Notes under the pieces: model-generated
Told to the model about the DNA's origin: nothing
Databases searched by the model: none
Seen by the model: only the letters and a program-made list of their open reading frames with translations
IMG/VR virus record: IMGVR_UViG_3300032246_001270
Reading direction: 5' to 3' (one strand)
From: a virus
Length of the DNA stretch: 64,000 nt
Part shown: positions 1 through 64,000 of the stretch, piece after piece
How the letters are laid out: every line of letters begins with the position of its first letter
How positions within the stretch are numbered: position 1 is the stretch's first letter
Made by a program: the position numbers and the translations under genes

Positions 1-417
1 TAATCTTTCTTTTATTTTATATAAACTTTTGTTAGTTCTTTTATAGTAATCTTCTTTCTTAAGTCCGTTTTCAGTCTTTAATTTAGAATACCAATTAACA
101 AATTTTTCAACTTCGGTTAATTGATTATGAATACTTGTAATACCTCTACTTATTTTAGCTTTTGGAGAACCATCTTCTTTTTTAAGTGCTAACCAACGAT
201 TTTCTTTTAAAGTCTTTTCTTCATCATCTTTAGCTAATACCATACCACTAACATCAGCTAATGCACCATCATCTTTTGTATCAGCTGCAGTTGGTTTCAT
301 TTCTAAAGGTTTTTTAGAATTTGCAGGAACATCGTTTTTTAACCAATCTTTTGCTTCTTCTAATTGAATTTCTTTAATTATTTCTCTAATAGTATTTTTC
401 AACTTAATATTATCCAT
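1..417 (-). CDS. Hypothetical protein, truncated by the window edge (head-module neighbour)
   Basis: Not in the ORF track. ATG at 417 overlaps the stop of 410..1285; reads MDNIKLKNTIREIIKEIQLEEAKDW... and stays open to position 1. Confidence 0.75.
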   Translation of the reverse strand, partial: MDNIKLKNTIREIIKEIQLEEAKDWLKNDVPANSKKPLEMKPTAADTKDDGALADVSGMVLAKDDEEKTLKENRWLALKKEDGSPKAKISRGITSIHNQLTEVEKFVNWYSKLKTENGLKKEDYYKRTNKSLYKIKERL

Positions 418-1285
418 TTACCTTTGATTTTAATTCTTTGATTAGTTCATAAGAAAGCATTATAGATGAAACTTGATTATCAGTTACAGTTTTGCCAAAT
501 TTCATTTTATCTAAAATAGAAATAGTTTCAGATAATTTTATTGTAGTAACTTTATCTTTAATTTTTAATTTTATTTCTTTTAAATTACTAATAATTTTAG
601 GTAATTCAATTGAAACATATTCTTTAAATTTAGTTGTATTTGACATATTGTTAATATATTCTTTTAACAATCCTTTTTGGTTGTCATCTAAATTTGTATA
701 TTTTTTATTGAAAGTTTCAACAAGAATCTTATAGGTTAATAATCTTAGGTCTTTATCTTGCTGTTTGTATGATTCTATTAATTTAGAATCTTCTGAGTTG
801 TTAGTTTTTGCTAAAGTAGGTCTTGATATAATGTTTTCAATTAGGGTTATTTTAGAATTAAATACATCCTTAATATCATAGTTTTCAGATTTTTTAGATT
901 CAAATACTTTATATATTGATGCTAATACCTTATAGTTAGTTATTGGAGAAGAAAGAAAATTTTCTAAATCAAATTTAGAATTTATCTCTTTAATAAGATT
1001 ATATTTTTCTTTTGTTAATTTAGTTTCATTTAACTTTGTATGAGCTTGAGATACAGTATCTACAAACATTTCGGCTTTTGATTCCGAATTGTATTTCTCT
1101 TTTAATAGTAAATCATAAAGACGTAATTCTTTATTTAATTCAGTACCTGCAGCAAAGAACTCTTTTACTATATGTTTTGCATTTTCAGTCTTATCTCCAT
1201 TAAGTACCTCTAATGTTATTTGTCTTACTAAAAGCTCAAATAACACTCCAGTATTCTTAACTTTGGAATGTTTTATTTTTTTCAT
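410..1285 (-). CDS. Hypothetical helical protein downstream of portal (possible prohead core/scaffold-associated)
   Basis: 291-aa Lys/Glu/Leu-rich ORF with its own late-type motif at 1327-1334; function inferred from position only. Confidence 0.6.
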   Translation of the reverse strand: MKKIKHSKVKNTGVLFELLVRQITLEVLNGDKTENAKHIVKEFFAAGTELNKELRLYDLLLKEKYNSESKAEMFVDTVSQAHTKLNETKLTKEKYNLIKEINSKFDLENFLSSPITNYKVLASIYKVFESKKSENYDIKDVFNSKITLIENIISRPTLAKTNNSEDSKLIESYKQQDKDLRLLTYKILVETFNKKYTNLDDNQKGLLKEYINNMSNTTKFKEYVSIELPKIISNLKEIKLKIKDKVTTIKLSETISILDKMKFGKTVTDNQVSSIMLSYELIKELKSKVNG

Positions 1286-1352
1286 TTATTTACCCTATAT
1301 TTAACCTACATCTATAAACTAACACATATAAATATAAACTTTTTAATGTTTA

Positions 1353-3134
1353 TTAAAATTTGGTGTCATCTAACAGGTTATTTTCATCTAAAAGGTCAGT
1401 TTTTTTTGTTTTTTCACTTAAAATCTTCTTTTTTGATGAAATCCCATTAATATATTCTTGTGCTAATTTTCTTTTTGATTCGTTTGTACGAGTTTCCCTT
1501 TTCCTCTCACCTTCATTTTCTTTATTCCCCAATGGGTCTCTACCTAACGGATGTTTATCTTTTCCGTATGTGTTTCCTTCTCTTGGTCTACCACCTTTAT
1601 CATTATCATTTATCTCCTGCTTCATTTTTTCAATCTCCTCCTCAACATTAGTTTGTTGTGGTGGATTTGCCGGGTCTTGTCCTTGCTGTTCTATTGAGTT
1701 ATAACGGAATCTATCTTTAAGGTCTAATACCATCTTAGCTCTTTCAGTATCCATTTCCTCCTCACTCATACCAAACACATTATGAAATACCCAATCACTA
1801 GATAACATATTTAATTGTTTTAAATCGCCGGCCAATCTTGTCTTTTCACTCCATAGATTTACTTTCTCTTGCTCATATATTGTAGAAGCGTTAGTTAAAG
1901 TAAGTTGAAAATTTGTCATTTCAGAATCATCTATTCCATGAGCTGCCAAATGAACAATAGCTATTTTATATAATTCACTAACAACTGTTCTTTGAATTCT
2001 TTCAATAGTTCTAGCAAAACGAACATCCTGTGCTGCAAGTGTTGCTTTACCACTTACATCTTCTTCATATCCTAAAAACGCTTTTGGAATTTTTAAAGCT
2101 GCAAATAATTTAGCTTTTAAATAATCAATATCTTCTATTGCTGCATATTCCAATCCTGCTAAATTTTCAATTGATGTACCACTATCTCCACCTCTAACAG
2201 GTAAAAAGAAATCTTCAGTAAGGTTTTGAATATTATATTTTAAATTATAATCTCCAGTATCTTTATTAACAAATGGAGTTTTTTTCATTTTGTTAATAAT
2301 TTTTTGCATATAGTTATCAACTTCTTGAGGGTTGATATTACCAATATCTATTTTGAATACTCTTTTTTCAGGTGCTCTCATAATACGATGAATTAACATC
2401 GCATCTTCCATCAATTGTAATTGTTTCCAAACTCTACGCCCACCTTCAATCATTGCTTTACCATACGGAAGGAAGTTAGTATCTGATAATAAACGGAAGT
2501 GAGCCATTTCATAGTTCTCATATTCTTTTTTACCAAATCTATCTAATTCAACTTTAAACTTAACATAATTTTGATTATTAGGGTCAGTACCTTCTAACCT
2601 TTCTGTGTTATATACAGAATATGGTATTACATTTATAATACCTTTGCCCTCTGCTATTTCTAATGCTAAAAAGAAATCTCCATATTTAACTAAATTTCTA
2701 ACCCAAGGCCATAAATTAAATTCTACATTTATTATATCGTAAAAAAGATTATGAAGTAATGAACTTACATTTTCATTTGTTGATTTAATTGTAAGAATAT
2801 CACCATATTCATTTTTAGTTGTAGATTCATCCGAATATATATCTAATGCAGATGCTATAATTGGGTCATTATCCATAGCATCGTAATCTCTAAATAACTC
2901 TCTACGAACCTGATGGTATGCCATAGATTGTGCACCCTGATTGGTTTCGTAATAAGACCTTTGTAACTTTGTATATCTATCTCTTAGATTTACAAAATTT
3001 GTATTCATTTGTCTATCATCTGTATCTACAACCTTACGCTTACCATCTTTATCAACGGTTACGATTGCGCTGGTTGAGAACAATTTCTTTAATCTACCAA
3101 AAAAACTTCTACCTTCCATTTCTTGCTCTGCCAT
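1353..3134 (-). CDS. Portal protein, T4 gp20-like
   Basis: Motifs MDNDPIIASALDIYSDE, KQLQLMEDAMLIHRIMRAPEKRVFKIDIGN, EDFFLPVRGGDSGTSIENLAG and KLFAALKIP; adjacent to the terminase. Confidence 0.93.
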   Translation of the reverse strand: MAEQEMEGRSFFGRLKKLFSTSAIVTVDKDGKRKVVDTDDRQMNTNFVNLRDRYTKLQRSYYETNQGAQSMAYHQVRRELFRDYDAMDNDPIIASALDIYSDESTTKNEYGDILTIKSTNENVSSLLHNLFYDIINVEFNLWPWVRNLVKYGDFFLALEIAEGKGIINVIPYSVYNTERLEGTDPNNQNYVKFKVELDRFGKKEYENYEMAHFRLLSDTNFLPYGKAMIEGGRRVWKQLQLMEDAMLIHRIMRAPEKRVFKIDIGNINPQEVDNYMQKIINKMKKTPFVNKDTGDYNLKYNIQNLTEDFFLPVRGGDSGTSIENLAGLEYAAIEDIDYLKAKLFAALKIPKAFLGYEEDVSGKATLAAQDVRFARTIERIQRTVVSELYKIAIVHLAAHGIDDSEMTNFQLTLTNASTIYEQEKVNLWSEKTRLAGDLKQLNMLSSDWVFHNVFGMSEEEMDTERAKMVLDLKDRFRYNSIEQQGQDPANPPQQTNVEEEIEKMKQEINDNDKGGRPREGNTYGKDKHPLGRDPLGNKENEGERKRETRTNESKRKLAQEYINGISSKKKILSEKTKKTDLLDENNLLDDTKF

Positions 3135-3205
3135 AATTTATTATTAATTTCTAAAAAATTCTATTTTGACATTATATAACATAAATATCGTAAAATATCA
3201 AAACC

Positions 3206-4801
3206 CTATAACCATTGAGATAAATCTTCAAATCCATCACCAACTCTCATTTTCCAAGGATTATCATCCATTGAATTATTACCTCCATAAATTCCCTGAT
3301 TTGCATTTGATGATATACCACTAACAGCTTGCTTTGTTAAATCAATACCCTGCTGTCTTAAACGAAGTGCAGTATCTCTAACCCATAATCCAATTGAAAA
3401 TGCCATTACCAAGTCATCATTATAACCTTTCATAGCTTCAGCTCTACCATTCATATAAATAAATGTAAATAGCTCATCTATTAAACGTGATGACCTAACT
3501 ATAATTCCTTTTTCTCTAAAGTAATCAGTTAATTTAGATATAATTAAAGGTCTAGTTTTAGAAGTAGTTGAGAAACCAGCTACTAATCCCTTTTCTTCTG
3601 CTCTATATCTATTTGTCATTTGATGCTCAATATCAATATATTTTAAATCCTTACTCATATAAAATAAGTTTTTATATCCTCTATCAATTACTTGCTGAAT
3701 TGTAGCCCAACCAATGTTTGCGTTCTCTATGACAAGTAAAGCATCATTATATTCAGTTGAAAGTGATACTAAGAAGTTTCCAAAATCTTTTGTATCTACT
3801 TTACCTTTATATTCTGCTACTTGAACCGAATTAACTATATCAATTACATGACATGTGGAATAATCGGCTCCATCACCTCTAGCCACATCGGCTACTACCA
3901 TATAAGATTTTGAATAATCAGGATATTCCCATTTCCAAAGATTTCCATCAAATCCACCTTTTTCAATTGGGTCTTGTATATAGGTTTCTTTATAGAACAT
4001 TAGGGTTTCGGGTTCAATTACTGTTTCACCAGAAGATACAAAGTCACAATCACACTCCTGTGCTGCTTTCTTAGGTCCTAATAATTTCTCTTGTTCATCT
4101 CTCCATTTTTGGTCTCTTTCAGGGTGTACAGTCCAATGTAATCTGATTGTATTGAATGGATTTCTACTTTCTTCTGCTCCTAACCAAGTTTGATGAAACC
4201 AATTACCAACACCATTAGGAGTAGAAAGGGCAATACAACTACCACCCGTTGAAAGGGTAGACTGAGCTGATACCCAAATCTCATCAATATCATCAATAAA
4301 AGCAGCCTCATCAAATATTAGAAGTGATAAGGCTTCCGAACGTCCTGCATCAGGAGAACTAGCAATAGCCTTAATTTGAGAACCATTTTGTAAACGAAGG
4401 GAAAGCTTGTTATCTTCCATTGAACCTCCCTTAAGCCATGTTGGAAGCAAATCATGCATTACTCTAACTTTTGTTACTAAGTTCTTTGCAACCTCTTGCT
4501 TTGTTGCAATTACTAACACATTAAAATCAGAATTAAATATCATTTTCCAAAGTGAGAATCCAGCACAAAGTGTTGAAATGCCAGTTTGACGTGATTTTAA
4601 AACTACATTAAATCTATTATCTTTAAATTGTGTTAAGGTCTTTTCTTGAAATGGAAATAGTTGAAAAGGTATCTTACCTCTAACAGGGTGTTGAATCATA
4701 CAATATTTCTTCATAAAATGTATCGGGTCTACCGCACATTTTTTGTATTCTTCTGCAATTATTTCTTTTAAAGATTTTTTTTGTATTATACCTGTACTCA
4801 T
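3206..4801 (-). CDS. terL: Terminase large subunit, T4 gp17-like
   Basis: Q motif FQLFPFQ, Walker A KSRQTGIST, Walker B LLIFDEAAF, coupling motif STPNG, nuclease motifs ADVARGDGADYS and NDDLVMA. Confidence 0.95.
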   Translation of the reverse strand: MSTGIIQKKSLKEIIAEEYKKCAVDPIHFMKKYCMIQHPVRGKIPFQLFPFQEKTLTQFKDNRFNVVLKSRQTGISTLCAGFSLWKMIFNSDFNVLVIATKQEVAKNLVTKVRVMHDLLPTWLKGGSMEDNKLSLRLQNGSQIKAIASSPDAGRSEALSLLIFDEAAFIDDIDEIWVSAQSTLSTGGSCIALSTPNGVGNWFHQTWLGAEESRNPFNTIRLHWTVHPERDQKWRDEQEKLLGPKKAAQECDCDFVSSGETVIEPETLMFYKETYIQDPIEKGGFDGNLWKWEYPDYSKSYMVVADVARGDGADYSTCHVIDIVNSVQVAEYKGKVDTKDFGNFLVSLSTEYNDALLVIENANIGWATIQQVIDRGYKNLFYMSKDLKYIDIEHQMTNRYRAEEKGLVAGFSTTSKTRPLIISKLTDYFREKGIIVRSSRLIDELFTFIYMNGRAEAMKGYNDDLVMAFSIGLWVRDTALRLRQQGIDLTKQAVSGISSNANQGIYGGNNSMDDNPWKMRVGDGFEDLSQWL

Positions 4802-4802
4802 A

Positions 4803-5486
4803 TTACCCTTTAAGTTCTCTTACTAAATCGTAATTTTTATATTTTAATTTTTCGTAAGCTTCATCTCTTAATTTTGTAACTTCTTCAATTTCTTTTTCAA
4901 AATTAATAATATTAGACATTATTTCTGCTTTTAATTCATTAACATCTCTTTCCATAGCCCACTTTTCAATCTTACCATCTTCACCTACAACTTCATAATC
5001 TTGTCTAGCATCATTATATGCTTGTTGAAATTGAGCTATTACATCTTTACCATGTGCAATCATATTAGAACATATTTTATAATCTTCATAGGCTTCCCAT
5101 AAACCATCTTGTCTAATTTCAAATTCTTTTTTAGTAAGGCAATGTAAACAATATCCAGTTTTAGATATTACTTTTTTATCAATTCTATTAATTTTAATTG
5201 TTTGACAATTTTCAGATTTACAAGTATTTAACTTATCTAAATAAGCCCTAACATCAGCCATTGTATCTGTTAATTCAGATGTTTGTATTTTTCCGGCTTC
5301 CATCTGCTCCCAATGTTTTCCATTAGAATCTATCCATTTTTCCCCAACGCTTCTTTTTATTATTTTTTTGTCAATACCAGAGAATGAAATTTGAGTTTCT
5401 TTTTGATATTCACCACCAGTTAAAACCATATCTACCAACTTTCTACGAGTTGGGTGCATAAACTTTTTATTGAATTCCTTTGCCAT
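4803..5486 (-). CDS. Hypothetical protein with Cys cluster (CxxxxC...CxxC), co-transcribed upstream of terL
   Basis: 227-aa ORF ending 1 nt before terL; late motif at 5510-5517. Confidence 0.6.
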   Translation of the reverse strand: MAKEFNKKFMHPTRRKLVDMVLTGGEYQKETQISFSGIDKKIIKRSVGEKWIDSNGKHWEQMEAGKIQTSELTDTMADVRAYLDKLNTCKSENCQTIKINRIDKKVISKTGYCLHCLTKKEFEIRQDGLWEAYEDYKICSNMIAHGKDVIAQFQQAYNDARQDYEVVGEDGKIEKWAMERDVNELKAEIMSNIINFEKEIEEVTKLRDEAYEKLKYKNYDLVRELKG

Positions 5487-5537
5487 ATTATATACGATAT
5501 ATTTGTATATATAAGTATATCAAAATAAAGAAAACGA

Positions 5538-8500
5538 TTATTTATCGAAGAAAATTCCTAAAATTTGATTTAGGGGTGCGAATGCACCTGTTAATTTGTA
5601 AGTATTACCACTATATACAAATACAATACCCTCATTTGGTACAATTTTATCAAACCCACCCAAAGCTTTAAGCCTCTCTAACTCTAATTTTAATTTTGCA
5701 ATCTTCTTAGGGTCACCACTTGCTTTTACCTGTGATATTGTTGATTCCAAACGAGCTACCATTTGTTTTCTAGCAGAAGATGGATTTGCTGTAAGTACTG
5801 ATTCGGTAAATGCTAATACATCTGCACCAACTCCTAAAAATATCTCCTCAAATTTCATAAGATTATCTTTAGATATTTTTTGTTGGTCTTTTTTATCAGT
5901 TTGCTCAGCCCATCCTCTTATTTTATCATCTTGTATTTCTGCTATACGGAAACTCTTGTCACCAAAAGCCCATCTTTTAATTAATCCTATTTTTTGTTGT
6001 GCATCTAATTTCTTTGCACCTTTATTTACAAAATTAGACCACCATGCTTGGTGATAATCAGCCACACCATCACTATCAGAAAGATTAAATTCTTTTTGAA
6101 GTTTATTAATCATTGAAATATACTTTCCTTGCTTTTTAGAAAGGTCTTCTGATTTAGGAAGTGATTGCATTGGAGGTCCCTGAATTGTGTATTGGGATTG
6201 AACATGCTGATTTACTTGCTTAATCATTCCTGCTAATATTTTAGCTGCTTGTTGATTTTCTCCAACAATTGTACCATCAGTATCATATTCAAATGTACCA
6301 TGAAATACCAATAGTGGTTGATTATATGGAATTACATTTACCGATGTCGGATATATTACTTCTAAATTCATAAAGCAAGAACCATCTTTGAATATCTTTT
6401 TTCTTTGTTCTTCACTTAATGCCGCAATAGCTGCTGAAAGGTCTTTCATTGCGTAGTTGTATGCATCTGTAAGTCCACCTCTACCAGCAAACTTATCCGC
6501 CACCTGTCCTATTGTCATAGCACCCTCACCTTTATTCTTTAAATGTGATTTGTTACGAGCTGCAACTAATCTACCATTTACCCAACTAACTGCTAATGCT
6601 TGACCATCAGTCTTCTCTCTTGCTAATTCTAAATCACCATTTAATGCTCTTACTACAATTTGTTTTAAATCACCAAAAGTAAGATTCATTTCAATATCAA
6701 ATGGATGATTCATATGTCCATACGCTCCACCTTCGTTAATATTTTCTTTTTGTAATTTTTGAATTTCTTTATTTAATTTATCAATTTCTGCTCTAACTTT
6801 CATTTGTGCCGGTGATTGTGGCATCATTTTTAAAGCTTTAATGAATAAAACCATTCTTTGCTTTTCCAAATCTTTTAAAGAACTTTCATTAACTGGATTT
6901 CTTAATTTTACACTTTTAGCAATATGTCTTTCCTCATCTTTAATAGTATCACCATCTATATCAATAGTTGGGTCCATATTAATTCTTTCATCTTTGCCAG
7001 GTTGATTATCATATTGATTAGGATATGCATCAGTTGTACCAGCCGTACTCTTACCATCGCCCTTTATAAAATCAGATGGTAATTTATATCCGTATTTTAA
7101 CGTACGATTATATTTGTGTACACTATCATCATGATTATCTATTGGAAGTTTTGATTGATTTTTTAATCTTTTTAATTCATGCTCTGATGGTATTTTATGA
7201 TAAGTTCCCCATCCAGGTAAATCTTTTGTATAATATCCTGCTATATCATAGTCCTCCCATCCTTTATTCCAAGCATATCCAGTTGTTGAATTACCATCAT
7301 TACCCATATCATTACCACTATATTCTAATAAACTTTCGTTTTTAATTTTTGATAACTTTTCGTAGTAATGTAAATCTTCCCATAAATGGTCCATAGCTAT
7401 TTCAGCTGCAATACTAACATCCGTTGTGTGTTCCATTTCAACTTTAATACCAGCCACCAATCTAGGTTTAATATATTCTTTTGCAAATTGTTTTGGGTCA
7501 TAATATTCTTTAACATCCCACTTCTTAGCTAAATCAATTAAAGTTTTACCTTTTGCTAACCCACCAGGTATTCTATCTTTCTGTACTGCTATCTCATCAA
7601 CTTGCTCATATCCACTCATTCCTTTGTTGTTAAGTTTTTTACTATTTTTTTTAACATCTTTAGAATCAGGTGCTCCATTAATATATCCACCCGGTAAACT
7701 TAAACCTATACCAGCTCCTCCGGGAAATCCCATTTCATCTAATAGTTCATCAAAATCAGAAACTATTTCTTTAATATCTTCTTTTGAAATTATTGTATCG
7801 TTTTCTTTATCAGATAATTCCCAAAATCTTTTAGCTTTTTTAATTGGTTTTTTTTCTTTAATCTCTTGCCAATCTTCCGTAGTATGTGGGTCTTTAGCAG
7901 GGTCTAAATTTGTATTAGCTACATTAGATACATTATATGTAGCTTGACGTAGCATCATTCCCTTTTCGTTATCTTTTTTATTTTTACCTTGAACCCAATC
8001 TGCTTTTGGAATATGTAATTGTGTATATCCACCATTTTTAAACCAAAATTCAGGTTTATGTTTATTTAATATTCTTTTATCACCTGCATTTAAATGTGAA
8101 GTTGATGGTTCTCCAGCTTCTCCATCAAACCCACCCAAAGCAGTTTCCTTTAAATTTTCTTTTTTAGGTATTCTAAATGTTACAGCTTTTTTACCATTAA
8201 TTGTTGGCATTCCCCATTCATCCTCACCAATTGATTTAACAACTACTTTTTTGTTTTTAAATTTTCCCATCAACAAAGTATCACCAACTTTTACGTTTAA
8301 TTTAATTTCTTCGTTAATACATTCTTTTAATCCCTTTAATTTAAGAGTAATTAATTTGAATATTTGAGAGTCAAACTTTGGATATGCTTTTGTAAAATTT
8401 TTCTTTCTATCAGCTTCACTACCAGCACTTAACCAATAACGAACATCAGTACCACTAATAGGATTTGATTGTGCCGGCGAAGCGTAAACATACCCTTTAT

Positions 8501-8924
8501 CTAAATACCCCTGCTCTACTTTACCTTTATATGGTGTAAAGTACTTACCACTTAATCTATTTTGGTCCTTCTCACCAACCACAACTATTAAACCAGTTGT
8601 GTTGGAATCATATTTTTTAAGTATTTCCTCAGGAGCATATGGATTTTTGATATTAACAATTTTAGATGATGGTATTCCAAACATCTGCATCATTATTGCT
8701 TTTTTTTCCTTAAAATTAAATGGAGATTTTTTTGAATCGGTAACATTAGAAGTTCCGATATAAACACTATCCTTACCGAATTTGCGTACTAAATTATCAT
8801 AAGTTGCAAAGTGGCCCTTATGAAAAGGTTGAAAGCGGCCTGAATAAACAACTATCACATTGTCTATCGAAGCCGCTTTCTCCAATAATATTGATTCCAC
8901 TAAAAATTTTGTCAATCCTTTCAT
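5538..8924 (-). CDS. Multidomain protein: N-terminal HIGH-family nucleotidyltransferase, central small domains, C-terminal RNA-ligase-like nucleotidyltransferase
   Basis: YSGRFQPFHKGH and ISGTDVR (HIGH/SxT motifs); central GIKVEMEHT...IAMDHLWEDLHYYEKL; C-terminal EKTDG, NLEVI, LVFH, EGIVF and YKL matching ligase motifs I, III, IIIa, IV and V. Confidence 0.75.
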   Translation of the reverse strand: MKGLTKFLVESILLEKAASIDNVIVVYSGRFQPFHKGHFATYDNLVRKFGKDSVYIGTSNVTDSKKSPFNFKEKKAIMMQMFGIPSSKIVNIKNPYAPEEILKKYDSNTTGLIVVVGEKDQNRLSGKYFTPYKGKVEQGYLDKGYVYASPAQSNPISGTDVRYWLSAGSEADRKKNFTKAYPKFDSQIFKLITLKLKGLKECINEEIKLNVKVGDTLLMGKFKNKKVVVKSIGEDEWGMPTINGKKAVTFRIPKKENLKETALGGFDGEAGEPSTSHLNAGDKRILNKHKPEFWFKNGGYTQLHIPKADWVQGKNKKDNEKGMMLRQATYNVSNVANTNLDPAKDPHTTEDWQEIKEKKPIKKAKRFWELSDKENDTIISKEDIKEIVSDFDELLDEMGFPGGAGIGLSLPGGYINGAPDSKDVKKNSKKLNNKGMSGYEQVDEIAVQKDRIPGGLAKGKTLIDLAKKWDVKEYYDPKQFAKEYIKPRLVAGIKVEMEHTTDVSIAAEIAMDHLWEDLHYYEKLSKIKNESLLEYSGNDMGNDGNSTTGYAWNKGWEDYDIAGYYTKDLPGWGTYHKIPSEHELKRLKNQSKLPIDNHDDSVHKYNRTLKYGYKLPSDFIKGDGKSTAGTTDAYPNQYDNQPGKDERINMDPTIDIDGDTIKDEERHIAKSVKLRNPVNESSLKDLEKQRMVLFIKALKMMPQSPAQMKVRAEIDKLNKEIQKLQKENINEGGAYGHMNHPFDIEMNLTFGDLKQIVVRALNGDLELAREKTDGQALAVSWVNGRLVAARNKSHLKNKGEGAMTIGQVADKFAGRGGLTDAYNYAMKDLSAAIAALSEEQRKKIFKDGSCFMNLEVIYPTSVNVIPYNQPLLVFHGTFEYDTDGTIVGENQQAAKILAGMIKQVNQHVQSQYTIQGPPMQSLPKSEDLSKKQGKYISMINKLQKEFNLSDSDGVADYHQAWWSNFVNKGAKKLDAQQKIGLIKRWAFGDKSFRIAEIQDDKIRGWAEQTDKKDQQKISKDNLMKFEEIFLGVGADVLAFTESVLTANPSSARKQMVARLESTISQVKASGDPKKIAKLKLELERLKALGGFDKIVPNEGIVFVYSGNTYKLTGAFAPLNQILGIFFDK

Positions 8925-8955
8925 TATATAGTTCTTACTATATAAATATTCGATA

Positions 8956-9384
8956 TTATTCTTTTACAACTTTCATTCCAGAACCCATTTGATTTGAGTT
9001 ACCTGTTTTTGAAGCCGCTTGCATTGTTTGTTGTTGTTGTTGCTCCTGCATTTGTCTTCTAGTAGGTGCACCTGGTTGATATTGAATAGTACCATCTTGA
9101 ATGTTGATTCTACCTTGAGGATATTTTTCATCCAATCCTTCAACTACTTCTTTTAATTGAAATTGAATAGATTTAAAATCATCTTCAGCTTTTTCTAAAA
9201 TTTCATCCAAACGCATTAACTCATCTTGAATTTCTCTTTTTCTGATGTAAATACTACCAAAATCATTAACTAATAAATTAGATTTTGATTGATAATCATT
9301 AATTGTTTCAATGATATCATCATCTATTTTTACTGTTACAACTTCAATTTGTTGTTTTTGCGGAACTTTGTCTAACTCTGCCAT
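8956..9384 (-). CDS. Coiled-coil hypothetical protein, paralogue of 12799..13086
   Basis: Shares FG.I..R and KYPQGRINIQDGT / KYPKGEIDLNEGT with 12799..13086. Confidence 0.65.
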   Translation of the reverse strand: MAELDKVPQKQQIEVVTVKIDDDIIETINDYQSKSNLLVNDFGSIYIRKREIQDELMRLDEILEKAEDDFKSIQFQLKEVVEGLDEKYPQGRINIQDGTIQYQPGAPTRRQMQEQQQQQTMQAASKTGNSNQMGSGMKVVKE

Positions 9385-9438
9385 AAATTATTATTTTAAT
9401 TGTTTGTTTATATATATAAGTATATTGTTTTTTTATTT

Positions 9439-10596
9439 TTATAAGAATTTTTCTAACTCTTTTATAACCTCTTTGGATGATATTGATTTTGTACATTCAA
9501 ATTGTCTATCAGTTCCTTTATGGTCCGGACACCAATTCCAATCACCAGCATCCAATTTTAATCTATTAAAACAACCTTCACATTTTCCTTTTGGTGCTGT
9601 AATTCTTATACAATCTTTCATTTCTGCCCAATCGTATGAGAATCCACTAATTAAAACAGTTGGAACTTTTAAAGACCAACTTAACCAACTTAATCCACTA
9701 CCAATACCAATGAATGCTTTTGATTTTAACATTTCATCCATAACTCCTTCAATAGTTCCGTTTGGATGCTTTATAATACCTTTTGGTAATTTATTACCCA
9801 TATAATCATCACCTTCTTTTGATAATAATTTAACTGTATATCCTTTATTATTTAACCAATCAACTACATCCTGCCATCCAGTTGGATTATTCCAAAATTT
9901 AGATTGTGCAGTTCCAAATACAGCTATACAAACTTGTTTATTTTTTAAATCTATTTTTGGATTTCTTTTTTTAATTAAAGGTCTAATTTCTTCATAATTC
10001 AATCCTAAAATATCAGAACACATTTTTTGAAGTGTAACTGTTTTTGGGTCTATTGGATTTTTAAATAAATTAACAGTACTATCATCATTATAAAATAAAC
10101 CAATTGAATACATAGAGTATATATTATCTACACTTATACCAGGTGTAACAAATTCTATGTTTGGATACTGATTTTTAAACATATCATTCATAAATGTAGA
10201 TACTATCAATTTACAATTATGCTTTTTTCTAAATTCTTCAAAGTAAGGAAACCAAGCTAAAGAATCACCTAAAGCTCTTGAATCCATTGCTATATAAACT
10301 CTTTTGTTATTTGCATCATATAAATGTTGGCTCCATAATTTACCATCTTCATATATATTAATTTTCCACTCAACAAAATATTCTATACTACATTTACACC
10401 AACAATTATTTCCTATATTGCTTGAATAAATAATTTTTTCAGTTTTATTATCAATAAAATCAACTTTATAATTTCCTTGTTTACTTCCTTTTATTTCAAC
10501 AAAAGGTCCTCTAACAAAATGAATTATTGCTTTATTAGTAACCTCAACTATATTATTTTCATTCTTTTTTAAATTATCGTAAATCATTAACTCCAA
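9439..10596 (-). CDS. TibC/Aah-like (autotransporter O-heptosyltransferase family) GT-B glycosyltransferase
   Basis: LGDSLAWFPY, FIGIGSGLSWLSW, PTVLISGFS, and the four-Cys iron-finger pattern CEGCFN...WCPDH...QFECTKSI. Confidence 0.8.
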   Translation of the reverse strand: MELMIYDNLKKNENNIVEVTNKAIIHFVRGPFVEIKGSKQGNYKVDFIDNKTEKIIYSSNIGNNCWCKCSIEYFVEWKINIYEDGKLWSQHLYDANNKRVYIAMDSRALGDSLAWFPYFEEFRKKHNCKLIVSTFMNDMFKNQYPNIEFVTPGISVDNIYSMYSIGLFYNDDSTVNLFKNPIDPKTVTLQKMCSDILGLNYEEIRPLIKKRNPKIDLKNKQVCIAVFGTAQSKFWNNPTGWQDVVDWLNNKGYTVKLLSKEGDDYMGNKLPKGIIKHPNGTIEGVMDEMLKSKAFIGIGSGLSWLSWSLKVPTVLISGFSYDWAEMKDCIRITAPKGKCEGCFNRLKLDAGDWNWCPDHKGTDRQFECTKSISSKEVIKELEKFL

Positions 10597-12761
10597 GTTT
10601 TAACTGTTAAATCCAATAATGAATATCCTTCCGCTTGCTTACTATACATTTTATTTGTGGTATATCTTAGTCTTGGATAATTTGCAAATACATGATTATA
10701 CCAAAGGTCACCAACATCCCATCCACAATCTTTTAATCTATCCATCCACCATTGTTTTTCTCTATTTGGAATTAAATAACAATGTGCTAAATCTTGATTA
10801 GCTGCTGTTTTACTAAATAACTCATCTATTTTTTCTTTTTCTCTTGATGGGTTATTTGCAAATGAAATAAATGGAACTCCATCTCTTTCTGATATAAAAC
10901 ATGCTTTATGAACTATTTCAACAAATTCTTCTAAGCCGGTGTATATAAATGCATCTGCTTCAAATACCAAAGTGTAATCATAATTTTCAGTATCCATTGT
11001 TTCCAATGCCATTCTATGTGCTAAATAACATCCATAATGTCTACCGGTCATCCAACCCAAACCAGCACCAGGGTATAATTCTCCCGGCTTATTATCTTTA
11101 CTTATATGCTCAGGCCTTCTACAATTTTCAGCAGGTGCAAATCCCTCATATGGTGCATTTACAATCGGCTCATAATACATACCATATTTTTCTAATTGCT
11201 TAAGAGATTGAATAGATACTCTTTCTCTCATATCATCAGGTCTAGTCAACATATGCTTTATTTGGATACGTGGTTTAGTACGATACCAATTTCTAAATCC
11301 TCTATGAAATTGTTTATAAAAAAATTCATCAGCTGCCCGAGTAACACCGGGAAAGAAGCTTCCACCATAATCATCACCACTAATCCAACCACCGGGTTTA
11401 ATTTTATTATACCAATAGTTTATATCATCTCTAACATCTTCATATGAATGTCCAGCATCTAACATTATATAATCAATACTACCATTTGTAAATTGATTAG
11501 ATGCATTATGTGATGTATCTTTTATAATATCAATATTTCCGTAATTTCCAGAAAGTACTGTATTATCTATAAATTCATAGAATATATCCCCATTAAAACT
11601 ACCTACTATGTTTTGATGCAATTCTTCATCATCAGTTCCTTTAAATGTATCTATGGTAGTTAGTTTAATACTTTTTCCTGATTTTTTTATTTTAGTTGCT
11701 AAATAATTTGTAGACTTACCAAACCATGTACCTACTTCAACAAAGGTATCACCATCATTCGCTTTATCAACCATTTCATTATATAAATCTATATAAGAAA
11801 ACCAACCTGGTATTTCATTAAATTCAGGTTGTAATTTTTCTAATATAATTCTTTTAGTTAATTTTAAATCATCATTAATATAAGTTACCAAAGAGTTATT
11901 ATCATATGTATCTAAATATGTATGTAATTTTCTAAATATAGAAGGCATCTTATATGAAAGAGCTTCTTTAACTGATAATGGATTTAATTCTAACGTAGAT
12001 GAAAAATAGAACATATCACAAGCTGCATAAAATGTATCTACATCATTTCGTTCACCCCATATCATACAATTTTCAGGTTTGTGTTTCATTAAAGGTCCCC
12101 AATAATGTTCAAAATTTCCGGCTTGATTTCCTACAAAATGAAATTTAATTTTATACTTTTCTAATTGAGTTGCTATTGAAAATATTTCGGCTTGATTTTT
12201 ACCTGGTGCAAATAATCCAACATTTAGTACATGCTTCCATGTTGGGTCTAATTCCAATTCTTTTTGAGCAGATTCTTTATCAAATGTATATTCTTCAATT
12301 GGATATTCCCATACATCTAAAGGAACTCCAGTATCTTCAAATCTTTGTTTACTCCATTCGGATACTAAAACATATTTGTCAGGATGATAAACTATTTCGG
12401 ATGGATTGGTAAATGAACCATGCGTAGTTACTACTATAAAATAATTTCTTTGTTTTACAAAAATTTTATCTAATATATAAGTAGGTAAATCAAATTGTGG
12501 TATTTCGTGAAAATGAATTATATCAGGTTTAAAATTTTCTATAATAGAAATTATTTCCGATTTATCATTTCCCAAAGTATGTACAGGTACTAATGATTTA
12601 ATTCTATTCTTTTGTACTACAAAAGCATTACCACCACTGTTGTTTATTTCAACAACTTCAATTTCAAAATTTTTTATAAATTCTTTTACCTGCTTATATA
12701 GGTATTGTGGTTGCCCACCAGTAGACAAATGTGGTGCGACGTAAAGTAACTTTTTATTCAT
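10587..12761 (-). CDS. Tri-domain protein: GT4-like glycosyltransferase, class I SAM methyltransferase, GT25-like glycosyltransferase
   Basis: HLSTGGQ, PGKNQ and ELNPLSVKEALSY (GT4); VEVGTWFGKS, LDAGHSYE and KPGGWISGDDY (methyltransferase); GCYLAHR and LVFEADA (GT25-like). Confidence 0.8.
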   Translation of the reverse strand: MNKKLLYVAPHLSTGGQPQYLYKQVKEFIKNFEIEVVEINNSGGNAFVVQKNRIKSLVPVHTLGNDKSEIISIIENFKPDIIHFHEIPQFDLPTYILDKIFVKQRNYFIVVTTHGSFTNPSEIVYHPDKYVLVSEWSKQRFEDTGVPLDVWEYPIEEYTFDKESAQKELELDPTWKHVLNVGLFAPGKNQAEIFSIATQLEKYKIKFHFVGNQAGNFEHYWGPLMKHKPENCMIWGERNDVDTFYAACDMFYFSSTLELNPLSVKEALSYKMPSIFRKLHTYLDTYDNNSLVTYINDDLKLTKRIILEKLQPEFNEIPGWFSYIDLYNEMVDKANDGDTFVEVGTWFGKSTNYLATKIKKSGKSIKLTTIDTFKGTDDEELHQNIVGSFNGDIFYEFIDNTVLSGNYGNIDIIKDTSHNASNQFTNGSIDYIMLDAGHSYEDVRDDINYWYNKIKPGGWISGDDYGGSFFPGVTRAADEFFYKQFHRGFRNWYRTKPRIQIKHMLTRPDDMRERVSIQSLKQLEKYGMYYEPIVNAPYEGFAPAENCRRPEHISKDNKPGELYPGAGLGWMTGRHYGCYLAHRMALETMDTENYDYTLVFEADAFIYTGLEEFVEIVHKACFISERDGVPFISFANNPSREKEKIDELFSKTAANQDLAHCYLIPNREKQWWMDRLKDCGWDVGDLWYNHVFANYPRLRYTTNKMYSKQAEGYSLLDLTVKTWS

Positions 12762-12766
12762 TGTAA

Positions 12767-12798
12767 CAAATATACGAAATTATTTTGAAACTACCAAA
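12767..12798 (-). promoter_or_regulatory. Bacteroidota housekeeping-sigma promoter upstream of the glycosyltransferase operon
   Basis: Minus strand reads TTTG-GTAGTTTCAAAATAATTTCG-TATATTTG (20-nt spacer), 5 nt before the ATG at 12761. Confidence 0.8.
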
Positions 12799-13086
12799 TT
12801 ATTTTTCTTCTACATCAAAAATAACAGTACCCTCATTTAAATCAATTTCACCCTTTGGATATTTAATTTCTAATTCTTTTAAGAATGCATTTAATTCATC
12901 AGAATTTTTATCAAAATCCAATTCTAATCCTTCTTTAACACCTTCCAATCTTTTAATTTCTAAATTTAAATCTCTAGTTCTTACACTAATTTGACCAAAT
13001 GATATAATGATATCATTTGATTTTGCTTGAAATGTTTTTAATTTTTCAAGTTGTTCAGGTTGTAATTTTTCAATTTGTGTTGCCAT
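12799..13086 (-). CDS. Coiled-coil hypothetical protein, paralogue of 8956..9384
   Basis: Shared C-terminal KYP.G.I....GT motif; late motif at 13107-13114. Confidence 0.65.
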   Translation of the reverse strand: MATQIEKLQPEQLEKLKTFQAKSNDIIISFGQISVRTRDLNLEIKRLEGVKEGLELDFDKNSDELNAFLKELEIKYPKGEIDLNEGTVIFDVEEK

Positions 13087-13123
13087 AATATATTATTGTT
13101 TATATATATAAATATATACTTTT

Positions 13124-13387
13124 TTAATTTCCGTAAGGAGAATCTCCTAAAATTTCAGAATTCCATGTAGATTTTAATTCATCCAATGTTGATATATTAG
13201 TTATATCAATATTAGTTGCATCTCTTAATGCTTGTTTAGTTGCTCCTATTTGTGCAGTTTTTTCAGAATCTCCTCTTTCTAAGGCTTTCATAAAATCAAC
13301 ATCAAGTGGTTTAAAAAGTTCCTCTCTTTTACTTCTTATTTTATTTTGATGTATTTCCAATGCTTTATTTAAATCAATTCGTATCAT
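13124..13387 (-). CDS. Tail fibre assembly chaperone-like protein
   Basis: IRSKREELFKPLDV...KQALRDAT...W pattern of tail-fibre chaperones. Start moved to ATG 13387 (MIRIDLNKA) to remove the overlap with the upstream gene. Confidence 0.6.
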   Translation of the reverse strand: MIRIDLNKALEIHQNKIRSKREELFKPLDVDFMKALERGDSEKTAQIGATKQALRDATNIDITNISTLDELKSTWNSEILGDSPYGN

Positions 13388-13391
13388 AATA

Positions 13392-13673
13392 TTAATAATT
13401 TTCAATATGTTGTGCATCTTCTAATGCCTTTCTATGCATTTCATCCATACCATAATCAGTTGGATTAGACCAATCTGGGTCATATGCAGTATGAAATACT
13501 TTATCATAATATTCATACTCAACTAATATAAATGGCCATCCAGCCGGTACAGTTCTTTTTGCTATCATTGTAGCTGTTTTAAAATCATCAGCAAAAATAC
13601 TTGTAGAACCTAACATTATTTTTGTTCCTAAACTTTGCTTACGAGAAGGAAATATACTTACATATCTTGCCAT
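13392..13673 (-). CDS. Hypothetical protein, probably tail-fibre associated
   Basis: 93 aa between the fibre and chaperone genes; IAKRTVPAGWPF and DWSNPTDYG. Confidence 0.55.
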   Translation of the reverse strand: MARYVSIFPSRKQSLGTKIMLGSTSIFADDFKTATMIAKRTVPAGWPFILVEYEYYDKVFHTAYDPDWSNPTDYGMDEMHRKALEDAQHIENY

Positions 13674-13685
13674 ATATTTATTTTT

Positions 13686-16600
13686 TTATTTATAAACTAA
13701 TATACCAATTCTACTACCACTGCTATCTTCACTATCTAATTCTATTTTAAAACTGGTAGCAAATGAATCAAACACTCTTACTAATTTTGGTATTGGGCCG
13801 GTTGCCGTTTCAGAACCTGATATTACTACACTATAAAATCCAAGGGGAGCAGTTGAGTTAAACCACGTTGATGAATCTTGCAATGCTTCTACAAAAAATA
13901 CCTGAAATGTATTGGTTGTTACATACGTTATTTTTTCTATATTCATACAATAAGGCCACCAATATTCGCTATAAGTACCTGAACAATTTGTTGTTGGGTC
14001 CGGTTCAAAAAATGCATATGCTCTTAAAATTTGATAAGCTCTATTATATCCTCCAAAGAAATAAGATGTCATAAAGTTACCTCCAGCTGCTCTATTAGAA
14101 CGAGGATATGATGCATTATTAATATAAATTCTTTGCATTGCATTATGCCACTCAATTGCATTTTGATTCAATAATAAAAATGTTCCACCAATATGTCCAA
14201 TTGTTCTTCTATCTTGAAATGAGCTATTTACATGTCCACCGGAGTTTGGAAAATCCGTAAGAGATAATGAAGATAAAAAATCTGGTCTAGTTAAAAAATA
14301 TCTATCAGTATCTTGTCCTACATTAATTCCAACCTGATTAAGTACTGTGGATGCTACCGATGCATTATAGGCAACATCAATATCAGGCATATAATAATCA
14401 ATAGTCATATAGTTATCATATTCCAAATTGTAAACTATATATTGAATACTAACCGTGTATGTTTGCCCAGCTATCATATTTACTCCAGACATATATAATA
14501 CTATATTAGTAGGAGGTGAACCAGGATTGATTTGTTCATAGAAATTACCGCCAAAATCCGCATCAAATACAGGAGTATCTACATACTCAGCTCCACCAAA
14601 TCCACTATATACACTGTTACCACCACTATCTCTTACATAAAGTCTCATATCCACATAAGGGCCGGAATGTTTTGTTCCACTTATCCAAGTAGTTTTTCTT
14701 AAAGAACTTACTGGAATTGTAAATGTTAATTCATAAGCTGCTGTTAATGGTGGAACTATATTATTATTAACATTCCATGTTGGTGAATATGGCCAATCGC
14801 CAGGAGAACCCGGAGGTGTAACACCACCGGGATATTGTAAATATCCATTAGGTCCTTGCCCTGTCAATGTACCATTTTGGTATGTTGCAGTTCCAGCAGC
14901 ATATCCTGTTATATGAATTGTTCCAGAGTTGTAGTTTAATGGGTCTGCGGTTGATGTAGTTCCATAATCTAATAATACTTTAGTTACATTATTTCCATCT
15001 TTTAAACGAATAATTCCAGATATAACTAAATCAGTATCATCCCAATAAAGATACTTACCACCAACAGTAGATGTTGCATCTCCTAATCTAAATTGTCCTA
15101 AGTTATTTAAAAAATATCCTTTCCCTGCTGATAGAGATGTTGCGTTTACACTTCTAATATATCCCGTATAACTTCCATCAGTACCAATAACCAAACCTCT
15201 AGTAATTGTTGCATCTTGCGCCAATAAAATATCAGTTGCTACTGAACTAAATGTTGCTCCAAAGGTTGACCAATCAGATACACCCGGAGTCCCCCAAGTT
15301 GCTGTTCCAGTTTTAGATGGATTGTTTACTAAATAGTATGCTCCAGTATATGCCGGATATCTAACTACATCTTTACGAGTTCCATCAGCTGTTTGAAAAT
15401 ATGCTGTTCCAGAATCATAATTTCCTCTAAATACTACGCCAGGACCAGGTGCACCATCGTTTCCATTATTACCATTAACACCCGATGTACCATTTGCTCC
15501 ATCAGCTCCGTTTTTACCGGATGTACCATTTGCTCCATCAGCTCCCGATGTACCATTTGCTCCGGGCGAACCAGCTGCTGCCGCAACAGTCCAAGGACCT
15601 GCGCCAGGATATCCTGTTGATGCGTTTGTATTATTTGTTGATGTATGTGAAGTTGTTGAAGTACATTGCCAACTTTGTCCTCCGTAAGTAGCAACATCAT
15701 TTGCGTAATAAACAGTTGATGATGCCCAAGCTCCTCTTAATGTTCCAGCGTTTTGACCGGGAGCAACTTGATTTATAGAACCAACAATTGTTAATGTGTT
15801 ACCATCCCATTTTAATGCTCTTTGCCCATCTGAAGATTTAATTGAAAATCTACCAGTTGTTCCGCTAGCACCATTTTCATAAATACCTAAAAATATACCT
15901 GGTCTATCATATCCAATAACTCCGGTAGATGTTTGGTCACCACTTGCTCCTTGAGTACCAGTCTGTCCCATAGCCATATATGGGTCATTACGTCCTCCAG
16001 CTAATACAATATTTGCAAATGCACCTGTTGTATCTTTTGTACCAATATTAATTGTGTTCTTTACATATGATTCATCAAATATTGCAATCTTAGCTGCTAC
16101 AAAAAATTCTTGAGTTCCTAAATATTGCCAATAATTATTATCTGATGTTGTTCCAGATGGTGCTTGTGCTCCAACTAAGTTACTACTCTTATTATAAGTT
16201 GCGGGGCCACTACCACTAATTGCTGCGTAATATGTTGTCGGATTTCCGTTAGGTGGATATATTACCGCATCCCTACGATAGTTTACAGTTTCAACACTTC
16301 CTATGTAATCTATTGTATTAGACCAATTGCCCCTCATTACAACACCAGGTCCTGTATTTCCTTCAAATTGAACTGCAAATGATTGAGTTTTATATAATTT
16401 TTCTCTTCCCTCACAATCTATTTCATAAACAACATATCCAGTTGTATATGTAGTTGGGTTTGACCAACTTACTAAATCGTATGTATATGCTAAATTATTT
16501 GCATCTACTGGTAATGTACTACCTACTACCAAACTACCACCTAAAGTAATATGAGAAGATTTATCAAATACTTTTACAAGTGATTTTTCTTTATATCCAG

Positions 16601-19600
16601 TATTGCCGTATGCATCAGTTTGTCCTCCACTAAATGATGATACACATAATAATTGAGTCCCACCTCTAGTTGGTTTAATTGTAGTAGAAGTATCAGTATA
16701 ACTCATTTGTCCAGATACTTTATAAACTAACGCAGATGCTTCGTTTGATAGTAATGCCGAATATGGTGCTGGTGCTGTAAATTGTACTGCTATTGATTGT
16801 GTTACAAATTGAGTTTGTCTACCACTTTCAAAATCTATTTTATAAACTATTTCTCCAGATGTATTTACTGCCGGATTTGTCCATGCAGTTATATTACCAA
16901 TTTCAGCAGGGTTTAATGCTGGGAATTTTGTACCAGCCATTGTAATCCAAGAAGACTTTGTAAATATGGATGCAGATGAATATCCTAATATACCAATTAA
17001 ATTATCTTGAAAATCATAATCAGTAGGATATGTTGGTGCTGGGTATGTTGTTACATTTATTAATTGTGTGGCTCCTTTAAATGTTGTAATTTTTTCTCCA
17101 GTTCCTGCAAATTGAGTTGTCCACAAATCTGCAGTAATTGATGTATTATCATTTGTTGAAACTAATTTATATGCATCAGCTCCAGCTTTAACACCGGCAA
17201 TAGTTAATTGACCAACTGCTCTTATATCAGAATCTTGTAAATTATAAAATATAGGAGCTTTACCATCAACTAATTTTGCTTTCCAAGTTTTTGTTTGACC
17301 TGGCCCAGCAGCATCTGCTCCAGTAATTCCGTATAATGTATATGTTGGTGGAACTCCTTCCATTGGATAAGGTCCATCATAAAAAGTTTCAGTGCCATCT
17401 GCTTCTACAAAGTAAAAATATACTTGAGGTCCATCAGTAATACCAGCAACATACGAACCAGTTGTATTAAATGCAGTTGCTGTTAAATCAATACCACCAT
17501 CAGGTGCAGTTTTATATCCATCTCTATTATAGTTTATAGTATATGTTGATGATTTTAAAGATATACTTCTAGCGTTTGGAGTTGATATATTTTTTGTTAT
17601 TACCTGAGTTCTGTTAAAAACAGATGAGGTATATTGATGACCAGGTCCTAATGAATATGGATAAGCAACTATATTATATAATACACTTGCTGTTGTATAT
17701 GGATGGTCAAATCTTTTAAAGTTTATAGTTGCAGTATCAAATGATGAAGATGATAAAGAACCAGTTTGAATATTACTTCCACTAATAGATAAGAATCTCC
17801 AAGTTCCAGGTGCTTTTGATTGTGTTGTAAATGTTAAATAATCGGCTCCTTCTTTTAATTTAATTGTTGTATTAATTGGTAGATATCCTGTTGTTGGGTC
17901 TATATAACCAACTTCATCGGAAATTAAAGTTTGTGTTAATGGCGATACAATAACTTCAACTTGCGGAGGTCCATCTAATATTTTTGTGTAATTTTGAGTA
18001 ATACTTGCAGTATAAATTGATGATGTATAATATGGATGTATTACTAAATTATATAAAATACTTCCACTTAAATCACTAAGTTTACTTGCATTTGAAAGTA
18101 ATAGAGAATCTGCATATGCACTACCTAAGTATGATGCATCAATAACACTACCTGTCATTATATTACTTCCCGTAATCCAAAATTTTGAATATATCCCATT
18201 TCCAGTAGATACCGATTGGGATGCTGTATAGAATGTACCATGTTCACTTTGTTGTTCAACACTTCCAGTAAATATTAAATAACGAGACCCCTGTTTTAAT
18301 CTAATTTGAGTTGCAGATTGGTCATAACTATTTACAACTCCTTTTGAATTTGCTTTTAAATTTACTGTTGATGGTGTTATTTCAAATATAATACTTTCAT
18401 CTCCAGGTTTTCCTTCTGGTACAATAGTAAACGTTTTATCAAAACTTACAGATGCAGATGTCCAAGGTTCAGTATATGTAAAAGTTAATGTTAAATTTTT
18501 ACTTTGTTGTAGTGGGCTTCTTACATTTGAATTTGTTGGGATTTCAGATGGTATAATAAGTTTATTATCATCAATACCCGTAACAGTTAATGTTGGGTCT
18601 AAACTTTGTGTATGATAATAAATCCAGTATTCAGGAACATAATCTTTATTAATTGACATTGATGGGTAAACCTGAAAAGATGATGTTATATATTCATTTT
18701 CTCCAGACACTGCTCTTTTTGCAAAAGATGCGGTTGCGTATCCAAACAAAGGTTTAAATTGTGTATCAGTTCTTGGATTTATAGTAAATGAATCTGCATT
18801 ATATGTTACCTTACCACTATCCAAACCATCTTGCAAATCTTCTAAAATAATTGTTGCTAAAACAGAAGATGATACCGCATATGCCCAATTAGATGCTGCA
18901 GAACTTGATGGCATCAAATAAAGTGTTCTTCTAAAATCAATTGAGTCTCTAGTAAAAATTGCGTTATAATCTATTTGTTTACTACCAATAGTACCAACAG
19001 TTAAACCTTTAATATAATTACTTTGAGTTACATAAGATAAATTTACAAACTTTTCAGGAGTTGAATAATCTACTGAACCTGTTTTTAAAATATGTAATTG
19101 TATATCAGAAAAATTCTTTACAGCTTGCTTACTTAATATAATATCATTAATACCATCAATTCTTACCGCCTGTATTTCTAATGATGCAGTACTACTATTT
19201 CTAATTTGAGTTCCTCTATAAGGTCTAATAATATGGTTTACTCCGCCAAATCCATCTAATACTTTATATATATTAATAGTATCGGTATATCCCTCAACCT
19301 CACCAGTCAATCTTACCAATTGTACATTTATATCGCTTCTAGAACCAGTAAAGTCTTGAACAGTCATATAAACATTTGCTGTTCCTATTCCATGTAATAA
19401 GCCAGGAAATTGTTGACCAGAACCAGTATATGATGATGATAAATTATTACCAAAGAAATCAAATGATTGTGATGTATAATGAACTGAACCGGTTAATAAA
19501 GTTTTTTGTTCATCAATTGTTATAACAGTTGGTGGTACTGGGTTTGAACCAGAATCAAATTGAAACCCTGCGGATGATGGTACTAACTTAAGTTGTTTTC

Positions 19601-21269
19601 TAATTGTTTGTAAGTTTCCCCCATTAAATGTTTTAGTTGCATCAACTAATACAGGAATGTAATTATTATTTACATCGTAAAATTCAAAACGATATAAAAA
19701 TGTTTCTATTGGTAAACTTCTAGGTACTGATTGAATAAATGTAATTTCGTCAGGAGAAAATGCAGTTTCTTGTGCTGCGGATAAACTAATATTTGCAATA
19801 TGCCAACCAGTTCCAACTATTTCAAAATAAAGTTTTGCATTATTTATTTCTTCTGCACTTATATTTTTAGTTATATTACTTTTTTGTAATAAACTATTAG
19901 ATGAATTTATTTTTATAATATTTTGTTCAACTTGAACAGTTGTTGTAGTTCCATTAGCTACAGATTGCTTTGAACCACTAAGAAATACGTTTATGTAATT
20001 ATTAGGAGAAATATTTTTAACTAATCTAGTATCAAATGTTAAAGAATATTCTGCCCCCTTAGTAATTGATATTGGATTTTTTATACTAAAATATGTTGGA
20101 TTAGAACCACCATCTAATTTTATAGAATCAAATAAATAAGTTTGATTAAAAGTTGTTGTTAAACTATTTGATGATGTTACCCAATATGTTAAATTATTAG
20201 TTCCATCAAATATACCATAGTATTCTTGATTTTTATTTGTACTAGCCAAATCTACTAATAATTCATTAGATTCTAATTTAATTTCTTGAACAAATTGATA
20301 ATCAGATAAATCAGATTGTGATTTTCTAAATATTTTAACTCTAGCACAATCTCCAACAAATGTAGTTAAATTAGTTAATTCAATTTTAGCAAAAGAACCA
20401 GTTAATGCTGTTTTTAAATTATCAATTCCTTCTGCATAATTAAATGATGCAGTATATCCTACTTCTACTAAATTTGCAACCAATCCATTATCTGTTGTAT
20501 ATGGTGGTTGAACTATGATTTCTCTACTATTAACAATATTTGTTACTAATGGATTGTAAGAAATATCATCAAATGTTAAATATGTACCAACTACAGATGC
20601 TGTCCAAAATGTATCATCTGTTGTTGTTAAAAGATATGAAGTTGGTGATGTATAATTTGTTAATGAAGCTCCTAATACTGGCGCTAATGGAGTACTATTT
20701 ATTAAACCTTTTTTTATTACATTTGTTGCAACATTTGAAAATATTGGTTTAACTATTTCTGAAATAACTACATTTGGTCTTTTATAAAATCTTACCTTAT
20801 CTTCATTAGAAAGTAATCTATTTGCTTTAAAAGTTTTTTCCCATTTTACATTATATACATTTTTCCAATCATCTGGTACACTTTGTTTAATACCATCAGA
20901 ATCTATATATGTTTTTAACTCACCTAATATTGTAATTTTTGCATTACCAATTGGAGTATCTTCGTATATATAAACAGCAATTACTTTTGATATTCCCTCA
21001 TAATATTCAGGAACACCATTACCTGGTTCATAATAAATTGGATTACCCTCAACATCTATAATTTCTATCTTTATTTCAGTAGATTCCATTAAATGCTCAG
21101 AACCTTCAATAAGAAATCCATTCTTACCACCAGTAAATGTATCTTTAAATTCCGTAATCCTAAAATATTTAGAATTTGGAGTATCATCAACTACAAATGT
21201 ATTGTAAGTTGTTAATTGTGGCTGTAAGTTTGTTGTTTGATTACTAGCGTATTTCTTTATCCTTGCCAT
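13686..21269 (-). CDS. Large tail fibre / receptor-binding protein
   Basis: 2527 aa, beta-rich and S/T/G/N-rich; repeated GPGVV(M/F)RG(N)W/Y modules; collagen-like Gly-X-Y segment; followed by chaperone-like genes. Confidence 0.8.
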   Translation of the reverse strand: MARIKKYASNQTTNLQPQLTTYNTFVVDDTPNSKYFRITEFKDTFTGGKNGFLIEGSEHLMESTEIKIEIIDVEGNPIYYEPGNGVPEYYEGISKVIAVYIYEDTPIGNAKITILGELKTYIDSDGIKQSVPDDWKNVYNVKWEKTFKANRLLSNEDKVRFYKRPNVVISEIVKPIFSNVATNVIKKGLINSTPLAPVLGASLTNYTSPTSYLLTTTDDTFWTASVVGTYLTFDDISYNPLVTNIVNSREIIVQPPYTTDNGLVANLVEVGYTASFNYAEGIDNLKTALTGSFAKIELTNLTTFVGDCARVKIFRKSQSDLSDYQFVQEIKLESNELLVDLASTNKNQEYYGIFDGTNNLTYWVTSSNSLTTTFNQTYLFDSIKLDGGSNPTYFSIKNPISITKGAEYSLTFDTRLVKNISPNNYINVFLSGSKQSVANGTTTTVQVEQNIIKINSSNSLLQKSNITKNISAEEINNAKLYFEIVGTGWHIANISLSAAQETAFSPDEITFIQSVPRSLPIETFLYRFEFYDVNNNYIPVLVDATKTFNGGNLQTIRKQLKLVPSSAGFQFDSGSNPVPPTVITIDEQKTLLTGSVHYTSQSFDFFGNNLSSSYTGSGQQFPGLLHGIGTANVYMTVQDFTGSRSDINVQLVRLTGEVEGYTDTINIYKVLDGFGGVNHIIRPYRGTQIRNSSTASLEIQAVRIDGINDIILSKQAVKNFSDIQLHILKTGSVDYSTPEKFVNLSYVTQSNYIKGLTVGTIGSKQIDYNAIFTRDSIDFRRTLYLMPSSSAASNWAYAVSSSVLATIILEDLQDGLDSGKVTYNADSFTINPRTDTQFKPLFGYATASFAKRAVSGENEYITSSFQVYPSMSINKDYVPEYWIYYHTQSLDPTLTVTGIDDNKLIIPSEIPTNSNVRSPLQQSKNLTLTFTYTEPWTSASVSFDKTFTIVPEGKPGDESIIFEITPSTVNLKANSKGVVNSYDQSATQIRLKQGSRYLIFTGSVEQQSEHGTFYTASQSVSTGNGIYSKFWITGSNIMTGSVIDASYLGSAYADSLLLSNASKLSDLSGSILYNLVIHPYYTSSIYTASITQNYTKILDGPPQVEVIVSPLTQTLISDEVGYIDPTTGYLPINTTIKLKEGADYLTFTTQSKAPGTWRFLSISGSNIQTGSLSSSSFDTATINFKRFDHPYTTASVLYNIVAYPYSLGPGHQYTSSVFNRTQVITKNISTPNARSISLKSSTYTINYNRDGYKTAPDGGIDLTATAFNTTGSYVAGITDGPQVYFYFVEADGTETFYDGPYPMEGVPPTYTLYGITGADAAGPGQTKTWKAKLVDGKAPIFYNLQDSDIRAVGQLTIAGVKAGADAYKLVSTNDNTSITADLWTTQFAGTGEKITTFKGATQLINVTTYPAPTYPTDYDFQDNLIGILGYSSASIFTKSSWITMAGTKFPALNPAEIGNITAWTNPAVNTSGEIVYKIDFESGRQTQFVTQSIAVQFTAPAPYSALLSNEASALVYKVSGQMSYTDTSTTIKPTRGGTQLLCVSSFSGGQTDAYGNTGYKEKSLVKVFDKSSHITLGGSLVVGSTLPVDANNLAYTYDLVSWSNPTTYTTGYVVYEIDCEGREKLYKTQSFAVQFEGNTGPGVVMRGNWSNTIDYIGSVETVNYRRDAVIYPPNGNPTTYYAAISGSGPATYNKSSNLVGAQAPSGTTSDNNYWQYLGTQEFFVAAKIAIFDESYVKNTINIGTKDTTGAFANIVLAGGRNDPYMAMGQTGTQGASGDQTSTGVIGYDRPGIFLGIYENGASGTTGRFSIKSSDGQRALKWDGNTLTIVGSINQVAPGQNAGTLRGAWASSTVYYANDVATYGGQSWQCTSTTSHTSTNNTNASTGYPGAGPWTVAAAAGSPGANGTSGADGANGTSGKNGADGANGTSGVNGNNGNDGAPGPGVVFRGNYDSGTAYFQTADGTRKDVVRYPAYTGAYYLVNNPSKTGTATWGTPGVSDWSTFGATFSSVATDILLAQDATITRGLVIGTDGSYTGYIRSVNATSLSAGKGYFLNNLGQFRLGDATSTVGGKYLYWDDTDLVISGIIRLKDGNNVTKVLLDYGTTSTADPLNYNSGTIHITGYAAGTATYQNGTLTGQGPNGYLQYPGGVTPPGSPGDWPYSPTWNVNNNIVPPLTAAYELTFTIPVSSLRKTTWISGTKHSGPYVDMRLYVRDSGGNSVYSGFGGAEYVDTPVFDADFGGNFYEQINPGSPPTNIVLYMSGVNMIAGQTYTVSIQYIVYNLEYDNYMTIDYYMPDIDVAYNASVASTVLNQVGINVGQDTDRYFLTRPDFLSSLSLTDFPNSGGHVNSSFQDRRTIGHIGGTFLLLNQNAIEWHNAMQRIYINNASYPRSNRAAGGNFMTSYFFGGYNRAYQILRAYAFFEPDPTTNCSGTYSEYWWPYCMNIEKITYVTTNTFQVFFVEALQDSSTWFNSTAPLGFYSVVISGSETATGPIPKLVRVFDSFATSFKIELDSEDSSGSRIGILVYK
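15440..15572 (-). repeat. Collagen-like coding repeat (GANGTSGAD units)
   Basis: Three copies of gatgtaccatttgctcc encoding GANGTSG within a Gly-X-Y run. Confidence 0.9.
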
Positions 21270-21360
21270 TAAAGTTATCCTATTTTATATTGATAAATAT
21301 TCTTAATATTTTTTATCATTATAATTATATATAGAAAACTAAAGAAATCTAAAGAAAGTT

Positions 21361-21534
21361 ATGAAAAAATACGCAATGATACAAATAGATGCTGAAATAC
21401 ATCAAGCATTAAAAGAATTTTGTAAAGAGAAAGGATATAAAATAAATGGATTAGTAGAAACGCTTATAAAAGAAAAGGTGGAATCCTCAAAGAAGACCCC
21501 ACCTAAAAATATATTACCAGTTATTAGAAATTAA
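21361..21534 (+). CDS. Small ribbon-helix-helix-like DNA-binding protein; the only convincing plus-strand gene
   Basis: Below the track cut-off. MKKYAMIQIDAEIHQALKEFCKEKGYKINGLVETLIKEKV... (57 aa) has an RHH strand-helix-G-helix pattern and fills an otherwise empty gap. Confidence 0.7.
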   Translation: MKKYAMIQIDAEIHQALKEFCKEKGYKINGLVETLIKEKVESSKKTPPKNILPVIRN

Positions 21535-24500
21535 TCTTAGAAAACCCATCTACTTTTTTAATTTCAATAAGTCCATCTACAATATCTCTCATTTGTTCTA
21601 AGTGAGAAATAACCCAAATAAAATCAAATTGAGTTTTAAGATATTGCATCATCATAAATAGGGATGATAAGTTATCTGCATCTAATGTACCAAACCCTTC
21701 ATCAATTACTAAGAAGTTTGGTCTAGGTAGGTTGCATATGTTAATTAGAGCTACTCTAATCGCTAATCCCGATATGAACTTCTCCATACCACTACACATC
21801 TCTAAAGCCCACTCCTGGTCCTCATAAACGATTTTAGCGTTAATATTCTTTCCATCAGTATCCATTGAGATTGAGAAATCTACTACCTGTCCTAATATAT
21901 TGTTCACTTCGTTTTCAATTGCTGGTAAAGCCTTTGATATTAACTCATATGGTACACCATCTTTTTTAACTGCATCTAAGTAGAATGTATATAATTGGTT
22001 TTTACTTTCCAATTCTTTTACTTCCTCCATCTTAGCTACCATATTATCAATATAAGTTTTTGTTGCACCAACCTCTGACATTAATTTTAACATAAGTTTG
22101 TTCACATCTGATATTTGCTTTTCTACACCTTGCTTTAATCTACGAACATTTTGTATTTGAACATCTAATGCTTCGTTTCGTATAATAGTTCCCTCATTTT
22201 CAAAATATCTATTTATATCAGCGGATACAGTTTCTTTTTGATGTTGTAATAATTCAACTTTAGTATCGCAAGTTTTAATATCCACATCCAAGCGTTCTGT
22301 TACTACTATTAATCTTTTATGTTCATCAGTCCATTGTTTCCATTGACGGAATTGGTCTTCAACTCCAGCTAATTCACCTAATTGAGTTATAAGAGCACCA
22401 TGTAAAATGTTTAGTGTTTCTAATTGATTACCTTGTTGTTCTAATTTTGTTTCGGTTTCCTTTGCATCCTTTACGAATACATTGTTCATACAAAAGTTAC
22501 AATTAGGGTCATACTCATGCTCTGCTAAATGAGATAACTTTTCTTTGTTATGTTCAATCGCACTTTCTAATAATTCAATCTGATGTAAGGTATCTTTTAT
22601 TTGTCCTTTAACTAAATTCAATTGAACTTGCGCTTCACCAATATCAGTTCCATTTATAGTAACTTTAGAATCAACCATTTCTTTGGCTTCTCTAACTAAC
22701 TCTTTGGATTCCGTATGTTTTGTTGTTTTATCGGATTTACTATCACCCCAAACCTTTAAATCATCAACAATCTTTTGTGCTTTTGCATTTAGAGAATTGA
22801 TATCTAAGTTACCTTGAATTGGAACAATTTGTTGAGATATAGTTACGATTTGTTCTTCTAAATCAACTTTACGATTTTCCAAATCTAACTTCTCTGCATC
22901 TAAACTATCATACTCCTCTCTCTTTGAATTCAAGTCGTTTTCTTTTTGGGCTAATTCAGAAGTAAAGTCGGTTCTTCTGAAATTTCTGATAAGTGCATTC
23001 ACATCTTTGATATCGTTTGTAGCAGTATCATACAGCTTATCAAATATATCCAAGCCCATAAACTGAGCCATCAAATCTTTCCTTTCGGATTGTGATTTAT
23101 CAATAAATAAGGCATTATTAGCTTGTAGTGAAAGGGCTGTCATAATAAAATCCTCATATCTTCCCACATAGGTTTCAATGTTTTGGTTGGTATCCCTTCT
23201 CTCCGTTCCGTTAAGTGATTCCCTACCACTATCTCCTTCTCTCCAAAAATCAACATCCACTTTTACGTTCTTTCCCTTATTGATTGTTCTTCCTTCTCTA
23301 CGAATACCATATACAACTCCATCTACGGAGAATTCTAATTGGCAATGGAAATCTGATTTACGATTATTCATAATAGCAGATGCTTTGTAAGCCCTACTAC
23401 ACTTATCAAACAAACAGAATGAGATTGCATCAAATAGGGATGATTTACCCTGTGCATTTGGTGCGAATAATCCCATCAATCCGTTTACCTTATCGAAGTT
23501 GATTACGTTCCTCTCTCCGTATGAGAACATATTACTGAAATCAAACTTTATTGGTTTCCAGCTTATATTTCTTTGTAGTTCTGATGGTTGTATTCTACTA
23601 TTAATGTCACGATTTATTTTCTCTATTCCAGCCAAGTCCTCCTTTGTCACAAATGGCATCATACGTTCAATATACTCCCCTATTAAAGAGTTTTGATGGT
23701 TTATATCAGCTATACTATCTACTTCCAACCTTGCTTCTCTATCGTTAGTTTTCTTCTTATTGAATGTATCCGTTCTAATGATTGTAAAGTCCTCCACACC
23801 ATACTTTGCGGTAATATCAGCCATCATCCTCTTAGTATCTGCGGTATCCGTATTAGTTACCCTTACTCTTAAACGAGGGTATAAAGGCATATCAGTTACA
23901 TCCGGCACAATACCACCATCAACATCTAAAGTGTAATAACCATAATCATTTTTGATATCAATTTCTTCGTAAGTCATTGTATCTAAATCCCAAGCTAAGA
24001 ATCCGTGCTTATCTAATGTCTCACCAAAGTTTTGTTGTACTAATGAACCAGCATATACCACCTTACATCCGCTTGGTGATATCATCTCTTGTCTTTTATG
24101 AATATCTCCTAATAAAGCTAAATCATATCCATCGAATATATCAGTTGTGAAGTGTCTACTACTAACTACATAACCCACATCAGTTGTGGAGTTATCAACA
24201 GGTCCATGAAATAATGCAATCTTTTTGTTTCCAAATAGAGTGTTTGCTTTAGGCCAATTATATTTGTTATCAAATATACTAAATACTGCAAAATCAACAT
24301 CTCCTATTCCGTAAACTTGCGTATCCTTTAAATAGGTTAGGTTTGGTAACTTCAATGCATCTACAATTGGAGTAAGTACATCCATTCTATCCGAATTATT
24401 CATATTACAATCGTGATTACCAGCGATTACAATAGTAGGACATAGTTTGTTACATTCCGTAAACAACCAACTAATCTCACTTACCAATTCAGGACTCATT

Positions 24501-24667
24501 TCCAATTTAGCGTGAGCAATATCTCCAGCTAAGTAGATAATAGAATCTTCCGTTCCTCTCTTTTTGATTTCTTCAAACATTGAGTAGAATACTTCTCTAA
24601 ACTCTTTGTGTCTTTTAATGTTACGGATGTGTATATCCGCAATGTGATAAATTCTCTTTAACCTCAT
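21524..24667 (-). CDS. Mre11/SbcD-Rad50/SbcC (gp47-gp46) fusion recombination nuclease-ATPase
   Basis: ADIH, AGD, GNHD and GDIH phosphoesterase motifs; Walker A PNAQGKSS; zinc hook CNFC; signature CSGME; Walker B LVIDEGFGTLD; ISH switch. Confidence 0.92.
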   Translation of the reverse strand: MRLKRIYHIADIHIRNIKRHKEFREVFYSMFEEIKKRGTEDSIIYLAGDIAHAKLEMSPELVSEISWLFTECNKLCPTIVIAGNHDCNMNNSDRMDVLTPIVDALKLPNLTYLKDTQVYGIGDVDFAVFSIFDNKYNWPKANTLFGNKKIALFHGPVDNSTTDVGYVVSSRHFTTDIFDGYDLALLGDIHKRQEMISPSGCKVVYAGSLVQQNFGETLDKHGFLAWDLDTMTYEEIDIKNDYGYYTLDVDGGIVPDVTDMPLYPRLRVRVTNTDTADTKRMMADITAKYGVEDFTIIRTDTFNKKKTNDREARLEVDSIADINHQNSLIGEYIERMMPFVTKEDLAGIEKINRDINSRIQPSELQRNISWKPIKFDFSNMFSYGERNVINFDKVNGLMGLFAPNAQGKSSLFDAISFCLFDKCSRAYKASAIMNNRKSDFHCQLEFSVDGVVYGIRREGRTINKGKNVKVDVDFWREGDSGRESLNGTERRDTNQNIETYVGRYEDFIMTALSLQANNALFIDKSQSERKDLMAQFMGLDIFDKLYDTATNDIKDVNALIRNFRRTDFTSELAQKENDLNSKREEYDSLDAEKLDLENRKVDLEEQIVTISQQIVPIQGNLDINSLNAKAQKIVDDLKVWGDSKSDKTTKHTESKELVREAKEMVDSKVTINGTDIGEAQVQLNLVKGQIKDTLHQIELLESAIEHNKEKLSHLAEHEYDPNCNFCMNNVFVKDAKETETKLEQQGNQLETLNILHGALITQLGELAGVEDQFRQWKQWTDEHKRLIVVTERLDVDIKTCDTKVELLQHQKETVSADINRYFENEGTIIRNEALDVQIQNVRRLKQGVEKQISDVNKLMLKLMSEVGATKTYIDNMVAKMEEVKELESKNQLYTFYLDAVKKDGVPYELISKALPAIENEVNNILGQVVDFSISMDTDGKNINAKIVYEDQEWALEMCSGMEKFISGLAIRVALINICNLPRPNFLVIDEGFGTLDADNLSSLFMMMQYLKTQFDFIWVISHLEQMRDIVDGLIEIKKVDGFSKINF

Positions 24668-25602
24668 ATATTATTTAGTTTGGATAGAACTAAGTCATCC
24701 CATCCAGTTTGTGTTGCTCCTTTTAATAATTCTCTAACTGCTTTAAATCCCATATCCCCAGCATCCTTTCCTTTTGGTATAATATTCTTTACATTAATAC
24801 CATTCTTTATAAAATAATCAGTATGCTTTGTAGAATCGGTAATAGCATCTGAATCTAATAGTATTGTTACTTCCTTAACACCTTTCTCTATAATCTTATT
24901 CTTTAATTTACTCAATAAGAACTTACCAAGCAAAGGAATGCAATTTCTCTTAACTGAAAATGAATCAAATACACCTTCCACTAAAGTAATAGGTTCATTC
25001 CAATTGATTTGATTTTCAAACACAATAACATCTCTATTAACCGGCGGATTCTTATACTTCATTCGTTCTTCTTTGTAATATGAACGAGCTATAAAATAAT
25101 TCAAATCACCATTCTCATCATATGAAGGTACAATGATTCTACCAAAGTATAATCCTTCGGAACAATATCCAATATTGTATTTAACGATATCAGCTTGTGT
25201 AATACCTCTTTCTTTTAAGTAATTAAGTGCTTGATTATATTCAGGTTGGAATCCTTTTGGTTTGAAATGAAGTTGTTTGAATTCTGATGGTAATTGCAAC
25301 TTAGCTATATACTCATCTTTCTCAACTAATGTATAATCATCCTCACCATAGATATCTTTTAATCTATTAACGTCTCTTATATCTACATTAAGTTTGCGAA
25401 GAAGTGATTGGATGCTTCTACCCTTAGAATCACATACCCAACAGTGCCATCTTTGGGTATCTAAATTTACTTGAAGTTTCTTTTTGTGGTGATTACAAAA
25501 TGGACAATGATGTGCCTGTTCATTACCCTTTAAGGATGAACCTACACCTAATGCGGTGTCTAAAATGTTAATGACTGTTAGTTTATTCTTCCCAGATACC
25601 AT
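24664..25602 (-). CDS. DNA primase (zinc finger + TOPRIM)
   Basis: CPFC...HCWVC zinc finger; RIIVP, KYKN, VEGVFD and LDSD. Confidence 0.9.
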   Translation of the reverse strand: MVSGKNKLTVINILDTALGVGSSLKGNEQAHHCPFCNHHKKKLQVNLDTQRWHCWVCDSKGRSIQSLLRKLNVDIRDVNRLKDIYGEDDYTLVEKDEYIAKLQLPSEFKQLHFKPKGFQPEYNQALNYLKERGITQADIVKYNIGYCSEGLYFGRIIVPSYDENGDLNYFIARSYYKEERMKYKNPPVNRDVIVFENQINWNEPITLVEGVFDSFSVKRNCIPLLGKFLLSKLKNKIIEKGVKEVTILLDSDAITDSTKHTDYFIKNGINVKNIIPKGKDAGDMGFKAVRELLKGATQTGWDDLVLSKLNNI

Positions 25603-25619
25603 TATTAGTATATTCTATA

Positions 25620-25651
25620 CAAATATACAACTTTTTTGGGAATTTACCAAA
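25620..25651 (-). promoter_or_regulatory. Bacteroidota housekeeping-sigma promoter upstream of primase and Mre11-Rad50
   Basis: Minus strand reads TTTG-GTAAATTCCCAAAAAAGTTG-TATATTTG (20-nt spacer). Confidence 0.8.
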
Positions 25652-25852
25652 TTACCAGTTAGAATTTTTTAAATCGGTTAAAAAATCGATTAAAAATTGC
25701 ATTCTTGCTTTAATTTCTTCTCTAGGTTGGTTATTATCCAACATACCCTGAAGGTCTTTTAAAGATGCGGCTGTAATCATTAGTCCATCTTCTTTGTTTG
25801 TTAAAAAGGCTTCGGAAATTCCGTACTTTTTTGAGATTTCTGTAATATTCAT
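25652..25852 (-). CDS. Hypothetical protein
   Basis: 66-aa ORF packed tightly between neighbours; possible N-terminal HTH-like segment ITEISKKYGIS. Confidence 0.55.
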   Translation of the reverse strand: MNITEISKKYGISEAFLTNKEDGLMITAASLKDLQGMLDNNQPREEIKARMQFLIDFLTDLKNSNW

Positions 25853-25857
25853 AACTT

Positions 25858-26268
25858 TTAGTTTATAATATCCCTACGGAAGAATTTTCCCATAAGGTTT
25901 TCGTTTATTGCTTGGTCATTGGCAAGAACATCGTAATGAAATTGCCATTTAATTTCGTAATATGATAAGGATTTTTTTGAGAAACAAAATTGAATGATTT
26001 CTCTTTCAAAGTATTCAGCGTTTCCAGCTTTTACTTCTGATTTAATCCATTCGTTTGATGAATAGTATTTCTCCCAATCTGATGCTTTCTTTACAACTCT
26101 TTTACGAGTCTTTCCCTTAAGAGGTTTCAATCTTCGGGTTTGGGATAACGATTTCTTTCCTATATAAAATCTATTAGTTCTAGTATCAACTATCTTATAG
26201 ACAAATCCAACTGCACCTTCAGGTGTAGTATCTTCTGTAACAATATTTCCATTAAATTTCCAACTCAT
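25858..26268 (-). CDS. GIY-YIG endonuclease, T4 endonuclease II/DenA-like
   Basis: GFVYKI...FYIGKK, SDWEKYYSS, FEREII, YYE and NEN. Confidence 0.8.
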   Translation of the reverse strand: MSWKFNGNIVTEDTTPEGAVGFVYKIVDTRTNRFYIGKKSLSQTRRLKPLKGKTRKRVVKKASDWEKYYSSNEWIKSEVKAGNAEYFEREIIQFCFSKKSLSYYEIKWQFHYDVLANDQAINENLMGKFFRRDIIN

Positions 26269-26271
26269 TGA

Positions 26272-26448
26272 TTATTTTTTCACAGTATCAGAATACTTCT
26301 TTGATGTATCCAATTTACCATGTCTAGCTTTAGTAAGTGTGGTATCATCCTCTTTAGAAGTTTCTATTGGCTTTTTATCGTGTCCTTTAGTATCTATTTT
26401 ACCAGTCTTAGGTGGTGTTTTTTTGTATATATCTATTATACTTGCCAT
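26272..26448 (-). CDS. Small basic hypothetical protein (58 aa)
   Basis: Not in the track. MASIIDIYKKTPPKTG...KKYSDTVKK*, preceded by a late motif at 26469-26476. Confidence 0.65.
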   Translation of the reverse strand: MASIIDIYKKTPPKTGKIDTKGHDKKPIETSKEDDTTLTKARHGKLDTSKKYSDTVKK

Positions 26449-26481
26449 TTTTTATTTGATTTACTTAATATAAATATAACG

Positions 26482-27423
26482 TTATGTGTCAAAACGAACA
26501 ATAAAGTTTACAGGGTAATCATGCATTGATTTAATTGGTTGGGGTAATTTAGCCACTGCAATCATATTTAAATCGTTATCATATAACCCAATTGTAGTAA
26601 TCATTGGTGCTAAATAAGAACCAGTTTGGTCTACAGAACCACTAACAGCATAATCATCAAAACTACCAAATTTAGTAGGGTCAAATGATGATTTATATGG
26701 AAACATATTACCTCTAACATACTTTGTGCCTGGTGTATAAAATGATTGAGTTACTAAATCATTAAACTTTATAGAATTAGGTCTTTGAGTTATATGAGAA
26801 TCAACAACACCACCATCTTCATATACAGCTGATGGATTTTGAGAATAATTAAATTCATGCTCTAATACTGGTATGAATATTTCATTTTCAAATATTGTTT
26901 TTGTAGAATTAAAATTTAATACAAATTGAGAAAGAACAGAACCACTAACCACATCTTTTGCAATTACTATTAATCCTCTATCATAAAATATATTTCCTTT
27001 TATATTACTACCAGAATCAATAAGATTAGAATAACCGTCATCTGTATAAGTCCTTCCCAATTGTTTATCTTGCAGTACAACTGTACCAACCTTTATACCT
27101 TCTCCATATTGGTGTTGTGGTATTGAAAATACAGCTATATTATTTTCTAAAATTCTTTCATCGTTTGATGCATATGATTTTCTTTTACCAACTTCTGTTA
27201 AAATTGATGCGGTAGCTGCATTTTTATAGAATTGGTTATATACAGAAGCCCATATTAATCCTTTTACAAATCCATTACTTTTATCTGCAGTATCAACATC
27301 TATTAAAAAACTACTGCTATTAGCACCAAATACAGGACTTATATCAGTTTCATCCAAAGCCCATTGTTTATAGACTTTGAAAGGTCTCACCATAATATCT
27401 GATTTTGGAATCTCTTTAAGCAT
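26482..27423 (-). CDS. Virion baseplate/tail structural protein
   Basis: C-terminal ITTIGLYDNDLNMIAVAKLPQPIK resembles the tail-collar (P2 gpH N-terminal type) C-terminal half; paralogous to 27502..28746. Confidence 0.65.
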   Translation of the reverse strand: MLKEIPKSDIMVRPFKVYKQWALDETDISPVFGANSSSFLIDVDTADKSNGFVKGLIWASVYNQFYKNAATASILTEVGKRKSYASNDERILENNIAVFSIPQHQYGEGIKVGTVVLQDKQLGRTYTDDGYSNLIDSGSNIKGNIFYDRGLIVIAKDVVSGSVLSQFVLNFNSTKTIFENEIFIPVLEHEFNYSQNPSAVYEDGGVVDSHITQRPNSIKFNDLVTQSFYTPGTKYVRGNMFPYKSSFDPTKFGSFDDYAVSGSVDQTGSYLAPMITTIGLYDNDLNMIAVAKLPQPIKSMHDYPVNFIVRFDT

Positions 27424-27454
27424 TTATCCTTTTGATTTTATATAAATATTCTAG

Positions 27455-27488
27455 AAATGAAAAACCCCCTTTCGGGGGGTTTCATTTT
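27455..27488 (-). terminator. Intrinsic terminator
   Basis: Minus strand AAATGAAACCCCCC-GAAA-GGGGGTTTTTCATTT after the stop of 27502..28746. Confidence 0.85.
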
Positions 27489-27501
27489 ATTTCAATTCTA
27501 A

Positions 27502-28746
27502 TTAGAATGATAATTTAACTTTAATTAATATTTCTTTATCAAAAGATTTAGCAATTGGTTGAGAAGTTTTAGCTACTGCAATCAATTCGTTTGCATCGTT
27601 TAATAAACCTATTGTTGTTACATAAGTGTATGGGTCAGTATTAAAAGATGTTTCACTAAAAGTTCCATCAGCATTTACATATGTAGGATTATTGGAATAA
27701 TTAAATTCTCTATTTGTTGCTCTTACAAAGAAATGTTGTGTATGAACATTTTCAGTTCTTCTTGCTTCAAAATCACCACCAGCTTTTATAGATTCAAATA
27801 ATCTAAAGTGATTAAATGCATCATAGTATGTATCTAAACTACCACTTAAATTACCCTTAAGAGTAAATGTATTTGTAGAGCCAGATGGGATGTATATGTT
27901 TTTATCAGGTAAGTTTCCTACTACGTTTCCTATTGCTTTAGCGTTAAGAATTATAATACCTCTATTTGGATAGAACATACCATATCCTTGTCCAGTTGGA
28001 GAATATCCTGCTTTTAAATCAGTAGCGGTATCTGCTGTATTTTTTGTTGTTGCGTCTGCTTGAGTTCCTAAATTTAATGAACCAGATACTACTTTAAATT
28101 CATTACCAGCTAATCCCAAATCATCACCAAATTTCTTACCACTATTATCAATGAATGTAAAGTAACCATTAGAACCAGAAAGTTTTAATGACCAGTTACC
28201 AGCATCCATCTTTTCTCTATATCTACTTCTAGCTATATTAATAATATAAATTTCATTACAATCAGTTGCAATTCCGTTTGAGTTATCAAATTGAAATTTA
28301 GATAATGTTGGGTCTAATAACATTGATTTATATTGAGCGTAGGTAGCTTTAGTTGCTAATAATGCGTTATCATTTTTTTCTAAAGTTATAGAACCACTAC
28401 CATCACTACTACCCCATGCTATAGCGAATTGAACTTCTTCACTATCAGTAAATCTTGGGTCAGCATTTAATGCGTTTACATAATAATATCCACTATTAGC
28501 TTCTGTTTGAATAGATGAAGAATATATATTAGTTAAAGAACCAGAATCATTACTCCATAATCCAGTTGTTACAACTTCAGTTTTTGCATTTACTTTATCA
28601 AATTCACCAAATCTTTTATAAATACCAATTTTAGCATCACCAGCAGCCGTACCAACCAATTGATTAAGTAATTCTGTTGTTAATGTGTTATTATTAATTG
28701 CGGTTTGAATTCGACCGGTTATATTAGGGTCTGTTATTTGTGCCAT
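27502..28746 (-). CDS. Virion baseplate/tail structural protein
   Basis: G..Y..RGIII, EFNYSNNP and YVTTIGLLNDANELIAVAKTSQPIAK shared with 26482..27423. Confidence 0.65.
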   Translation of the reverse strand: MAQITDPNITGRIQTAINNNTLTTELLNQLVGTAAGDAKIGIYKRFGEFDKVNAKTEVVTTGLWSNDSGSLTNIYSSSIQTEANSGYYYVNALNADPRFTDSEEVQFAIAWGSSDGSGSITLEKNDNALLATKATYAQYKSMLLDPTLSKFQFDNSNGIATDCNEIYIINIARSRYREKMDAGNWSLKLSGSNGYFTFIDNSGKKFGDDLGLAGNEFKVVSGSLNLGTQADATTKNTADTATDLKAGYSPTGQGYGMFYPNRGIIILNAKAIGNVVGNLPDKNIYIPSGSTNTFTLKGNLSGSLDTYYDAFNHFRLFESIKAGGDFEARRTENVHTQHFFVRATNREFNYSNNPTYVNADGTFSETSFNTDPYTYVTTIGLLNDANELIAVAKTSQPIAKSFDKEILIKVKLSF

Positions 28747-28763
28747 ATTTTATCTATATTTTA

Positions 28764-29390
28764 TTATACTAATTGTTTATAAGTTACTGTTACAGGTATA
28801 GTTTGAGAACCACCAGTTTCGTTACCATAAACAGTGATAGTTGTACTAACATCAATTTTTAAGTTTGGATTTGGAGTGAATCTGAATTCTAAACCACTTA
28901 CAACAGTTGCTGTTGTTGTTACTTCATCATTTAAATATAAAGATGTTGTAGCTGCTGCAGCTCCTCTAGTTACAGACAATGTACCAGCTCTTTGGTCTGC
29001 TAATACCATTGTATATCCTGAATTTGAATTTCCTGATGGAGATGTTGTTGGTAATAAAGCCACACCACCTTCATATTGATTTACCGCAATTGATGGTACA
29101 CCTAATTTAACAGTTGCTATTTGGGTAGTTCCTTTTGGTAAAGTAACTAATTTATATCTTAATACTTGAGTTTCATCAGGTGAAGCTTCCGTTATAGGAA
29201 TAGCTTTAATTGCAGAATCGTAATAAGCTGAACCTTTTGGATGTGCTGGTTCATAAAGCGTATAATCGATTTCATCATCTCCCAAAGCGAACTTTGTAAT
29301 GTTCAAAGATTGACCAGATGCTAATTTTTGTCTTCCTTTTTTAGTAAGGATAGCATCTACTGTTATTTCGGTGTTATCTAAATATGCCAT
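28764..29390 (-). CDS. Virion baseplate/tail structural protein
   Basis: ILTKKGRQKLASGQSLNITKFALGDD resembles the tail-collar N-terminal half. Confidence 0.65.
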   Translation of the reverse strand: MAYLDNTEITVDAILTKKGRQKLASGQSLNITKFALGDDEIDYTLYEPAHPKGSAYYDSAIKAIPITEASPDETQVLRYKLVTLPKGTTQIATVKLGVPSIAVNQYEGGVALLPTTSPSGNSNSGYTMVLADQRAGTLSVTRGAAAATTSLYLNDEVTTTATVVSGLEFRFTPNPNLKIDVSTTITVYGNETGGSQTIPVTVTYKQLV

Positions 29391-29445
29391 TTTTAATTTA
29401 TTTTTGTTCTATATTCTATAAATATAACTTATTTTATTTTTCAAA

Positions 29446-32400
29446 TTAATCAACCTCAAGAATTGGTTCTCCACTACCTCTACCAGTCTTAGCCACTCTA
29501 AGGATGTTAGGATTAGTAGTAAATGTTTCAACTGGGTCTAATCCATCAGGTGTAGTTGCTGCAGATTGTAATGAACCCTTCCAAAATGAACGAGTCATAC
29601 CTTCAGATAAGTTATTTACATATCTATAATGTGTTGGTAAGTATCCATTTACAGACTCTACTGAAACAATATTATTTCCTATTGCTACGCTACCACTCCA
29701 AGATTGAGAAGAAACTTTATATTTGTATTTTGTAACAGGAATATTTGTATATCTAACTTGACTTCCAGATAATGCGCCATTCACAGGGTATCCATCTATT
29801 TGTGTTGATATTTTTTGAACATATTGTTCTTTTACCAAAAATACACTTTTTCTACTTCCAGTTTGTTGATAATTTCCAAATAATGTTTCTAATTCTCTTA
29901 CTACGGCAGTTCCATTTTTTGCATATAACCCATATCCTGCATTTGCTAAAGAATCCTTTTCCATACCAATTGCTTGAAAACTAAATGCATCAACTTCAAT
30001 AACTATATTACTTCCTGTATTAGTTGCCTGTAAAAATGTTTCATACATTGGTAAATTACCTTCTAATTTAGTATTATCATTTGCATTAATTTGAGTATCA
30101 TAATTTGAATTAGTTCCATTCAAATAATATATTTCTTGTGCATCAATTAATCCTTCTTCATTACTAATATTGCTTGTAAGTGTTGTTACTTCTTGTGCAT
30201 CTATATATGCATCTTCAGAAATTGAATCTAATTCTAATACAAAATGTTCATTATAATCAATTAGAGTATTATAATCTTCGTGCTCTGCAATAGGTCTATC
30301 CCAACGAGTTTTACTTCTTTCTAAATAGTGAGGTTCAATTAATAATCCTTTAGATACATTTGCTCTAGCCGGTGCTAAATCTGCAAGCACTTCAAACAAT
30401 GATTTATCAATGTATTTTATTAATCTGATATATTCATAAATATCCCTACCATTCATTCTTTCAAAATAGTAATGTCTTAAAGTATCTAATTCAGAATAAT
30501 GTTCTTTATATTCATCTCCAAAATCACCAATATAATCATCTATATTAAATTGTCCAAATGTTTTTAAGATATCCATGTTTAACTCCTTAATTGGAGAGAA
30601 AAATAATCCTAATCTATTTGTATCAATTGGAGCTCTATCAAATGATTTTTTAGTTGCTCTTTGTTTATAAGAAAGGTCACTAATTAATGTTTGCTCTTCA
30701 AATCTTATTTTATTTGAATATGTTAATCCTAAAGATGGTACATGTGCTGTTACAGTTCTATCATATGGTATATACTGATATGGGTAGTGTGATGCTGAAT
30801 ACATATTATTTGCATATCCATAATCTTCTCCATAGTTATCCGATACCGATACATTTTTAATTCCGTAATTTTCAGTTTTTGTTCTATCTTTTGGATATTC
30901 AAAATCTAAACGGAATAATAAATCTTTTGTCGATGAATCATAATCATTACCATTAGTTGCATCAGGAAATAAAGTATGATTTTCAAATTTACTCCTTTGC
31001 AAAGGTACACTCCATAATCTAACTTCATCCAAAGTTCCCTCATATCCATTTCCACCAATTTGTAAAAATGAACCAGTTTCCCATTGAGTATCAGTAGTTT
31101 GAAGTGACATACTCACCGATGTTATAATTCTATGGCCATCTGTTGTATTTAACCAAACTTCAAACCAAGAAGATGAATCAGGATTATTGTGTCTATTAAT
31201 TGCAACTTGTGAATAATATTCATTAGATATTGGAAAATCCAAACTACCTGTTTTTAAATCAGGTCCATATGCATATGGTTCATTATTTATATAAGATATA
31301 TAATATGTTGCGGGAATACTAACATTTTCATCAAAATATGTATTTGTTGATGCATCACCACCAAAGTTTAATTCTAATTTACCAAAAGAACCAGTAGTTT
31401 GTATTAAATCCAAACTCCATTCACTACCACTTATTAAACTATAAGATGTATTTGGTAATGTTGATGGAAGTATTCTAAATTCAACACAATCCGGATAGCT
31501 TGCACTTCCTGTATTGTATTTCCAAGGTACTTTAATATTTGAACTTCCGTTTGCATTTAAACTACCATTTAAATAAATTGCAGCTGTTCTATCATCAAAT
31601 GTAAATTGAGAAACTGCATCAGTTGTTGGGTCTTGAGGTCCACCAAATTCCATTATAGTCAACATAGATTGTGGTACTCCGTAACAAGCCATTATAGCTT
31701 TCATACTTCTAGCAGTACCTTTATGTTTTAATAGATAAGGTAAATTATTTAATATTCTTCTCCAAACTTCATTGTTTGCATCAGCCAATGGCATTGAATA
31801 TTTTTGAGTACCATCTTTATAAGTACCAAATGCATATTCCCAAAGTAATTCTGAATTAAATGCTCTTTTTGCATCCCAACCAAATGATTCTAATAGTGTA
31901 TGAACTAAGTTATTTGAAAATCCTTTTACTTGTTTATGTTCTAATACTTTAGTTTTTGATAAATTAGCTATATACGCCCATACTATATCAAAGTGTTGGC
32001 CTATCATATCTAAAAATACTAAGAAATCATTATTGTTATAATCTTCTTTTATAAATTCAGGTATATTATTTACCAAATAATCAGGGTTGTATTTATCATA
32101 TTCAGCTGCTAAATCTATTAAAGAATTATACCAAGCTACAACATCATTATTTGTTGATATTTTTAAAGTATAAGTAGCAAGTCCAGATATTGGATTTATA
32201 TATAATTCTTTTGGATATGCTAAATCATTTGTTGATTTATATAAAAAGTTTTCAAATCCATCCAATGATTTAACTAGTCCATTTATTGTATCTGATAATT
32301 TTTTTATTTCATTTAATTGAGGAGTTCCTTTATATTGTATAATTTCCCAATCAATATCAAATAAACCATCTTCAGTTTGTACTTGATATCCATCTTCTGT

Positions 32401-34710
32401 TAATACACCACCATTATAGTTTTCATATTTTGGAGTAAATGTAGTTGCTACTAAACCATCTAATCTTGTTTTATAATTTTCTAATAATTGTATTTTATAA
32501 AAGAAATTATTAACTCTTTCTTCAGCTGAACCAAAGTGTGAAAAATTTTCAAATGTATATACTGAGCCACTTACATATTGTATATTTAATTTTGTGGTAT
32601 CTATTCCATTTGTTGATAAATAATTGGTAACTAAATCATTTGATGTTATTGAACCACTAGCAATTAAATCATCATATACTTGATATGCAATACCGCTACT
32701 TTGGTCTAATGTAAAGTTAGGTCCTTTTAATGGATGGCAATACATTGAATCAATACCATTAATAGTTATTGTTTCAACGATTGGATTTGCTTGTAATTTA
32801 GAAATCCAAACTTGTTGATTTGGTTGTACAGCCGTATCTAATGGTTCGTATAGTTTTAATATTAACGAACCTTCACTACCAACCCAAGTTGTTATTACTT
32901 TATTATCACCATTACCTAAATGTAATAAATGTGTAAGATATTTAGAAGTTTCATCCGCAAATATACTAGTATCGAATTGGTCTATAAATCCATCTGCTAT
33001 TCTACTAACTGCTACATCTCTTGGTATTGTTAATTTACCTTTATTAAATTTAATATCTATTAATTCCTCTTTACCAACCACAACTTCCCTACCACTTTCG
33101 TTATAAGGAACTAATTTTAATGTTAAAGTTATTGTATCTGCATTTTGTGGTGCAGATACTCCACCTATATTTAAAAGACTTTGAAAATTTAAACTAACTA
33201 TACCCGATTTAGTTGCTTTTATAAATTGGTCAGTACCTAATTTATAAATTTTAACATAATCAGTATTTACTGATTCATAACTTATTCCAAAATCTACATT
33301 AGTTCCAACAAAATCCGGACCATTTAATATAGATGGATATGTTATGTTTCTAATATCAGGAACACCAACATAAATGTCATCAATAGCATCTATTGTTAAT
33401 TCAGTTATACTACCATCACCATCTGTATTTGAAGGTACTAATTTAACTTTATAATTTCCTATTCTATTGAATACTCTAGCAGGTATTGTAGCTATAAAAT
33501 TTGAATCAGTAATAGCATCTAAGTTACTAAATGTAAATTTTTCATTATTTATATATAAAGTAATTCTTGATGTATTTTGTGATTTACTTAATCCAATTGG
33601 TACATCTGCTTTTGAATTTATATTGTAAAGTCTTTTTGTTTCTTGGTTAATTAAAGATAAAGCTGGTGTATTTAATACTTTTGAAATAAATGGTTCTGAT
33701 GTTATATCTATTAAATAATTTTTTCCATCTATACTTAACTTTGTAGATACACTTTCTAAATTAGTTTGTGCATTTATTTGATTAGAATCATACCCATCCG
33801 CATTAACTTTTATATTTGTAATTCTAAATTTGGATATAGTTGATGATTGTATATTAATAGTACTACCTAATTGTAATAATATTGTATTATCACCTTTAGT
33901 TAAATTTATACTTTCATTAGTACCATCTACTTTTTTTACATTTAATATAACAGAACTATCTTCTCCATTTAAATTTACTGATAGTTTATTTGTTGTATCA
34001 ACTGGAGGGTCTGGTTTAATTACTTCTTTATTTAATGTAAAATTTAAAGCATCATCAAAAGAAAGAACATCTTTCTGCTCATATCCGTTTGCGTAATGTT
34101 TTATATTAATTTTATAATATGATTTTGTAGAATATACAGGTGAATCTTTTGTAAAAGTAGGATACCCAGTTAACCAACTTTGTCCCAATCCACTAACTCC
34201 AGTATTACCCGACATACCACCAAACAAAGATGACATTGGATTGAAATTTCCTAAATAGTTTTGTAAATCAATCTCAAATTCTTCATTTTTGGTTAAAGAT
34301 ATTATATATGTATCATTTGTTGTATATCCAATTTTTTGTAAAGATATTTTTTTATCACCATTTAATAAAAGTTCACCTATTGTTACATCAAGTGTAGTTG
34401 GTGTTGATTTTTGTGTATTTTCATCATTAACATAAACATATGCACTTGGTATATCTGATTTTATTACTATTGTATGTTTTTGATTTGATAGTGCTGTATT
34501 TGGTTGGTTTGTTAATACTACACTACTCCCACCACCTATCGTAATAGCACCAGTACCACCATTTTGCCCTTGGTATCCACCACCTGCAATTGGATAATTA
34601 TGAATATCATTTTGGATATCATTAATAAAACCACCAATTCCATTATTTAATTGGATGGATTCGTTTATTCCAAAATTATTATCAAACATTATATCATCTA
34701 GTGCTTTCAT
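29446..34710 (-). CDS. Large baseplate wedge protein (P2 gpI-like domain + LamG-like domain)
   Basis: WRRILNNLPYLLKHKGTARSMKAIMACYG (gpI-like); GTLDEVRLWSVPL (LamG-like); lies in the baseplate block. Confidence 0.7.
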   Translation of the reverse strand: MKALDDIMFDNNFGINESIQLNNGIGGFINDIQNDIHNYPIAGGGYQGQNGGTGAITIGGGSSVVLTNQPNTALSNQKHTIVIKSDIPSAYVYVNDENTQKSTPTTLDVTIGELLLNGDKKISLQKIGYTTNDTYIISLTKNEEFEIDLQNYLGNFNPMSSLFGGMSGNTGVSGLGQSWLTGYPTFTKDSPVYSTKSYYKINIKHYANGYEQKDVLSFDDALNFTLNKEVIKPDPPVDTTNKLSVNLNGEDSSVILNVKKVDGTNESINLTKGDNTILLQLGSTINIQSSTISKFRITNIKVNADGYDSNQINAQTNLESVSTKLSIDGKNYLIDITSEPFISKVLNTPALSLINQETKRLYNINSKADVPIGLSKSQNTSRITLYINNEKFTFSNLDAITDSNFIATIPARVFNRIGNYKVKLVPSNTDGDGSITELTIDAIDDIYVGVPDIRNITYPSILNGPDFVGTNVDFGISYESVNTDYVKIYKLGTDQFIKATKSGIVSLNFQSLLNIGGVSAPQNADTITLTLKLVPYNESGREVVVGKEELIDIKFNKGKLTIPRDVAVSRIADGFIDQFDTSIFADETSKYLTHLLHLGNGDNKVITTWVGSEGSLILKLYEPLDTAVQPNQQVWISKLQANPIVETITINGIDSMYCHPLKGPNFTLDQSSGIAYQVYDDLIASGSITSNDLVTNYLSTNGIDTTKLNIQYVSGSVYTFENFSHFGSAEERVNNFFYKIQLLENYKTRLDGLVATTFTPKYENYNGGVLTEDGYQVQTEDGLFDIDWEIIQYKGTPQLNEIKKLSDTINGLVKSLDGFENFLYKSTNDLAYPKELYINPISGLATYTLKISTNNDVVAWYNSLIDLAAEYDKYNPDYLVNNIPEFIKEDYNNNDFLVFLDMIGQHFDIVWAYIANLSKTKVLEHKQVKGFSNNLVHTLLESFGWDAKRAFNSELLWEYAFGTYKDGTQKYSMPLADANNEVWRRILNNLPYLLKHKGTARSMKAIMACYGVPQSMLTIMEFGGPQDPTTDAVSQFTFDDRTAAIYLNGSLNANGSSNIKVPWKYNTGSASYPDCVEFRILPSTLPNTSYSLISGSEWSLDLIQTTGSFGKLELNFGGDASTNTYFDENVSIPATYYISYINNEPYAYGPDLKTGSLDFPISNEYYSQVAINRHNNPDSSSWFEVWLNTTDGHRIITSVSMSLQTTDTQWETGSFLQIGGNGYEGTLDEVRLWSVPLQRSKFENHTLFPDATNGNDYDSSTKDLLFRLDFEYPKDRTKTENYGIKNVSVSDNYGEDYGYANNMYSASHYPYQYIPYDRTVTAHVPSLGLTYSNKIRFEEQTLISDLSYKQRATKKSFDRAPIDTNRLGLFFSPIKELNMDILKTFGQFNIDDYIGDFGDEYKEHYSELDTLRHYYFERMNGRDIYEYIRLIKYIDKSLFEVLADLAPARANVSKGLLIEPHYLERSKTRWDRPIAEHEDYNTLIDYNEHFVLELDSISEDAYIDAQEVTTLTSNISNEEGLIDAQEIYYLNGTNSNYDTQINANDNTKLEGNLPMYETFLQATNTGSNIVIEVDAFSFQAIGMEKDSLANAGYGLYAKNGTAVVRELETLFGNYQQTGSRKSVFLVKEQYVQKISTQIDGYPVNGALSGSQVRYTNIPVTKYKYKVSSQSWSGSVAIGNNIVSVESVNGYLPTHYRYVNNLSEGMTRSFWKGSLQSAATTPDGLDPVETFTTNPNILRVAKTGRGSGEPILEVD

Positions 34711-34730
34711 TACTTTATAAGTATTTTATA

Positions 34731-36047
34731 TTATTCAAATCTCATTTCATCTCTATTCTTTGGCATACCAATATTTAAATAACCAAAATCGTTACCGCCA
34801 CCAAAATCGTTACCGCCATTCATTGAACCACCACCGCCTCCACCTCTACTACCATTTTCACCACCAGCAGCTCCACTAAATCCACCACCAATTACGGGGT
34901 CATTTGGTTTAACATAATCAGGCTCACCATCTGGAGTAGTTATTATAACTTTTATTGGTGGTATTTGTTTTTCAACAGGTGTTCCTATTACAGGAGTAGG
35001 TTCAGGTAATTCTGGTGATACTTTTTTATGAAATTCTAATTCAGCATTTGTTTGATTTGCTTTTTGTATTTGTTGTACATTTAATACAGGAGATGAAGTA
35101 TCAACAATTGTATTAACTTCTAATCTTTGTAAAATTTGTCCAACTTCATCAATACTACTATCAACACCAGTATCAAACGTTGCAATTTTTTTAATATCTT
35201 GATTAGGTAAAGCTGAATTAACTGCTGTAACTAAAAGTCTTTTACAAATATCTCTTATATCATTCTTTGATAGTGATATAGGAGTTTTTGTTTTTAAAGA
35301 TTTTCCATAATTTGGACTACTTATATCTGATACTCTATGAGAAAATTCATAAATACAAGATTGAACAAATTTATCATGTACTTTTGTAATAAATGTTCTA
35401 AAATCTTTTATTTTAAATTCATCAGCCATTTTATTATACCAACCTTCACCATATTTAGTTTTAATAAAACTATCTATTGCTACTGGAGTTATTTTTTCTA
35501 TAAAATTAAATGCTAAATTTATAGTATCATCTCTAAATTCACCATTGTTTATAAACAAACTATATCTTTGCTCTAAATCAATATTTGGTTTATTATTATT
35601 TCTTATTGGAAATAATCTAATTTCAGTTCTAGATGGAGATATTTCTGATATCCATAATTTATTAGTATCATCATCAGTACCAACTCTTTTATTTAATAAA
35701 GTAATTTGTGTTTTAAAAATGCCATTATTATACCCAGCTTCTCTCAATAATCTTTCAACATCTATAAAATATTCAGATGGTAATTGATATTTTGAAAATA
35801 TTGTACCTTCAGCTGACATAAAATAATCTTTTATGTTTTCATCTGATAGTGGTATATATCTAATAAGTTTTCCATCTTTTTGGGGTAACTGATTATCATT
35901 AATATCATATACAATAAACTCAATAGCATCTTGTTCGCCAAATCCAAAAAATGATTGCAAATTTCCTTGTTCAAAAATTGCTCTATCTTTTGAATTAATA
36001 CGATACCCTTTATTATCTAATATTTCTTTAAATGTTTTTATTGCCAT
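34731..36047 (-). CDS. Putative baseplate-associated structural protein
   Basis: ISEISPSRTEIRL motif, Gly-rich C-terminus, position in the baseplate operon. Confidence 0.55.
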   Translation of the reverse strand: MAIKTFKEILDNKGYRINSKDRAIFEQGNLQSFFGFGEQDAIEFIVYDINDNQLPQKDGKLIRYIPLSDENIKDYFMSAEGTIFSKYQLPSEYFIDVERLLREAGYNNGIFKTQITLLNKRVGTDDDTNKLWISEISPSRTEIRLFPIRNNNKPNIDLEQRYSLFINNGEFRDDTINLAFNFIEKITPVAIDSFIKTKYGEGWYNKMADEFKIKDFRTFITKVHDKFVQSCIYEFSHRVSDISSPNYGKSLKTKTPISLSKNDIRDICKRLLVTAVNSALPNQDIKKIATFDTGVDSSIDEVGQILQRLEVNTIVDTSSPVLNVQQIQKANQTNAELEFHKKVSPELPEPTPVIGTPVEKQIPPIKVIITTPDGEPDYVKPNDPVIGGGFSGAAGGENGSRGGGGGGSMNGGNDFGGGNDFGYLNIGMPKNRDEMRFE

Positions 36048-36049
36048 TT

Positions 36050-37138
36050 TTAATTATGATTGAATAACTTAAATGTAAAATCTTTATTTTCAGTTTTTGT
36101 ACCATCAGATACAATTATACTAAAACTAAATACATATTCTGTTGCTTTTGAATGAGAAAATAATCCACCACCATGCTGACCTGCAAGAGTTTTTAGATAC
36201 GCTGATGGTGTATCCATTTTAAATCGTTTAGTTTCATTTGCTTTTAAAGTTACAGGCAAACTAAATCCAAAGTCCCATATTGATTGATTAACAGCTCCAG
36301 TAAATTTAACATCAACTGTTATTTGTTTATTTCCTGTTAATTCAGCTGATGCAATTACATCAAACCAATTTCTAAATGTTTTTGTAAAAGGGTCACCACT
36401 TGCTGCAAATTTCCCAGCTGATGCAGTTGAGCCATAACCACCACCATAATCAGCTGCCATCATTTGTGGAGTAGTTTCTTTTGAAGGGTCACCTTTGTCA
36501 AATAATATACTTGATAATTGACCTGTTGCAACCGCCCCAGCTGCTAAAGCTTGTTCTTTTGCAGATGCTGCTATACGAAGTGCATCTATTTCTTGTTGTA
36601 AAGATTGATTTCTAGCGTATAATGAAACTCTTTGAACTGCTTCTGCAGTTCCTTTTTGTATTGAGTTTTGTAATTCAGAAATACTACTAACAATTTTTGT
36701 TGTAAGTTGTATTGATTGATTTTCAGCAGATGCTACATTTAAATCTTTTAAATCCAATTGTACTTTTAAACTTTCTGATACAATTTCTACATCTTGAACT
36801 TTTGCTCTTAAATCAGTTACTTCTTTAGTTAATGTTGCAACTTGTGCTGTTAAATCTATAACAGATTTTGTTACTTCATTATATATTGGTCTTGGAATAC
36901 TATCATCTATCGGAGGTGGTGCTATTGGAATTAATTCAAATATTTTTGTATCTATTGATTTAAGTAATTCAGTTTCATTATATTTTGGCTTTATTAATTT
37001 ACCAGATATAATACCATCATCATCTTTTGTTTGCTCAAATACATTAACTCCTGCCGAATTTTTACTTGGAAGTACCAATGACCCGCTAATTAACAGGCTA
37101 TTTATTAATGCTTCATTTTGTAAACCGGTCTTTATCAT
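36050..37138 (-). CDS. Putative structural protein with central coiled coil
   Basis: Heptad-rich middle and beta-rich C-terminus; in the baseplate operon. Confidence 0.5.
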   Translation of the reverse strand: MIKTGLQNEALINSLLISGSLVLPSKNSAGVNVFEQTKDDDGIISGKLIKPKYNETELLKSIDTKIFELIPIAPPPIDDSIPRPIYNEVTKSVIDLTAQVATLTKEVTDLRAKVQDVEIVSESLKVQLDLKDLNVASAENQSIQLTTKIVSSISELQNSIQKGTAEAVQRVSLYARNQSLQQEIDALRIAASAKEQALAAGAVATGQLSSILFDKGDPSKETTPQMMAADYGGGYGSTASAGKFAASGDPFTKTFRNWFDVIASAELTGNKQITVDVKFTGAVNQSIWDFGFSLPVTLKANETKRFKMDTPSAYLKTLAGQHGGGLFSHSKATEYVFSFSIIVSDGTKTENKDFTFKLFNHN

Positions 37139-37139
37139 C

Positions 37140-38213
37140 TTATTTATTTACTATACTAAATGTCATTTCTTCATCAAAATATTGAATATCTTCATCACCC
37201 ATATCAACTTTAAATTCTATTTTATAAACTCTTCCAGCTTCCCAATTTGAAAAATTTAGTTTTATATAATTTCCATCGGAATCACAACTAATTTTAGAGT
37301 ATTCGCTAAATGGAATTATAATATCATCCGAAGCAAAATCTTTTATTTGATAATATGAGTTTTTAGGTAAATATTTTTGAGATGTATATGCAAATGTATT
37401 TGTAAATGTTTTTAAAGGATATAATTCTCTTCCAAAAATTCTTAATTTTGCAATACTTCCTAATTTATATTCTTTTTTAGGATTATTTACACCAACTTTA
37501 ATATCAGTTGCAGTTAATGGAGATAAAGATGCAGTTGCAAATGTTTGGTCATCCCAACCTATTCTAATTTTTGGTTGATATATAGTATTTGTTTCTTTAC
37601 TAAAAACTTTTATAATACCATAGTCTTGAGTATCTACTTCATTATCAATTGAATGTCTTAATATAATACCATCATTAGGAATTGAACCACTCATCCAAGC
37701 TATTAATAATGATTTAACATTCATATTAATATCGGCGGTTTGATAATCAAATGATTGATTTGCTTCATAATTAGTCCACCAAGTCCCACCAACTCCATTA
37801 TTTATACTAGCTGTTGTATATGAATTAAAATTATTTTGTAACCATTCTTGCTTGCTATCACCCTCTCTATAATTCCAAGTTACTCCAGCAGTTGATACAT
37901 TATCAAATCGAGTACCAATACCCATTTCCCAACTTCCTGAAATTGGATTTGCGTATATTGTATATTTTAAAGGAAGCTCTTCACTTTTAGTTTCTCTTAA
38001 AACTAAAGTTGCATCATCCATAGATATTGATGTATTTACTAAAGATGCTGAAAGGTATCCAATATCAAATTTAAGTAAAGCATGAGATACATCTTTTACA
38101 TTACCATAATATATTTTGCTTATTTCTAATATCTCATCTAAACCAGTATTTTGATTTGGTTGTTGAAGATATACCGTTGCATCTTTTGATGCTGTTAAAA
38201 AATAGTATGCCAT
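37140..38213 (-). CDS. Putative virion protein with DNRLRE/CBM96-like domain
   Basis: ASKDATVY...PNQNTG, LLKFD, W.SGSIPNDGIIL and FSKE...PK. Confidence 0.55.
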   Translation of the reverse strand: MAYYFLTASKDATVYLQQPNQNTGLDEILEISKIYYGNVKDVSHALLKFDIGYLSASLVNTSISMDDATLVLRETKSEELPLKYTIYANPISGSWEMGIGTRFDNVSTAGVTWNYREGDSKQEWLQNNFNSYTTASINNGVGGTWWTNYEANQSFDYQTADINMNVKSLLIAWMSGSIPNDGIILRHSIDNEVDTQDYGIIKVFSKETNTIYQPKIRIGWDDQTFATASLSPLTATDIKVGVNNPKKEYKLGSIAKLRIFGRELYPLKTFTNTFAYTSQKYLPKNSYYQIKDFASDDIIIPFSEYSKISCDSDGNYIKLNFSNWEAGRVYKIEFKVDMGDEDIQYFDEEMTFSIVNK

Positions 38214-40243
38214 TATTTTACTCTACCTTTTATATCTTGATTTGGAAACTTAATTTCAAAAACAGATGGGTCTAACGAAGGATAAACAATTTTATCTTTT
38301 GTTGCTGCATCTATATTATATGAATTTGTTGAATATGGTAATCCACATTTATTTATTACTTTTAACATAGGTACGGAAGATACTCCTTCTGTATTAGCTA
38401 AAAGTAATTCAATTTCATTCAAATTTATTGTTTGGTTAAAATTCCAATTATCTATATTGAAATAATCTTTTAATTCATTTATACATTTTGTCAATACTTC
38501 CGATTTATTATAATTTGGATAAACAACAATTTCAAAATCTAATCCTATATTTATTACAAATCCATCATTTATATTAACACCATCTGTTAATATTCTATAT
38601 TCATTTAAATATGTCTTAAGATTTTCTTTTACTGCTCTATTAAGATTTGTTAAATTACTATTATCATCATATCCTAACAAATATAAATTAATTGCAAATG
38701 GATTATTTTTTTCGTTTTCATTTGAAGTTTTTCCTATAAGAAATTGAGTAATATTTTGTTTTATTTGACCTTCGGTTGGTGTAGTTGATTGTTTAGTAAA
38801 GTTCATAACCAAATCAGTAAATTCTTGCAAATGATTTGGAGATGCTAATATAGATGATGGTGAATTATTATCTAATGTACCATCTGCTACTGCAAATGCT
38901 TTTGATATAGAACCAAATTTTGTTGGCATTGATAAAACTCGTATCTGATAATCTTTTGCTGTTACTGCTCTGTTTTGAGAACCAAAATTTGCTAAAGCAT
39001 TTTGTCTTATTTCTTCAATAGATTCACCACCCCTACCACCAACAGCAGGTACTTCATTATCAACTGCTAATGAATTTTTTGCAACATTATATATAGATAA
39101 CTCAGTTGTATTTAATAATCCAGACATATCTTCATAAGATATACCATCTATTTTGGTAAGTTCTCCACTTGCAACATTTGATTTAACACCACCACCAGTG
39201 TAATACTTAACAGTTATAGTTGTATTTGATGGAGATGTACCATACGTTTTTGTTTTTAAAAAATTAGTTGGGTCAAATGATTCTTCTAATCTACTAATAG
39301 AATTTGGTAATCCTAATCCAACATTTTTAAGATTTGGAATTAATGTTTCATCAGATGCCGTTGGGTCACCTGCTCCAAATTGTAAAGTTGTTGTACTATC
39401 TGAATTTATTTTTACTGTAAATCTCTTAGGAGTTTTTATTGTTTTTAAAATATATGGAACAGTATCTTTATGTTGTGCTAAATCCGGGTCATTTTTTTCA
39501 TTATTTGGTTGCTGAATAAAAATCATCTCCTGTGCTAAATAAGGAACTTCATACCATTTATTATTATTTGAATCTCTAACATCATATATTTCAATAACAT
39601 CAGTATCATCCAAATCTATTGTTTGAAAGGATTGATAATCTGAAAATGGTATATTTTTTGTTTTTACATTAGCTGATATAGCTTGAACATATTTTTTAAT
39701 TAAATAAAATGTAGGTTCTCCAGTATTTATATCTCTTTCATATATTGTTACTTCTCTACCATCAGGATTTGAAAAATCAACTACATCTGTTGTTAAAAAT
39801 TGAACATTAGTTTTAGTAGATGAAACTACCATACCTTCCTTTATTCTTAAATAATATTTACTATCTGGCTTATTTGAACTACCATTTCCAATTGAAGGTA
39901 ATAATTGATATACAGATAGAGTTGTTAATGCCGGTGATGTTACTTTTGGTTTATATCCTAAAAATTGAGCCAAAGCAATTACACTTTGTATATCTTCTGC
40001 ATATGGTAAAATTGATTCTTTTAAAGTATCATCAGTATAGTATGCTAATACATCACCAATATAAGATGCCATTTCAATAAACATCATACCGGGTGATGTT
40101 TCATTAAAATCAGAATAGGATTTTGGATAATATGTTTTTGCAAATTCTATAAGATTAGCTCTAAAGCTAGAAAAATCTTTATTAAGATATTTTATATCCT
40201 TTCCTTTATTTTGAAAATTTTTATTTATTGTGTTTATTGCCAT
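38213..40243 (-). CDS. Baseplate wedge subunit, T4 gp6/baseplate J-like
   Basis: KDFSSFRANLIEFAK, LAQFLGYKPK, QFGAG and GGRGGESIEEIRQNA...QNRAVTAKDY. Confidence 0.88.
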   Translation of the reverse strand: MAINTINKNFQNKGKDIKYLNKDFSSFRANLIEFAKTYYPKSYSDFNETSPGMMFIEMASYIGDVLAYYTDDTLKESILPYAEDIQSVIALAQFLGYKPKVTSPALTTLSVYQLLPSIGNGSSNKPDSKYYLRIKEGMVVSSTKTNVQFLTTDVVDFSNPDGREVTIYERDINTGEPTFYLIKKYVQAISANVKTKNIPFSDYQSFQTIDLDDTDVIEIYDVRDSNNNKWYEVPYLAQEMIFIQQPNNEKNDPDLAQHKDTVPYILKTIKTPKRFTVKINSDSTTTLQFGAGDPTASDETLIPNLKNVGLGLPNSISRLEESFDPTNFLKTKTYGTSPSNTTITVKYYTGGGVKSNVASGELTKIDGISYEDMSGLLNTTELSIYNVAKNSLAVDNEVPAVGGRGGESIEEIRQNALANFGSQNRAVTAKDYQIRVLSMPTKFGSISKAFAVADGTLDNNSPSSILASPNHLQEFTDLVMNFTKQSTTPTEGQIKQNITQFLIGKTSNENEKNNPFAINLYLLGYDDNSNLTNLNRAVKENLKTYLNEYRILTDGVNINDGFVINIGLDFEIVVYPNYNKSEVLTKCINELKDYFNIDNWNFNQTINLNEIELLLANTEGVSSVPMLKVINKCGLPYSTNSYNIDAATKDKIVYPSLDPSVFEIKFPNQDIKGRVK

Positions 40244-40252
40244 ATCTTAATC

Positions 40253-40681
40253 TTAAGTTTGTACATTAAATGTTACAGTATCCAAATTTGTAGTTTGCCC
40301 AACTCTAAAAGTTACAGATACACCGACTTGATTAGTATCTTTCATTTCATTTGTTTGTTGTATATCTATATTTTCAACAGTTATATATGGTAACCACATA
40401 GCTAATGAATCTACTATTGTATTTTCTAATTTTTCAGAAAATGTTGAATCATTAATTTCAAATAAAAGTTCTTGCAAACCACTTCCTAATTCTGGTTGCA
40501 TTAATCTTTCATATTTTTTAGTAAGTAATAAATTTTTTATATTAGCTTTTGCTTGGTCTATTGTTTTAAAACTTTGATTAAAAGCAGTATTGCCTATTTG
40601 AATAGGTAATGTTATACCTATTGCATAATCCTCAAATTGCTTACTATCTGTTAAAAACTTTTTACCAAGTACTATTGCCAT
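40253..40681 (-). CDS. Baseplate wedge subunit, gp25/GPW-like
   Basis: NIKNLLLTKKYERLMQPELGSGL..LLFE and WLPYI. Confidence 0.88.
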   Translation of the reverse strand: MAIVLGKKFLTDSKQFEDYAIGITLPIQIGNTAFNQSFKTIDQAKANIKNLLLTKKYERLMQPELGSGLQELLFEINDSTFSEKLENTIVDSLAMWLPYITVENIDIQQTNEMKDTNQVGVSVTFRVGQTTNLDTVTFNVQT

Positions 40682-41181
40682 TATTTTTTATTAAATCTTT
40701 TTACAAGTTCTGAATAATCTCTATTCAAAGCTTTATCGATTGCTTCGTTACCTGTATTAACACCCAATCCTGTTGGTTGAGGTCCTCTAGCTAAATCACC
40801 ATAACCCATTTTTTCAGCTACTGCTGTTCTACCTACAATTGAACCCATATCACCCTGTCCAAAACTCATTGTTCTAAACCCACCATCACCTTGTGGGATA
40901 CCTCCTCTTGTTTCATTTAGGATTTGGTTAATCATTGGGTTTTTACTTAATTGCTTTTGCGGAATAGTTTGTTGTACTGATTCTACAATAGGTTCATCTC
41001 CTAAAATAGCTTTAGCCATTGAAATACCAGTTGATTGCTTTTTAGGGGCTGATTGTTTACCTTCACTTAATAATCTTTTTACTTCCTTTTGAACGGATTC
41101 TTTGATTAACGCAGGTAATTGCTCCTTCAATTCCTCTTTTATAAGGATTTGTATAGCTTTTAATAATTTATCTGTGTTCAT
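40681..41181 (-). CDS. Hypothetical protein with repeated (L/I)xE sites
   Basis: LIKE, LIKE, LLSE, ILNE; late motif at 41199-41206. Confidence 0.55.
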   Translation of the reverse strand: MNTDKLLKAIQILIKEELKEQLPALIKESVQKEVKRLLSEGKQSAPKKQSTGISMAKAILGDEPIVESVQQTIPQKQLSKNPMINQILNETRGGIPQGDGGFRTMSFGQGDMGSIVGRTAVAEKMGYGDLARGPQPTGLGVNTGNEAIDKALNRDYSELVKRFNKK

Positions 41182-41238
41182 AATTGTTTTGTTATGTTTA
41201 TAAATATTTGAATTAAGTATTTTTGAGATTTAATCTAA

Positions 41239-42384
41239 CTATGCTAATGATGATGGTTTAATTCCATAATGTTCACATATCCTTAGTCCTCCCTGTGATA
41301 TAGGTGTATTTTGTACTTGCGTTGCTCTAACCACGCCAGCATTTGATATTCTTCTTTTTGTAAATAATAAAGCTAATTTATTAGCATCTCTCTCACCACC
41401 CTTCCATGCATTTTTCATAATGTTTGCAAATCCTTGAAACCAACCCTCACCATTCCATATACAATATATCATATGAAATAATAATAAATCATTTGATAAA
41501 ATAACTTTTTGTAATTCTGGATACCCTCTATAATATGATGGAAACCATTTATCCCATTGAGGTTTTACCATTGCAGCTGTTAATGTTGCCAATTTAGTAA
41601 ATAAAGGATTTGGTGGTAGGTACTCACTTTTCCATCTATTTCTAGCATCCTCAGAATCTATTAATCTCCAAAACTCCAAACCTTCTGGAGAATTTAATGC
41701 TGCTTTATTATCAAATGTTCTATCTATACCCATCATAGTTTCACCACTCACACCCATACCAGCAAAAGCTTTTGGATTTCTAATTTTCATATCTGGGTGG
41801 TAGTATCCACCTTCACAAACTCTAATAACTTGTGTTGCTATTTTATACCAATTTAAACTACCATCTGCGTTCGCATTATTTTTTAATTTTGCTAATGCAG
41901 CTTTATAAGCTGGGCTTTCTTTGTCTACTGGATTATTACCAGGTACTTTAATACTGCTTGGTGGAATTTCATCTAATATTTCATTAAATGGAACAGTATC
42001 ATCATAAATAACAGCATCACCAACAATGAAATCTTCTGATTTTGCGTCTAGATTTAGTTGTATATCTCCTGCAACGCTTTCATCCATGGTATATGGATTT
42101 GTTTCCCCAATAGGATATCCAATATCATCCATTGCTTTATTTTCTTCTTCTACCTGCTGAAGTAATTCTGGCGTTATTGATGGAACATTTATAATTCCAC
42201 TAAGTTGTGCAGGGGCTACATAGTATCCACTCCAATTTAAAACACCCGGACCAGGAGTCCCTAATGGTGGATATAAAGATGTTGTATTAACTATACCTTG
42301 TATTGTTGACAGATGTGCATTTGCGTAATTAATAAAATCATCAATTAGCAAACCAGTATTATTATTTGGTGGTATTACAGACAT
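41239..42384 (-). CDS. Baseplate-region protein with GH108-like lysozyme domain
   Basis: EGGY.HPD...GETMMGID, the GH108 EGGY...GET..GI pattern. Confidence 0.6.
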   Translation of the reverse strand: MSVIPPNNNTGLLIDDFINYANAHLSTIQGIVNTTSLYPPLGTPGPGVLNWSGYYVAPAQLSGIINVPSITPELLQQVEEENKAMDDIGYPIGETNPYTMDESVAGDIQLNLDAKSEDFIVGDAVIYDDTVPFNEILDEIPPSSIKVPGNNPVDKESPAYKAALAKLKNNANADGSLNWYKIATQVIRVCEGGYYHPDMKIRNPKAFAGMGVSGETMMGIDRTFDNKAALNSPEGLEFWRLIDSEDARNRWKSEYLPPNPLFTKLATLTAAMVKPQWDKWFPSYYRGYPELQKVILSNDLLLFHMIYCIWNGEGWFQGFANIMKNAWKGGERDANKLALLFTKRRISNAGVVRATQVQNTPISQGGLRICEHYGIKPSSLA

Positions 42385-42385
42385 A

Positions 42386-43546
42386 TTAAGAATAGTAACA
42401 TTTTAAACCGGCTTCATATTTTCCATCTTTCATTGTAAGTAACTGCCTTCTTTGTACTCCATTTTTTTTACAACTTATATGTATCCAAATGGAATTACCA
42501 TGTTCAAAAATCATTTGGTCAAATGGTAAGTTTGCTTTTACCCAATTTGCAATAGGAAGATAACTTTGAGGTGATACGCCGGGGAATTGCACATCAACAG
42601 CTTCACCTTTTTGATGTTGAGATACTCCACCCGGAATACTAGCAGTTCCTCTAAATGCAGAATTTACTCTAACATTTGGATATTTTGCTTTTAATGGTTC
42701 TAATATATTTTGAGCTACATTTTGTAAATTGCATATTATTTCTTCTTCAGTTAAACCAACTTGAGCTTTTATTTTATGTGCAAATATACATCCAATTGAT
42801 AAATCTCTTAATCTATAATTTGGAGATAGTTTTCCATCATAATCTTTTCCAGAGTTACACTTAACAGGATAAGCTTCTTTTTTTGATATGGGTTCACTAC
42901 TACCTTCAGCTACTTCTGCAATTTGAGTAGCTTCTTCCTCTGTTAGTTCTACATATGGTGGATTATCTTCAGGCAATTCTTCTCTAATTGCTTCTATTTG
43001 TTCTCCAGCTTCTTCACCACCATCAGTTAATACTTCCGCACCGGTTTCCATAACTACTTCTTGTGCACCTTCAACGGTATTGTTATCGTCTGGTATTGTT
43101 GCTAATAGTTCTTCGGTTGGAACTTCATTTATTTGATTTGGTGGTACTGATATTGTTACAATTGGTGGTTGCCAAATTCCCGGATTAACTACTATATTTG
43201 ATGAAACTCCAACATTTGATGTAGAACCTGGAGCTGGAATTATTGGTATTGGAAATTCATTTAAAGTTGCACCTGTCCAATATGCTATAACTCCGTTTCC
43301 CATTTGTCCTACTAAATCATATGGACCATTTGTTGATTGACCTGCCAATAATGCTACTTTGAATAGAGATTCCATAGCATCAACATTTCCTTTTTTAATA
43401 GAAACATGATTTAATGTATCACTACCTCTTTTAATTGCTGCATCATATTCTGTTGCGTATAATTTAGCTACCGTATCAATATCTTGAATTGATTCTGGGC
43501 TGTTTGCGTATCTTAAAATATTATCTTTAAATATTTGCCAAGACAT
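42386..43546 (-). CDS. Baseplate-region protein with peptidase M15A (Zn) domain
   Basis: LSPNY, ILEPL, NSAFR, SQHQKGEAVD, FDQMIFE and WIHIS. Confidence 0.8.
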   Translation of the reverse strand: MSWQIFKDNILRYANSPESIQDIDTVAKLYATEYDAAIKRGSDTLNHVSIKKGNVDAMESLFKVALLAGQSTNGPYDLVGQMGNGVIAYWTGATLNEFPIPIIPAPGSTSNVGVSSNIVVNPGIWQPPIVTISVPPNQINEVPTEELLATIPDDNNTVEGAQEVVMETGAEVLTDGGEEAGEQIEAIREELPEDNPPYVELTEEEATQIAEVAEGSSEPISKKEAYPVKCNSGKDYDGKLSPNYRLRDLSIGCIFAHKIKAQVGLTEEEIICNLQNVAQNILEPLKAKYPNVRVNSAFRGTASIPGGVSQHQKGEAVDVQFPGVSPQSYLPIANWVKANLPFDQMIFEHGNSIWIHISCKKNGVQRRQLLTMKDGKYEAGLKCYYS

Positions 43547-43547
43547 A

Positions 43548-44777
43548 TTAAGATGTTTGATTTAGTTTACTAAGAATATTATTTAATTTGGATTTTATTG
43601 TACCAAATTGAGATGCGTTCACAGGTCCAACTGCAGATGGGCCTGATGGTGTTAGAAATGACATTTGAGATATTGCATCTAAAAACTCAGATAAGATATC
43701 TACTAATTGTTGTCCTTTAACTATTGGTTCTAAATCTTTACTTCCCAATATTACAGAACCATTTCCAGTAACCATTTGAACATCCCTATCATTTGTAATA
43801 ATATTAATATCATCACCAACACTTATATCTATTCCTAATTTATTATCAATTGACATTGCACCATCTGATATAAATCCATAATTCTTTTTAGAATAAAAAA
43901 TCATTTCTGCATTTTTTGCAGATAATATTATCCTTCCAGAATTTAAAAGTAATTGGTCTCCAATTAATTTAGATGGATAATCTACAAAAGAATCCGGCTT
44001 TTTTTCAAAATCACTTTTACCTTTATCATCAACTGTTCCCGGTAAAAATCCTAATTGATGTTGATTTGAAGAAAGTACTATTGAAGTACCATCTTTATTT
44101 ATATCTTCCTCAATACTTAAATTTTCTCCTTTTTTTCTATTATCAGAAGCTTCACTATTTCTTATTATAATTGTAGGAGAAAATGTATTATCAGTATTAT
44201 TAAATGCAGAAAATCTAATTGATTGGCCAAATCTACCTTCAATCAAAGAATCACCTTCATACAATTTTAATTTATGAATACCTTCCTGTATTTTATAGTA
44301 CTTACCAAAATTATTTTTATATTCAGAATCACCACCACTTGTTCTAGATATTCCAGTAGTTTGTACATTCTTATAATTTGCAGAAACTTTTTTGTTATCT
44401 TTTTCTGGTTTGAAATTTCTTGATATTGCTTCTGGGTCTGCTGTATTTGTTGGATTTGCATCCATTCCAATTCTTCTATAAAAATACGCTCCGGGTGCCC
44501 CCTCATATATTTCTACTTGCTCATTGATTATTGGTAAATTTTTAAAATTTTTATCAAACGGATTTGCCATTGGCAAATCTTTATCAGCAGATGTTAAATC
44601 ATCAGATGTTCTAAATATTATAGAGCCAATTACTTTATTATAATATTTTTTTGATTTAGCAAATTCATCATCTTCATCCAAAATTACTTTATGAACCCAA
44701 CCTATTTTTTTAGGAGATGGTGATGATTGTTCAGTAATATTATTAGAAGCAGTAATTCTACCAGAAGTTAATCCCAT
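43548..44777 (-). CDS. Baseplate hub/spike protein, gp5/VgrG-like
   Basis: LPIINEQV (OB-fold type), YEGDSLIEGRFGQSIRF, beta-strand repeats, EPIVKG and TPSGPS. Confidence 0.65.
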   Translation of the reverse strand: MGLTSGRITASNNITEQSSPSPKKIGWVHKVILDEDDEFAKSKKYYNKVIGSIIFRTSDDLTSADKDLPMANPFDKNFKNLPIINEQVEIYEGAPGAYFYRRIGMDANPTNTADPEAISRNFKPEKDNKKVSANYKNVQTTGISRTSGGDSEYKNNFGKYYKIQEGIHKLKLYEGDSLIEGRFGQSIRFSAFNNTDNTFSPTIIIRNSEASDNRKKGENLSIEEDINKDGTSIVLSSNQHQLGFLPGTVDDKGKSDFEKKPDSFVDYPSKLIGDQLLLNSGRIILSAKNAEMIFYSKKNYGFISDGAMSIDNKLGIDISVGDDINIITNDRDVQMVTGNGSVILGSKDLEPIVKGQQLVDILSEFLDAISQMSFLTPSGPSAVGPVNASQFGTIKSKLNNILSKLNQTS

Positions 44778-44778
44778 A

Positions 44779-45171
44779 TTATTTCATTTTCTTTTTTAAT
44801 TCTTCTAATTCAAATTCTAAATCATCAACCCTTTCAACTTCTTGTTTAGTTTCATCTAAATCTTTAAGTAATTGTTCTTTCTCAAACGCAGATAAGAATC
44901 CTTCTTGTCCTTCCGTTTTCTTTTCAGATGCTATAATCTTAGTTGCTATTGTTGCTAATTTAACCAATTGGTCATCGTTCTTAACTGAGCTATCGATTAA
45001 TCCACCAATTACAGGACCCAAAGTTCCCATATCACCAGCGTGTCTAACCATTTTCTTTAGTTCTTCTATTAAAGCACTAATCTTTTGTTTTTTAGAAACT
45101 TGGTTGTTATAGATATCCTCAAAAAGACCACTTAATGATTTACCTTTAAATAATTCGAATTCTGTTGACAT
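44779..45171 (-). CDS. Helical hypothetical protein heading the baseplate-hub operon
   Basis: 130-aa coiled-coil ORF; late motif at 45198-45205. Confidence 0.55.
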   Translation of the reverse strand: MSTEFELFKGKSLSGLFEDIYNNQVSKKQKISALIEELKKMVRHAGDMGTLGPVIGGLIDSSVKNDDQLVKLATIATKIIASEKKTEGQEGFLSAFEKEQLLKDLDETKQEVERVDDLEFELEELKKKMK

Positions 45172-45221
45172 ATTAATATATTTACATTTTGTATGTATAT
45201 AAATATGGTTCTTAAAAAATG

Positions 45222-46043
45222 TTAGGAATTAATTTCCTTTACTCGGATTTGTATTTTGGGAGAATATCCCTTTGGTAGTTCGTTTCTTACACCTTCAAAT
45301 GATTCTACTTCGTTTGAAAAATATTCTATTTCAAGTATTTTATCGGTAAGATTCATTATAGTCTGAGAGGATGTAAACATAGTAGAAGTAGTTCTTCTCA
45401 TATTTAATTGAGATTCTTTTTTATAGAATTGCTTTCTCATTGCAGCTCCTATTTGAGTCCAATCAGTTACTTTTTCAACTGTTTTTTCAGCTGATATCTT
45501 TCTCATTTTAGAACTAAGATATTTTACTCCAGATGTGTATCCTGCATCGGTAAATGTGTGTCCGTGATTTGTTCTTACAGTTAAATCTTCTTGGTTATGC
45601 AATTTAATATCAGGTTTATGTTTGGATGTAGCCTCAATACTAATCATATTTTTTGGAGATGATATAAATGTATGTCCTTTTAATGCTAACTTACTATCAC
45701 CCTTAAATGTAAGTGCTGATTTAAGTGCTTCTTTTAAATTCTTTTGTTTGATAATATTTCTCATCTTTTGTCCATCAGGACCTGGCTTTCCAACTTTTTT
45801 AACTAATTTCTTTTCAGCCTCATCAGCTCCAACTAATAGTGCAGCGTTTACTACTCCTATTCCAAACTCATTCATACCCTCACTCCAATCGGTAATCATA
45901 TCATGTAAGTATGCAACTTCCACACCATCTAAAATGGTATGTACTACTTCTAATTTAGGTTTGTAAGCTCTATCTCTATTCTTAGCTAGGATAAACTTAT
46001 CATTAACCTCTTTAGATACGATTATGCACTCTGAAAGTTTCAT
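45222..46043 (-). CDS. Ntn-hydrolase (C45/choloylglycine hydrolase/NRDE-like) with a 5-residue leader before the Cys nucleophile
   Basis: MKLSE-CIIV...ILAKNRDR, EGMNEFGI and RTNH. Confidence 0.75.
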   Translation of the reverse strand: MKLSECIIVSKEVNDKFILAKNRDRAYKPKLEVVHTILDGVEVAYLHDMITDWSEGMNEFGIGVVNAALLVGADEAEKKLVKKVGKPGPDGQKMRNIIKQKNLKEALKSALTFKGDSKLALKGHTFISSPKNMISIEATSKHKPDIKLHNQEDLTVRTNHGHTFTDAGYTSGVKYLSSKMRKISAEKTVEKVTDWTQIGAAMRKQFYKKESQLNMRRTTSTMFTSSQTIMNLTDKILEIEYFSNEVESFEGVRNELPKGYSPKIQIRVKEINS

Positions 46044-46316
46044 TTAGAATCCTATTGAAATTACATCACCATCTGCTTCAACCCAACGAATTTTTAATGC
46101 TAATAATTTTTTAAGAGTATCAGCTCCAAAACGATAACCACTTCCAAAATTACCTTTTGCTGGAATATCCACAACCATTCCGTGAATACCAGCAAAAATT
46201 TGAGAATGGTCTGCACCAATTACTTTTTGGAATGCTACAACCTGTTTTTGTTGAATGGGTTTTAATTCTTTGAATTTTACTTCAGATGCTTCGTTTAGTT
46301 GAGTAAGTTTTATCAT
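46044..46316 (-). CDS. Small protein with MIKL..LNE leader (putative internal head protein)
   Basis: Starts MIKLTQLNE-A. Confidence 0.6.
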   Translation of the reverse strand: MIKLTQLNEASEVKFKELKPIQQKQVVAFQKVIGADHSQIFAGIHGMVVDIPAKGNFGSGYRFGADTLKKLLALKIRWVEADGDVISIGF

Positions 46317-46317
46317 T

Positions 46318-46956
46318 TTATTTCTTTAATTTAATTTTCCAATAAACACCACCTCTAACATATGGAGTGAATCCACCATTTGTACCATCTGTTGTTTTGT
46401 TATTAACACCTAAACCTAATTGTAATATCTTATCTTTTTTAGTATTGATTAAAACTCCCATACCTACTGAACTTACAAAATCTGCTTTGTTGAATCCACC
46501 CTCTAAACCATAGAATACTTTAGTTTTAGGTAATTCTTTAACAATTGTAGTATTATTAATTACTCTTTGCTTAACATTAGCAGTAAAATTTCTACCTTCA
46601 ATTTTGTTTTTAGTAATTGTATCAGTTAAAAATACAAATCCTAAACTATCAGGCAAATGCAATGTATCTTTGTATATATTTTTTGCAAAGTAATCTCTTA
46701 GTAATGCTGCTGTATCTACATTTATTAACTTAATTGCGGTATCATGTAAGATAGTTTCATGGAAGATATCTTGTCCTTTTTTCCAAAGTGTTTTTACTTT
46801 TGTTACTTCGGTAGTATCATGTATCTCTTTAATAACTTCATATTTCTTACCATCAACCATCATTGTTTTACCAACTCCATTACTTTTACCAAAGTAAAAC
46901 TGAATTGCTACACAAGCAATAAGAACTAATATGGCAATATTTTTTAAATTTTTCAT
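46318..46956 (-). CDS. Membrane-anchored periplasmic protein with C-terminal amphipathic beta strands (spanin-like candidate)
   Basis: N-terminal hydrophobic segment; ends YVRGGVYWKIKLKK; six D-(S/T)-(T/A/L/I) motifs. Confidence 0.5.
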   Translation of the reverse strand: MKNLKNIAILVLIACVAIQFYFGKSNGVGKTMMVDGKKYEVIKEIHDTTEVTKVKTLWKKGQDIFHETILHDTAIKLINVDTAALLRDYFAKNIYKDTLHLPDSLGFVFLTDTITKNKIEGRNFTANVKQRVINNTTIVKELPKTKVFYGLEGGFNKADFVSSVGMGVLINTKKDKILQLGLGVNNKTTDGTNGGFTPYVRGGVYWKIKLKK

Positions 46957-46970
46957 AATATATTATTTTT

Positions 46971-47465
46971 TTAATTTATTTCGTGATTATCATCGTTACT
47001 CAAATACTTAAATTGCTTTTGCATACCATTCCAATAATTATCATCATCAGGATTTTCATGTTTATTAAAAATGTTTATTTTATTTAACAATCCTTTTAAT
47101 CCTTTTTCATCTTTACTTTTTTGATAGTCCGCTTTTAATTTATCATATTCTTTCTTTCTATCTTTATAAAAATCATCCATATCATGTTGATATCCTTTAA
47201 GTCCATTTTTAGTAGCTAATGCCATAGCTGCTTTTCTAGCAGGATGTGTCATTGGATATCCAAAAGCTGTTTTTACCGATATTTCATTTCCAGTTTCAGG
47301 ATTTTTTACTTTTAATTTTTCAAACTTATCTCTTAACTCTTTATTCTTTTTTGCTAATGCTAACCTTTTTTGTTTTTGTGCAGTAGTTTCTCTACGTTTG
47401 GGTGAGCTAAGAACAGGTACAAAAATAAATTCGTTTAATAAAGATTTTAATTTGATATCTGCCAT
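46971..47465 (-). CDS. Basic protein with IKL..LLNE leader (putative internal head protein)
   Basis: Starts MADIKLKSLLNE; contains KVKNPETG; late motif at 47484-47491. Confidence 0.55.
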   Translation of the reverse strand: MADIKLKSLLNEFIFVPVLSSPKRRETTAQKQKRLALAKKNKELRDKFEKLKVKNPETGNEISVKTAFGYPMTHPARKAAMALATKNGLKGYQHDMDDFYKDRKKEYDKLKADYQKSKDEKGLKGLLNKINIFNKHENPDDDNYWNGMQKQFKYLSNDDNHEIN

Positions 47466-47501
47466 TTTTTTCTATTTTATGTGTATAAATATTGTATTAT
47501 C

Positions 47502-49067
47502 TTAAAATATCATTTTTGACCCAATTTGGATATTATTCAATAGGGAAAAACTATCACCAAAGGACATTGCCGCTTTATAAGATGCTGAAAATCCAAATCT
47601 TTTACTTAATTTGTAATCATATCCCAACCCTACCATTGCTCCCGGTATTCTACTTACAGTACTTCCACCAGTCACCGTATTCCAAGCTAATGGAGATTGC
47701 ATTACAAATACTTGCGGAGTTAGGGTTACCTTTCTACTATAAGGGAATGGTTTCATCCAAAATCCTACTAAAGATGAACTTAAACTTACATCATATCCAC
47801 CTGTTGTTGCGTTTTGCATCATTAAAGTAATCACACCAACATTATATCCGAATGTTCCATATTTAGGGTGAGGTTTAATCCAAGTGTATCCGTTAAGGTT
47901 CATTAGAGTTCCTTTAAGATATGCAAATGTAGTTCCGTATGAATGTATTGCGTTTAATTGTCCGTTCTCAAAATCCATCTTTGTAATACCACCACTTAGT
48001 GCAAATTGGTTTAGGGTACTCCAAATAAGTGCGGTAGCTGAATATGATTTATCTCCCATCAATGAAGAACGAGATACACCCACACTCATCATTACAGCGT
48101 ATTTACCTTCCGCATCTTCCGTACCAGCCAAATCAGATGCTAACATCATTGGATTAGCTGCTACTTTCTTTTTTTCCTCTTTTTTCTTTTCTTCCTTCTT
48201 ATCCTCTTTTTTTTCTTCTTTAGACTCTTCTTTTTTTTCGTCCTTCTTCTCCTCTTTGGTTTCCTCTTTCTTTTCTTCTTTTTTACTTTCCGATTTAGTT
48301 TCCTCTTTCTTTTCTTCAGTCTTACTTTCCGATTTACTTTCAGATTTAGTTTCTGATTTTGTTTCGGTTTTAGTCTCCGTTTTAGTTTCAGTCTTTGTTT
48401 CCGTAGATGAGCTAGATGATGAAGATGAACTACTACCAGAACTGCTTCCAGAACCTCCAGAAGCACTGCTTCCTGATGATGCCGGCGGTGGAGCGGATGA
48501 ACTACTGCTTGGTGGTGGTGGAGGGGCTGATGCCGTTGGTGGTGGGGCAGTTGGTGGTGGTGGAATTGCTCCCGTTGCTGCTCCACTAGCTGCAGAACTT
48601 ACTGCTCCACTAGCTGCCGATGAAGCTGCTGAACTAGCCGCTCCACTTGCTGCTCCACTAGCCGCAGAACTAGCAGCTCCACTTGCTGCTTTTGCTGCTG
48701 CATCTGCTACTGCCTTTGCTGCTGCATCTGCTGCTGCTTGTGCCGCTGCAGCTGCTGCCGCTGCTGCCGCTTGTGATACTGTGTTTTGTACAGTTTGTTG
48801 AACTACGGTATTTGTAGGACAAGCCATAGTTGAATAAGCTGCATAAGTTGCGGATATCCAAACTTGAACTGCACCAGCCATTACTTCGGTTGGTGAGAAT
48901 ACTCTTATTTGATTGTAGAATGATACCGTTGCAAACCCATTAGTCATAGTTGTAGTGGCTACTTTAATTTCACCAGTACACTTATCCTTAAATGTTTGTG
49001 TATATGTTTGCCCCATTACTATTTGACAAAACAATACTAAAACAAATCCTAATATGTATTTTTTCAT
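47502..49067 (-). CDS. Secreted protein with long low-complexity linker and C-terminal outer-membrane beta-barrel
   Basis: Signal peptide ending VMG-Q; poly-Ala, SSAASGAA, poly-Pro, Ser/Gly, TETK and KKEE tracts; alternating beta strands; terminal Phe. Confidence 0.7.
   Translation of the reverse strand: MKKYILGFVLVLFCQIVMGQTYTQTFKDKCTGEIKVATTTMTNGFATVSFYNQIRVFSPTEVMAGAVQVWISATYAAYSTMACPTNTVVQQTVQNTVSQAAAAAAAAAAQAAADAAAKAVADAAAKAASGAASSAASGAASGAASSAASSAASGAVSSAASGAATGAIPPPPTAPPPTASAPPPPPSSSSSAPPPASSGSSASGGSGSSSGSSSSSSSSSSTETKTETKTETKTETKSETKSESKSESKTEEKKEETKSESKKEEKKEETKEEKKDEKKEESKEEKKEDKKEEKKKEEKKKVAANPMMLASDLAGTEDAEGKYAVMMSVGVSRSSLMGDKSYSATALIWSTLNQFALSGGITKMDFENGQLNAIHSYGTTFAYLKGTLMNLNGYTWIKPHPKYGTFGYNVGVITLMMQNATTGGYDVSLSSSLVGFWMKPFPYSRKVTLTPQVFVMQSPLAWNTVTGGSTVSRIPGAMVGLGYDYKLSKRFGFSASYKAAMSFGDSFSLLNNIQIGSKMIF
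48160..48775 (-). repeat. Low-complexity coding repeats (Ala, SGAA, Pro, Ser, TETK, KKEE)
   Basis: Visible in DNA (gctgct, gctccact, ggtggt, ttcttc runs) and in the protein. Confidence 0.9.
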
Positions 49068-49915
49068 TAAAAATTATTCAGCCCAATACCCAATTGCGAA
49101 TAACCTCTTATTGGGTCAGTATCAAATTTCAAAGTAAAAAATTTGAAATCTCTTAATATACCAACCTTAAATGTTGTAAAATATGCTTTTGATTTTGGAA
49201 ATGAAATACCACCTAAATCATCTTTACCTTGATATCTAATTTCTTCATGTCCAAATCCAATCATTCCGTGTACACCTAATTTATCAAACCTTTTACCACC
49301 ACCCAAATATAATGTATGTTCTTTTCTGAAATCAGTTTTACTAAGTGGAAAATCTACCATAGCTAAATTACCATAAGGAAAATATTGATTTCTATCTATT
49401 TCATAAGTCATTACATAATCCATAATAAAATATCCTTTAGTTCCACCAATTGTTCCCCAAAAGTTAGCTTGTTGATTATTTGTTTTACCTAATCCAGCTT
49501 GAACTAATAAAGGAGTACTTTGAATTGTATCTTTCTTTCCATTTTCGTATATATGAACTACATCTCTATGTCTCCATCCGTAGTTATCATACCAAATATA
49601 AGGATAAGGTGCGTACCAACCCCAAGTTCCATAATATAAACCATAAGGATTACTTATTGTAGGTCTATATCTTCTTACTAATGGTTGTTCGGGAAATGAT
49701 TGACCTGGTCTGATTGGTTCGGTTTGTGTTCTCCAACTACTAACATTATTTTGTTGTTGTGGATATGATTGTTGTACTCTAGGAGCTTCCACTCTTTGTT
49801 GAGGAGGATTTGTTCTCCAGCTACTAATTTGAGCTGATGCTACAATAATAGTTCCAAATAGGAATGCTAGGAATAAAGCACATGCTAATATTACCTTTCT
49901 TATTTCTTTTGTCAT
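49067..49915 (-). CDS. Secreted outer-membrane beta-barrel-like protein
   Basis: Signal peptide ending ASA-Q; duplicated SSWRT; Tyr/Trp-rich linker; beta strands ending QLGIGLNNF. Confidence 0.65.
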   Translation of the reverse strand: MTKEIRKVILACALFLAFLFGTIIVASAQISSWRTNPPQQRVEAPRVQQSYPQQQNNVSSWRTQTEPIRPGQSFPEQPLVRRYRPTISNPYGLYYGTWGWYAPYPYIWYDNYGWRHRDVVHIYENGKKDTIQSTPLLVQAGLGKTNNQQANFWGTIGGTKGYFIMDYVMTYEIDRNQYFPYGNLAMVDFPLSKTDFRKEHTLYLGGGKRFDKLGVHGMIGFGHEEIRYQGKDDLGGISFPKSKAYFTTFKVGILRDFKFFTLKFDTDPIRGYSQLGIGLNNF

Positions 49916-49919
49916 AGTT

Positions 49920-50663
49920 TTATCTTTGGTATAAATATAACTCTCCGTTATAATCTACCAAAATGGCACTCATATTCTCAATCCAATCCCCACTATTAAG
50001 ATATCTTTCTCCATTAATCATCATATCCGCCGGTTGGTGAATATGTCCGCAAATCACCCCAGAACACCCTTTTTTGTGGGCCATTGATAAGGCAGTGGTT
50101 TCAAAATCGTTTATATAATTTGTTGCGGCTTTAACACTTCCTTTAATCTTTTGTGATATAGATATATAAGGTAACTTTCTCCAAGTTCTATATCGGTTAT
50201 ACCAACGATTAAGCCATAATGCAAAATCATATCCAATTGAACCTATCTTTGATAACCATTTATATTTGGTTATAAAAACATCCACAACATCTCCGTGGAA
50301 AATGTAATAGCTCTGATTCCTATATACATCATCTTCCACCCAAGTTTTTGTATTAAGTACATAATCTTCTTTAATTTCAATGTGTCCAAAATTTGTGCCG
50401 ATAAACTCTTGTATAAATTCGTCATGGTTTCCTCTTATCCAAATTATTTGTGTTTTGTTAGATAACTTTAATATTTTAGAAATAACTTTAGTGTGTTTCT
50501 TTTTCCACTTAGCCCCTCTATTCAAAGCCCACCCATCAATTATATCTCCATTAAGAATAAGGAGGTCGGTTGGGTGTTTGTCTAAAAATTCTATAAACTC
50601 ATCCGCTTTACTATCTTTAATTCCTAAATGTAAATCTGATGCTATGATAGCTTGATATCTCAT
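49920..50663 (-). CDS. LpxH-like (UDP-2,3-diacylglucosamine diphosphatase family) metallophosphoesterase
   Basis: SDLHLG, NGDIIDGW, GNHD, HGD, CGHIH and YLNSGDW. Confidence 0.8.
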   Translation of the reverse strand: MRYQAIIASDLHLGIKDSKADEFIEFLDKHPTDLLILNGDIIDGWALNRGAKWKKKHTKVISKILKLSNKTQIIWIRGNHDEFIQEFIGTNFGHIEIKEDYVLNTKTWVEDDVYRNQSYYIFHGDVVDVFITKYKWLSKIGSIGYDFALWLNRWYNRYRTWRKLPYISISQKIKGSVKAATNYINDFETTALSMAHKKGCSGVICGHIHQPADMMINGERYLNSGDWIENMSAILVDYNGELYLYQR

Positions 50664-50950
50664 TTTTTAAATAATTTTTTCCAAATTTTATTTCTAGGAT
50701 TACCAAATTGCATTCCTAAATATTTTCCCAAAACTGAACCTATTATGTAAAATATTATAATTCTAAAATTTCCCTTCAATAAATCATCTATTGCAAAATA
50801 AGTAGATGCTAATGAAACTAAATTTATCCAAACTGAATTTAATAAAAGTGCTCCTACTTTATTTTGGTATGTATATTTTATTTCTAATACTTTAAAAATA
50901 TTATACATTGTTTGTGCGAATAATACTATAACTTCTTTCATTAAGACCAA
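50660..50950 (-). CDS. Small multi-pass membrane protein
   Basis: Three hydrophobic segments; YIIGSVLGKYLG. Confidence 0.6.
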   Translation of the reverse strand: MVLMKEVIVLFAQTMYNIFKVLEIKYTYQNKVGALLLNSVWINLVSLASTYFAIDDLLKGNFRIIIFYIIGSVLGKYLGMQFGNPRNKIWKKLFKK

Positions 50951-51657
50951 TAGTTATGATGATGTTTAAAAAATTGTGGATTGTTTCTATTTAAATAACT
51001 TTTTATCATTATTTGTATCATCCACCAAATACCTTTATTTTTAAATCTACGAGCACTTGTCCAAGCTCCATAGAATCTATAAATCATAAATTTGTTTGCG
51101 GATATCTTTGATGAAATTGAATAATCTTCTGCAAATAATTCATCTTCTATATACCCACCCACTTCCCAATATGCTTTTGTTTTAAAGAATTGAAATCCAC
51201 CAATTGCAAAAGGAGTACCGATTACATAACTTATCCATTGAGAAAGGTCAAACAGGCGAAAGGCCCAATTCCATCCCTTTTCGGTTTTGAATGGTACAGT
51301 CAGTAAATCGGTATCGTAAGCCAATGCCATTTCATAACAATTAACTAATGTTCTATCATTTGCTAACATTATATCGGCATCTAAAAATAAGATGTATGGC
51401 GTTTTTGCTAATTTACTTCCTTCTAAACGGCCTTTAGCTGGAAATCCTCCATCTATTACTTCAATATCTAATTTATATTTGAAATCCGCTTGTGCTTTCC
51501 ATAACCACCAAAAAGATTCTTCCTCATCGGAAACATCTGCTATTATTACTTTGGTATCATTTATAAATTGTTGTTTGGCAATTAATCCAATACAATCATA
51601 AATGTTAATTCCTTCGTTTTTACAAGGTATTACTATCGTTATTTGTTTACTTAACAT
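50941..51657 (-). CDS. GT2 family glycosyltransferase
   Basis: IVIPCKNE, LFLDAD, GGY.E...AEDY and TSARRF. Confidence 0.88.
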   Translation of the reverse strand: MLSKQITIVIPCKNEGINIYDCIGLIAKQQFINDTKVIIADVSDEEESFWWLWKAQADFKYKLDIEVIDGGFPAKGRLEGSKLAKTPYILFLDADIMLANDRTLVNCYEMALAYDTDLLTVPFKTEKGWNWAFRLFDLSQWISYVIGTPFAIGGFQFFKTKAYWEVGGYIEDELFAEDYSISSKISANKFMIYRFYGAWTSARRFKNKGIWWMIQIMIKSYLNRNNPQFFKHHHNYWS

Positions 51658-51670
51658 ATGAGTATAAATA

Positions 51671-51699
51671 AAAAACCTTCAGTTGATTATGAAGGTTTT
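51671..51699 (-). terminator. Intrinsic terminator
   Basis: Inverted repeat aaaaccttca / tgaaggtttt with a minus-strand T tract. Confidence 0.75.
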
Positions 51700-51718
51700 A
51701 ATATTATCAAATTATTAA

Positions 51719-52054
51719 TTACTTTGTTTTTATAATCAATTCACCCAATACCTCAATTTTACCAACTAATTCCTGAAATTCTATTTGTTCCATATTAGTT
51801 GCTTCAGGCATCGAACACAATTGTCCCATTAGTTTTTTGTATTCCATTTTAACCATTTTCATATCCAACTGTCCATCTTTTGCTTTCTTGTAGTATGGAA
51901 GTTTTACTTTGAAATGATGGTAAGTCAAAAGAGCCGGCCCACCTTTCTCTTTTGCATCGTTAGTGATTTTAGTAGCACCATCCAATCTCTTACCAGCAAA
52001 AGTTTCTAAATCTCCACTAACTTCTTCTTTTAATATATTACTTAACTTTATCAT
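51719..52054 (-). CDS. Small protein with MIKL..ILKE leader (putative internal head protein)
   Basis: Start reassigned to ATG 52054 (MIKLSNILKE-E), 1 nt after the upstream stop. Confidence 0.6.
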   Translation of the reverse strand: MIKLSNILKEEVSGDLETFAGKRLDGATKITNDAKEKGGPALLTYHHFKVKLPYYKKAKDGQLDMKMVKMEYKKLMGQLCSMPEATNMEQIEFQELVGKIEVLGELIIKTK

Positions 52055-52055
52055 A

Positions 52056-52535
52056 TTATTTACAGGTTTTCCAACCACCACCTTTTGATTTGTAATTTTT
52101 TGCAGCCCAGCCATTTGCATATGCTGATGGATATACATCAAACTTACTTTTTGCTGCTGCTTTAGATGCTGACCATTTTTCTGGGTCTGTTGGACAATTT
52201 CTTTCTAAAAATAATCCCATTGCTTCTTCAATTACCTCATGTTTCTTTTTACCGGCACAATGTGCTTTTTGTGAGAATCCTTTTGGATTAGAACAATTGA
52301 TAGATTTTTTATATTTTGCACTCCAAGTTTCATTCATAGAACCTAATCCACATCTTTCTAAAAATTCATCAGTATTTACTTCAATATTTTCTTTTTTAAA
52401 ATCTCTAAGTCTATCTAATGCCATTTGTTTACGATTATCAATATCCTTAACTTGGTTAAGCATATCAACAATACCATCAACCATTTCTTTTTGATGTGGT
52501 TGTTCTTCTTTTAATAAATTACTTAAATATATCAT
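52056..52535 (-). CDS. Mosaic of small basic domains with MIYL..LLKE leader
   Basis: MIYLSNLLKE; WSAKYKKSINCSNPKGFSQKAHC; KFDVYPSAYANGW...KGGGW. Confidence 0.6.
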   Translation of the reverse strand: MIYLSNLLKEEQPHQKEMVDGIVDMLNQVKDIDNRKQMALDRLRDFKKENIEVNTDEFLERCGLGSMNETWSAKYKKSINCSNPKGFSQKAHCAGKKKHEVIEEAMGLFLERNCPTDPEKWSASKAAAKSKFDVYPSAYANGWAAKNYKSKGGGWKTCK

Positions 52536-52981
52536 TATGCTCCTGTTTTTACAAATGTTGGTTTCTGTCCTTTACTTTGTTCACCACCTTTTTTACTATC
52601 ACCTGCTTTGGATTGTGCACTTCTTTTTCTTTTTACAAATGCTGCTCTACCATCAGGTCCTAACTTTGCTGCTTTCTCTTTTGATAAACAAGCTGCGTAT
52701 GCTGAGCCTGATTTACTATCTCCACATTTACCTACTTTTTTTCCTTTACTATCATATCTATCCCAACCACCACCACTACTTGAACCTTCACCACCTTTAC
52801 CAAACCATTTACGAAGGTCTTCTTTAATTGGTGTATTATCATTTCCGCATTTATGGCAAAGATATGGATTTGTTTCACCACCATCATAACCATCAGATAT
52901 ATCCCAATGCCAGCCACACTTATCGCATGTAACTACACCATCTTTAAAAATTTCGTTTAATATATCGGTAAGCTTTATCAT
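52535..52981 (-). CDS. Mosaic protein (Zn ribbon + basic domain) with MIKL..ILNE leader
   Basis: Start reassigned to ATG 52981 (MIKLTDILNE); CDKCG...CHKCG; EDLRKWFG...CG...ACL. Confidence 0.6.
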   Translation of the reverse strand: MIKLTDILNEIFKDGVVTCDKCGWHWDISDGYDGGETNPYLCHKCGNDNTPIKEDLRKWFGKGGEGSSSGGGWDRYDSKGKKVGKCGDSKSGSAYAACLSKEKAAKLGPDGRAAFVKRKRSAQSKAGDSKKGGEQSKGQKPTFVKTGA

Positions 52982-52982
52982 A

Positions 52983-53492
52983 TTACCACTTTCTACAACT
53001 CCAATAGTTTGCTTTTGTTCTTGGACCCGGATTATCACAATTCATTCTTGCTCTAAAAGATTTTCTAGCTGCAGGATTTGATTTTCTGATTTTCATTCCT
53101 TTCTGTCCGAAGTTTACTTTAATGATTTTACCAGTCTTAGGATTCTTTACATATACCTTAAACTTCTTAACATCACCTTGCATTGGTTTACCTAACTTTA
53201 CTTCTCTACCTTGATATTCTGCTTCGTAAACACAATTACAATTTGCTTCTTCTAATTGAGTTGAATAACCTTTTAAGAAGTTTATGAAATCATCCATATC
53301 TTCTTGCTCAACATCCAATTCATCATAATCATCAATTGGATTATCGGTTGGAGTATCACCAAGTTTGTAAGCTTGGTCTACATAAGCATCTTCGTTTTTA
53401 GGCTTAATGCCTTTTTTCTTCATATTGATTGCAATTGCAGCCTGTCGTGCTGCATTTGCTGCTTCATTTAATAAGTTATTTAATTTTATCAT
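52983..53492 (-). CDS. Mosaic protein with MIKL..LLNE leader
   Basis: MIKLNNLLNE; EAEYQGREVKLGKP; KVNFGQ...RKSFRARMNC...ANYWSC. Confidence 0.6.
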   Translation of the reverse strand: MIKLNNLLNEAANAARQAAIAINMKKKGIKPKNEDAYVDQAYKLGDTPTDNPIDDYDELDVEQEDMDDFINFLKGYSTQLEEANCNCVYEAEYQGREVKLGKPMQGDVKKFKVYVKNPKTGKIIKVNFGQKGMKIRKSNPAARKSFRARMNCDNPGPRTKANYWSCRKW

Positions 53493-53598
53493 TTGCCAAT
53501 CTATTTAATATTTCTTGATTTTGCTTTATTAATTCTGCAGTCTTAACTCCAGACTTAACGCTTCTCATTGCTCTTTTCTTTTTAGGTTTTGTTCCCAT
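53476..53598 (-). CDS. Small basic peptide (40 aa)
   Basis: MGTKPKKKRAMRSVKSG...NDKIK*; fills the gap between the CsgG-like gene and 53492. Confidence 0.5.
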   Translation of the reverse strand: MGTKPKKKRAMRSVKSGVKTAELIKQNQEILNRLANDKIK

Positions 53599-53599
53599 A

Positions 53600-54322
53600 T
53601 TATTTAGCGAATACGCCCTTTTTAATCATTTTATCTAATATATTTGCACATGCTATATCTAATGCTTTTTTAGTTGAAATACTAATAGTTGATTGGTTAA
53701 ATTTAATTGGGTCTATTGAAGCATCTGAAACTAATGTTAATTGTCTATTTGTTTTAGCTTCACCCAAACCAGATGCTGCTATGATAGTTCCATTCTCTGC
53801 ATTTGTAAAACGTACCTGTAAACCTAAACGAGTTACTAAGTTATCTTTGATACCATCCTTTAAATTAATAGTTTCATCTTCGGATACTGAATAATCATAT
53901 ACTTCAATTTCAACAAAGTAATGTGCTAACTTAATCTTTCCTCTACCATCTAATTTGTTTTCGGAAATACCAGCTTGTGATGCTTGATATTGTTTTACCA
54001 TTCTATTTTTAATCTCAGTCTTATCTTCGGTAAATTCAAATCTGTTAAGGTTGTCCAAATATTCTAATACGATATTTGCAACACCCAATCCAACTCTCTT
54101 TTCTTTTAGTTCAGGATACATTTCATATACCTCATCACCAATACCACATTTTAGGATTTGAATATTCTTTTTAGGACCTTCATAATCCATATATTGAGAG
54201 ATATCTTTTTTCTTTTCAAAATCAGCCTTAAACTCCTCAGTCTTAGTGCTTCCTATTGTTTGAGCAACAACCACAGTGCTGCTTAATAAAAAGAAACTTA
54301 ATAATAATAATAAATTTTTCAT
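53600..54322 (-). CDS. CsgG/HfaB-family secreted protein
   Basis: Signal peptide; L..LNRFEFTED, GKIKLAHYFV.IEVYDY and LQVRFTNAENGTII match the CsgG-type alpha/beta pattern. Confidence 0.7.
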   Translation of the reverse strand: MKNLLLLLSFFLLSSTVVVAQTIGSTKTEEFKADFEKKKDISQYMDYEGPKKNIQILKCGIGDEVYEMYPELKEKRVGLGVANIVLEYLDNLNRFEFTEDKTEIKNRMVKQYQASQAGISENKLDGRGKIKLAHYFVEIEVYDYSVSEDETINLKDGIKDNLVTRLGLQVRFTNAENGTIIAASGLGEAKTNRQLTLVSDASIDPIKFNQSTISISTKKALDIACANILDKMIKKGVFAK

Positions 54323-54350
54323 ATATTTTTTTCATTTCCTATATAAATAT

Positions 54351-54380
54351 AAAAAAAGGGGAAAACTATGTTCTCCCCTT
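54351..54380 (-). terminator. Intrinsic terminator
   Basis: Minus strand AAGGGGAGAAC-ATA-GTTTTCCCCTT-TTTTT. Confidence 0.8.
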
Positions 54381-54420
54381 ATAATATATCCGCCCTTCCT
54401 ACAGTTAAAGGACATATTTA

Positions 54421-54687
54421 CTATCCTTCTTCCTCTTCAGTCTTTGTTGTTGCATCTCCACCTTTTTTTGTAAATTTATCCAAAGTATCTGCACCCATAC
54501 CAATAGCAGTAACTACCATTACGGCGTTTACTAATTCAGCAGCTGGTTTAAAGTGTTCTTCGGTAAATGAATTTGCTAACATAGTACCACAAAGAAATAA
54601 TGCACCTATAAATGCGATTACTGGTTTTACAGATATTGCACCTCTTTCGTCTTTGAAGATGTCAATTACCCATTCTTTGAATGTCAT
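54421..54687 (-). CDS. Small two-TM membrane protein (holin-like)
   Basis: 88 aa, two hydrophobic helices, charged C-terminus. Confidence 0.5.
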   Translation of the reverse strand: MTFKEWVIDIFKDERGAISVKPVIAFIGALFLCGTMLANSFTEEHFKPAAELVNAVMVVTAIGMGADTLDKFTKKGGDATTKTEEEEG

Positions 54688-54743
54688 AGTTTTTGTATTT
54701 AAAAATTAAACTATGTAACCGATTTAAGAAACATATTAATATT

Positions 54744-55100
54744 TTACCATTGTGCTGGCTTCTCTTTGAACTCATCACCTTCTTTCTTTTTAGGTTTTGG
54801 TGCATCTGCTGGTTTAGCAGTTGTTGTTCCACCACCTTTGTTGATGATTACTGTTTTACCTGCTCCCGCTTGTTGTTGCTGAGGGATGTTAATGTTGATT
54901 GATTGCGGTTGAACTTGCTTATCACTATCTTTTGGTTTTTGTAAGTAGGACATTAAAAATGTACCCCCACCTACTACCAATGTACTAACCGTACCAATAA
55001 TAGTTTTTTTCAAACCACTCATTGTACCATCATTATGTTTTTCGTTTTTAGCCATTGCAGCTTCTTCCGATGTTTTTGTTGTTTTTGTTGTTTTTGCCAT
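54744..55100 (-). CDS. Single-TM protein with low-complexity tail
   Basis: IIGTVSTLVVGGGTFLM followed by a Q/P/K-rich tail. Confidence 0.6.
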   Translation of the reverse strand: MAKTTKTTKTSEEAAMAKNEKHNDGTMSGLKKTIIGTVSTLVVGGGTFLMSYLQKPKDSDKQVQPQSININIPQQQQAGAGKTVIINKGGGTTTAKPADAPKPKKKEGDEFKEKPAQW

Positions 55101-55103
55101 AAT

Positions 55104-55475
55104 TTATATTTTATTAAAGTCAGTTATTCCTAATTGATTACCAGCTGCATCATATAATGCAATTCTATATGCTGATGTTGGGAAAGCGTTAGTATATACC
55201 TTTAAGATATTATCGCCTACTTTTACATCCATAGTAGATTTAGATACTACTCTATTAGCAATATCAGTAATCTTTACAGTCACAGTTTGAGCTACATCAC
55301 TTTTTACATTCATAGCTACTTCCGAAGTTACAAATTGTGATTGTAGTTTAATACCAACCGATGATGCTATTGCTAAATCAGTTCCAGTAACTTGTGCTAT
55401 TGGAGTTGGTACATCTACTTTTGTACATCCAGCAAATACGAAGGTTGCAACCAATATTAATGCTAATTTTTTCAT
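55104..55475 (-). CDS. Lipoprotein with T9SS C-terminal-domain-like Ig fold
   Basis: Lipobox FAG-C; VKITDIANRVV...LKVYTNAFPTSAYRIAL...DFNKI. Confidence 0.6.
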   Translation of the reverse strand: MKKLALILVATFVFAGCTKVDVPTPIAQVTGTDLAIASSVGIKLQSQFVTSEVAMNVKSDVAQTVTVKITDIANRVVSKSTMDVKVGDNILKVYTNAFPTSAYRIALYDAAGNQLGITDFNKI

Positions 55476-55476
55476 T

Positions 55477-55824
55477 TTACTTAATTATAATTGTTGTTTT
55501 ACCTACTTGGGTTTTGTTTCCATCCTCCAATAGTAAGTATAAATATGTTGTAGGTAACGATTTGGTGTAAAGTGTTAGTTTATTTTCTCCTATTTTTCCA
55601 GTAAATCTTTCTCTTGTCACAACTTGGTTTGTCACCGAGTCCCCAATTGTCAATGTATATACGCCACCAGCCTTTAAGTTAAATTTGATTTCTTGTCCAT
55701 CAGTTACCTCACTTTGTTTAGTACTAAAGATATCAGTATTTGTAGCTACTATTGGTAAAGGTGCATCCACCTTTCTACATGCGGAAAGTAATACTAAACT
55801 TAATATAAAAAATATCTTTCTCAT
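55477..55824 (-). CDS. Lipoprotein with T9SS-CTD-like Ig fold, paralogue of 55104..55475
   Basis: Lipobox LSA-C; C.KVD.P.PI, GEN.L.LYT..LPT and KTTIIIK. Confidence 0.6.
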   Translation of the reverse strand: MRKIFFILSLVLLSACRKVDAPLPIVATNTDIFSTKQSEVTDGQEIKFNLKAGGVYTLTIGDSVTNQVVTRERFTGKIGENKLTLYTKSLPTTYLYLLLEDGNKTQVGKTTIIIK

Positions 55825-57740
55825 TAGTTTACTTTAAGTTTTAATTGTTTACCATCTTTATTAACTGCATCAGTAGAACCAATTGCTAATAATCCTAAAG
55901 TGTTTGTAATTCCTCTAGTTGGTGTGAATATTACTTTATATTCAGTTGTATTATCTAAAGAAGTGCTACCATCCGTAATCAAAGAACCTAAATTTACAAA
56001 CGTTCCTTTATCAGTTCCATAATTCATTGGAGAACCTTTTGTTTTAAATTCAACACCTTCAAACTTTAAAACTGAATTATCATAGTTTAATTGAAATTGA
56101 GTTCCTACTACATTTTGTTGTAATGGGTCAAATGTTATGTAAGCATACACTTTACCATTTGCTAATTCCGTTATGATAGAGGATTGTACATCCGTTGATA
56201 CAGCCGTTGTTCTAACACTCATTGTAGTTATACCATTTGATTTAGGTATGGTTGAATGAGATAGATTTACATCACCTTTCCAAGCCATAGCTAAATTCAA
56301 GGTATCCGTAGATTTGCCAGTGTTTATATCAAATGAATAATTACTATCTAATGGATTTGTAAACGTAGTCCAATTAGATTTACCAATTTTATCATAAGTT
56401 GATTGTGATATTATTCTCAATGTATTACTTAATTTAAATGTATCAACTATGTTTTTCTTTCCGGTTAAATGTTGTAATAATAAAAACGCATCAGCTTCAT
56501 TAAAGTAACCATCATTATTTACATCTCCGTTTTTATATTGAATACCATATGTAAATTCGTTTCCACTTTGATTTCCAAATATACCAACATTTGCTACTTC
56601 CTTAAATGCCAACCAAACATCCGATACCGTTACAATACTATTATATAATGTTGCTAAATTGTTTGTAGTTGTCAATGATATTTTTTGTGTTTTATATGCT
56701 TGAGTTGCAGAAAATGCAATTGTACTTTGAAAAGCATAATCTGTATTCCAACCATTTACATTTCTAATAGATGAATTATTTGCGGAAGTTCCATCAGTTA
56801 TTTTTGTTAGTGGTGATGGTACGGTATATATTGCCCAAGTTCCATCATTTGAAGAAAATGTAACAGGCCCATCATATGCATCAAATATTTTTACACTATT
56901 AATTGTAGTTGGGTCTATATTACCAACTTGTCTCATATCAATTAATAATCTACTATTACCATTCAACCAACTTGCGTTTGGATTTGTGTAAGACCATTCA
57001 ACTTGACCGGCTGTAATTGTTGCTTTGTATCCAGTATTAACTTTGTTACTATCTAATAAAGATGTTATATCTGCCGTTCCGTTTGAACTTAGTGCCGAAC
57101 CCAATGAGAATTTAGTGGCATCTACGTTTGTATTAAAATTAAAATTAGTAATTGCTTTTTTAGTTGGTGTTGATGGTTGTGTTGAATAACACTCATCCGA
57201 TTGAATACTCCAATTACTTTGAGATGGTCTTTTCCATTCCAAATCCATTCCCCAACCACCGCTCCAGTTTTGGTATCTAGCCATAAAAGCATAAGATTTA
57301 CCAGCAACTAAATTAACAGTTCCATAATGATTTGCACCAAATCCATGTGGACCATAAAATGATGTTACCACACTTCCATCCAAAGAGAAATCAACACCAT
57401 CATCTCCGTTTATGAAAAAAGAATATGTTCCAGTTTCTTTTGGAACAAAATATCCATAAATTTTAATACCGGTATAATTTCCGCCATTTGGAATATCCGA
57501 TGCTGTCCATCTACCATTAAAATCTAAAAGTGCTGAATTTACTGCTGCCGTTCCACTTGCATAAACTGTTGCACCCTTAGTTACATCAAACATATTAACA
57601 AAGTCAGTTGCGTTATTAGCATATGCTCCCGCTCCATTATTAATAATGTTATAGACAGTATAATTCAAATAACCCACCCCCGATTGGGAGTAGGTTACGA
57701 ATGATATTAATAAGAATAAGAGAGTAACTAATTTTTTCAT
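55824..57740 (-). CDS. Secreted protein: PA14 domain, dockerin-like domain, C-terminal cohesin-like domain
   Basis: Signal peptide; GYFVPKETGTYSF...DDG...L.AGKSY (PA14); GDVNNDGYFNEADAFLLLQHL (dockerin); VVGTQFQLNYDNSVLKF (cohesin). Confidence 0.7.
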   Translation of the reverse strand: MKKLVTLLFLLISFVTYSQSGVGYLNYTVYNIINNGAGAYANNATDFVNMFDVTKGATVYASGTAAVNSALLDFNGRWTASDIPNGGNYTGIKIYGYFVPKETGTYSFFINGDDGVDFSLDGSVVTSFYGPHGFGANHYGTVNLVAGKSYAFMARYQNWSGGWGMDLEWKRPSQSNWSIQSDECYSTQPSTPTKKAITNFNFNTNVDATKFSLGSALSSNGTADITSLLDSNKVNTGYKATITAGQVEWSYTNPNASWLNGNSRLLIDMRQVGNIDPTTINSVKIFDAYDGPVTFSSNDGTWAIYTVPSPLTKITDGTSANNSSIRNVNGWNTDYAFQSTIAFSATQAYKTQKISLTTTNNLATLYNSIVTVSDVWLAFKEVANVGIFGNQSGNEFTYGIQYKNGDVNNDGYFNEADAFLLLQHLTGKKNIVDTFKLSNTLRIISQSTYDKIGKSNWTTFTNPLDSNYSFDINTGKSTDTLNLAMAWKGDVNLSHSTIPKSNGITTMSVRTTAVSTDVQSSIITELANGKVYAYITFDPLQQNVVGTQFQLNYDNSVLKFEGVEFKTKGSPMNYGTDKGTFVNLGSLITDGSTSLDNTTEYKVIFTPTRGITNTLGLLAIGSTDAVNKDGKQLKLKVN

Positions 57741-57741
57741 T

Positions 57742-59409
57742 TTATTCTACGATTAGATTTACTTTGTTACCATTTGCATCTACTGCATCTGATAAAACAG
57801 TGAAGAACAATCCAGTTGTATTTTGTAAAGGTACTTTTGAAGTAAACATTAATTTGTATGGAGTACCTACTTTAATTTTAGATGTTTTGTTTTGGTCAAT
57901 AGAACCAAATGTTAATCTTCCATTATTATGAGTTGAGAAATTTGTCATTGTGTTTCCAGTATCAAATACAACATTATCTAAAGTTAATTTAGAATCATCA
58001 TAGTTCATTATTACTTGTAATCCAGCTAAGTTATCTGCTGTTAATGTACCAACTAATACTACGCTAGTTCCTGATATTGAAGAAACTAAACTTAATGTTG
58101 CGTTTGCTAATTTTTTTGATTCGTATGCTATTGTTGCAAATGATGCTACCGAATTAACTGAATTAGCTTTTACACTAATTGTACTTCCAATTGGATTAAC
58201 ACTCATACCAGTCACTGCTCCAGTTATTGAAGCCGGGTCAGTTGAGTTTGAGTAATCCAAATCTCCACCATATGCAAAAGCAAAATCATTTGTTTGTGTT
58301 GCTGATGTTACCTCTACAATGTTATCAGTTAAAACTCCAGTGTGCCATACATCCTTTTTACCATATAAGAAACCATATGAAGTTGCTGCTTTAGTTGGAA
58401 TCTTAGCTTTTGCTGCTATATCAATTCCCATTACATAAGAGAATAGATTGTATGCATCATCGTTACCAAATGTACTATTAGCGATTGTTACATTACCAAT
58501 TTTCTTTTCTAATGTTGGGTATTGGAAATAGCTTGTAGTACCATTAATACCAACCGATGCGTTTTGTAAGAATGCTTTATATGCATCTGATACAGTTACA
58601 ATATTATCTAAATAAGCCGTACCAGTTGCCGGGGTAATAACCACACCAAACTTATCACCCACTTTAGGTTTAACAAAAGAAGCGATACCTGTTGAACTAA
58701 AGTTAGCAGTTTCTATTACAGTTCCTGTCATATTAACAGTTCCGTTAGCGTTAAGTGGATATAGTTTTGCGGTTAAGTATATTACCGAAGTATCTGTTGA
58801 TGGAAATGCAACTCTAACATTAAATGCTGCTAAACCACCAGTTACAGTTCCTAAAGAAACTGCGGTACCTGTTGTTGTGATTGGTGAAATATATGCACCA
58901 CTTGCGTTATATGAATAAGCTAAATCTAATTTGTGAATATCAGTATAATCTTCTTTGGCCAATACAATATACTTTTGTGTTGCTATAATCCCATCAACAC
59001 TAGCATCAGTTCTTTGTACAGTTAATTGTCCAACATTCCAATCAGAGTTTACTGCGTAAGCCCAAGGAGATGCTTGATATTGCTCATACAATGAAGTTGC
59101 TGATTTGTTATTCGTAGTGTTAGGTGTGTAGTTATAGTTACTCCAACCTGTATAGAATGTTTGAGAAGAACTACCTTGTGAGAATGATGTTGATACATAA
59201 CTCAATGCTTTGTTATTGAATCGGTATCTTAACCAAAAATAACGAGGTGTAGTTGTTCCTTTAGCAACGGTGTACTTTACCGAAATGGTGTCACCCACTT
59301 TGTAAGGTCCAGCAGTTGTTATAGCTTGGTCTACAGTCAATTGTGCCTGTGCCGTAAACGATAATAGGGATATAACTAATACCCCTAAAAATGTTAATAA
59401 TTTTTTCAT
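57742..59409 (-). CDS. Secreted protein: cohesin-like, dockerin-like, cohesin-like
   Basis: Signal peptide ending AQA-Q; VGDTISV...RFNNKALSY; IVTVSDAY...GNV...DAY...GDLDYS; LAGLQVIMNYDDSKLTL. Confidence 0.65.
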   Translation of the reverse strand: MKKLLTFLGVLVISLLSFTAQAQLTVDQAITTAGPYKVGDTISVKYTVAKGTTTPRYFWLRYRFNNKALSYVSTSFSQGSSSQTFYTGWSNYNYTPNTTNNKSATSLYEQYQASPWAYAVNSDWNVGQLTVQRTDASVDGIIATQKYIVLAKEDYTDIHKLDLAYSYNASGAYISPITTTGTAVSLGTVTGGLAAFNVRVAFPSTDTSVIYLTAKLYPLNANGTVNMTGTVIETANFSSTGIASFVKPKVGDKFGVVITPATGTAYLDNIVTVSDAYKAFLQNASVGINGTTSYFQYPTLEKKIGNVTIANSTFGNDDAYNLFSYVMGIDIAAKAKIPTKAATSYGFLYGKKDVWHTGVLTDNIVEVTSATQTNDFAFAYGGDLDYSNSTDPASITGAVTGMSVNPIGSTISVKANSVNSVASFATIAYESKKLANATLSLVSSISGTSVVLVGTLTADNLAGLQVIMNYDDSKLTLDNVVFDTGNTMTNFSTHNNGRLTFGSIDQNKTSKIKVGTPYKLMFTSKVPLQNTTGLFFTVLSDAVDANGNKVNLIVE

Positions 59410-59410
59410 A

Positions 59411-60061
59411 TTATTTTTTTCCCAATAATTTTGTGATTAGCTTATCGGATGCTTTTTTCAGAGCGTTGCTAAGAGAAGTTTGATTAAATTTACCACCCTC
59501 ATCAACTATTAACGTAGACATTGAGATTTCTGATGATGATTCTTCAACCACTATCTCCTTCTCCTTCTTTCCTTCTTTATATAGAATACCTTGCAATCTA
59601 ACTACTACTTCTTCTTCTCCTTTATGGAATACTGAAATGTTAGTTTTTGTTGAAAGTACATCCAAATAAACAATATTAACTTTTAAGTGATATTTTGCAT
59701 CTTGTGAAAGGTCATATCCCTTTTCTTGAATATATTCCTCTAAGATGTTCTTTACTCCAAATGCAAGATTACGATTTCCTGCTAATTTACCAATCTTAAC
59801 TTGGTTTTCTACTGCATCAACCCATACATGGTCTTCTGCAACATAAAATATGTTTTCAGGTGAGTTTTTGAATGTTCCATCAATTCTCCATTCAATCCAA
59901 TTAATGATATTTCTTTGTAATTCATGCTTACCTGACAATTCTAAATAAACAAAGAACAATTGAAAACATAGGGCAAATATAACCCAAAACCCTACTAAAG
60001 AAAGAAACGCCCATGCAAGTTTATCTTTCCAGTTTAATACAAACGCTTTAATGTAAGACAT
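59411..60061 (-). CDS. Membrane-anchored CsgG-like paralogue
   Basis: N-terminal TM helix; FGVKNILEEY and KFNQTSLSNALKKA align with LGVANIVLEY and KFNQSTISISTKKA of 53600..54322. Confidence 0.6.
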   Translation of the reverse strand: MSYIKAFVLNWKDKLAWAFLSLVGFWVIFALCFQLFFVYLELSGKHELQRNIINWIEWRIDGTFKNSPENIFYVAEDHVWVDAVENQVKIGKLAGNRNLAFGVKNILEEYIQEKGYDLSQDAKYHLKVNIVYLDVLSTKTNISVFHKGEEEVVVRLQGILYKEGKKEKEIVVEESSSEISMSTLIVDEGGKFNQTSLSNALKKASDKLITKLLGKK

Positions 60062-60159
60062 AATTTTTACCTTTTAGTTATTACTATAACCAATTGCGGT
60101 AACAAAGTTAATGAAATCTATTAAAAAAACCTATTGAGAGGGAACGTATTTTGGACAAT

Positions 60160-60196
60160 AAAAAAGGTTATCCAACAATAAATATTGAATAACCTT
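60160..60196 (-). terminator. Intrinsic terminator whose loop contains the late promoter motif
   Basis: Minus strand AAGGTTATTCAA-TATTTATTG-TTGGATAACCTT-TTTT. Confidence 0.7.
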
Positions 60197-60222
60197 AAAA
60201 TAGTATTAATTCGATTGTTAAA

Positions 60223-60594
60223 TTATTGTAGATTAACTAATTTGTATTTTGTAGAGTATAAAAGTTGTGAAATGTTATCTATTTGGTTTTGTATCCAAGA
60301 ATCTTGCAATTTAGAATCTTTTCTTTCATTTTCTAAAAATGTACAAAGATTTGTAAAATATTTGATTATATTTTCAACAGAAGCATCATTATCTAAATTG
60401 TTTACTTCTTTGAATTCTATGATTCCGTATTTTCCTTGGTATGATTCTACCAAACCATCAATTATACCTACTATTTCATCATAGTATATATTTAGTGCAG
60501 AATGTGCTGCAAATGCTCCCGGTCCTTTTACTCTTAGATGAAATACATGCGCTTGTGTGCGGCTGTGAAAAAACATTGATGCGATTCTTTCCAT
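60223..60594 (-). CDS. Ferritin/Dps-like four-helix protein
   Basis: H..H...H.AL..YY...D.L.E.YQG pattern. Start reassigned to ATG 60594 (MERIAS); motif at 60616-60623. Confidence 0.7.
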   Translation of the reverse strand: MERIASMFFHSRTQAHVFHLRVKGPGAFAAHSALNIYYDEIVGIIDGLVESYQGKYGIIEFKEVNNLDNDASVENIIKYFTNLCTFLENERKDSKLQDSWIQNQIDNISQLLYSTKYKLVNLQ

Positions 60595-60599
60595 AATTA

Positions 60600-61337
60600 T
60601 TAGTCTTCTTGTTCTAATAAATATTGTTCTTCCCAAAAATCATTACTTTTAGATGTAATCATTCCATAATCCAAATAATCATTTAACATTTTAGTTTGAT
60701 GTTTCTTCATTTCATTTACTACTTTTGTAATATAATGTGTTTTACAATCTGTCATTTCTCTGATTAAAAGATATAGATGTTTTTTGTTAAAATTTTCAAT
60801 ATGTTGTGACCTTCTGAATAGTTCTAACACTGCATCTGCTATTTGTATATCTCTTTTCTTTGTAAATACTCTAGTAAGGTTTTGGTCCCAATACTTTAAC
60901 ATAAGGTCTTTAAATTCACTTAATTCTTCACCAAACTGAACTTCTTTAAAATCATCTTCAGGATTCCAACTTTCAGGCATTTCTGAAAGTAGAGATGTTT
61001 TTTTAAAACGTTTATAATTTCCGTTATTTTTAAGGATTAAATGATTTTTTGCTACAATAGAAAAATAAGAAAATGCTTTTCCTTTACCTTCTTGAAACAT
61101 ATGTATCTTTTCAATTAAAGTAGATACTACTTCCATTTGAACATCTTCTTTACTTACATCAAAATAAGAAAACTTAAATGTATTAAGAATATTTTCTGCT
61201 AATTTTTCAAAAGCATATTGAATTCTATTTTTATATAAATCGTTTTTTTCTCTTTGTGATGTTGATTTGTTATATGCAATGATAGCCTGTTCGGTATCCA
61301 TTGTAAAATAAACTTTACTTTTCTTTTTACGAGGCAT
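60600..61337 (-). CDS. Phage sigma factor, T4 gp55-like (probable late sigma)
   Basis: KLAENI...F, EDVQME and KIHMFQEGKGKAFSYFSIVAKNHL (region 2); C-terminal HTH-like segment. Confidence 0.7.
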   Translation of the reverse strand: MPRKKKSKVYFTMDTEQAIIAYNKSTSQREKNDLYKNRIQYAFEKLAENILNTFKFSYFDVSKEDVQMEVVSTLIEKIHMFQEGKGKAFSYFSIVAKNHLILKNNGNYKRFKKTSLLSEMPESWNPEDDFKEVQFGEELSEFKDLMLKYWDQNLTRVFTKKRDIQIADAVLELFRRSQHIENFNKKHLYLLIREMTDCKTHYITKVVNEMKKHQTKMLNDYLDYGMITSKSNDFWEEQYLLEQED

Positions 61338-61339
61338 TA

Positions 61340-61621
61340 TTAAATTTCAGTTTTATAAGATTCTATTGTGTCTTTTAGTTGAGTAAACACAACCCCAACT
61401 TCATCATCTGATTCAAAAGAGCCACCTAAATCTATTTCTTTCATTTCTGCTAACATATTTTCTAATGTTATTAAAGTGTTATCTTGCCTCATATCATAAT
61501 CCTCTATGATATCATTTAATTGCTCATTTTGTTTTACATATGATATACCTCTAATTAATAAAATTATATTAAGTATTATAGAAGCCGGTAATAAGATTAT
61601 TATTAGGAAGGTTTGGAACAT
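61340..61621 (-). CDS. Hypothetical membrane-anchored protein
   Basis: N-terminal TM helix; ID.GGSFESDDEVG. Confidence 0.55.
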   Translation of the reverse strand: MFQTFLIIILLPASIILNIILLIRGISYVKQNEQLNDIIEDYDMRQDNTLITLENMLAEMKEIDLGGSFESDDEVGVVFTQLKDTIESYKTEI

Positions 61622-61647
61622 AATTATAGTTTTTAAAATATATTATA

Positions 61648-61679
61648 CAAATATACAACTTTTTATTGAAACTACCAAA
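61648..61679 (-). promoter_or_regulatory. Bacteroidota housekeeping-sigma promoter upstream of the sigma-factor operon
   Basis: Minus strand reads TTTG-GTAGTTTCAATAAAAAGTTG-TATATTTG (20-nt spacer). Confidence 0.8.
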
Positions 61680-61680
61680 T

Positions 61681-61911
61681 TTAAGCTTCTCCAATTTGAT
61701 TTGAATAAAATCCTTTACTTAAAAAATCTACGGAAGCTTCTTCTTTAGCTTTGTTAATTTCATCATTTACCCATTCCATTTTAGAAACAAATCGGGCATC
61801 AAGTTTTTCTTCCTTTACCTTTTTTGTTTCAATTAATTCATCGACTAGAGCTTCTACTAACATTTGTAATACTAATATTCTTTCATTTTGTTTTTGTAAT
61901 AATTCTTTCAT
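61681..61911 (-). CDS. Hypothetical protein
   Basis: 76-aa ORF overlapping the upstream gene by ATGA. Confidence 0.55.
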   Translation of the reverse strand: MKELLQKQNERILVLQMLVEALVDELIETKKVKEEKLDARFVSKMEWVNDEINKAKEEASVDFLSKGFYSNQIGEA

Positions 61912-62153
61912 GCTAATTGGATTGAGCCGGAGTAGGCGTTTTCAAATATTGAATTTAATTCTTGTTCTACATTTCTAAGATATTCCTGTCCAAATGCTTT
62001 CTTTACCGATAACGATGTATATCCCATAGCTCCTGCCATTCGAATACACATTCTTTTGTATTCCCAAACATCCATATCGTTTGGTACTTCAAATTCTATT
62101 TTAGAGGCTTCTCTATTTTCTTGTTCTTCAATGATAAATATTAATTTTGCCAT
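61908..62153 (-). CDS. Hypothetical protein
   Basis: 81-aa ORF; IEFEVPNDM...MAGAMGY. Confidence 0.55.
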   Translation of the reverse strand: MAKLIFIIEEQENREASKIEFEVPNDMDVWEYKRMCIRMAGAMGYTSLSVKKAFGQEYLRNVEQELNSIFENAYSGSIQLA

Positions 62154-62162
62154 TTGTTAAAA

Positions 62163-62735
62163 TTAAATTAAGTTCCATCCTTTTTCTAGGTAAGAATCAA
62201 CCTTTTTACTTTTTACAAATTCCATTTCACCAGCTGGTCCTTGCAACATAACTCTTTCGTTTCTACCTGGCTCTTTATCCTTTATAACAGTTTCAGAATA
62301 TTGACGAGTTATATGTGTGATATCTATACCATTTATTGCATCAATTAATCTTTGTACTAATACAGCTTCTAATAATCCTTTATCTCCAAAAAATTCATCA
62401 GAATCTTTCCAGTCATTTTTTTCTGCTTTAAATTCAACTCTACCTAAATTATCGGTAGTTATTATTACATATGGATATCTGATAGTTTTACGAACTTTAT
62501 TTTTGTTTGTATCTTTTTCAAAATAAACTAAAGGTTGTTCTGATGTTTTTTCTATTACAGGATTTACTAATGTTAGTTCATCATCTACATTACCTAATCT
62601 AATTGTTACAATTCTTTTATCAATATTTACATCAGCTGCTGTAAACATAAATCCTTCCAATTTAGATATAGCTTCTTTATATGCACTTATATCTTCTGCT
62701 GTTATTGGTGATTCATTAATTTTTTCTACTTTCAT
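62163..62735 (-). CDS. Degenerate peptide deformylase homologue
   Basis: AADVNIDKRIV, LVNPVI, KTIRY and EAVLVQRLIDAING, but no HExxH or EGCLS. Confidence 0.7.
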   Translation of the reverse strand: MKVEKINESPITAEDISAYKEAISKLEGFMFTAADVNIDKRIVTIRLGNVDDELTLVNPVIEKTSEQPLVYFEKDTNKNKVRKTIRYPYVIITTDNLGRVEFKAEKNDWKDSDEFFGDKGLLEAVLVQRLIDAINGIDITHITRQYSETVIKDKEPGRNERVMLQGPAGEMEFVKSKKVDSYLEKGWNLI

Positions 62736-62904
62736 TATTTTTGTTTTTAATATATTCTTCTATTTTTTGTGTTATATAATCTATTGTACCTTCGGGTCCT
62801 TCAAATCCCATATATTTCATATATATTTTAATTTTATTAGGATTTTCTTCTAATTCTTTTTTTAATTCTTCTAATGAAGGAAGGTGTGCGGTTATATATG
62901 TCAT
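62716..62904 (-). CDS. Hypothetical protein
   Basis: 62-aa ORF coupled to both neighbours. Confidence 0.5.
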   Translation of the reverse strand: MTYITAHLPSLEELKKELEENPNKIKIYMKYMGFEGPEGTIDYITQKIEEYIKNKNNESRKN

Positions 62905-63293
62905 TATTCTAAATCTTGAGGTCCATTTCTATAAACTCTATAACTATCTTCATCAAAATGCTCCGTACTTACTTCCATAATAGTTGCTCCTTCGGACAGT
63001 GCTATTAATTGATGAGGTAATCCTTTCTCAATATAAACTACATCACCTTCTTGTAATTGTGTGTAGTTTCTTTCAGCTGCTTCAGTATCTATCCAATCAA
63101 ATTGAAATGCTCCTTTTTGAACATACCAAGTTTCATTCTTTAACATATGATAATGCATTGAGAACTTATTTCCAGATTGTGTAAATATTAATAACTTTCC
63201 ACAATATTGATTATCGTTATGAATCCATAGTTCATAACCCCATTTTTTTTCAACTCTTTTTGGTTGTTTAATTTTTACATCAAAATTTGCCAT
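62904..63293 (-). CDS. Cupin, mannose-6-phosphate isomerase type II-like
   Basis: VEKKWGYE, SMHYH..KNETWYV, GD...I..G.PH and EVST. Confidence 0.75.
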   Translation of the reverse strand: MANFDVKIKQPKRVEKKWGYELWIHNDNQYCGKLLIFTQSGNKFSMHYHMLKNETWYVQKGAFQFDWIDTEAAERNYTQLQEGDVVYIEKGLPHQLIALSEGATIMEVSTEHFDEDSYRVYRNGPQDLE

Positions 63294-63299
63294 AATATT

Positions 63300-64000
63300 T
63301 TAATTTGATAAAGGTGCTTTAATTGCTGGGTGTGATTGATATCCTTCTAATATAAAATCCTCCGGAGTATTACAACATATACCATCTATTTTTGCATTTG
63401 TTTTTAACTTTGGTAAATCAAATGGTTCTCTACTAATTTGTTCTTTGGCTTGCTCAATATGATTTAAATACAAATGAGTATCACCCAAATTACCAATCAA
63501 TTCATCAGGTATCATATCCACTTCGTTTGCTATAATATGAAGTAATAATCCATATGAAGCAATATTAAATGGTAATCCTAAAAATGTATCTACACTTCTT
63601 TGATTCCACATTAAAGAAATATATCTTTTACCATCTTGTTCTCTTGTCCAAATTTGGAATCCATAATGGCAAGGTGGTAGTACCATTTGGTCTAACTCAC
63701 CTACATTCCAAGCTGATACCATTAATCTTCTACTATCCGGATTCTCTTTTAAGTTTCTTACTAATTCATCTATTTGGTCAATCTTACCATTTTCACCTTG
63801 CCATTGTCTCCATTGTTTTCCATAAATAGGTCCTAATTCACCATCGGTTCTTCCACTCTTATTATAATCACCATCCCAAATATGATTGTTATGTTTATGT
63901 AAGAAAGCAATATTAGTTTGGCCTGTTAAAAACCAAAGTAGTTCTGATACAATTTGCTTCCATGCCATTTTCTTTGTAGTAAGTAGTGGAAACCCCTCAC
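63300..64000 (-). CDS. thyA: Thymidylate synthase, 5' end outside the window
   Basis: FPLLTTKK (upstream of the track start), ELLWFL, LGPIYGKQWR, LPPCH, QRSVD..LGLPFN and GDTHLY. Confidence 0.95.
   Translation of the reverse strand, partial: EGFPLLTTKKMAWKQIVSELLWFLTGQTNIAFLHKHNNHIWDGDYNKSGRTDGELGPIYGKQWRQWQGENGKIDQIDELVRNLKENPDSRRLMVSAWNVGELDQMVLPPCHYGFQIWTREQDGKRYISLMWNQRSVDTFLGLPFNIASYGLLLHIIANEVDMIPDELIGNLGDTHLYLNHIEQAKEQISREPFDLPKLKTNAKIDGICCNTPEDFILEGYQSHPAIKAPLSN

Follow-up and report, generated by a model that had tools for sequence, protein, structure and literature searches.

The stretch of DNA analysed here, called the window below, comprises 64,000 nucleotides of a large uncultured phage, the host of which is probably a member of the Bacteroidota. 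In a judgement evenly poised between acceptance and doubt, the window appears to hold two separable things: a glycosylation cassette linked to a giant tail fibre (9439-12761) and an older, wider serine tag, [ST][GAQS]S. The basis for the cassette is the BAHT membership of one of its enzymes, the intact catalytic Asp and iron finger of that enzyme, the GT4 and methyltransferase domains of the other, synteny, and a promoter match. The tag is a real, Ser-specific linear motif on the outer tail proteins, where it occupies conserved positions.

The cassette behind the giant fibre gene

The cassette and its surroundings contain the following features:

8956-9384, minus strand: 142-aa protein (p142), after the BAHT gene; no family match
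9439-10596, minus strand: BAHT-family (TibC/Aah-type) protein Ser O-glycosyltransferase, 385 aa; matches to TIGR04414 and TibC 4rap
10587-12761, minus strand: three-domain enzyme, 724 aa; Pfam and ESM Atlas matches
12767-12798, minus strand: match to a promoter of the Bacteroidota type, TTTG-N20-TAnnTTTG, its end 6 nt upstream of the GT fusion gene's start
12799-13086, minus strand: small ORF, 95 aa, immediately 5' of the enzyme genes; weak DUF6965 match
13124-13417, minus strand: small ORF, 97 aa; phrog_20196
13392-13673, minus strand: unassigned ORF of 93 aa, 3' of the fibre gene; no family match
13686-21269, minus strand: giant tail fibre, 2527 aa; 43 tag sites vs 14.7 expected
15438-15572, minus strand: collagen-like Gly-x-y stretch, fibre aa 1900-1944, with three G-T-S triplets; weak Pfam Collagen match
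16209-20603, minus strand: tag-rich fibre shaft, aa 223-1687; 41 of the 43 fibre tag sites

By its score against TIGR04414 (293.8 bits; cut-off 200) and its match to TibC (4rap; E 2.6e-55, residues 40-378), the product of 9439-10596 is a genuine TibC/Aah-family enzyme, as had been proposed from the sequence alone. The heptosyltransferase I model reached 23.8 bits, far below its cut-off of 185. Across 33 distinct orthologues, residues Asp111, Thr229, Lys233, Trp304 and Cys339/342/356/368 never vary, and the enzyme retains the catalytic Asp and the four-Cys iron finger, which mediates substrate binding in TibC (PMC4358343). In the alignment, the sugar-binding Arg-286 of TibC is replaced by Val and its stereoselectivity residue Pro-300 by Gly, which makes donor sugar and stereochemistry uncertain. 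A gene for heptose activation or the ADP-heptose pathway was not found within the window.

The BAHT gene overlaps by 10 nt with the end of the GT fusion gene. The fusion consists of a GT4 domain (approximately aa 5-315; PF00534, 37.2 bits), a TylF/Methyltransf_24-type O-methyltransferase (approximately 336-482; PF13578, 69.2 bits) and a GT25-like domain (approximately 500-724). The first two exceed the Pfam cut-offs, while the third stays below (PF01755, 18.3 bits; cut-off 24) and leads in the ESM Atlas to viral GT25 clusters (score 0.94); the earlier description of a GT4-methyltransferase-GT25 fusion is upheld with that shading. Near-identical copies of the promoter are located before the primase gene (25620-25651) and before 61621, and the seven matches in the window, against 2.9 by chance, form a marginal excess.

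Both enzyme genes lie directly 3' of the fibre gene, as the sequence-only reading had stated, and the order fibre, cassette, TerL is conserved in 80 related IMG/VR contigs, which are largely one tight clade (TerL 82-96% identical) and not 80 independent events. Wherever a contig reaches, the order is fibre, small ORF, GT fusion, BAHT, p142, NMNAT-like gene and TerL. Homologues of the GT fusion and of 12799-13086 are each present in 79 of the 80 loci, those of p142 in 77, of 13124-13417 in 11 and of 13392-13673 in just two; this last ORF, labelled a chaperone in the sequence-only reading, matches no family. A nucleotidyltransferase assignment for p142 was rejected: the HxGH motif is absent from its sequence.

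The fibre opens with an N-terminal attachment region, residues 27-173 matching the Mel-JY01 and LR756508 fibres, continues with the tag-rich shaft and closes with a C-terminal third of about 800 aa that is poor in the tag. Homologues were found in 53 of the 80 loci, that is, wherever the locus extends far enough upstream, and all 38 long ones are rich in the tag (z 3-11 for the tripeptide, 6-19 when a following hydrophobic residue is included). The AF2 model of aa 560-1290 consists of beta structure throughout, with tag sites scattered over strands and coils, and suggests, with moderate confidence (pLDDT 70), beta-sandwich-like domains rather than a beta-helix. To our knowledge, the BAHT partners known so far are autotransporter beta-helices only, and this dissimilarity of the shaft model speaks against the cassette view. 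So does the collagen-like stretch, which accompanies BAHTs in other phages but is short here, being seen in about half of the fibre orthologues of the clade and missing from the others. In favour of the cassette view, a GT4-BAHT fusion adjoins a collagen-repeat protein of G-[TS]-S triplets in the megaphage LR756501.

The closest described systems are TibC-TibA and Aah-AIDA-I of E. coli (TIGR04414; PDB 4RAP/4RB4; PMC4358343), whose enzymes are bacterial autotransporter heptosyltransferases (BAHT) and with which the window's enzyme is homologous over its full length (residues 40-378), sharing the catalytic Asp, the Thr/Lys/Trp sugar-site residues and the iron finger. Its gene adjoins that of a very large, beta-rich, surface-exposed protein, as tibC adjoins tibA. 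It differs in being phage-encoded, in having a tail fibre and not an autotransporter as its neighbour, in the two substitutions given above, and in being coupled to a GT4-MT-GT25 fusion that is absent from TibC and Aah. Freeman et al., a study cited indirectly in PMC11256854, are said to have reported in 2023 that mycobacteriophage-encoded glycosyltransferases glycosylate virions. The likeness lies in phage enzymes shown or supposed to add O-glycans, within the cytoplasm, to structural proteins of the same phage; the enzyme families, however, are unlike those of the cassette, and the targets are Ser/Thr-rich C-terminal extensions of capsid or tail-tube proteins, whereas the candidate targets in the window are folded outer tail proteins with a short ordered tag and the giant fibre.

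The cassette probably glycosylates the adjacent fibre. A host-type promoter of its own would drive transcription immediately 3' of the fibre gene, and its enzymes would modify the fibre, or else another virion protein, while this is still in the cytoplasm and unassembled. A first sugar, which need not be heptose, would be attached to Ser by the BAHT enzyme, to be extended and methylated by the fusion. That anything is modified, on which substrate and with which sugar, is what we infer from the genes; heptose as the sugar, its extension and its methyl-capping are likewise inference only.

A serine tag on the outer tail proteins

Occurrences of [ST][GAQS]S were compared with composition-preserving shuffles, made over the whole protein or within 30-residue blocks. 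Four proteins in addition to the fibre carry the tag:

26482-27423, minus strand: tail protein, 313 aa; 7 tag sites vs 1.0 expected
27502-28746, minus strand: tail protein, 414 aa; 7 tag sites vs 1.6 expected, six of them SGS
29446-34710, minus strand: tail/baseplate protein, 1754 aa; 15 tag sites vs 5.8 expected
37140-38213, minus strand: baseplate-peripheral protein p357; 6 tag sites vs 1.2 expected

In the five proteins together, 78 sites were found where about 25 were expected (z about 12), and 52 against 8.6 when the tag is followed by a hydrophobic residue (z 15). The same shuffles gave no enrichment of [ST][GAQS]T (29 vs 27) or of NxS/T. When all exact tripeptides were ranked in an unbiased scan, SGS came first (23 vs 3.6) and TGS second (17 vs 3.9). 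A recount in the fibre (TGS 10, SGS 7, TAS 7, TQS 5), in 29446-34710 (TGS 6, SGS 5), in p357 (SGS 2, TAS 3), in 26482-27423 (SGS 3; TGS, TAS and TQS one each) and in the 414-aa protein showed the earlier by-eye counts to be essentially exact. The near-absence from non-peripheral proteins was confirmed as well, with no site in the portal, TerL or gp25 and one each in Mre11-Rad50 and gp6. The overuse is real, favours peripheral tail proteins and is under selection. A sixth candidate, 47502-49067, was discarded since its apparent match is a mere poly-Ser/Pro linker.

The 78 sites derive from 55 different 9-mers with ordinary Ser codon usage, and the signal therefore acts at the protein level. BLASTP showed that the five proteins are not paralogues of each other; weak similarity was noted between 26482-27423 and the 414-aa protein. 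In its extended form the tag reads [aromatic]-hydrophobic-[S/T]-[G/A/S/Q]-S-hydrophobic and is Ser-specific at position 3. The aromatic residue enriched at -2 places aromatic, Ser/Thr and Ser on one strand face. Among 39 fibre orthologues, Ser at position 3 is conserved at 0.84, compared to 0.45 for other Ser residues (p 1.6e-10), and it is replaced by Thr in 3.7% of cases as opposed to 9.4% elsewhere. At 50% identity the p357 family divides into 1299 clusters; of 84 diverse representatives, 88% are enriched for the tag, and four sites are retained in 60-87% of them and lie within conserved blocks that contain Trp, Gly and Asp. The protein itself is predicted to fold into two beta-sandwich domains (AF2, pLDDT 93), the first of which resembles carbohydrate-binding modules (chondroitin- and alginate-binding CBMs in Foldseek, TM 0.6-0.7 on target). 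The motif does not mark one structural element; in two AlphaFold models it occurs in strands, coils and helix ends alike.

Tag and glycosyltransferases across relatives

The closest cultured relatives are Flavobacterium phage vB_FspM_immuto (NC_055915) and Microcystis phage Mel-JY01 (PP395634), with TerL 55-58% identical, equal tail-gene order and the same tail families tagged. Mel-JY01 keeps the gene order, albeit with all cassette enzyme domains fused into one 1226-aa protein. Immuto differs in having no BAHT, GT4-MT-GT25 or giant fibre at this locus, while its glycan genes form an island of their own, 10 kb or longer; neither enzyme was found in a search of its whole genome, and its tag is as strong as or stronger than that of the window's phage. 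The tag is also strong in contigs G002-G005, which lack both enzymes; G002 is 80% complete, and the fibres of G003-G005 are orthologous to the window's fibre. BAHT-free enrichment was seen in eleven diverse loci too, and homologues of 29446-34710 in 11 diverse relatives are likewise tag-rich. In homologues of LR756508, a distant 484-kb relative, the tag is weak, and it is absent from the fibres and baseplate proteins of T4.

The sequence-only reading had taken the motif to be the sequon of these enzymes and expected the two to co-occur. Instead, the tag is equally or more enriched in the same protein families of BAHT-free phages and is therefore not BAHT's own signal. That reading had also named relatives with the motif but no glycosyltransferases as evidence against it; every tag-bearing relative inspected has some glycosyltransferase set, although BAHT-free relatives exist, and so a looser version, with the tag as acceptor for some phage glycosylation system, may hold. 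In G003-G005, the slot downstream of the fibre is filled by another sugar cassette (two GT7-LamG proteins, one GT2-like protein, a Methyltransf_24, a radical SAM enzyme and an epimerase), and fibre genes here are thus repeatedly followed by varying GT families, in favour of the view of a fibre-linked cassette.

Two GT4-like genes form a conserved pair that occurs in immuto, G002, Mel-JY01 and the two closer relatives L237 and L254; LR756508 has a single member. The pair was not found in the window, in G003 or in G001 (136 kb, of the window's clade, 67% complete); the window's 174,609-bp contig gave no match among the 120 best homologues. No similarity of the pair to known protein O-glycosyltransferases was detected in NCBIfam or Pfam.

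Competing readings of tag and cassette

It is quite possible, if somewhat short of an even call, that the tag is unmodified and is a structural or ligand-contact feature, such as a surface for host polysaccharide or a Ser/Thr hydrogen-bond motif, with the neighbouring enzymes unrelated. Its independence of BAHT, the positional conservation within the Trp/Gly/Asp blocks of p357, the CBM-like fold of that protein and the shared strand face are consistent with this, and a tag conserved in such blocks agrees equally well with a structural or ligand-binding role and with a modification site. However, the tag recurs in five unrelated proteins and in varied secondary-structure contexts, and it is largely missing from distant homologues with the same folds and from T4; the folds therefore do not need it.

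More tentatively, the tag may serve as acceptor for another phage glycosylation system shared by the group, e.g., the GT4-like pair, with the BAHT cassette as an add-on for the fibre. All tag-bearing relatives inspected have glycosyltransferases, the pair occurs in the five phages named above, LR756508 combines one member with a weak tag, and T4 has neither; moreover, the tag acts like a linear signal in that it is Ser-specific, accepts several residues at position 2 and occurs whatever the secondary structure. Against this stand the failure to find the pair in G001, the window and G003 and, among the 120 best homologues, in the window's contig, the pair's lack of similarity to known protein O-glycosyltransferases, a small sample confounded by phylogeny, and a conservation of 60-87% at 35-50% identity, which would be unusually stable for glycosites.

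Modification of the host envelope by the cassette (lipopolysaccharide core, capsule or a host surface protein), for instance to block superinfection, seems unlikely. Enzymes of the GT9, GT4 and GT25 families are familiar above all as makers of lipopolysaccharide, and a host-type promoter like that of the primase gene suggests early or middle expression, but the enzyme clears the BAHT equivalog cut-off by a wide margin and falls well short of that for heptosyltransferase I, the iron finger is kept, and the post-fibre position is conserved, even with a different GT cassette in relatives.

Very improbable, and largely refuted by its distribution, is the tag as sequon of the TibC-like enzyme, with heptosylation at many sites on all tagged proteins and extension and methyl-capping by the fusion: Ser specificity at position 3 matches the Ser-specific BAHTs (PMC4358343), the tagged proteins are peripheral and the most-tagged by count, the fibre, adjoins the enzyme genes, but the tag is equal or stronger in immuto and G002-G005 and enriched across the p357 family, is not restricted to strand-loop-strand contexts, and does not match the mapped TibA acceptor serines QN-S-GG and NT-S-AAV (PMC4358343).

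In the favoured reading, of a fibre-linked cassette and a separate tag, the tag predates the cassette, is far wider in its distribution and is therefore not the private sequon of BAHT. Either it would serve as acceptor for a further phage glycosylation system common to the group, or it would be an unmodified feature of the outer tail proteins with a structural or binding role.

The enzyme cassette after the fibre gene

The giant fibre gene is followed by a cassette of two enzyme genes that overlap by 10 nt:

9439-10596, minus strand: 385-aa TibC/Aah-type enzyme (BAHT)
10587-12761, minus strand: 724-aa fusion of GT4, O-methyltransferase and GT25-like domains (GT fusion)
13686-21269, minus strand: 2527-aa fibre

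BAHTs are the TibC/Aah autotransporter strand-loop-strand O-heptosyltransferases, which form a dodecameric ring and transfer heptose from ADP-heptose to Ser residues. They act on an autotransporter beta-helix whose gene adjoins their own; the neighbour here differs in being a phage fibre, the shaft of which is modelled as beta-sandwich-like domains, and no autotransporter domain was found in it. The reading of 9439-10596 as TibC/Aah-like, made earlier from the sequence alone, was borne out by a TIGR04414 score of 293.8 bits (curated equivalog cut-off 200; profile positions 26-373 of 374) and by an alignment of residues 40-378 with TibC (4rap; E 2.6e-55). The catalytic base, sugar site and iron finger of TibC were taken as defined in PMC4358343. 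The catalytic base Asp-110 aligns, within an LGD motif, with Asp111, which is invariant in 33 distinct orthologues, and the column was confirmed by the D110A crystal variant 4rb4. Equally invariant in the 33 orthologues are Cys339, 342, 356 and 368, aligned with the four cysteines of the 1Fe-0S iron finger (TibC Cys-339, 342, 358 and 370), and the conserved counterparts of the sugar-binding residues Thr-226, Lys-230 and Trp-305. TibC Arg-286 aligns with Val285, shared by all 33 orthologues, and Pro-300, on which stereoselectivity depends, aligns with Gly, both as placed by a pairwise HMMER alignment only. The N-terminal flattened beta-barrel (TibC_1st, PF21129) scored 17.9 bits, below its cut-off of 27, and the alignment with TibC begins at residue 40. 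As judged from its sequence, the enzyme is a true member of the BAHT family; family membership does not fix the donor sugar, given the apparent changes of Arg-286 to Val and Pro-300 to Gly.

The same early reading of the second gene as a GT4-methyltransferase-GT25 fusion stood for its first two parts. The GT4 domain (PF00534, residues 162-296; 37.2 bits, gathering cut-off 26.4) and the methyltransferase (PF13578, Methyltransf_24; 69.2 bits, cut-off 26.3) were both recovered, the TylF profile giving 20.8 bits, under its own cut-off. The C-terminal domain stayed below threshold (PF01755, 18.3 bits, cut-off 24) and had no PDB sequence match; its nearest named ESM Atlas clusters are viral GT25 (score 0.94), and GT25-like is to be taken as a lead. 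No heptose-activation gene was found within the 64-kb window. Two neighbours were rejected as candidates: the 1128-aa cytidylyltransferase-like protein is an orthologue of the NadR-type NMN adenylyltransferase of Flavobacterium phage vB_FspM_immuto (NC_055915; immuto below) and belongs to the core genome, so that it is not an ADP-heptose enzyme, and the 142-aa protein (p142, 8956-9384) has neither a family match nor the HxGH motif of an HldC-type adenylyltransferase.

The window is the final 64 kb of a 174,609-bp ENA metagenome contig, scaffold_13 of ERZ28593826, and has about 30% G+C, with every gene on the minus strand in the order portal, TerL, the long NMN-adenylyltransferase-like protein, the two enzyme genes, three small ORFs and the fibre, followed by a fused Mre11-Rad50, a primase, a tail/baseplate run, gp6- and gp25-like wedge proteins and more tail genes. 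Mre11 (SbcD-like) and Rad50 (SbcC-like) form one 1047-aa protein (21524-24667, minus strand), which is two separate ORFs in the 484-kb phage LR756508; a terminator-like hairpin (21476-21504) stands between this gene and that of the fibre. Precomputed Pfam matches of the source contig give a PA14 (carbohydrate-binding) domain in a 638-aa protein (55824-57740, minus strand) and a cupin with a weak peptide-deformylase-like match close to the contig end (62163-63293, minus strand). By TerL identity, the nearest cultured relatives are immuto (57.6%) and Mel-JY01 (55%). The latter is a Microcystis phage according to its deposit (PP395634.1); its gene order and sequence are close to those of immuto and this Bacteroidota-type group. 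Three near-identical matches to a Bacteroidota-type promoter (TTTGGTA..TTC...GTATATTTG) are located between genes, on the coding strand:

12767-12798, minus strand: directly 5' of the GT fusion gene, ending 6 nt before it
25620-25651, minus strand: directly 5' of the primase gene
61648-61679, minus strand: directly 5' of the ORF ending at 61621

These matches suggest a Bacteroidota host and, as the cassette and the primase gene have like promoters, also suggest that the cassette shares an early or middle expression class.

The BAHT has close relatives in IMG/VR, at least 128 in number, and 80 loci were kept for comparison of gene order. As far as the contigs extend, the order fibre, 95-aa ORF, GT fusion, BAHT, p142, NMNAT-like protein, p227 and TerL is constant in these loci; TerL is 82-96% identical among them, which points to one clade and not to many independent events. 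Mel-JY01 has a matching arrangement, but with all enzyme domains fused in one 1226-aa protein. The linear record of Mel-JY01 breaks off within the fibre gene, which has no annotation in it (ORF at L005 47737-50001). The megaphages LR756501 and LR756504 encode BAHTs too, that of LR756501 being fused to a GT4 domain and adjoining a collagen-repeat protein built of G-[TS]-S triplets. A short collagen-like stretch with G-T-S triplets lies at aa 1900-1944 of the window's fibre, but such a stretch is missing from about half of the fibres in the clade. No BAHT is present in the whole 160 kb of immuto. In three BAHT-free relatives (contigs G003-G005), the slot after the fibre gene holds two GT7 (beta-4-galactosyltransferase-like) enzymes fused to Laminin_G_3/ConA-like lectin domains, a GT2-like protein, a Methyltransf_24 of the same kind as the window's, a radical SAM protein and an NAD-dependent sugar epimerase:

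L181:1-12761 (G003; also L182 and L183): alternative sugar cassette after the fibre gene

A 717-aa BACON-domain protein also encoded there is depleted of the tag described below (2 observed, 9.2 expected). The window's cassette is most plausibly a protein-glycosylation module linked to the fibre, because it holds a true BAHT, keeps its placement after the fibre gene and has other transferases in its place in relatives. No paper on a phage-encoded BAHT was found in the literature.

A serine-specific tag on outer tail proteins

A short tag, [ST][GAQS]S, often followed by a hydrophobic residue, is over-used in the fibre and in four further proteins:

26482-27423, minus strand: 313-aa tail protein
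27502-28746, minus strand: 414-aa tail protein (p414-like in relatives)
29446-34710, minus strand: large tail protein (p1754-like in relatives)
37140-38213, minus strand: p357, encoded right after gp6

The tripeptide counts of the sequence-only reading held on recount, and the comparison with shuffled controls that it had proposed gave 78 tags in the five proteins for about 25 expected (z about 12; whole-protein and 30-residue-block shuffles), or 52 for 8.6 (z 15) when the hydrophobic residue was included. With Thr in the third position there was no enrichment (29 observed, 27 expected), nor were NxS/T sequons enriched. In an unbiased scan of all tripeptides SGS ranked first and TGS second. 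The flanks are also distinctive: position -2 is aromatic in 33% (background 12%), position -1 hydrophobic in 52% (34%; aliphatic 37% against 22%) and position +3 hydrophobic in 67% (34%). The sites comprise 55 distinct 9-mers with Ser codon usage as in the background, which eliminates a DNA-level signal, and BLASTP among the five proteins gave one weak match, between the 313-aa and the 414-aa protein, which eliminates duplicated domains or paralogy. Diverse 9-mers, ordinary codons and non-paralogous carriers together indicate that the tag was selected at the protein level and arose repeatedly. A sixth candidate (47502-49067, minus strand; 521 aa, no family match), Pro-rich and then with a poly-Ser linker at about aa 170-225, was rejected since its excess lies in the poly-Ser/Pro linker only. 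Disordered Ser-rich linkers are the kind of segment that is glycosylated in mycobacteriophages.

The tag is not a generic property of tail fibres, as T4 gp34-38, gp8-12 and wac show no excess of it. That the motifs might be beta-turns, which the earlier reading had named as damaging to its proposal, did not agree with the predicted models. In that of p357 (pLDDT 93) the sites fall in one strand, one helix end and loops, and in that of fibre aa 560-1290 (moderate, pLDDT 70) 13 of 31 are in strands and 17 in coil, the strand fraction (42%) equalling the background (41%); the tag therefore does not mark one structural element. In the more distant LR756508 the homologues of the tagged proteins carry little or no tag, so the folds do not require it. 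The model of p357 contains, with high confidence, two beta-sandwich domains, the first of which resembles chondroitin-/alginate-binding carbohydrate-binding modules, and p357 is on this ground likely a polysaccharide-recognising baseplate protein. By the same resemblance an aromatic-plus-hydroxyl binding surface stays a fair alternative for the tag. An unmodified structural or binding signature is a serious contender, somewhat short of probable. The tag also displays the excess over chance, the selectivity for exposed proteins and the hydroxyl-residue conservation that characterize a sequon. No paper on this tag was found in the literature.

The tag and glycosyltransferases in relatives

In immuto, which lacks both cassette enzymes, the tag is stronger than in the window: the 1053-aa tail spike has 61 sites for 22 expected, and 50 for 5.8 with the following hydrophobic residue, and the orthologues of the window's tagged proteins are likewise tagged. 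Among 11 diverse loci with p357 homologues (37-60% identical to the window's), the p357-, p1754- and p414-like proteins carry the tag, unlike those resembling gp6, p362 and p438; four of these loci lie on long BAHT-free contigs (G002, 171 kb and 80% complete, and G003-G005). The fibres of G003-G005, with N-termini 53-61% identical to the window's, are tagged as well. The p357 family comprises 1299 clusters at 50% identity, and 88% of 84 representatives are tag-enriched, with four sites kept in 60-87%. Across 39 orthologues of the fibre, conservation is 0.84 for the Ser at position 3 and 0.45 for other Ser (p 1.6e-10); the position-3 Ser also changes to Thr more rarely than other Ser, and position 2 varies among G/A/S/Q/R/H. 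The presence of the tag in BAHT-free relatives and its conservation in the p357 family imply that it predates the cassette, is far more widespread and cannot be the private sequon of the BAHT, as the sequence-only reading had proposed; the co-occurrence of tag and transferase for which that reading asked failed in immuto and G002-G005. The tag is a separate, group-wide feature.

Glycosyltransferase genes are common throughout this phage group, and another phage glycosylation system might instead write the tag. One candidate is a conserved pair of adjacent GT4-like genes (GT pair) that encodes proteins of about 480 and 430 aa and stands at the head of a glycan gene island in immuto, G002, Mel-JY01, L237 and L254:

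L094:7173-16001 (immuto, 49-58 kb): GT pair, heading a glycan gene island
L186:2125-4863 (G002): GT pair
L237:8579-11260: GT pair

The island in immuto extends over at least 10 kb and holds, besides the pair, GT2, aminotransferases, a methyltransferase and an epimerase; G002 has the pair and four GT2 genes. The two genes are also adjacent in Mel-JY01, where the first is broken by TGA, and in L237 and L254, closer relatives of the window, where they directly follow the homologue of 47502-49067. For the second member, the protein collection yields 8000 or more homologues at E <= 1e-30, and the weakly tagged LR756508 has only one member. Neither the window nor G001, a contig of 136 kb from the same clade, contains the pair; about 26 kb at the start of the window's contig have no counterpart in either of them, and none of the top 120 homologues found for the nearest GT-B came from that 174,609-bp contig. 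Identification of the immuto pair as GtfA/GtfB-like serine-rich-repeat glycosyltransferases had no support in NCBIfam or Pfam. That the tag is the acceptor of another phage glycosylation system is possible, on the doubtful side.

Significance for the phage group

In the broadest form of the modified reading, put forward tentatively and on present evidence rather unlikely, the tag would be a true O-glycosylation code common to thousands of aquatic T4-like Bacteroidota phages. Phage transferases would write it on outer tail proteins, and interchangeable fibre-side cassettes (BAHT with GT4-methyltransferase-GT25 here, GT7-lectin elsewhere) would give lineage-specific glycan coats. To our knowledge, phage-encoded virion glycosylation has been proven experimentally in a few systems only, and we know of BAHT-type enzymes otherwise only from adhesin glycosylation in bacterial pathogens. 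The region offers a phage copy of such an enzyme, which keeps a fixed place beside a giant fibre gene in a phage group that is abundant in the environment, together with a short, statistically very strong, Ser-specific tag that is confined to outward-facing tail proteins. As there are cultured relatives with (Mel-JY01) and without (immuto) the BAHT, the question can be put to a direct test by mass spectrometry of virions. A modified tag would define a sequon, and with it a virion glycan coat of wide occurrence, and would bear on host recognition, particle stability and phage engineering; an unmodified one would be a structural or binding signature conserved in a very large baseplate protein family, still wanting an explanation.

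Follow-up and report, generated by a model that had tools for sequence, protein, structure and literature searches.

Genes and signals at the locus

The window, i.e., the whole stretch of 64,000 nucleotides that was analysed (IMGVR_UViG_3300032246_001270), comes, judged by its sequence, from a myovirus that is a distant relative of T4, with a portal of the gp20 type and a G+C content of about 30%. Its nearest cultured relatives infect Flavobacterium and Chryseobacterium. A short N-terminal sequence, M-I-(K/Y)-L-x-x-(L/I)-L-x-E (the strict tag), opens four tandem genes on the minus strand, with starts at 53492, 52981, 52535, and 52054. The tagged genes and the other relevant features are:

1..417, minus strand: head-module gene, cut by the window edge, with the longer leader MDNIKLKNTIREIIKE
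1353..3134, minus strand: T4 gp20-type portal (PF07230, E 2.6e-65)
3206-4801: large terminase, 58% identical to the terminase of Flavobacterium phage immuto
5538..8924, minus strand: multidomain protein, 1128 aa, with a cytidylyltransferase-like domain and DUF5661; N-terminus MKGLTKFLVE-SILLE, the part in tag register encoded at 8895-8924
45222..46043, minus strand: predicted Cys-Ntn hydrolase, 273 aa, propeptide MKLSE (46029-46043) with L-S-E directly before the invariant Cys6
46044..46316, minus strand: small gene, 90 aa, with the nine-residue variant MIKLTQLNE (46290-46316), a weak case with a matrix score of 5.6
46971..47465, minus strand: tagged gene, 164 aa, with the tag variant MADIKLKSLLNE encoded at 47430-47465
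47484..47492, minus strand: ATATTTATA box that precedes tagged gene 47465 by 19-27 nt
51672..51699, minus strand: terminator-like hairpin that closes the tandem operon
51719..52054, minus strand: tagged gene 4, 111 aa, tag MIKLSNILKE encoded at 52025-52054
52056..52535, minus strand: tagged gene 3, 159 aa, phrog_27331, tag MIYLSNLLKE encoded at 52506-52535
52535..52981, minus strand: tagged gene 2, 148 aa, tag MIKLTDILNE encoded at 52952-52981
52983..53492, minus strand: tagged gene 1, 169 aa, phrog_7595, tag MIKLNNLLNE encoded at 53463-53492
53600..54322, minus strand: first gene of the tandem operon, 240 aa, with a hydrophobic, signal-peptide-like N-terminus and without tag
54342..54350, minus strand: ATATTTATA box that heads the operon of the four tandem tagged genes and precedes gene 54322 by 20-28 nt
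54356-54380: second hairpin, which precedes the box of the tandem operon

The N-termini quoted in an earlier sequence-only reading of this DNA were all found at their minus-strand starts. The ATGs at 52981 and 52054 are internal to longer open reading frames with GTG or TTG starts, and 0-2 nt lie between each of them and the stop codon of the gene before, which makes them the likely true starts. Two further N-termini are one step away from the strict tag, i.e., the variant of gene 47465 is two residues longer and that of gene 46316 is one residue shorter. Looser versions had been suggested at 8924 and 417; the former (MKGLTKFLVE) indeed has the ten-residue register, whereas the latter turned out to be a longer leader of the head-core type. 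In relatives, the gene with this leader is positioned between the portal-adjacent gene and the gp21-type protease.

Each of the 12 copies of the ATATTTATA box is on the coding strand and precedes a gene start by 15-71 nt, and the genes behind the box include portal-adjacent, tail, and baseplate genes, the tagged gene 47465, and the tandem operon. Gene 47465 heads a late-type unit that continues through genes 46956, 46316, and 46043, and a baseplate module lies directly downstream of the tandem operon. The common box and the hairpins suggest that the tagged genes belong to late-type operons.

In tagged gene 1 the mature part consists of an acidic spacer and a basic module, which begins at residue 91 directly behind V-Y-E; tblastn matches mostly begin at residues 88-91, and two records of Roseobacter phages annotate the basic module as HVA1 family protein. 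In tagged gene 2 the tag is followed by a Cys4 zinc-ribbon-like module, I-K-E, and the module DLRKWFGKG, and this last module is found directly behind the tag in one relative (G001). The mature part of tagged gene 3 is basic (pI 9.0), and the orthologue of tagged gene 4 in Flavobacterium phage immuto begins with MRLLELLRE.

Conservation of the tag as an N-terminal peptide

The register M-x-x-hydrophobic-x-x-hydrophobic-hydrophobic-x-E was found at 6 of 64 N-termini, compared with 0.16 expected from the window's own composition (binomial P ~2e-8). The core I-[KRY]-L-x-x-[LI]-L-x-E had no internal occurrence in the 20,795 residues of the window proteins, and the scores of a position matrix had two peaks, as each of the four strict tags reached 22-26 bits and everything else at most 5.6 bits. 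As had been claimed, the likeness among the tagged proteins ends at the Glu; the mature parts are unrelated and showed no BLASTP similarity to one another (best E 0.099). The codons vary between the copies (CTT or TTA for Leu4, AAA or AAG for Lys3), and a comparison of the DNA upstream of the tagged genes of the window revealed no conservation. Taken together, the unrelated mature parts, the unconserved upstream DNA, and the differing codons indicate that selection acts on the peptide.

Conserved positions of the tag are 4, 7, 8, and 10, while 5, 6, and 9 are variable. No strict tag lacks Leu8 or Glu10; Leu or Phe occupies position 4, and position 7 holds one of Leu, Ile, Phe, and Met. The residue that follows Glu10 is frequently Ile, Val, or Glu, an observation that was counted against the capsid-targeting reading. 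A Sec or lipoprotein signal peptide was considered and rejected, because it needs a hydrophobic core of 7-15 residues and a signal peptidase site, whereas the tag has ten residues, is charged at positions 3 and 10, and lacks a hydrophobic run.

The tag is widespread in other phages. Eight related records contained 25 matches, all on the coding strand, with 2-5 tagged genes per record that were often in tandem, while a backward control pattern yielded no match in these records. A scan of IMG/VR yielded at least 140 matches. Among the matches listed, 134 open a reading frame of at least 40 aa and 131 are situated within 30 codons of an upstream stop, and 131 proteins have a length of 60 aa or more and fall into at least 64 cargo clusters after removal of the tag. 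Only M1, I2, K3, L8, and E10 were common to all 64 tagged proteins of other phages, a consensus that was partly set by the search pattern, which fixed these five residues. The largest cargo cluster among the matches listed was Zeta_toxin/AAA_33. The closest cultured relative, immuto, carries one strict tag only and otherwise looser variants, which was also counted against the capsid-targeting reading.

These results bear on two explanations that do not involve any function of the peptide. One of them, that the common start is a remnant of tandem duplication or has arisen by chance from a composition rich in Ile, Lys, Leu, Asn, and Glu, can practically be dismissed. The adjacency of the four tagged genes and the low G+C content would be compatible with it, but it is contradicted by the compositional P value, the internal scan, the lack of similarity past the Glu, and the occurrence of the tag on at least 64 cargo clusters of other phages. 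The other one, that the first 30 nt are conserved as nucleic acid and serve as a translation-start enhancer or as a homology arm for cassette swapping by recombination, is very improbable. It would fit to the tight tandem packing of the genes, the highly exchangeable cargo, and the A/T-rich codons, yet synonymous codons differ between copies, upstream DNA is unrelated, and Leu8 and Glu10 are kept as amino acids. In addition, abundant virion genes do not have the tag, which is confined to 2-5 genes per genome.

A predicted Ntn hydrolase with a bare putative cut site

The AlphaFold2 model of the protein encoded at 45222-46043 (pTM 0.78) has four alpha-beta-beta-alpha layers, and Foldseek retrieved 3gvz, bile salt hydrolases, penicillin V acylases, and isopenicillin N acyltransferase (E 8e-7 to 1e-4). 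According to this model the protein has the fold of a Cys-Ntn hydrolase. None of the curated family models (CBAH, Peptidase_C45, C69) matched the open reading frame, and Pfam yielded only a sub-threshold DUF5662. Its N-terminus MKLSE had been listed as a member of the tag family; this assignment was rejected, as it is only a bare hydrophobic-x-Glu cut site before the catalytic Cys.

In 80 close homologues the propeptide varies in length and sequence, but the Cys is always preceded by [L/I/V]-x-E, or the protein starts with M-C. The Cys is also kept in 141 of 150 clusters of distant homologues, 16 of which begin with M-C, and in the rest a cut-site signature directly precedes the Cys. Among the 141 clusters, Glu is present at P1 in 50 and L/I/V/M at P3 in 50, and the signature (P3/P1) of the phage family falls into two discrete classes. 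Several hydrophobic-x-Glu/Cys junctions are found in the interior of fusion proteins, at a depth of 80-430 residues.

Penicillin V acylase, bile salt hydrolase, and isopenicillin N acyltransferase share the fold with the phage hydrolase and have an N-terminal Cys nucleophile that needs exposure; they process themselves or lose only the Met. Unlike these enzymes, the phage family has a protease-type P3/P1 signature of two discrete classes, and no Pfam model of their families matches it. Ntn hydrolases of this fold are able to remove short propeptides themselves, and thus the Cys junction is no proof of cutting by another protease.

The prohead protease, likeness to T4, and a possible role of the tag

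A search for a gp21-like protease was successful in relatives, in which it is encoded next to the portal. Relatives with 88-90% identity in the portal-adjacent protein have a PF03420 protease (E 2.9e-26) about 1.1 kb downstream and the gp23 capsid protein about 6 kb downstream. From this gene order, the protease and gp23 are expected just past base 1 of the window, which ends about 0.7-1 kb before the expected position of the protease; the evidence for this protease thus comes from the relatives' genomes. PF03420 was found in 10 of 18 tag-bearing records, including all three complete genomes, and two further tag-bearing fragments encode gp23 or a T4 portal. A gp21-family protease was also present inside 21 of 120 short loci around a tag, so that tagged genes lie beside the protease elsewhere, too.

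The capsid targeting sequence of T4 is MKTYQEFIAE (PMC8442874). Its main determinants are residues 4 and 7 for targeting and residues 8 and 10 for processing (PMC9026906). The register of ten residues is the same in the tag (hydrophobic at 4, 7, and 8, Glu at 10), which speaks against the earlier proposal of a "different targeting code"; positions 4 and 7 of the tag would match the T4 targeting determinants. The phage group resembles T4 also in having a ten-residue N-terminal propeptide common to unrelated, mostly basic proteins, a T4-type set of portal, protease, and capsid genes, and a small number of tagged genes in each genome, in clusters that vary. An ADP-ribosyltransferase is among the cargo in both cases, i.e., the tagged ART-PolyVal protein of the complete genome G018 parallels T4 Alt (PMC5512222). 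Unlike in T4, the consensus is MIKLxxLLxE, the phages are distant, uncultured, and of about 30% G+C, and the cargo is far larger and more varied, with at least 64 clusters that include Zeta-toxin-like kinases and nucleases.

A T4-style targeting and cleavage tag on unrelated cargo, as proposed in the sequence-only reading, gained support from the T4-like phage, the protease in relatives, the late-type operons, the conserved junctions, and the likeness of cargo such as the Zeta-toxin cluster and the ADP-ribosyltransferase to injected effectors, while packaging, docking, cleavage, retention in the head, and ejection are what we infer. Also in its favour, none of the replication and metabolic genes that could be recognised in the window bears the tag. 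The tag is probably, though by no means certainly, a clade-specific propeptide for capsid targeting and cleavage, the version of the T4 signal in this clade, with the consensus M-I-(K/R/Y)-L-x-x-(L/I)-L-x-E. Late in infection, the tagged proteins would be made alongside the virion proteins, and the short amphipathic N-terminus (hydrophobic at 4, 7, and 8) would dock them on the scaffolding core while the prohead assembles. A prohead protease of the gp21 family (Peptidase_S77) would then cut after Glu10, with position 8 as P3 and position 10 as P1, and the mature basic cargo would stay in the head and probably exit with the DNA at the next infection. The Ntn hydrolase would follow the protease rule without the tag, as its short variable propeptide ends with hydrophobic-x-Glu before the Cys. 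The Cys must be N-terminal for catalysis, and thus head maturation would also switch on this enzyme.

Alternatively, the tag could be a removable propeptide only, by which the head protease or another Glu-specific protease unmasks or activates the protein, with no addressing to the capsid. This is unlikely, although a bare hydrophobic-x-Glu site of 3-5 residues suffices for the Ntn hydrolase family and the tagged proteins carry internal hydrophobic-x-Glu sites at module borders. T4 gp21 acts inside the prohead, so that a substrate must get there anyway. Moreover, a cut site needs just positions 8 and 10, yet positions 2, 3, 4, and 7 are equally conserved across at least 64 cargo clusters. The equivalents of positions 2-4 and 7 vary freely in the Ntn hydrolase with its bare cut site, and thus the tag, in which they are conserved, should do more than allow cleavage; in T4, targeting is the task of residues 4 and 7 (PMC9026906).

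The tag might also be an address or handle for another partner, e.g., a membrane, a phage chaperonin, a degradation system, or an assembly such as the baseplate, without any link to the head. It is a short amphipathic peptide, and in the window the tagged genes adjoin baseplate and envelope-related genes, away from the head module. Some tagged cargo elsewhere looks cytoplasmic and enzyme-like (P-loop kinase, NT5C-type nucleotidase, DnaQ-like exonuclease, ligase-like protein), and it might work in the producing cell rather than be packaged. Nevertheless, another partner is improbable, as the tag has no hydrophobic core of the signal-peptide type, ends in the exact cut motif of a co-occurring protease that tagged genes adjoin in other genomes, and has a register identical to that of the T4 signal of proven function (PMC8442874, PMC9026906).

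If the tag works like the T4 signal, ten residues would reveal which proteins are delivered to the next cell by thousands of uncultured T4-like phages from fresh water and the sea. This would provide a catalogue of potential early effectors and counter-defence proteins, the majority without a known family, and the tag might serve as a handle by which foreign proteins are loaded into capsids of phages that do not belong to the T-even group. The junction of the Ntn hydrolase would be a rare read-out of head protease specificity from sequence, and it suggests that capsid maturation can activate packaged enzymes. It is tempting to speculate further, albeit with considerable doubt, that the tag marks a large exchangeable set of dozens of families (Zeta-toxin-like kinases, ADP-ribosyltransferases, nucleases, an NMNAT-like multidomain protein) that environmental T4-like phages load and inject, that the head protease doubles as an activating switch which, through its cut behind hydrophobic-x-Glu, exposes the catalytic Cys of the packaged Ntn hydrolase, and that in a second lineage this enzyme domain would have a [K/R]-x-[A/S/G] junction instead. 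No virion proteome of any tagged phage was found in the literature, and the paper on Chryseobacterium phage MA9V-1 reports SDS-PAGE only.

Related principles are known from other phages. In the giant phages phiKZ, 201phi2-1, and SPN3US, a protease related to gp21 cleaves head proteins behind a Glu, and propeptides of ejection proteins, which include paralogues with conserved N-termini, were inferred to target the prohead (PMC5694885). These propeptides are mostly longer than 100 residues and have the cut motif A/S/G-x-E, whereas the tag is a fixed decapeptide with Leu/Ile/Val at P3. Virion-packaged effectors (polyvalent proteins, P1 Dar, N4 virion RNA polymerase) include ART-PolyVal and Zeta-like kinase domains that are encoded beside virion genes and are predicted to be injected (Iyer et al., 2017, PMC5512222). 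Those proteins are mostly large fusions with peptidase domains of their own, in contrast to the tagged proteins, which are mostly small and single and have a short tag in common.

Tagged N-termini in a distant T4-like myovirus

Of the 63 genes called in the window, which has a G+C content of 30%, 61 are on the minus strand. The affiliation of the phage was deduced from the following genes:

3206-4801: large terminase, 58% identical to the terminase of Flavobacterium phage immuto, with more distant kin in T4-like cyanophages and Rhodothermus phage RM378
1353-3134, minus strand: portal protein of the T4 gp20 type (PF07230, E 2.6e-65)
38213-43546: baseplate wedge and hub genes

Because of the terminase kinship, the gp20 portal and the baseplate genes, the window is assigned to a distant T4-like myovirus, of which it represents a portion. 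A megablast comparison of 45000-54000 with cultured phages gave no match. The window also encodes a SegE-like GIY-YIG endonuclease (25858-26268, E 4e-27).

Four consecutive, close-packed genes, named here by their start coordinates, begin with a common decapeptide, which is called the tag in the following: MIKLNNLLNE (53492), MIKLTDILNE (52981), MIYLSNLLKE (52535), and MIKLSNILKE (52054). In gene 47465 the tag string is preceded by two extra residues (MADIKLKSLLNE), and in gene 46316 it is shortened by one residue (MIKLTQLNE). The 1128-aa protein 8924 (MKGLTKFLVE) is the sixth match to the register, and its N-terminus is kept in relatives. All N-termini quoted in the sequence-only reading were found, and thus the underlying observation is real. 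The reading had also stated that the ORFs are unrelated and that similarity ends at the Glu, which agrees with BLASTP comparisons among the mature parts of the tagged proteins, in which no similarity was detected (best E 0.099). Pfam and PHROGs searches with the tagged proteins of the window recognized almost nothing.

The register M-x-x-hydrophobic-x-x-hydrophobic-hydrophobic-x-E was present at 6 of 64 N-termini, as compared with an expectation of 0.16 based on the proteins of the window itself (P ~2e-8). The core of the tag did not occur internally in the 20,795 residues of the window proteins, and with a position matrix the four strict tags scored 22-26 bits and everything else at most 5.6. 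The pI of the tagged cargo is 8.6-9.6 in a Lys-rich proteome, and it was not counted as evidence. The DNA upstream of each tag ATG is the end of the preceding gene and is unconserved, and the codon choice for the conserved tag residues varies between the copies. Therefore, selection on the tag acts at the peptide level. The same two features ruled out that a DNA repeat is the source of the shared start, and a signal peptide was ruled out because the tag has no hydrophobic core.

An 81-aa ORF among early-type genes (61908-62153) starts with MAKLIFIIEE and fits the loose register, a match that may be due to chance. A peptide deformylase-like gene is located at 62163-62735 (E 7e-7). Two adjoining proteins (47502-49067 and 49067-49915) have signal peptide-like N-termini, and the first, with 521 aa, contains a long low-complexity region of Ala/Ser/Pro and Lys/Glu/Thr. 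Family searches yielded no match for either except a sub-threshold PepSY_TM for the second; both look like phage-carried envelope proteins.

Comparison with the T4 signal and the gp21-type protease

The sequence-only reading had proposed a capsid-targeting and cleavage tag that represents a targeting code different from that of T4. The first part of this proposal is largely right, while the second could not be maintained. In T4, the signal for capsid targeting reads MKTYQEFIAE (PMC8442874), and a published summary of mutant studies assigns residues 4 and 7 mainly to targeting and residues 8 and 10 to processing (PMC9026906). In the tag, exactly these positions are conserved (4, 7, 8, and 10, plus 2 and 3), and positions 5, 6, and 9 are variable. 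Because the layout is that of T4 and the consensus differs, the tag is best regarded as the T4 signal in a clade-specific form rather than a separate code. Intermediate forms are found in cultured T4-like phages, i.e., MKKFKQYIDE in C48C1, MIPFILKE in Pelagibacter phage HTVC008M, and MRLLELLRE in immuto (at 112261), which additionally carries MIKLIDLLTE at 24569. In the literature searched, the coverage of which was partial, neither a mention of the six tag strings looked for nor a link of the T4 signal to such phages was found. Taken together, a model in which the tag serves both targeting and cleavage is fairly probable.

The gp21-like protease that the sequence-only reading had suggested to look for was found in relatives. 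IMG/VR relatives with 80-90% identity in the portal-adjacent protein (410-1285) extend past the position of the window's left edge, and there they encode a protease of the Peptidase_S77 (T4 gp21) family (E 2.9e-26) along with small proteins of the head module, a scaffold-like protein, and the gp23 capsid protein. In the closest relative, 1070 nt separate the portal-adjacent gene from the start of the protease gene, which would correspond to a position about 0.7 kb outside the window, beyond its base 1. The protease begins with MKSLLIE and in this respect resembles T4 gp21, in which an L-I-E that conforms to the motif is located close to the N-terminus (PMC9026906). PF03420 was encoded in 10 of 18 searched tag-bearing records, and each of the three complete records was among the 10. 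In two other records, which are fragments, gp23 or a T4 portal is located at the contig end, and the last six are fragments with an estimated completeness of 2-28%. Among the matches listed from IMG/VR, the protease was present within 21 of 120 short loci around the tag.

A proposed hydrophobic-x-Glu cut rule

The N-terminus MKLSE had been counted among the tags, but it is better read as a bare putative cut site in front of the invariant Cys of an Ntn hydrolase. The ORF 45222-46043 (MKLSE-C...) is predicted to have a Cys-Ntn hydrolase fold (pTM 0.78), and a Foldseek search with the model retrieved bile salt hydrolases, penicillin V acylases, and isopenicillin N acyltransferase. Proteins with this fold require the Cys as residue 1 of the active chain. 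The site would also reveal how the protease cuts. The propeptides of 80 close homologues are hypervariable, comprise 3-12 residues, and without exception end with L/I/V-x-E immediately before the Cys, unless the protein starts with M-C. Among 150 representatives at 50% identity the Cys was kept in 141; P1 was Glu in 50, P3 was Leu/Ile/Val/Met in 50, and 16 had an M-C start. Some hydrophobic-x-Glu junctions are located 80-430 residues inside fusion proteins.

More distant homologues (P0121-P0270) had a second class of junctions, with A/S/G at P1 in 73 of 125 clusters and K/R at P3 in 74 of 125, many of them within proteins of 1000-2800 aa. This class may reflect a differing specificity of the head protease in another phage lineage. 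A lipoprotein box was ruled out for the K/R-x-A|C junctions because of the basic P3 and the lack of a preceding signal sequence. Self-processing is known for the Cys-Ntn fold and would be a less likely alternative here; the two discrete P3/P1 signatures fit better with cutting by lineage-specific proteases.

In the bare cut site positions 2-4 and 7 are free, while they are conserved in the tag, and thus the tag should have a function beyond cleavage, for which targeting would be the obvious candidate. The borders of modules seem to tell the same story as the cut rule. In gene 52981 the module DLRKWFGKG is preceded by I-K-E, while in a related genome (G001) it comes directly after the tag, and in the C-terminal module of gene 53492 the homology to other phages starts at residue 91, immediately after V-Y-E.

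A ligase-like family (relatives L094, L102, L154, and L189) appears to be a second family with this junction behavior: the mature start GGAYGHM(N/A)HPFD is kept, and the variable N-termini end with hydrophobic-x-E (SLIME, SILLE, EVIQE) or only M-E precedes. The cultured Chryseobacterium phage MA9V-1 (L314), a 213-kb myovirus, encodes an Ntn hydrolase with ...FLNE|C (152544-154676 of its record), and the adjoining genes begin with MSNYINE|A and MKGFFINE|A. The MA9V-1 paper lists a prohead core serine protease in its annotation, and the phage offers a practical system for tests of the cut rule.

The product of 5538-8924 combines an NMNAT-like cytidylyltransferase domain at the N-terminus with DUF5661, starts with the tag-like MKGLTKFLVE-SILLE, and is encoded directly upstream of the Ntn hydrolase in many relatives. 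The protein may be an NAD-related enzyme that is packaged.

Cargo and expression context

IMG/VR was searched with a degenerate DNA pattern, which partly fixes the resulting tag consensus, and at least 140 matches on at least 120 stretches were retrieved. Among the 140 matches listed, 134 stood at the start of an ORF with a minimum length of 40 aa, and 131 were within 30 codons of an upstream stop, a placement at ORF starts that chance would not give in A/T-rich DNA. After removal of the tag, 131 listed proteins of at least 60 aa fell into at least 64 cargo clusters, of which Pfam recognized few; the cargo set is unusually large. The largest cluster among the matches listed was Zeta_toxin/AAA_33; other families were RNase_T exonuclease, DUF5872, and DUF6934, and some tagged families elsewhere look like ordinary enzymes. 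The complete genome G018 encodes a tagged ART-PolyVal ADP-ribosyltransferase, which resembles Alt, the enzyme of this activity that T4 packages and injects (PMC5512222). Eight larger related records contained 25 strict tags, 2-5 each, all on the coding strand and many in tandem, and a backward control pattern had no matches in them.

The sequence-only reading had argued that the tag should not be equally common in replication and metabolic genes. Within the window, the recognized genes of this kind, i.e., those for an SbcCD-like nuclease, primase, thymidylate synthase, a deformylase-like protein, and several transferases, were all devoid of the tag.

The nonamer ATATTTATA occurs 12 times, only on the coding strand and each time 15-71 nt upstream of a start, including those of the portal-adjacent gene, tail and baseplate genes, the tagged gene 47465, and gene 54322. 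The unit headed by gene 54322 spans the four tandem tagged genes and has a terminator-like hairpin at both ends. A separate motif, (A)GTTGTATATTTGTATA with a Bacteroidota-type TAnnTTTG element, is located upstream of 25602, 61621, and 12761, which are the primase gene and two other non-virion genes. This motif differs from the ATATTTATA box of the virion genes, and so the two may represent early and late promoter classes.

What the first reader, a model, noticed from the sequence alone, without database searches (positions are those of the whole stretch)
45222..46043. Ntn-hydrolase zymogen apparently unmasked by the prohead protease (MKLSE|C)
Seen: the Cys of the Ntn pattern (CIIV...AKNRD...GMNE.G...TNH) is residue 6, directly after L-S-E. 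Known: Ntn hydrolases need a free alpha-amino group on the nucleophile, normally produced by Met removal or autoprocessing. Inference: cleavage at the (L/I)xE site would activate the enzyme only inside the maturing capsid, so it stays inactive in the producer cell and is armed for the next host. Possible roles include amidase, deacylase or de-conjugase activity against a defence system. The substrate is unknown.
Basis: partly seen in the sequence, partly recalled or inferred. Interest (0 to 1): 0.85.

Follow-up and report, generated by a model that had tools for sequence, protein, structure and literature searches.

The report
Phage Ntn hydrolase behind protease site
A phage enzyme of the N-terminal-nucleophile hydrolase type carries a five-residue cap ending in the exact cutting motif of the phage's own capsid-maturation protease, so the virus probably uses that protease to switch the enzyme on, a way of activating this enzyme class that I found no description of.

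Summary
Observation confirmed. ORF 45222-46043 (-) encodes 273 aa starting MKLSE|C, with an in-frame stop directly upstream. An alignment-based AlphaFold model (pLDDT 92) has the Cys-Ntn fold. Its residue 6 superposes on the nucleophile Cys of isopenicillin-N acyltransferase, NAAA, bile-salt hydrolase and penicillin V acylase (Z 16-21).

The family has more than 1,100 clusters and is almost only in phages. Its N-termini fall into three exclusive classes:
- (L/I/V)-x-E|C (173 unique sequences: P1 Glu 100%, P3 L/I/V 97%, P2 free).
- (K/R)-x-(A/G/S)|C.
- M|C.

The Glu class matches the T4 gp21 cleavage motif. It occurs in phages with T4-type heads, where the S77 protease was found in 17 of 33 contigs. 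S77 was found in 0 of 18 contigs of the K/R-x-A class. The window itself holds T4-type terminase and portal genes. By synteny its protease gene lies just past coordinate 1. Seven other window ORFs carry MIKLxxLLxE leaders.

Interpretation partly supported:
- Unmasking by the prohead protease is the best reading (about 0.55).
- Self-cleavage, the norm for the C45 family, remains a rival (about 0.3).
- The class-versus-protease link rests on a single evolutionary split.
- Recurrent M|C forms argue against an obligatory "inactive in the producer cell" role.
- Packaging into the capsid is not shown.
- The substrate is unknown.

The scan had already flagged the leader family on this window (e1-5913446).

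The parts
45222..46043 (-). Whole ORF: 273-aa precursor of a C45/AAT-like Cys-Ntn hydrolase (stop codon 45222-45224)
   Evidence: ORF list. AlphaFold2 with a 90-sequence alignment gives pLDDT 92.3 and pTM 0.91. Foldseek and VIA-align match Ntn hydrolases.
46029..46043 (-). Five-residue leader MKLSE. L3-S4-E5 is a T4-type (L/I)-x-E prohead-protease site placed directly before the nucleophile.
   Evidence: Sequence. P1 Glu in 173 of 173 and P3 L/I/V in 168 of 173 unique homologues. Residues 1-3 have pLDDT below 50, so the leader is modelled as an unstructured tail.
46026..46028 (-). Cys6 codon: predicted N-terminal nucleophile of the mature enzyme
   Evidence: Structural alignments begin at model residue 6, opposite Cys103 of mature IAT, Cys126 of NAAA, Cys2 of bile-salt hydrolases and Cys1 of penicillin V acylase.
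45225..46028 (-). Predicted mature chain (residues 6-273) with conserved K21-N22-R23-D24-R25, G56-x-N58-E, T158-N159-H160 and R217
   Evidence: Invariant and near-invariant columns. 27 of 90 family members match Pfam AAT PF03417.
46044..46316 (-). Upstream 90-aa ORF with leader MIKLTQLNE|A. Its stop codon abuts the ATG of the target.
46971..47465 (-). 164-aa ORF with leader MADIKLKSLLNE|F
51719..53492 (-). Four consecutive ORFs with leaders MIKLNNLLNE (start 53492), MIKLTDILNE (52981), MIYLSNLLKE (52535) and MIKLSNILKE (52054)
5538..8924 (-). 1128-aa multidomain protein with leader MKGLTKFLVESILLE|K and an internal I-N-E|GGAYGH domain border
   Evidence: Pfam CTP_transf_like plus DUF5661. The INE border is at residue 731. 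Relatives have separate ORFs starting MEGGAYGHMNHPFD or MNHPFD.
1..4801 (-). T4-type head module: large terminase 3206-4801, gp20 portal 1353-3134, two small ORFs 410-1285 and 1-417 (the latter runs off the window). In relatives the S77 prohead protease gene follows directly, so here it should lie just beyond coordinate 1.
   Evidence: Pfam Terminase_6N and Portal_T4. ORFs flanking the protease in L085/L086 match window 1072-413 and 363-1. Gene order in L174 is portal, small ORFs, S77, scaffold, gp23 MCP.

Best explanation
The gene encodes a phage-specific, C45/AAT-like cysteine Ntn amidohydrolase made as a capped precursor. The cap (MKLSE) is a minimal version of the MIKLxxLLxE leaders found on several other proteins of this phage. 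It ends in the (L/I)-x-E motif cut by T4-type (S77, gp21-like) prohead proteases. The phage's own maturation protease cuts after Glu5 and frees the alpha-amino group of Cys6, which an Ntn hydrolase needs for catalysis. The enzyme would therefore become active only late in infection, most probably inside the prohead as a packaged internal protein that is delivered to the next host. It would then hydrolyse an amide (linear C-N) bond in a still unknown substrate.

Shown: the fold, the nucleophile position, the conservation of P1 and P3, the presence of S77 in relatives, and the leader family.

Inferred: that S77 makes the cut, that the cut happens in the prohead, that the protein is ejected, and the enzyme's role.
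For: 1. Ntn fold, with residue 6 aligned to the nucleophile Cys of IAT, NAAA, BSH, PVA and TANGO2; Z 16-21, rmsd 2.7-4 A over about 200-220 residues (Foldseek E 1e-8 to 1e-5).
2. 173 unique leaders end in Glu. P3 is L97, I51, V20, M4, T1. P2 takes 12 or more residue types. The Glu is encoded by both GAA and GAG.
3. The published gp21 specificity is I/LxE (PMC12991175). The processing determinants of the T4 capsid targeting sequence are its residues 8 and 10, that is P3 and P1. The Alt propeptide is only 7 residues (PMC9026906).
4. S77 (PF03420, 87-117 bits) was found in 17 of 33 contigs of the Glu and M|C classes, and in 0 of 18 contigs (2.25 Mb, four of them 275-376 kb) of the K/R-x-A class.
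5. Major capsid proteins of S77-bearing relatives keep L-(L/I)-(S/D)-E|(A/V/T) just before the mature gp23 domain. G001 has the same L-S-E tripeptide.
6. Seven other ORFs in the window start with MIKLxxLLxE-type leaders. In L030, L032 and L033 the Ntn gene sits inside an array of genes starting MKLSELRQLIREE.
7. The sister clade uses a different P1 (A/G/S) and P3 (K/R) with the same catalytic residues, so the fold itself does not demand Glu at P1.
8. Within the clade the leader either keeps the P3-P1 motif or is lost entirely to M|C. One true exception was seen (P0143, Gln at P1).
Against: - The protease gene is not in the window. Its presence is inferred from synteny.
- C45 enzymes are by default autoproteolytic (the NCBIfam NF040521 name; IAT precursor and mature structures 2x1c and 2x1d).
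- The Glu class and the A/G/S class are each one clade of the domain tree. The S77 correlation therefore rests on one evolutionary split and could be shared ancestry.
- The leader has 5 residues, and 3-4 in many homologues. That is shorter than the 10-residue T4 targeting sequence, so capsid targeting by the leader is doubtful.
- M|C forms in the same clade need no protease.
- No virion proteomics exist for any relative. MA9V-1 has only SDS-PAGE (PMC10537231).
- The gene's neighbours vary: baseplate, terminase, or leader-gene arrays.
Confidence: 0.55

Rival explanations
1. Autoproteolysis. As in isopenicillin-N acyltransferase, penicillin V acylase and NAAA, the precursor cuts its own X-Cys bond by an N-to-S acyl shift. 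The conserved P3 aliphatic residue and P1 Glu would be lineage-specific cis determinants that seat the leader in the enzyme's own cleft. The likeness to the gp21 motif would be coincidence or shared ancestry.
For: - Relatives match the C45 'autoproteolytic acyltransferase/hydrolase' model (NF040521, E down to 8e-13, below the cut-off) and Pfam AAT.
- The closest folds include self-processing precursors: 2x1c, 2iwm, 6dxw, 5u84.
- The sister clade has a small P1 (A/G/S), as at the Gly102-Cys103 site where mature IAT begins. It sits inside 500-2800-aa proteins in phages where no S77, S78 or S80 protease was found. Self-cleavage therefore probably exists in the family.
- The motif class maps to a single split of the tree.
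Against: - The two clades share the same catalytic residues but have opposite P1/P3 chemistry.
- P1 Glu with P3 L/I/V is exactly the specificity of the protease these phages encode. It equals their own capsid-protein maturation site.
- The leaders resemble those of unrelated proteins in the same genomes.
- Among the Ntn self-cleavage sites I can recall (IAT, penicillin V acylase, NAAA, acid ceramidase, proteasome), none has Glu at P1. This is recalled, not searched.
Confidence: 0.3
2. The prohead protease does unmask the enzyme, but in the cytoplasm as a late-infection timer. The enzyme is not packaged. It acts in the producer cell, for example on envelope or lysis-related amides, or on a late-acting defence.
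For: - T4 gp21 cleaves a soluble host CD-NTase at I/LxE or xxE sites during infection and when expressed alone (PMC12991175).
- Leaders of 3-5 residues are too short to act like the 10-residue T4 targeting sequence.
- In the window the gene lies next to baseplate and lysin genes.
Against: - M|C variants would be active from the time of synthesis, so timing cannot be essential.
- Some homologues carry 11-12-residue leaders similar to those of other presumed cargo (MSFLDTEQLVE, MPQLFDRIILGE).
- Distant relatives are domains of giant multidomain proteins of the kind described as delivered effectors (PMC5512222).
Confidence: 0.2
3. The leader is not removed, or is trimmed by a host peptidase. Cys6 would then not act as an N-terminal nucleophile, or the protein would have a non-catalytic role.
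For: There is no direct evidence of cleavage for any family member.
Against: - M|C forms arise repeatedly and place Cys at the processed N-terminus.
- Cys and the R-D / N / N-H / R set are near-invariant.
- The alignment to solved Ntn enzymes starts exactly at Cys6.
- Strict conservation of P1 and P3 would be unexplained.
Confidence: 0.05

Closest known systems
Acyl-CoA:isopenicillin N acyltransferase (IAT; Pfam AAT PF03417, MEROPS C45; PDB 2x1c, 2x1d, 2x1e)
   Same: Same alpha-beta-beta-alpha Ntn fold (Z 19-20, rmsd 2.8-2.9 A over 215-222 residues). The Cys nucleophile lies at the first residue of the catalytic chain (model residue 6 opposite Cys103). 27 of 90 family members reach Pfam AAT.
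   Different: The phage protein lacks the roughly 100-residue N-terminal alpha chain (NCBIfam model positions before about 94 are unmatched). It has a 5-residue leader with Glu at P1 instead of Gly. The query itself does not reach the Pfam or NCBIfam models. Sequence identity is about 11%.
T4 internal proteins IPI-III and Alt with their capsid targeting sequence, cut by gp21
   Same: A short N-terminal leader ends in (L/I)-x-E and lies directly before the functional chain. The processing determinants are at P3 and P1 (PMC9026906). The phage has a T4-type head module with an S77 protease in relatives. Several unrelated proteins share a leader.
   Different: There is no sequence relationship. 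The T4 leader is 10 residues with targeting residues at positions 4 and 7, whereas this one has 5 residues. In T4 the cut only releases the protein from the core, whereas here it would create the catalytic N-terminus. Packaging is not shown here.
Choloylglycine hydrolase family (bile-salt hydrolases with M|C; Bacillus sphaericus penicillin V acylase with a short self-removed propeptide; MEROPS C59)
   Same: The fold is the same, with Cys aligned (Z 16-18). The family shows the same dichotomy: Met-Cys starts exposed by Met removal versus short propeptides (recalled for C59; seen here).
   Different: No HMM match. In C59 the propeptide is removed by the enzyme itself and ends in Gly (recalled), whereas here it ends in the protease motif.
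NAAA / acid ceramidase (MEROPS C89) and TANGO2/NRDE proteins (3gvz, 8sv7)
   Same: These are the top structural neighbours (3gvz Z 21.3; NAAA beta chains Z 19-20; TANGO2 Z 16), with the Cys nucleophile aligned.
   Different: These are eukaryotic lysosomal or cytosolic proteins. NAAA is self-cleaved at acidic pH (recalled). There is no sequence-level match except two weak TANGO2 hits among 90 members.
Polyvalent proteins of phages and conjugative elements (Iyer et al. 2017, PMC5512222)
   Same: Distant relatives of the domain lie in 500-2800-aa proteins together with 2H phosphoesterase, nucleotidyltransferase, superoxide dismutase, Zeta-toxin-like and DUF5661 domains.
   Different: That paper does not mention an Ntn domain (0 occurrences of 'Ntn'). 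The window protein stands alone.

Membership tests
Ntn hydrolase superfamily (Cys nucleophile) | Four-layer alpha-beta-beta-alpha fold | tested here: met
   Model pLDDT 92.3. Z 16-21 to more than 40 solved Cys- and Ser-Ntn enzymes. Foldseek probability 1.0.
Ntn hydrolase superfamily (Cys nucleophile) | Nucleophile is the first residue of the first central beta strand of the mature chain | tested here: met
   Strand E7-13 starts right after Cys6. Alignments start at residue 6, opposite Cys103 (IAT), Cys126 (NAAA), Cys2 (BSH) and Cys1 (PVA).
Ntn hydrolase superfamily (Cys nucleophile) | Free alpha-amino group on the nucleophile, produced by processing | not testable with these tools
   Only indirect evidence: recurrent M|C forms and conserved cleavage-type motifs before the Cys.
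Pfam AAT PF03417 / MEROPS C45 / NCBIfam NF040521 | Match to the family model above its cut-off | tested here: not met
   The query has no hit at E <= 0.1. 27 of 90 relatives hit PF03417 (best E 8e-10). P0151 and P0165 score 30.9 and 25.0 bits against a cut-off of 23.2. NF040521 hits stay below its 85-bit cut-off. The query is therefore a divergent relative, not a scored member.
Pfam AAT PF03417 / MEROPS C45 / NCBIfam NF040521 | N-terminal pro-region (alpha chain of about 100 residues) that stays with the enzyme after self-cleavage at Gly-Cys | tested here: not met
   Only 5 residues precede the Cys. Relatives align from model position about 94 onward. P1 is Glu, not Gly.
Pfam AAT PF03417 / MEROPS C45 / NCBIfam NF040521 | Autoproteolytic activation | not testable with these tools
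   This needs expression of the precursor without the phage protease.
Substrates of T4-type (S77) prohead protease / leader-bearing internal proteins | (L/I)-x-E directly before the mature N-terminus | tested here: met
   L3-S4-E5|C6, conserved in 173 unique homologues. Motif as published (PMC12991175, PMC9026906).
Substrates of T4-type (S77) prohead protease / leader-bearing internal proteins | The same phage encodes an S77 protease | tested here: inconclusive
   The protease is not in the window. The window ends one gene short of where relatives carry it. 17 of 33 related contigs carry it. No whole genome is held.
Substrates of T4-type (S77) prohead protease / leader-bearing internal proteins | Leader of about 10 residues able to target the protein into the prohead core | tested here: not met
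   The window leader has 5 residues. Homologue leaders are mostly 4, 5 or 7 residues, and some have 11-12. Other ORFs of the window have full 9-12-residue leaders.
Substrates of T4-type (S77) prohead protease / leader-bearing internal proteins | Presence of the processed protein in virions | not testable with these tools
   No virion mass spectrometry exists for any relative.

The most novel reading that the evidence does not exclude
A widespread, phage-restricted family of cysteine Ntn amidases has handed its obligatory activating cut to the capsid maturation protease. The residues before the nucleophile follow the specificity of the head protease of each phage lineage: (L/I/V)xE in T4-type heads, (K/R)x(A/G/S) in a jumbo-phage lineage with another head type. 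The enzyme would be armed only in the prohead and delivered with the DNA as an effector. This would be the first Ntn hydrolase activated in trans by a viral protease, and a new class of capsid-delivered enzyme.
Probability: 0.3. Interest if true: 0.85.

Novelty: new variant of a known kind. Interest (0 to 1): 0.66.

Why it matters
Ntn hydrolases are textbook self-activating enzymes. A family whose nucleophile is exposed by another protease, here a viral maturation protease, would be a new activation logic for the superfamily.

It would also be an example of a phage using capsid maturation as an enzymatic switch, beyond simply releasing cargo from the scaffold. It adds an enzyme of unknown substrate to the poorly known set of proteins that large phages may inject. 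Distant relatives sit in giant multidomain proteins beside phosphoesterase, nucleotidyltransferase and kinase-like domains, which points to host takeover or counter-defence.

The three exclusive N-terminal classes give a clean and cheap experimental design. A cultured relative exists (Chryseobacterium phage MA9V-1/-2).

Tried and rejected
- Single-sequence AlphaFold gave pLDDT 32 and was useless. I repeated it with an alignment.
- Sequence searches of the PDB with the protein and with two profiles found nothing.
- PHROGs and Pfam gave no hit for the query itself. The weak DUF5662 and DUF1706 hits are below cut-off and I disregarded them.
- No whole genome is held for the window, so the protease could not be sought directly.
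- The search for related loci on genome contigs failed twice for lack of a conserved stretch. I replaced it with a degenerate DNA pattern, which found one MAG contig in 185,579 species genomes. That contig belongs to the K/R-x-A class, so no cellular (L/I)xE|C form was found that could refute the protease link.
- In the K/R-x-A jumbo phages I looked for S77, S78, S80 and gp23 and found none. ClpP is present in 3 of 4, but its neighbours are small ORFs and not a head module. I do not call it their prohead protease, and how that class is processed stays open.
- The lipoprotein lipobox reading of x-(A/G/S)|C was rejected, because the leaders have 5 residues and no hydrophobic segment.
- A generic N-terminal [LIV]xE regex over the window was too permissive. 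Only the specific MIKLxxLLxE-type leaders are used as evidence.
- Only 4 of 10 fetched protease-downstream regions contained a recognisable capsid protein.
- I did not run complex prediction, because this is a transient enzyme-substrate pair and the protease would come from another genome.
- The polyvalent-protein paper does not mention Ntn domains.
- A literature search found no paper that links Ntn hydrolases to prohead proteases.
Full report
**1. What is there**

The minus-strand ORF 45222-46043 encodes 273 residues beginning MKLSECIIVSKEVNDKFILAKNRDRAY. The codon before the ATG is an in-frame TAA, which is also the stop of the upstream 90-aa ORF. The leader is therefore exactly five residues, and Cys6 is encoded at 46026-46028.

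The window is about 30% G+C and all its genes are on one strand. It carries these phage genes:
- thymidylate synthase;
- T4-type large terminase (3206-4801) and gp20 portal (1353-3134);
- a baseplate block directly downstream of the target: gp25-like 40253-40681, gp6-like 38213-40243, and an M15 lysin protein 42386-43546.

It is a large phage with a T4-type morphogenetic core. No whole genome is held for it.

**2. The fold**

The query has no Pfam, PHROG, NCBIfam or PDB sequence match. A single-sequence fold failed.

With a 90-sequence alignment, AlphaFold2 gives pLDDT 92.3 and pTM 0.91. Residues 1-3 are below 50, and a strand starts at residue 7. Foldseek finds IAT, CV2077, bile-salt hydrolases, penicillin V acylases, NAAA and TANGO2 at probability 1.0.

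VIA-align gives Z 16-21. In nearly every mature-enzyme row the alignment starts at model residue 6, opposite the nucleophile: Cys103 of IAT, Cys126 of NAAA, Cys2 of BSH, Cys1 of PVA.

Of the family members, 27 of 90 reach Pfam AAT (PF03417). Two distant fused relatives exceed its cut-off. Several hit NCBIfam 'C45 family autoproteolytic acyltransferase/hydrolase' below the cut-off, aligned from model position about 94 onward. This means they lack the roughly 100-residue pro/alpha chain.

The protein is a divergent C45-like Cys-Ntn hydrolase without the alpha chain.

**3. The family and its N-termini**

The family is large: 1,166 clusters at 90% identity in near-length proteins and 456 representatives at 50% identity. 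It is essentially phage-only. A degenerate DNA pattern for KNRDR(27 residues)WxEGxNE found one contig, in a MAG, among 185,579 species genomes. Only Chryseobacterium phages MA9V-1 and MA9V-2 among 50,697 phage records carry it.

Across 297 unique N-termini there are three exclusive classes:
- **Glu class (173 sequences).** P1 is Glu in all. P3 is L97, I51, V20, M4, T1. P2 takes 12 or more residue types, and P4 and P5 are free.
- **A/G/S class (76 sequences).** P1 is A/G/S and P3 is always K/R.
- **M|C class (43 sequences).**

Apparent exceptions are mostly regex artefacts. One true exception has Gln at P1.

Leaders of the Glu class are mostly 4, 5 or 7 residues, sometimes 11-12. In multidomain proteins the Cys lies 75-430 residues into the chain. 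The Glu is encoded by both GAA and GAG, and P3 by several codons, so selection acts on the residue.

In M|C loci an in-frame stop lies a few codons upstream with no alternative start (L036 and L037), so these starts are real. Met removal before Cys is expected from the known specificity of methionine aminopeptidase (established knowledge).

**4. Link to the prohead protease**

T4 gp21 cuts after Glu in I/LxE (PMC12991175). In the T4 capsid targeting sequence the processing determinants are residues 8 and 10, that is P3 and P1. Asp at P1 blocks processing. N-terminal propeptides range from 7 residues (Alt) to 65 residues (gp23) (PMC9026906).

Pfam Peptidase_S77 was found in the following:

| Contigs searched | S77 found |
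|---|---|
| MA9V-1 | 1 of 1 |
| Close IMG/VR relatives | 4 of 4 |
| Contigs with Glu-class multidomain or divergent forms | 4 of 5 |
| Further fragments of the Glu and M|C classes | 8 of 23 |
| **Glu and M|C classes, total** | **17 of 33** |
| **K/R-x-A class (2.25 Mb, four of 275-376 kb and 79-100% complete)** | **0 of 18** |

Fisher's exact test on the two totals gives p = 1e-4. The four large K/R-x-A jumbo contigs also lack S78, S80 and a gp23-type capsid protein, so they have a different head lineage.

In the window, the ORFs at 410-1285 and 1-417 match the two ORFs that directly precede the protease gene in L085 and L086. In the 164-kb relative G001 the order is Ntn, small ORF, TerL, portal, three small ORFs, S77, scaffold-like protein, gp23 MCP. 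The window's protease should therefore lie just beyond coordinate 1.

The capsid proteins of four diverged S77-bearing relatives keep L-(L/I)-(S/D)-E|(A/V/T) just before the conserved mature domain. In G001 it is L-S-E|A at residue 61, with the Pfam Gp23 match starting at 72. That is the same tripeptide as in the target.

**5. Leader family**

- MIKLNNLLNE
- MIKLTDILNE
- MIYLSNLLKE
- MIKLSNILKE
- MADIKLKSLLNE
- MIKLTQLNE
- MDNIKLKNTIRE

The 1128-aa protein at 5538-8924 starts MKGLTKFLVESILLE. It also has an I-N-E|GGAYGH border where relatives start separate ORFs.

In relatives the Ntn leader resembles leaders of other proteins of the same phage. One example is MPQLFDRIILGE|C beside MRDLIKFLVESLIGE in L082. 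In L030, L032 and L033 the Ntn gene lies in an array of genes starting MKLSELRQLIREE. MKLSE looks like a minimal remnant of such a leader that keeps only the cleavage motif.

**6. Weighing the readings**

For protease unmasking:
- the exact match of P3 and P1 to the protease's specificity;
- the same site in the phage's own capsid protein;
- the leader family;
- a sister clade with the same catalytic residues but a different P1 and P3;
- the all-or-nothing evolution of the leader, which either keeps the motif or is lost to M|C.

Against protease unmasking:
- C45 enzymes normally cut themselves.
- On a 346-sequence tree of the domain, the A/G/S class forms one clade and the Glu class the other. 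The association with S77 is therefore a single evolutionary event and could be shared ancestry.
- The protease gene is not in the window.
- There is no proteomic evidence for any relative. MA9V-1 has only an SDS-PAGE gel.

The claim was that the cap keeps the enzyme harmless in the producer cell and that cleavage happens only in the capsid. M|C forms arose at least 11 times within the clade, including in a contig that carries S77 (L035 in G042). Leaders of 3-5 residues are unlikely to target the protein to the core. gp21 can also cut soluble proteins.

I put protease-dependent unmasking at about 0.55, self-cleavage at about 0.3, and packaging with ejection at about 0.35 overall.

**7. Function**

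The substrate is unknown. The nearest folds hydrolyse or transfer acyl-amide bonds with hydrophobic acyl groups: IAT, NAAA, acid ceramidase, BSH and PVA.

Gene neighbours are not conserved. They are baseplate genes in the window, terminase genes in many relatives, and leader-gene arrays in others.

Distant relatives are domains of 500-2800-aa proteins that also carry 2H phosphoesterase, poly(A)-polymerase-type nucleotidyltransferase, superoxide dismutase, Zeta-toxin-like and DUF5661 domains. This composition is like the polyvalent effector proteins of phages (PMC5512222), although that paper lists no Ntn domain.

My working guess is an amidohydrolase used in host takeover or counter-defence. 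This is inference only.

**8. Novelty**

Cys-Ntn hydrolases are known, and so are gp21-processed, leader-bearing phage proteins. I found no description of the combination, in which a maturation-protease site abuts the Ntn nucleophile so that the viral protease would create the catalytic N-terminus. I also found no description of the three-way alternation of unmasking signals. I rate it a new variant of a known kind. The idea is computationally well supported, experimentally untested, and readily testable in MA9V-1/-2.

Noticed in passing
window 46044-46316, 46971-47465, 51719-53492, 1-417: Seven ORFs of unrelated sequence start with a shared MIKLxxLLxE-type leader ending in (L/I)xE. This looks like a T4-style capsid-targeting and cleavage tag. 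The scan already noted it as e1-5913446.
   Followed up: partly
window 5538-8924: An 1128-aa protein (cytidylyltransferase-like plus DUF5661) has the leader MKGLTKFLVESILLE and an internal I-N-E|GGAYGHMNHPFD border. In relatives (L003, L012, L081) the downstream part is a separate ORF starting at that point. This suggests a polyprotein cut by the prohead protease.
   Followed up: partly
L030, L032, L033 (whole loci): Arrays of 5-8 small genes each begin MKLSELRQLIREE or MKPQQLKQLIREE. The Ntn gene (MIKE|C) is embedded among them. This is a cargo-gene cluster with a highly conserved leader.
   Followed up: no
P0132-P0260; P0151, P0165, P0133, P0142, P0202: The Ntn domain occurs at N-terminal or internal positions of 500-2800-aa proteins. 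These also carry 2H phosphoesterase, poly(A)-polymerase head, Fe/Mn superoxide dismutase, Zeta-toxin-like, DUF5661, DUF5872 and DUF5856 domains.
   Followed up: partly
G005-G008 (IMG/VR contigs of 275-376 kb): Jumbo phages carrying the (K/R)x(A/G/S)|C class have no detectable S77, S78, S80 or gp23. Three of four encode a ClpP-family protein among small ORFs. Their head protease is unidentified, and the strict K/R at P3 is unexplained.
   Followed up: partly
L175 8502-12545 (OR050627.1 126501-130544): In Chryseobacterium phage MA9V-1 the S77 protease domain is the N-terminal part of a 1347-aa protein annotated 'prohead core protein serine protease'. It is possibly a protease-scaffold fusion.
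   Followed up: no
L176 685-4035 (-): On a MAG contig labelled Actinomycetota, the Ntn gene (TREA|C) follows an 1116-aa protein with a nucleotidyltransferase-like N-terminus and an HEFGH zinc-peptidase motif. The contig is probably phage DNA that was binned with a bacterium.
   Followed up: no
window 47502-49067: A 521-aa protein has a signal-peptide-like start, long Ala/Ser/Pro and Glu/Lys/Thr low-complexity runs, and a C-terminal region rich in alternating hydrophobic residues. It has no family match.
   Followed up: no
L174 10211-10975 (-): In relative G001 a 254-aa ORF lies between portal and protease. It has the leader MKITREQLRTIVGEVLQEE and a dockerin / EF-hand-like calcium-binding motif. 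It may be a prohead core protein.
   Followed up: no
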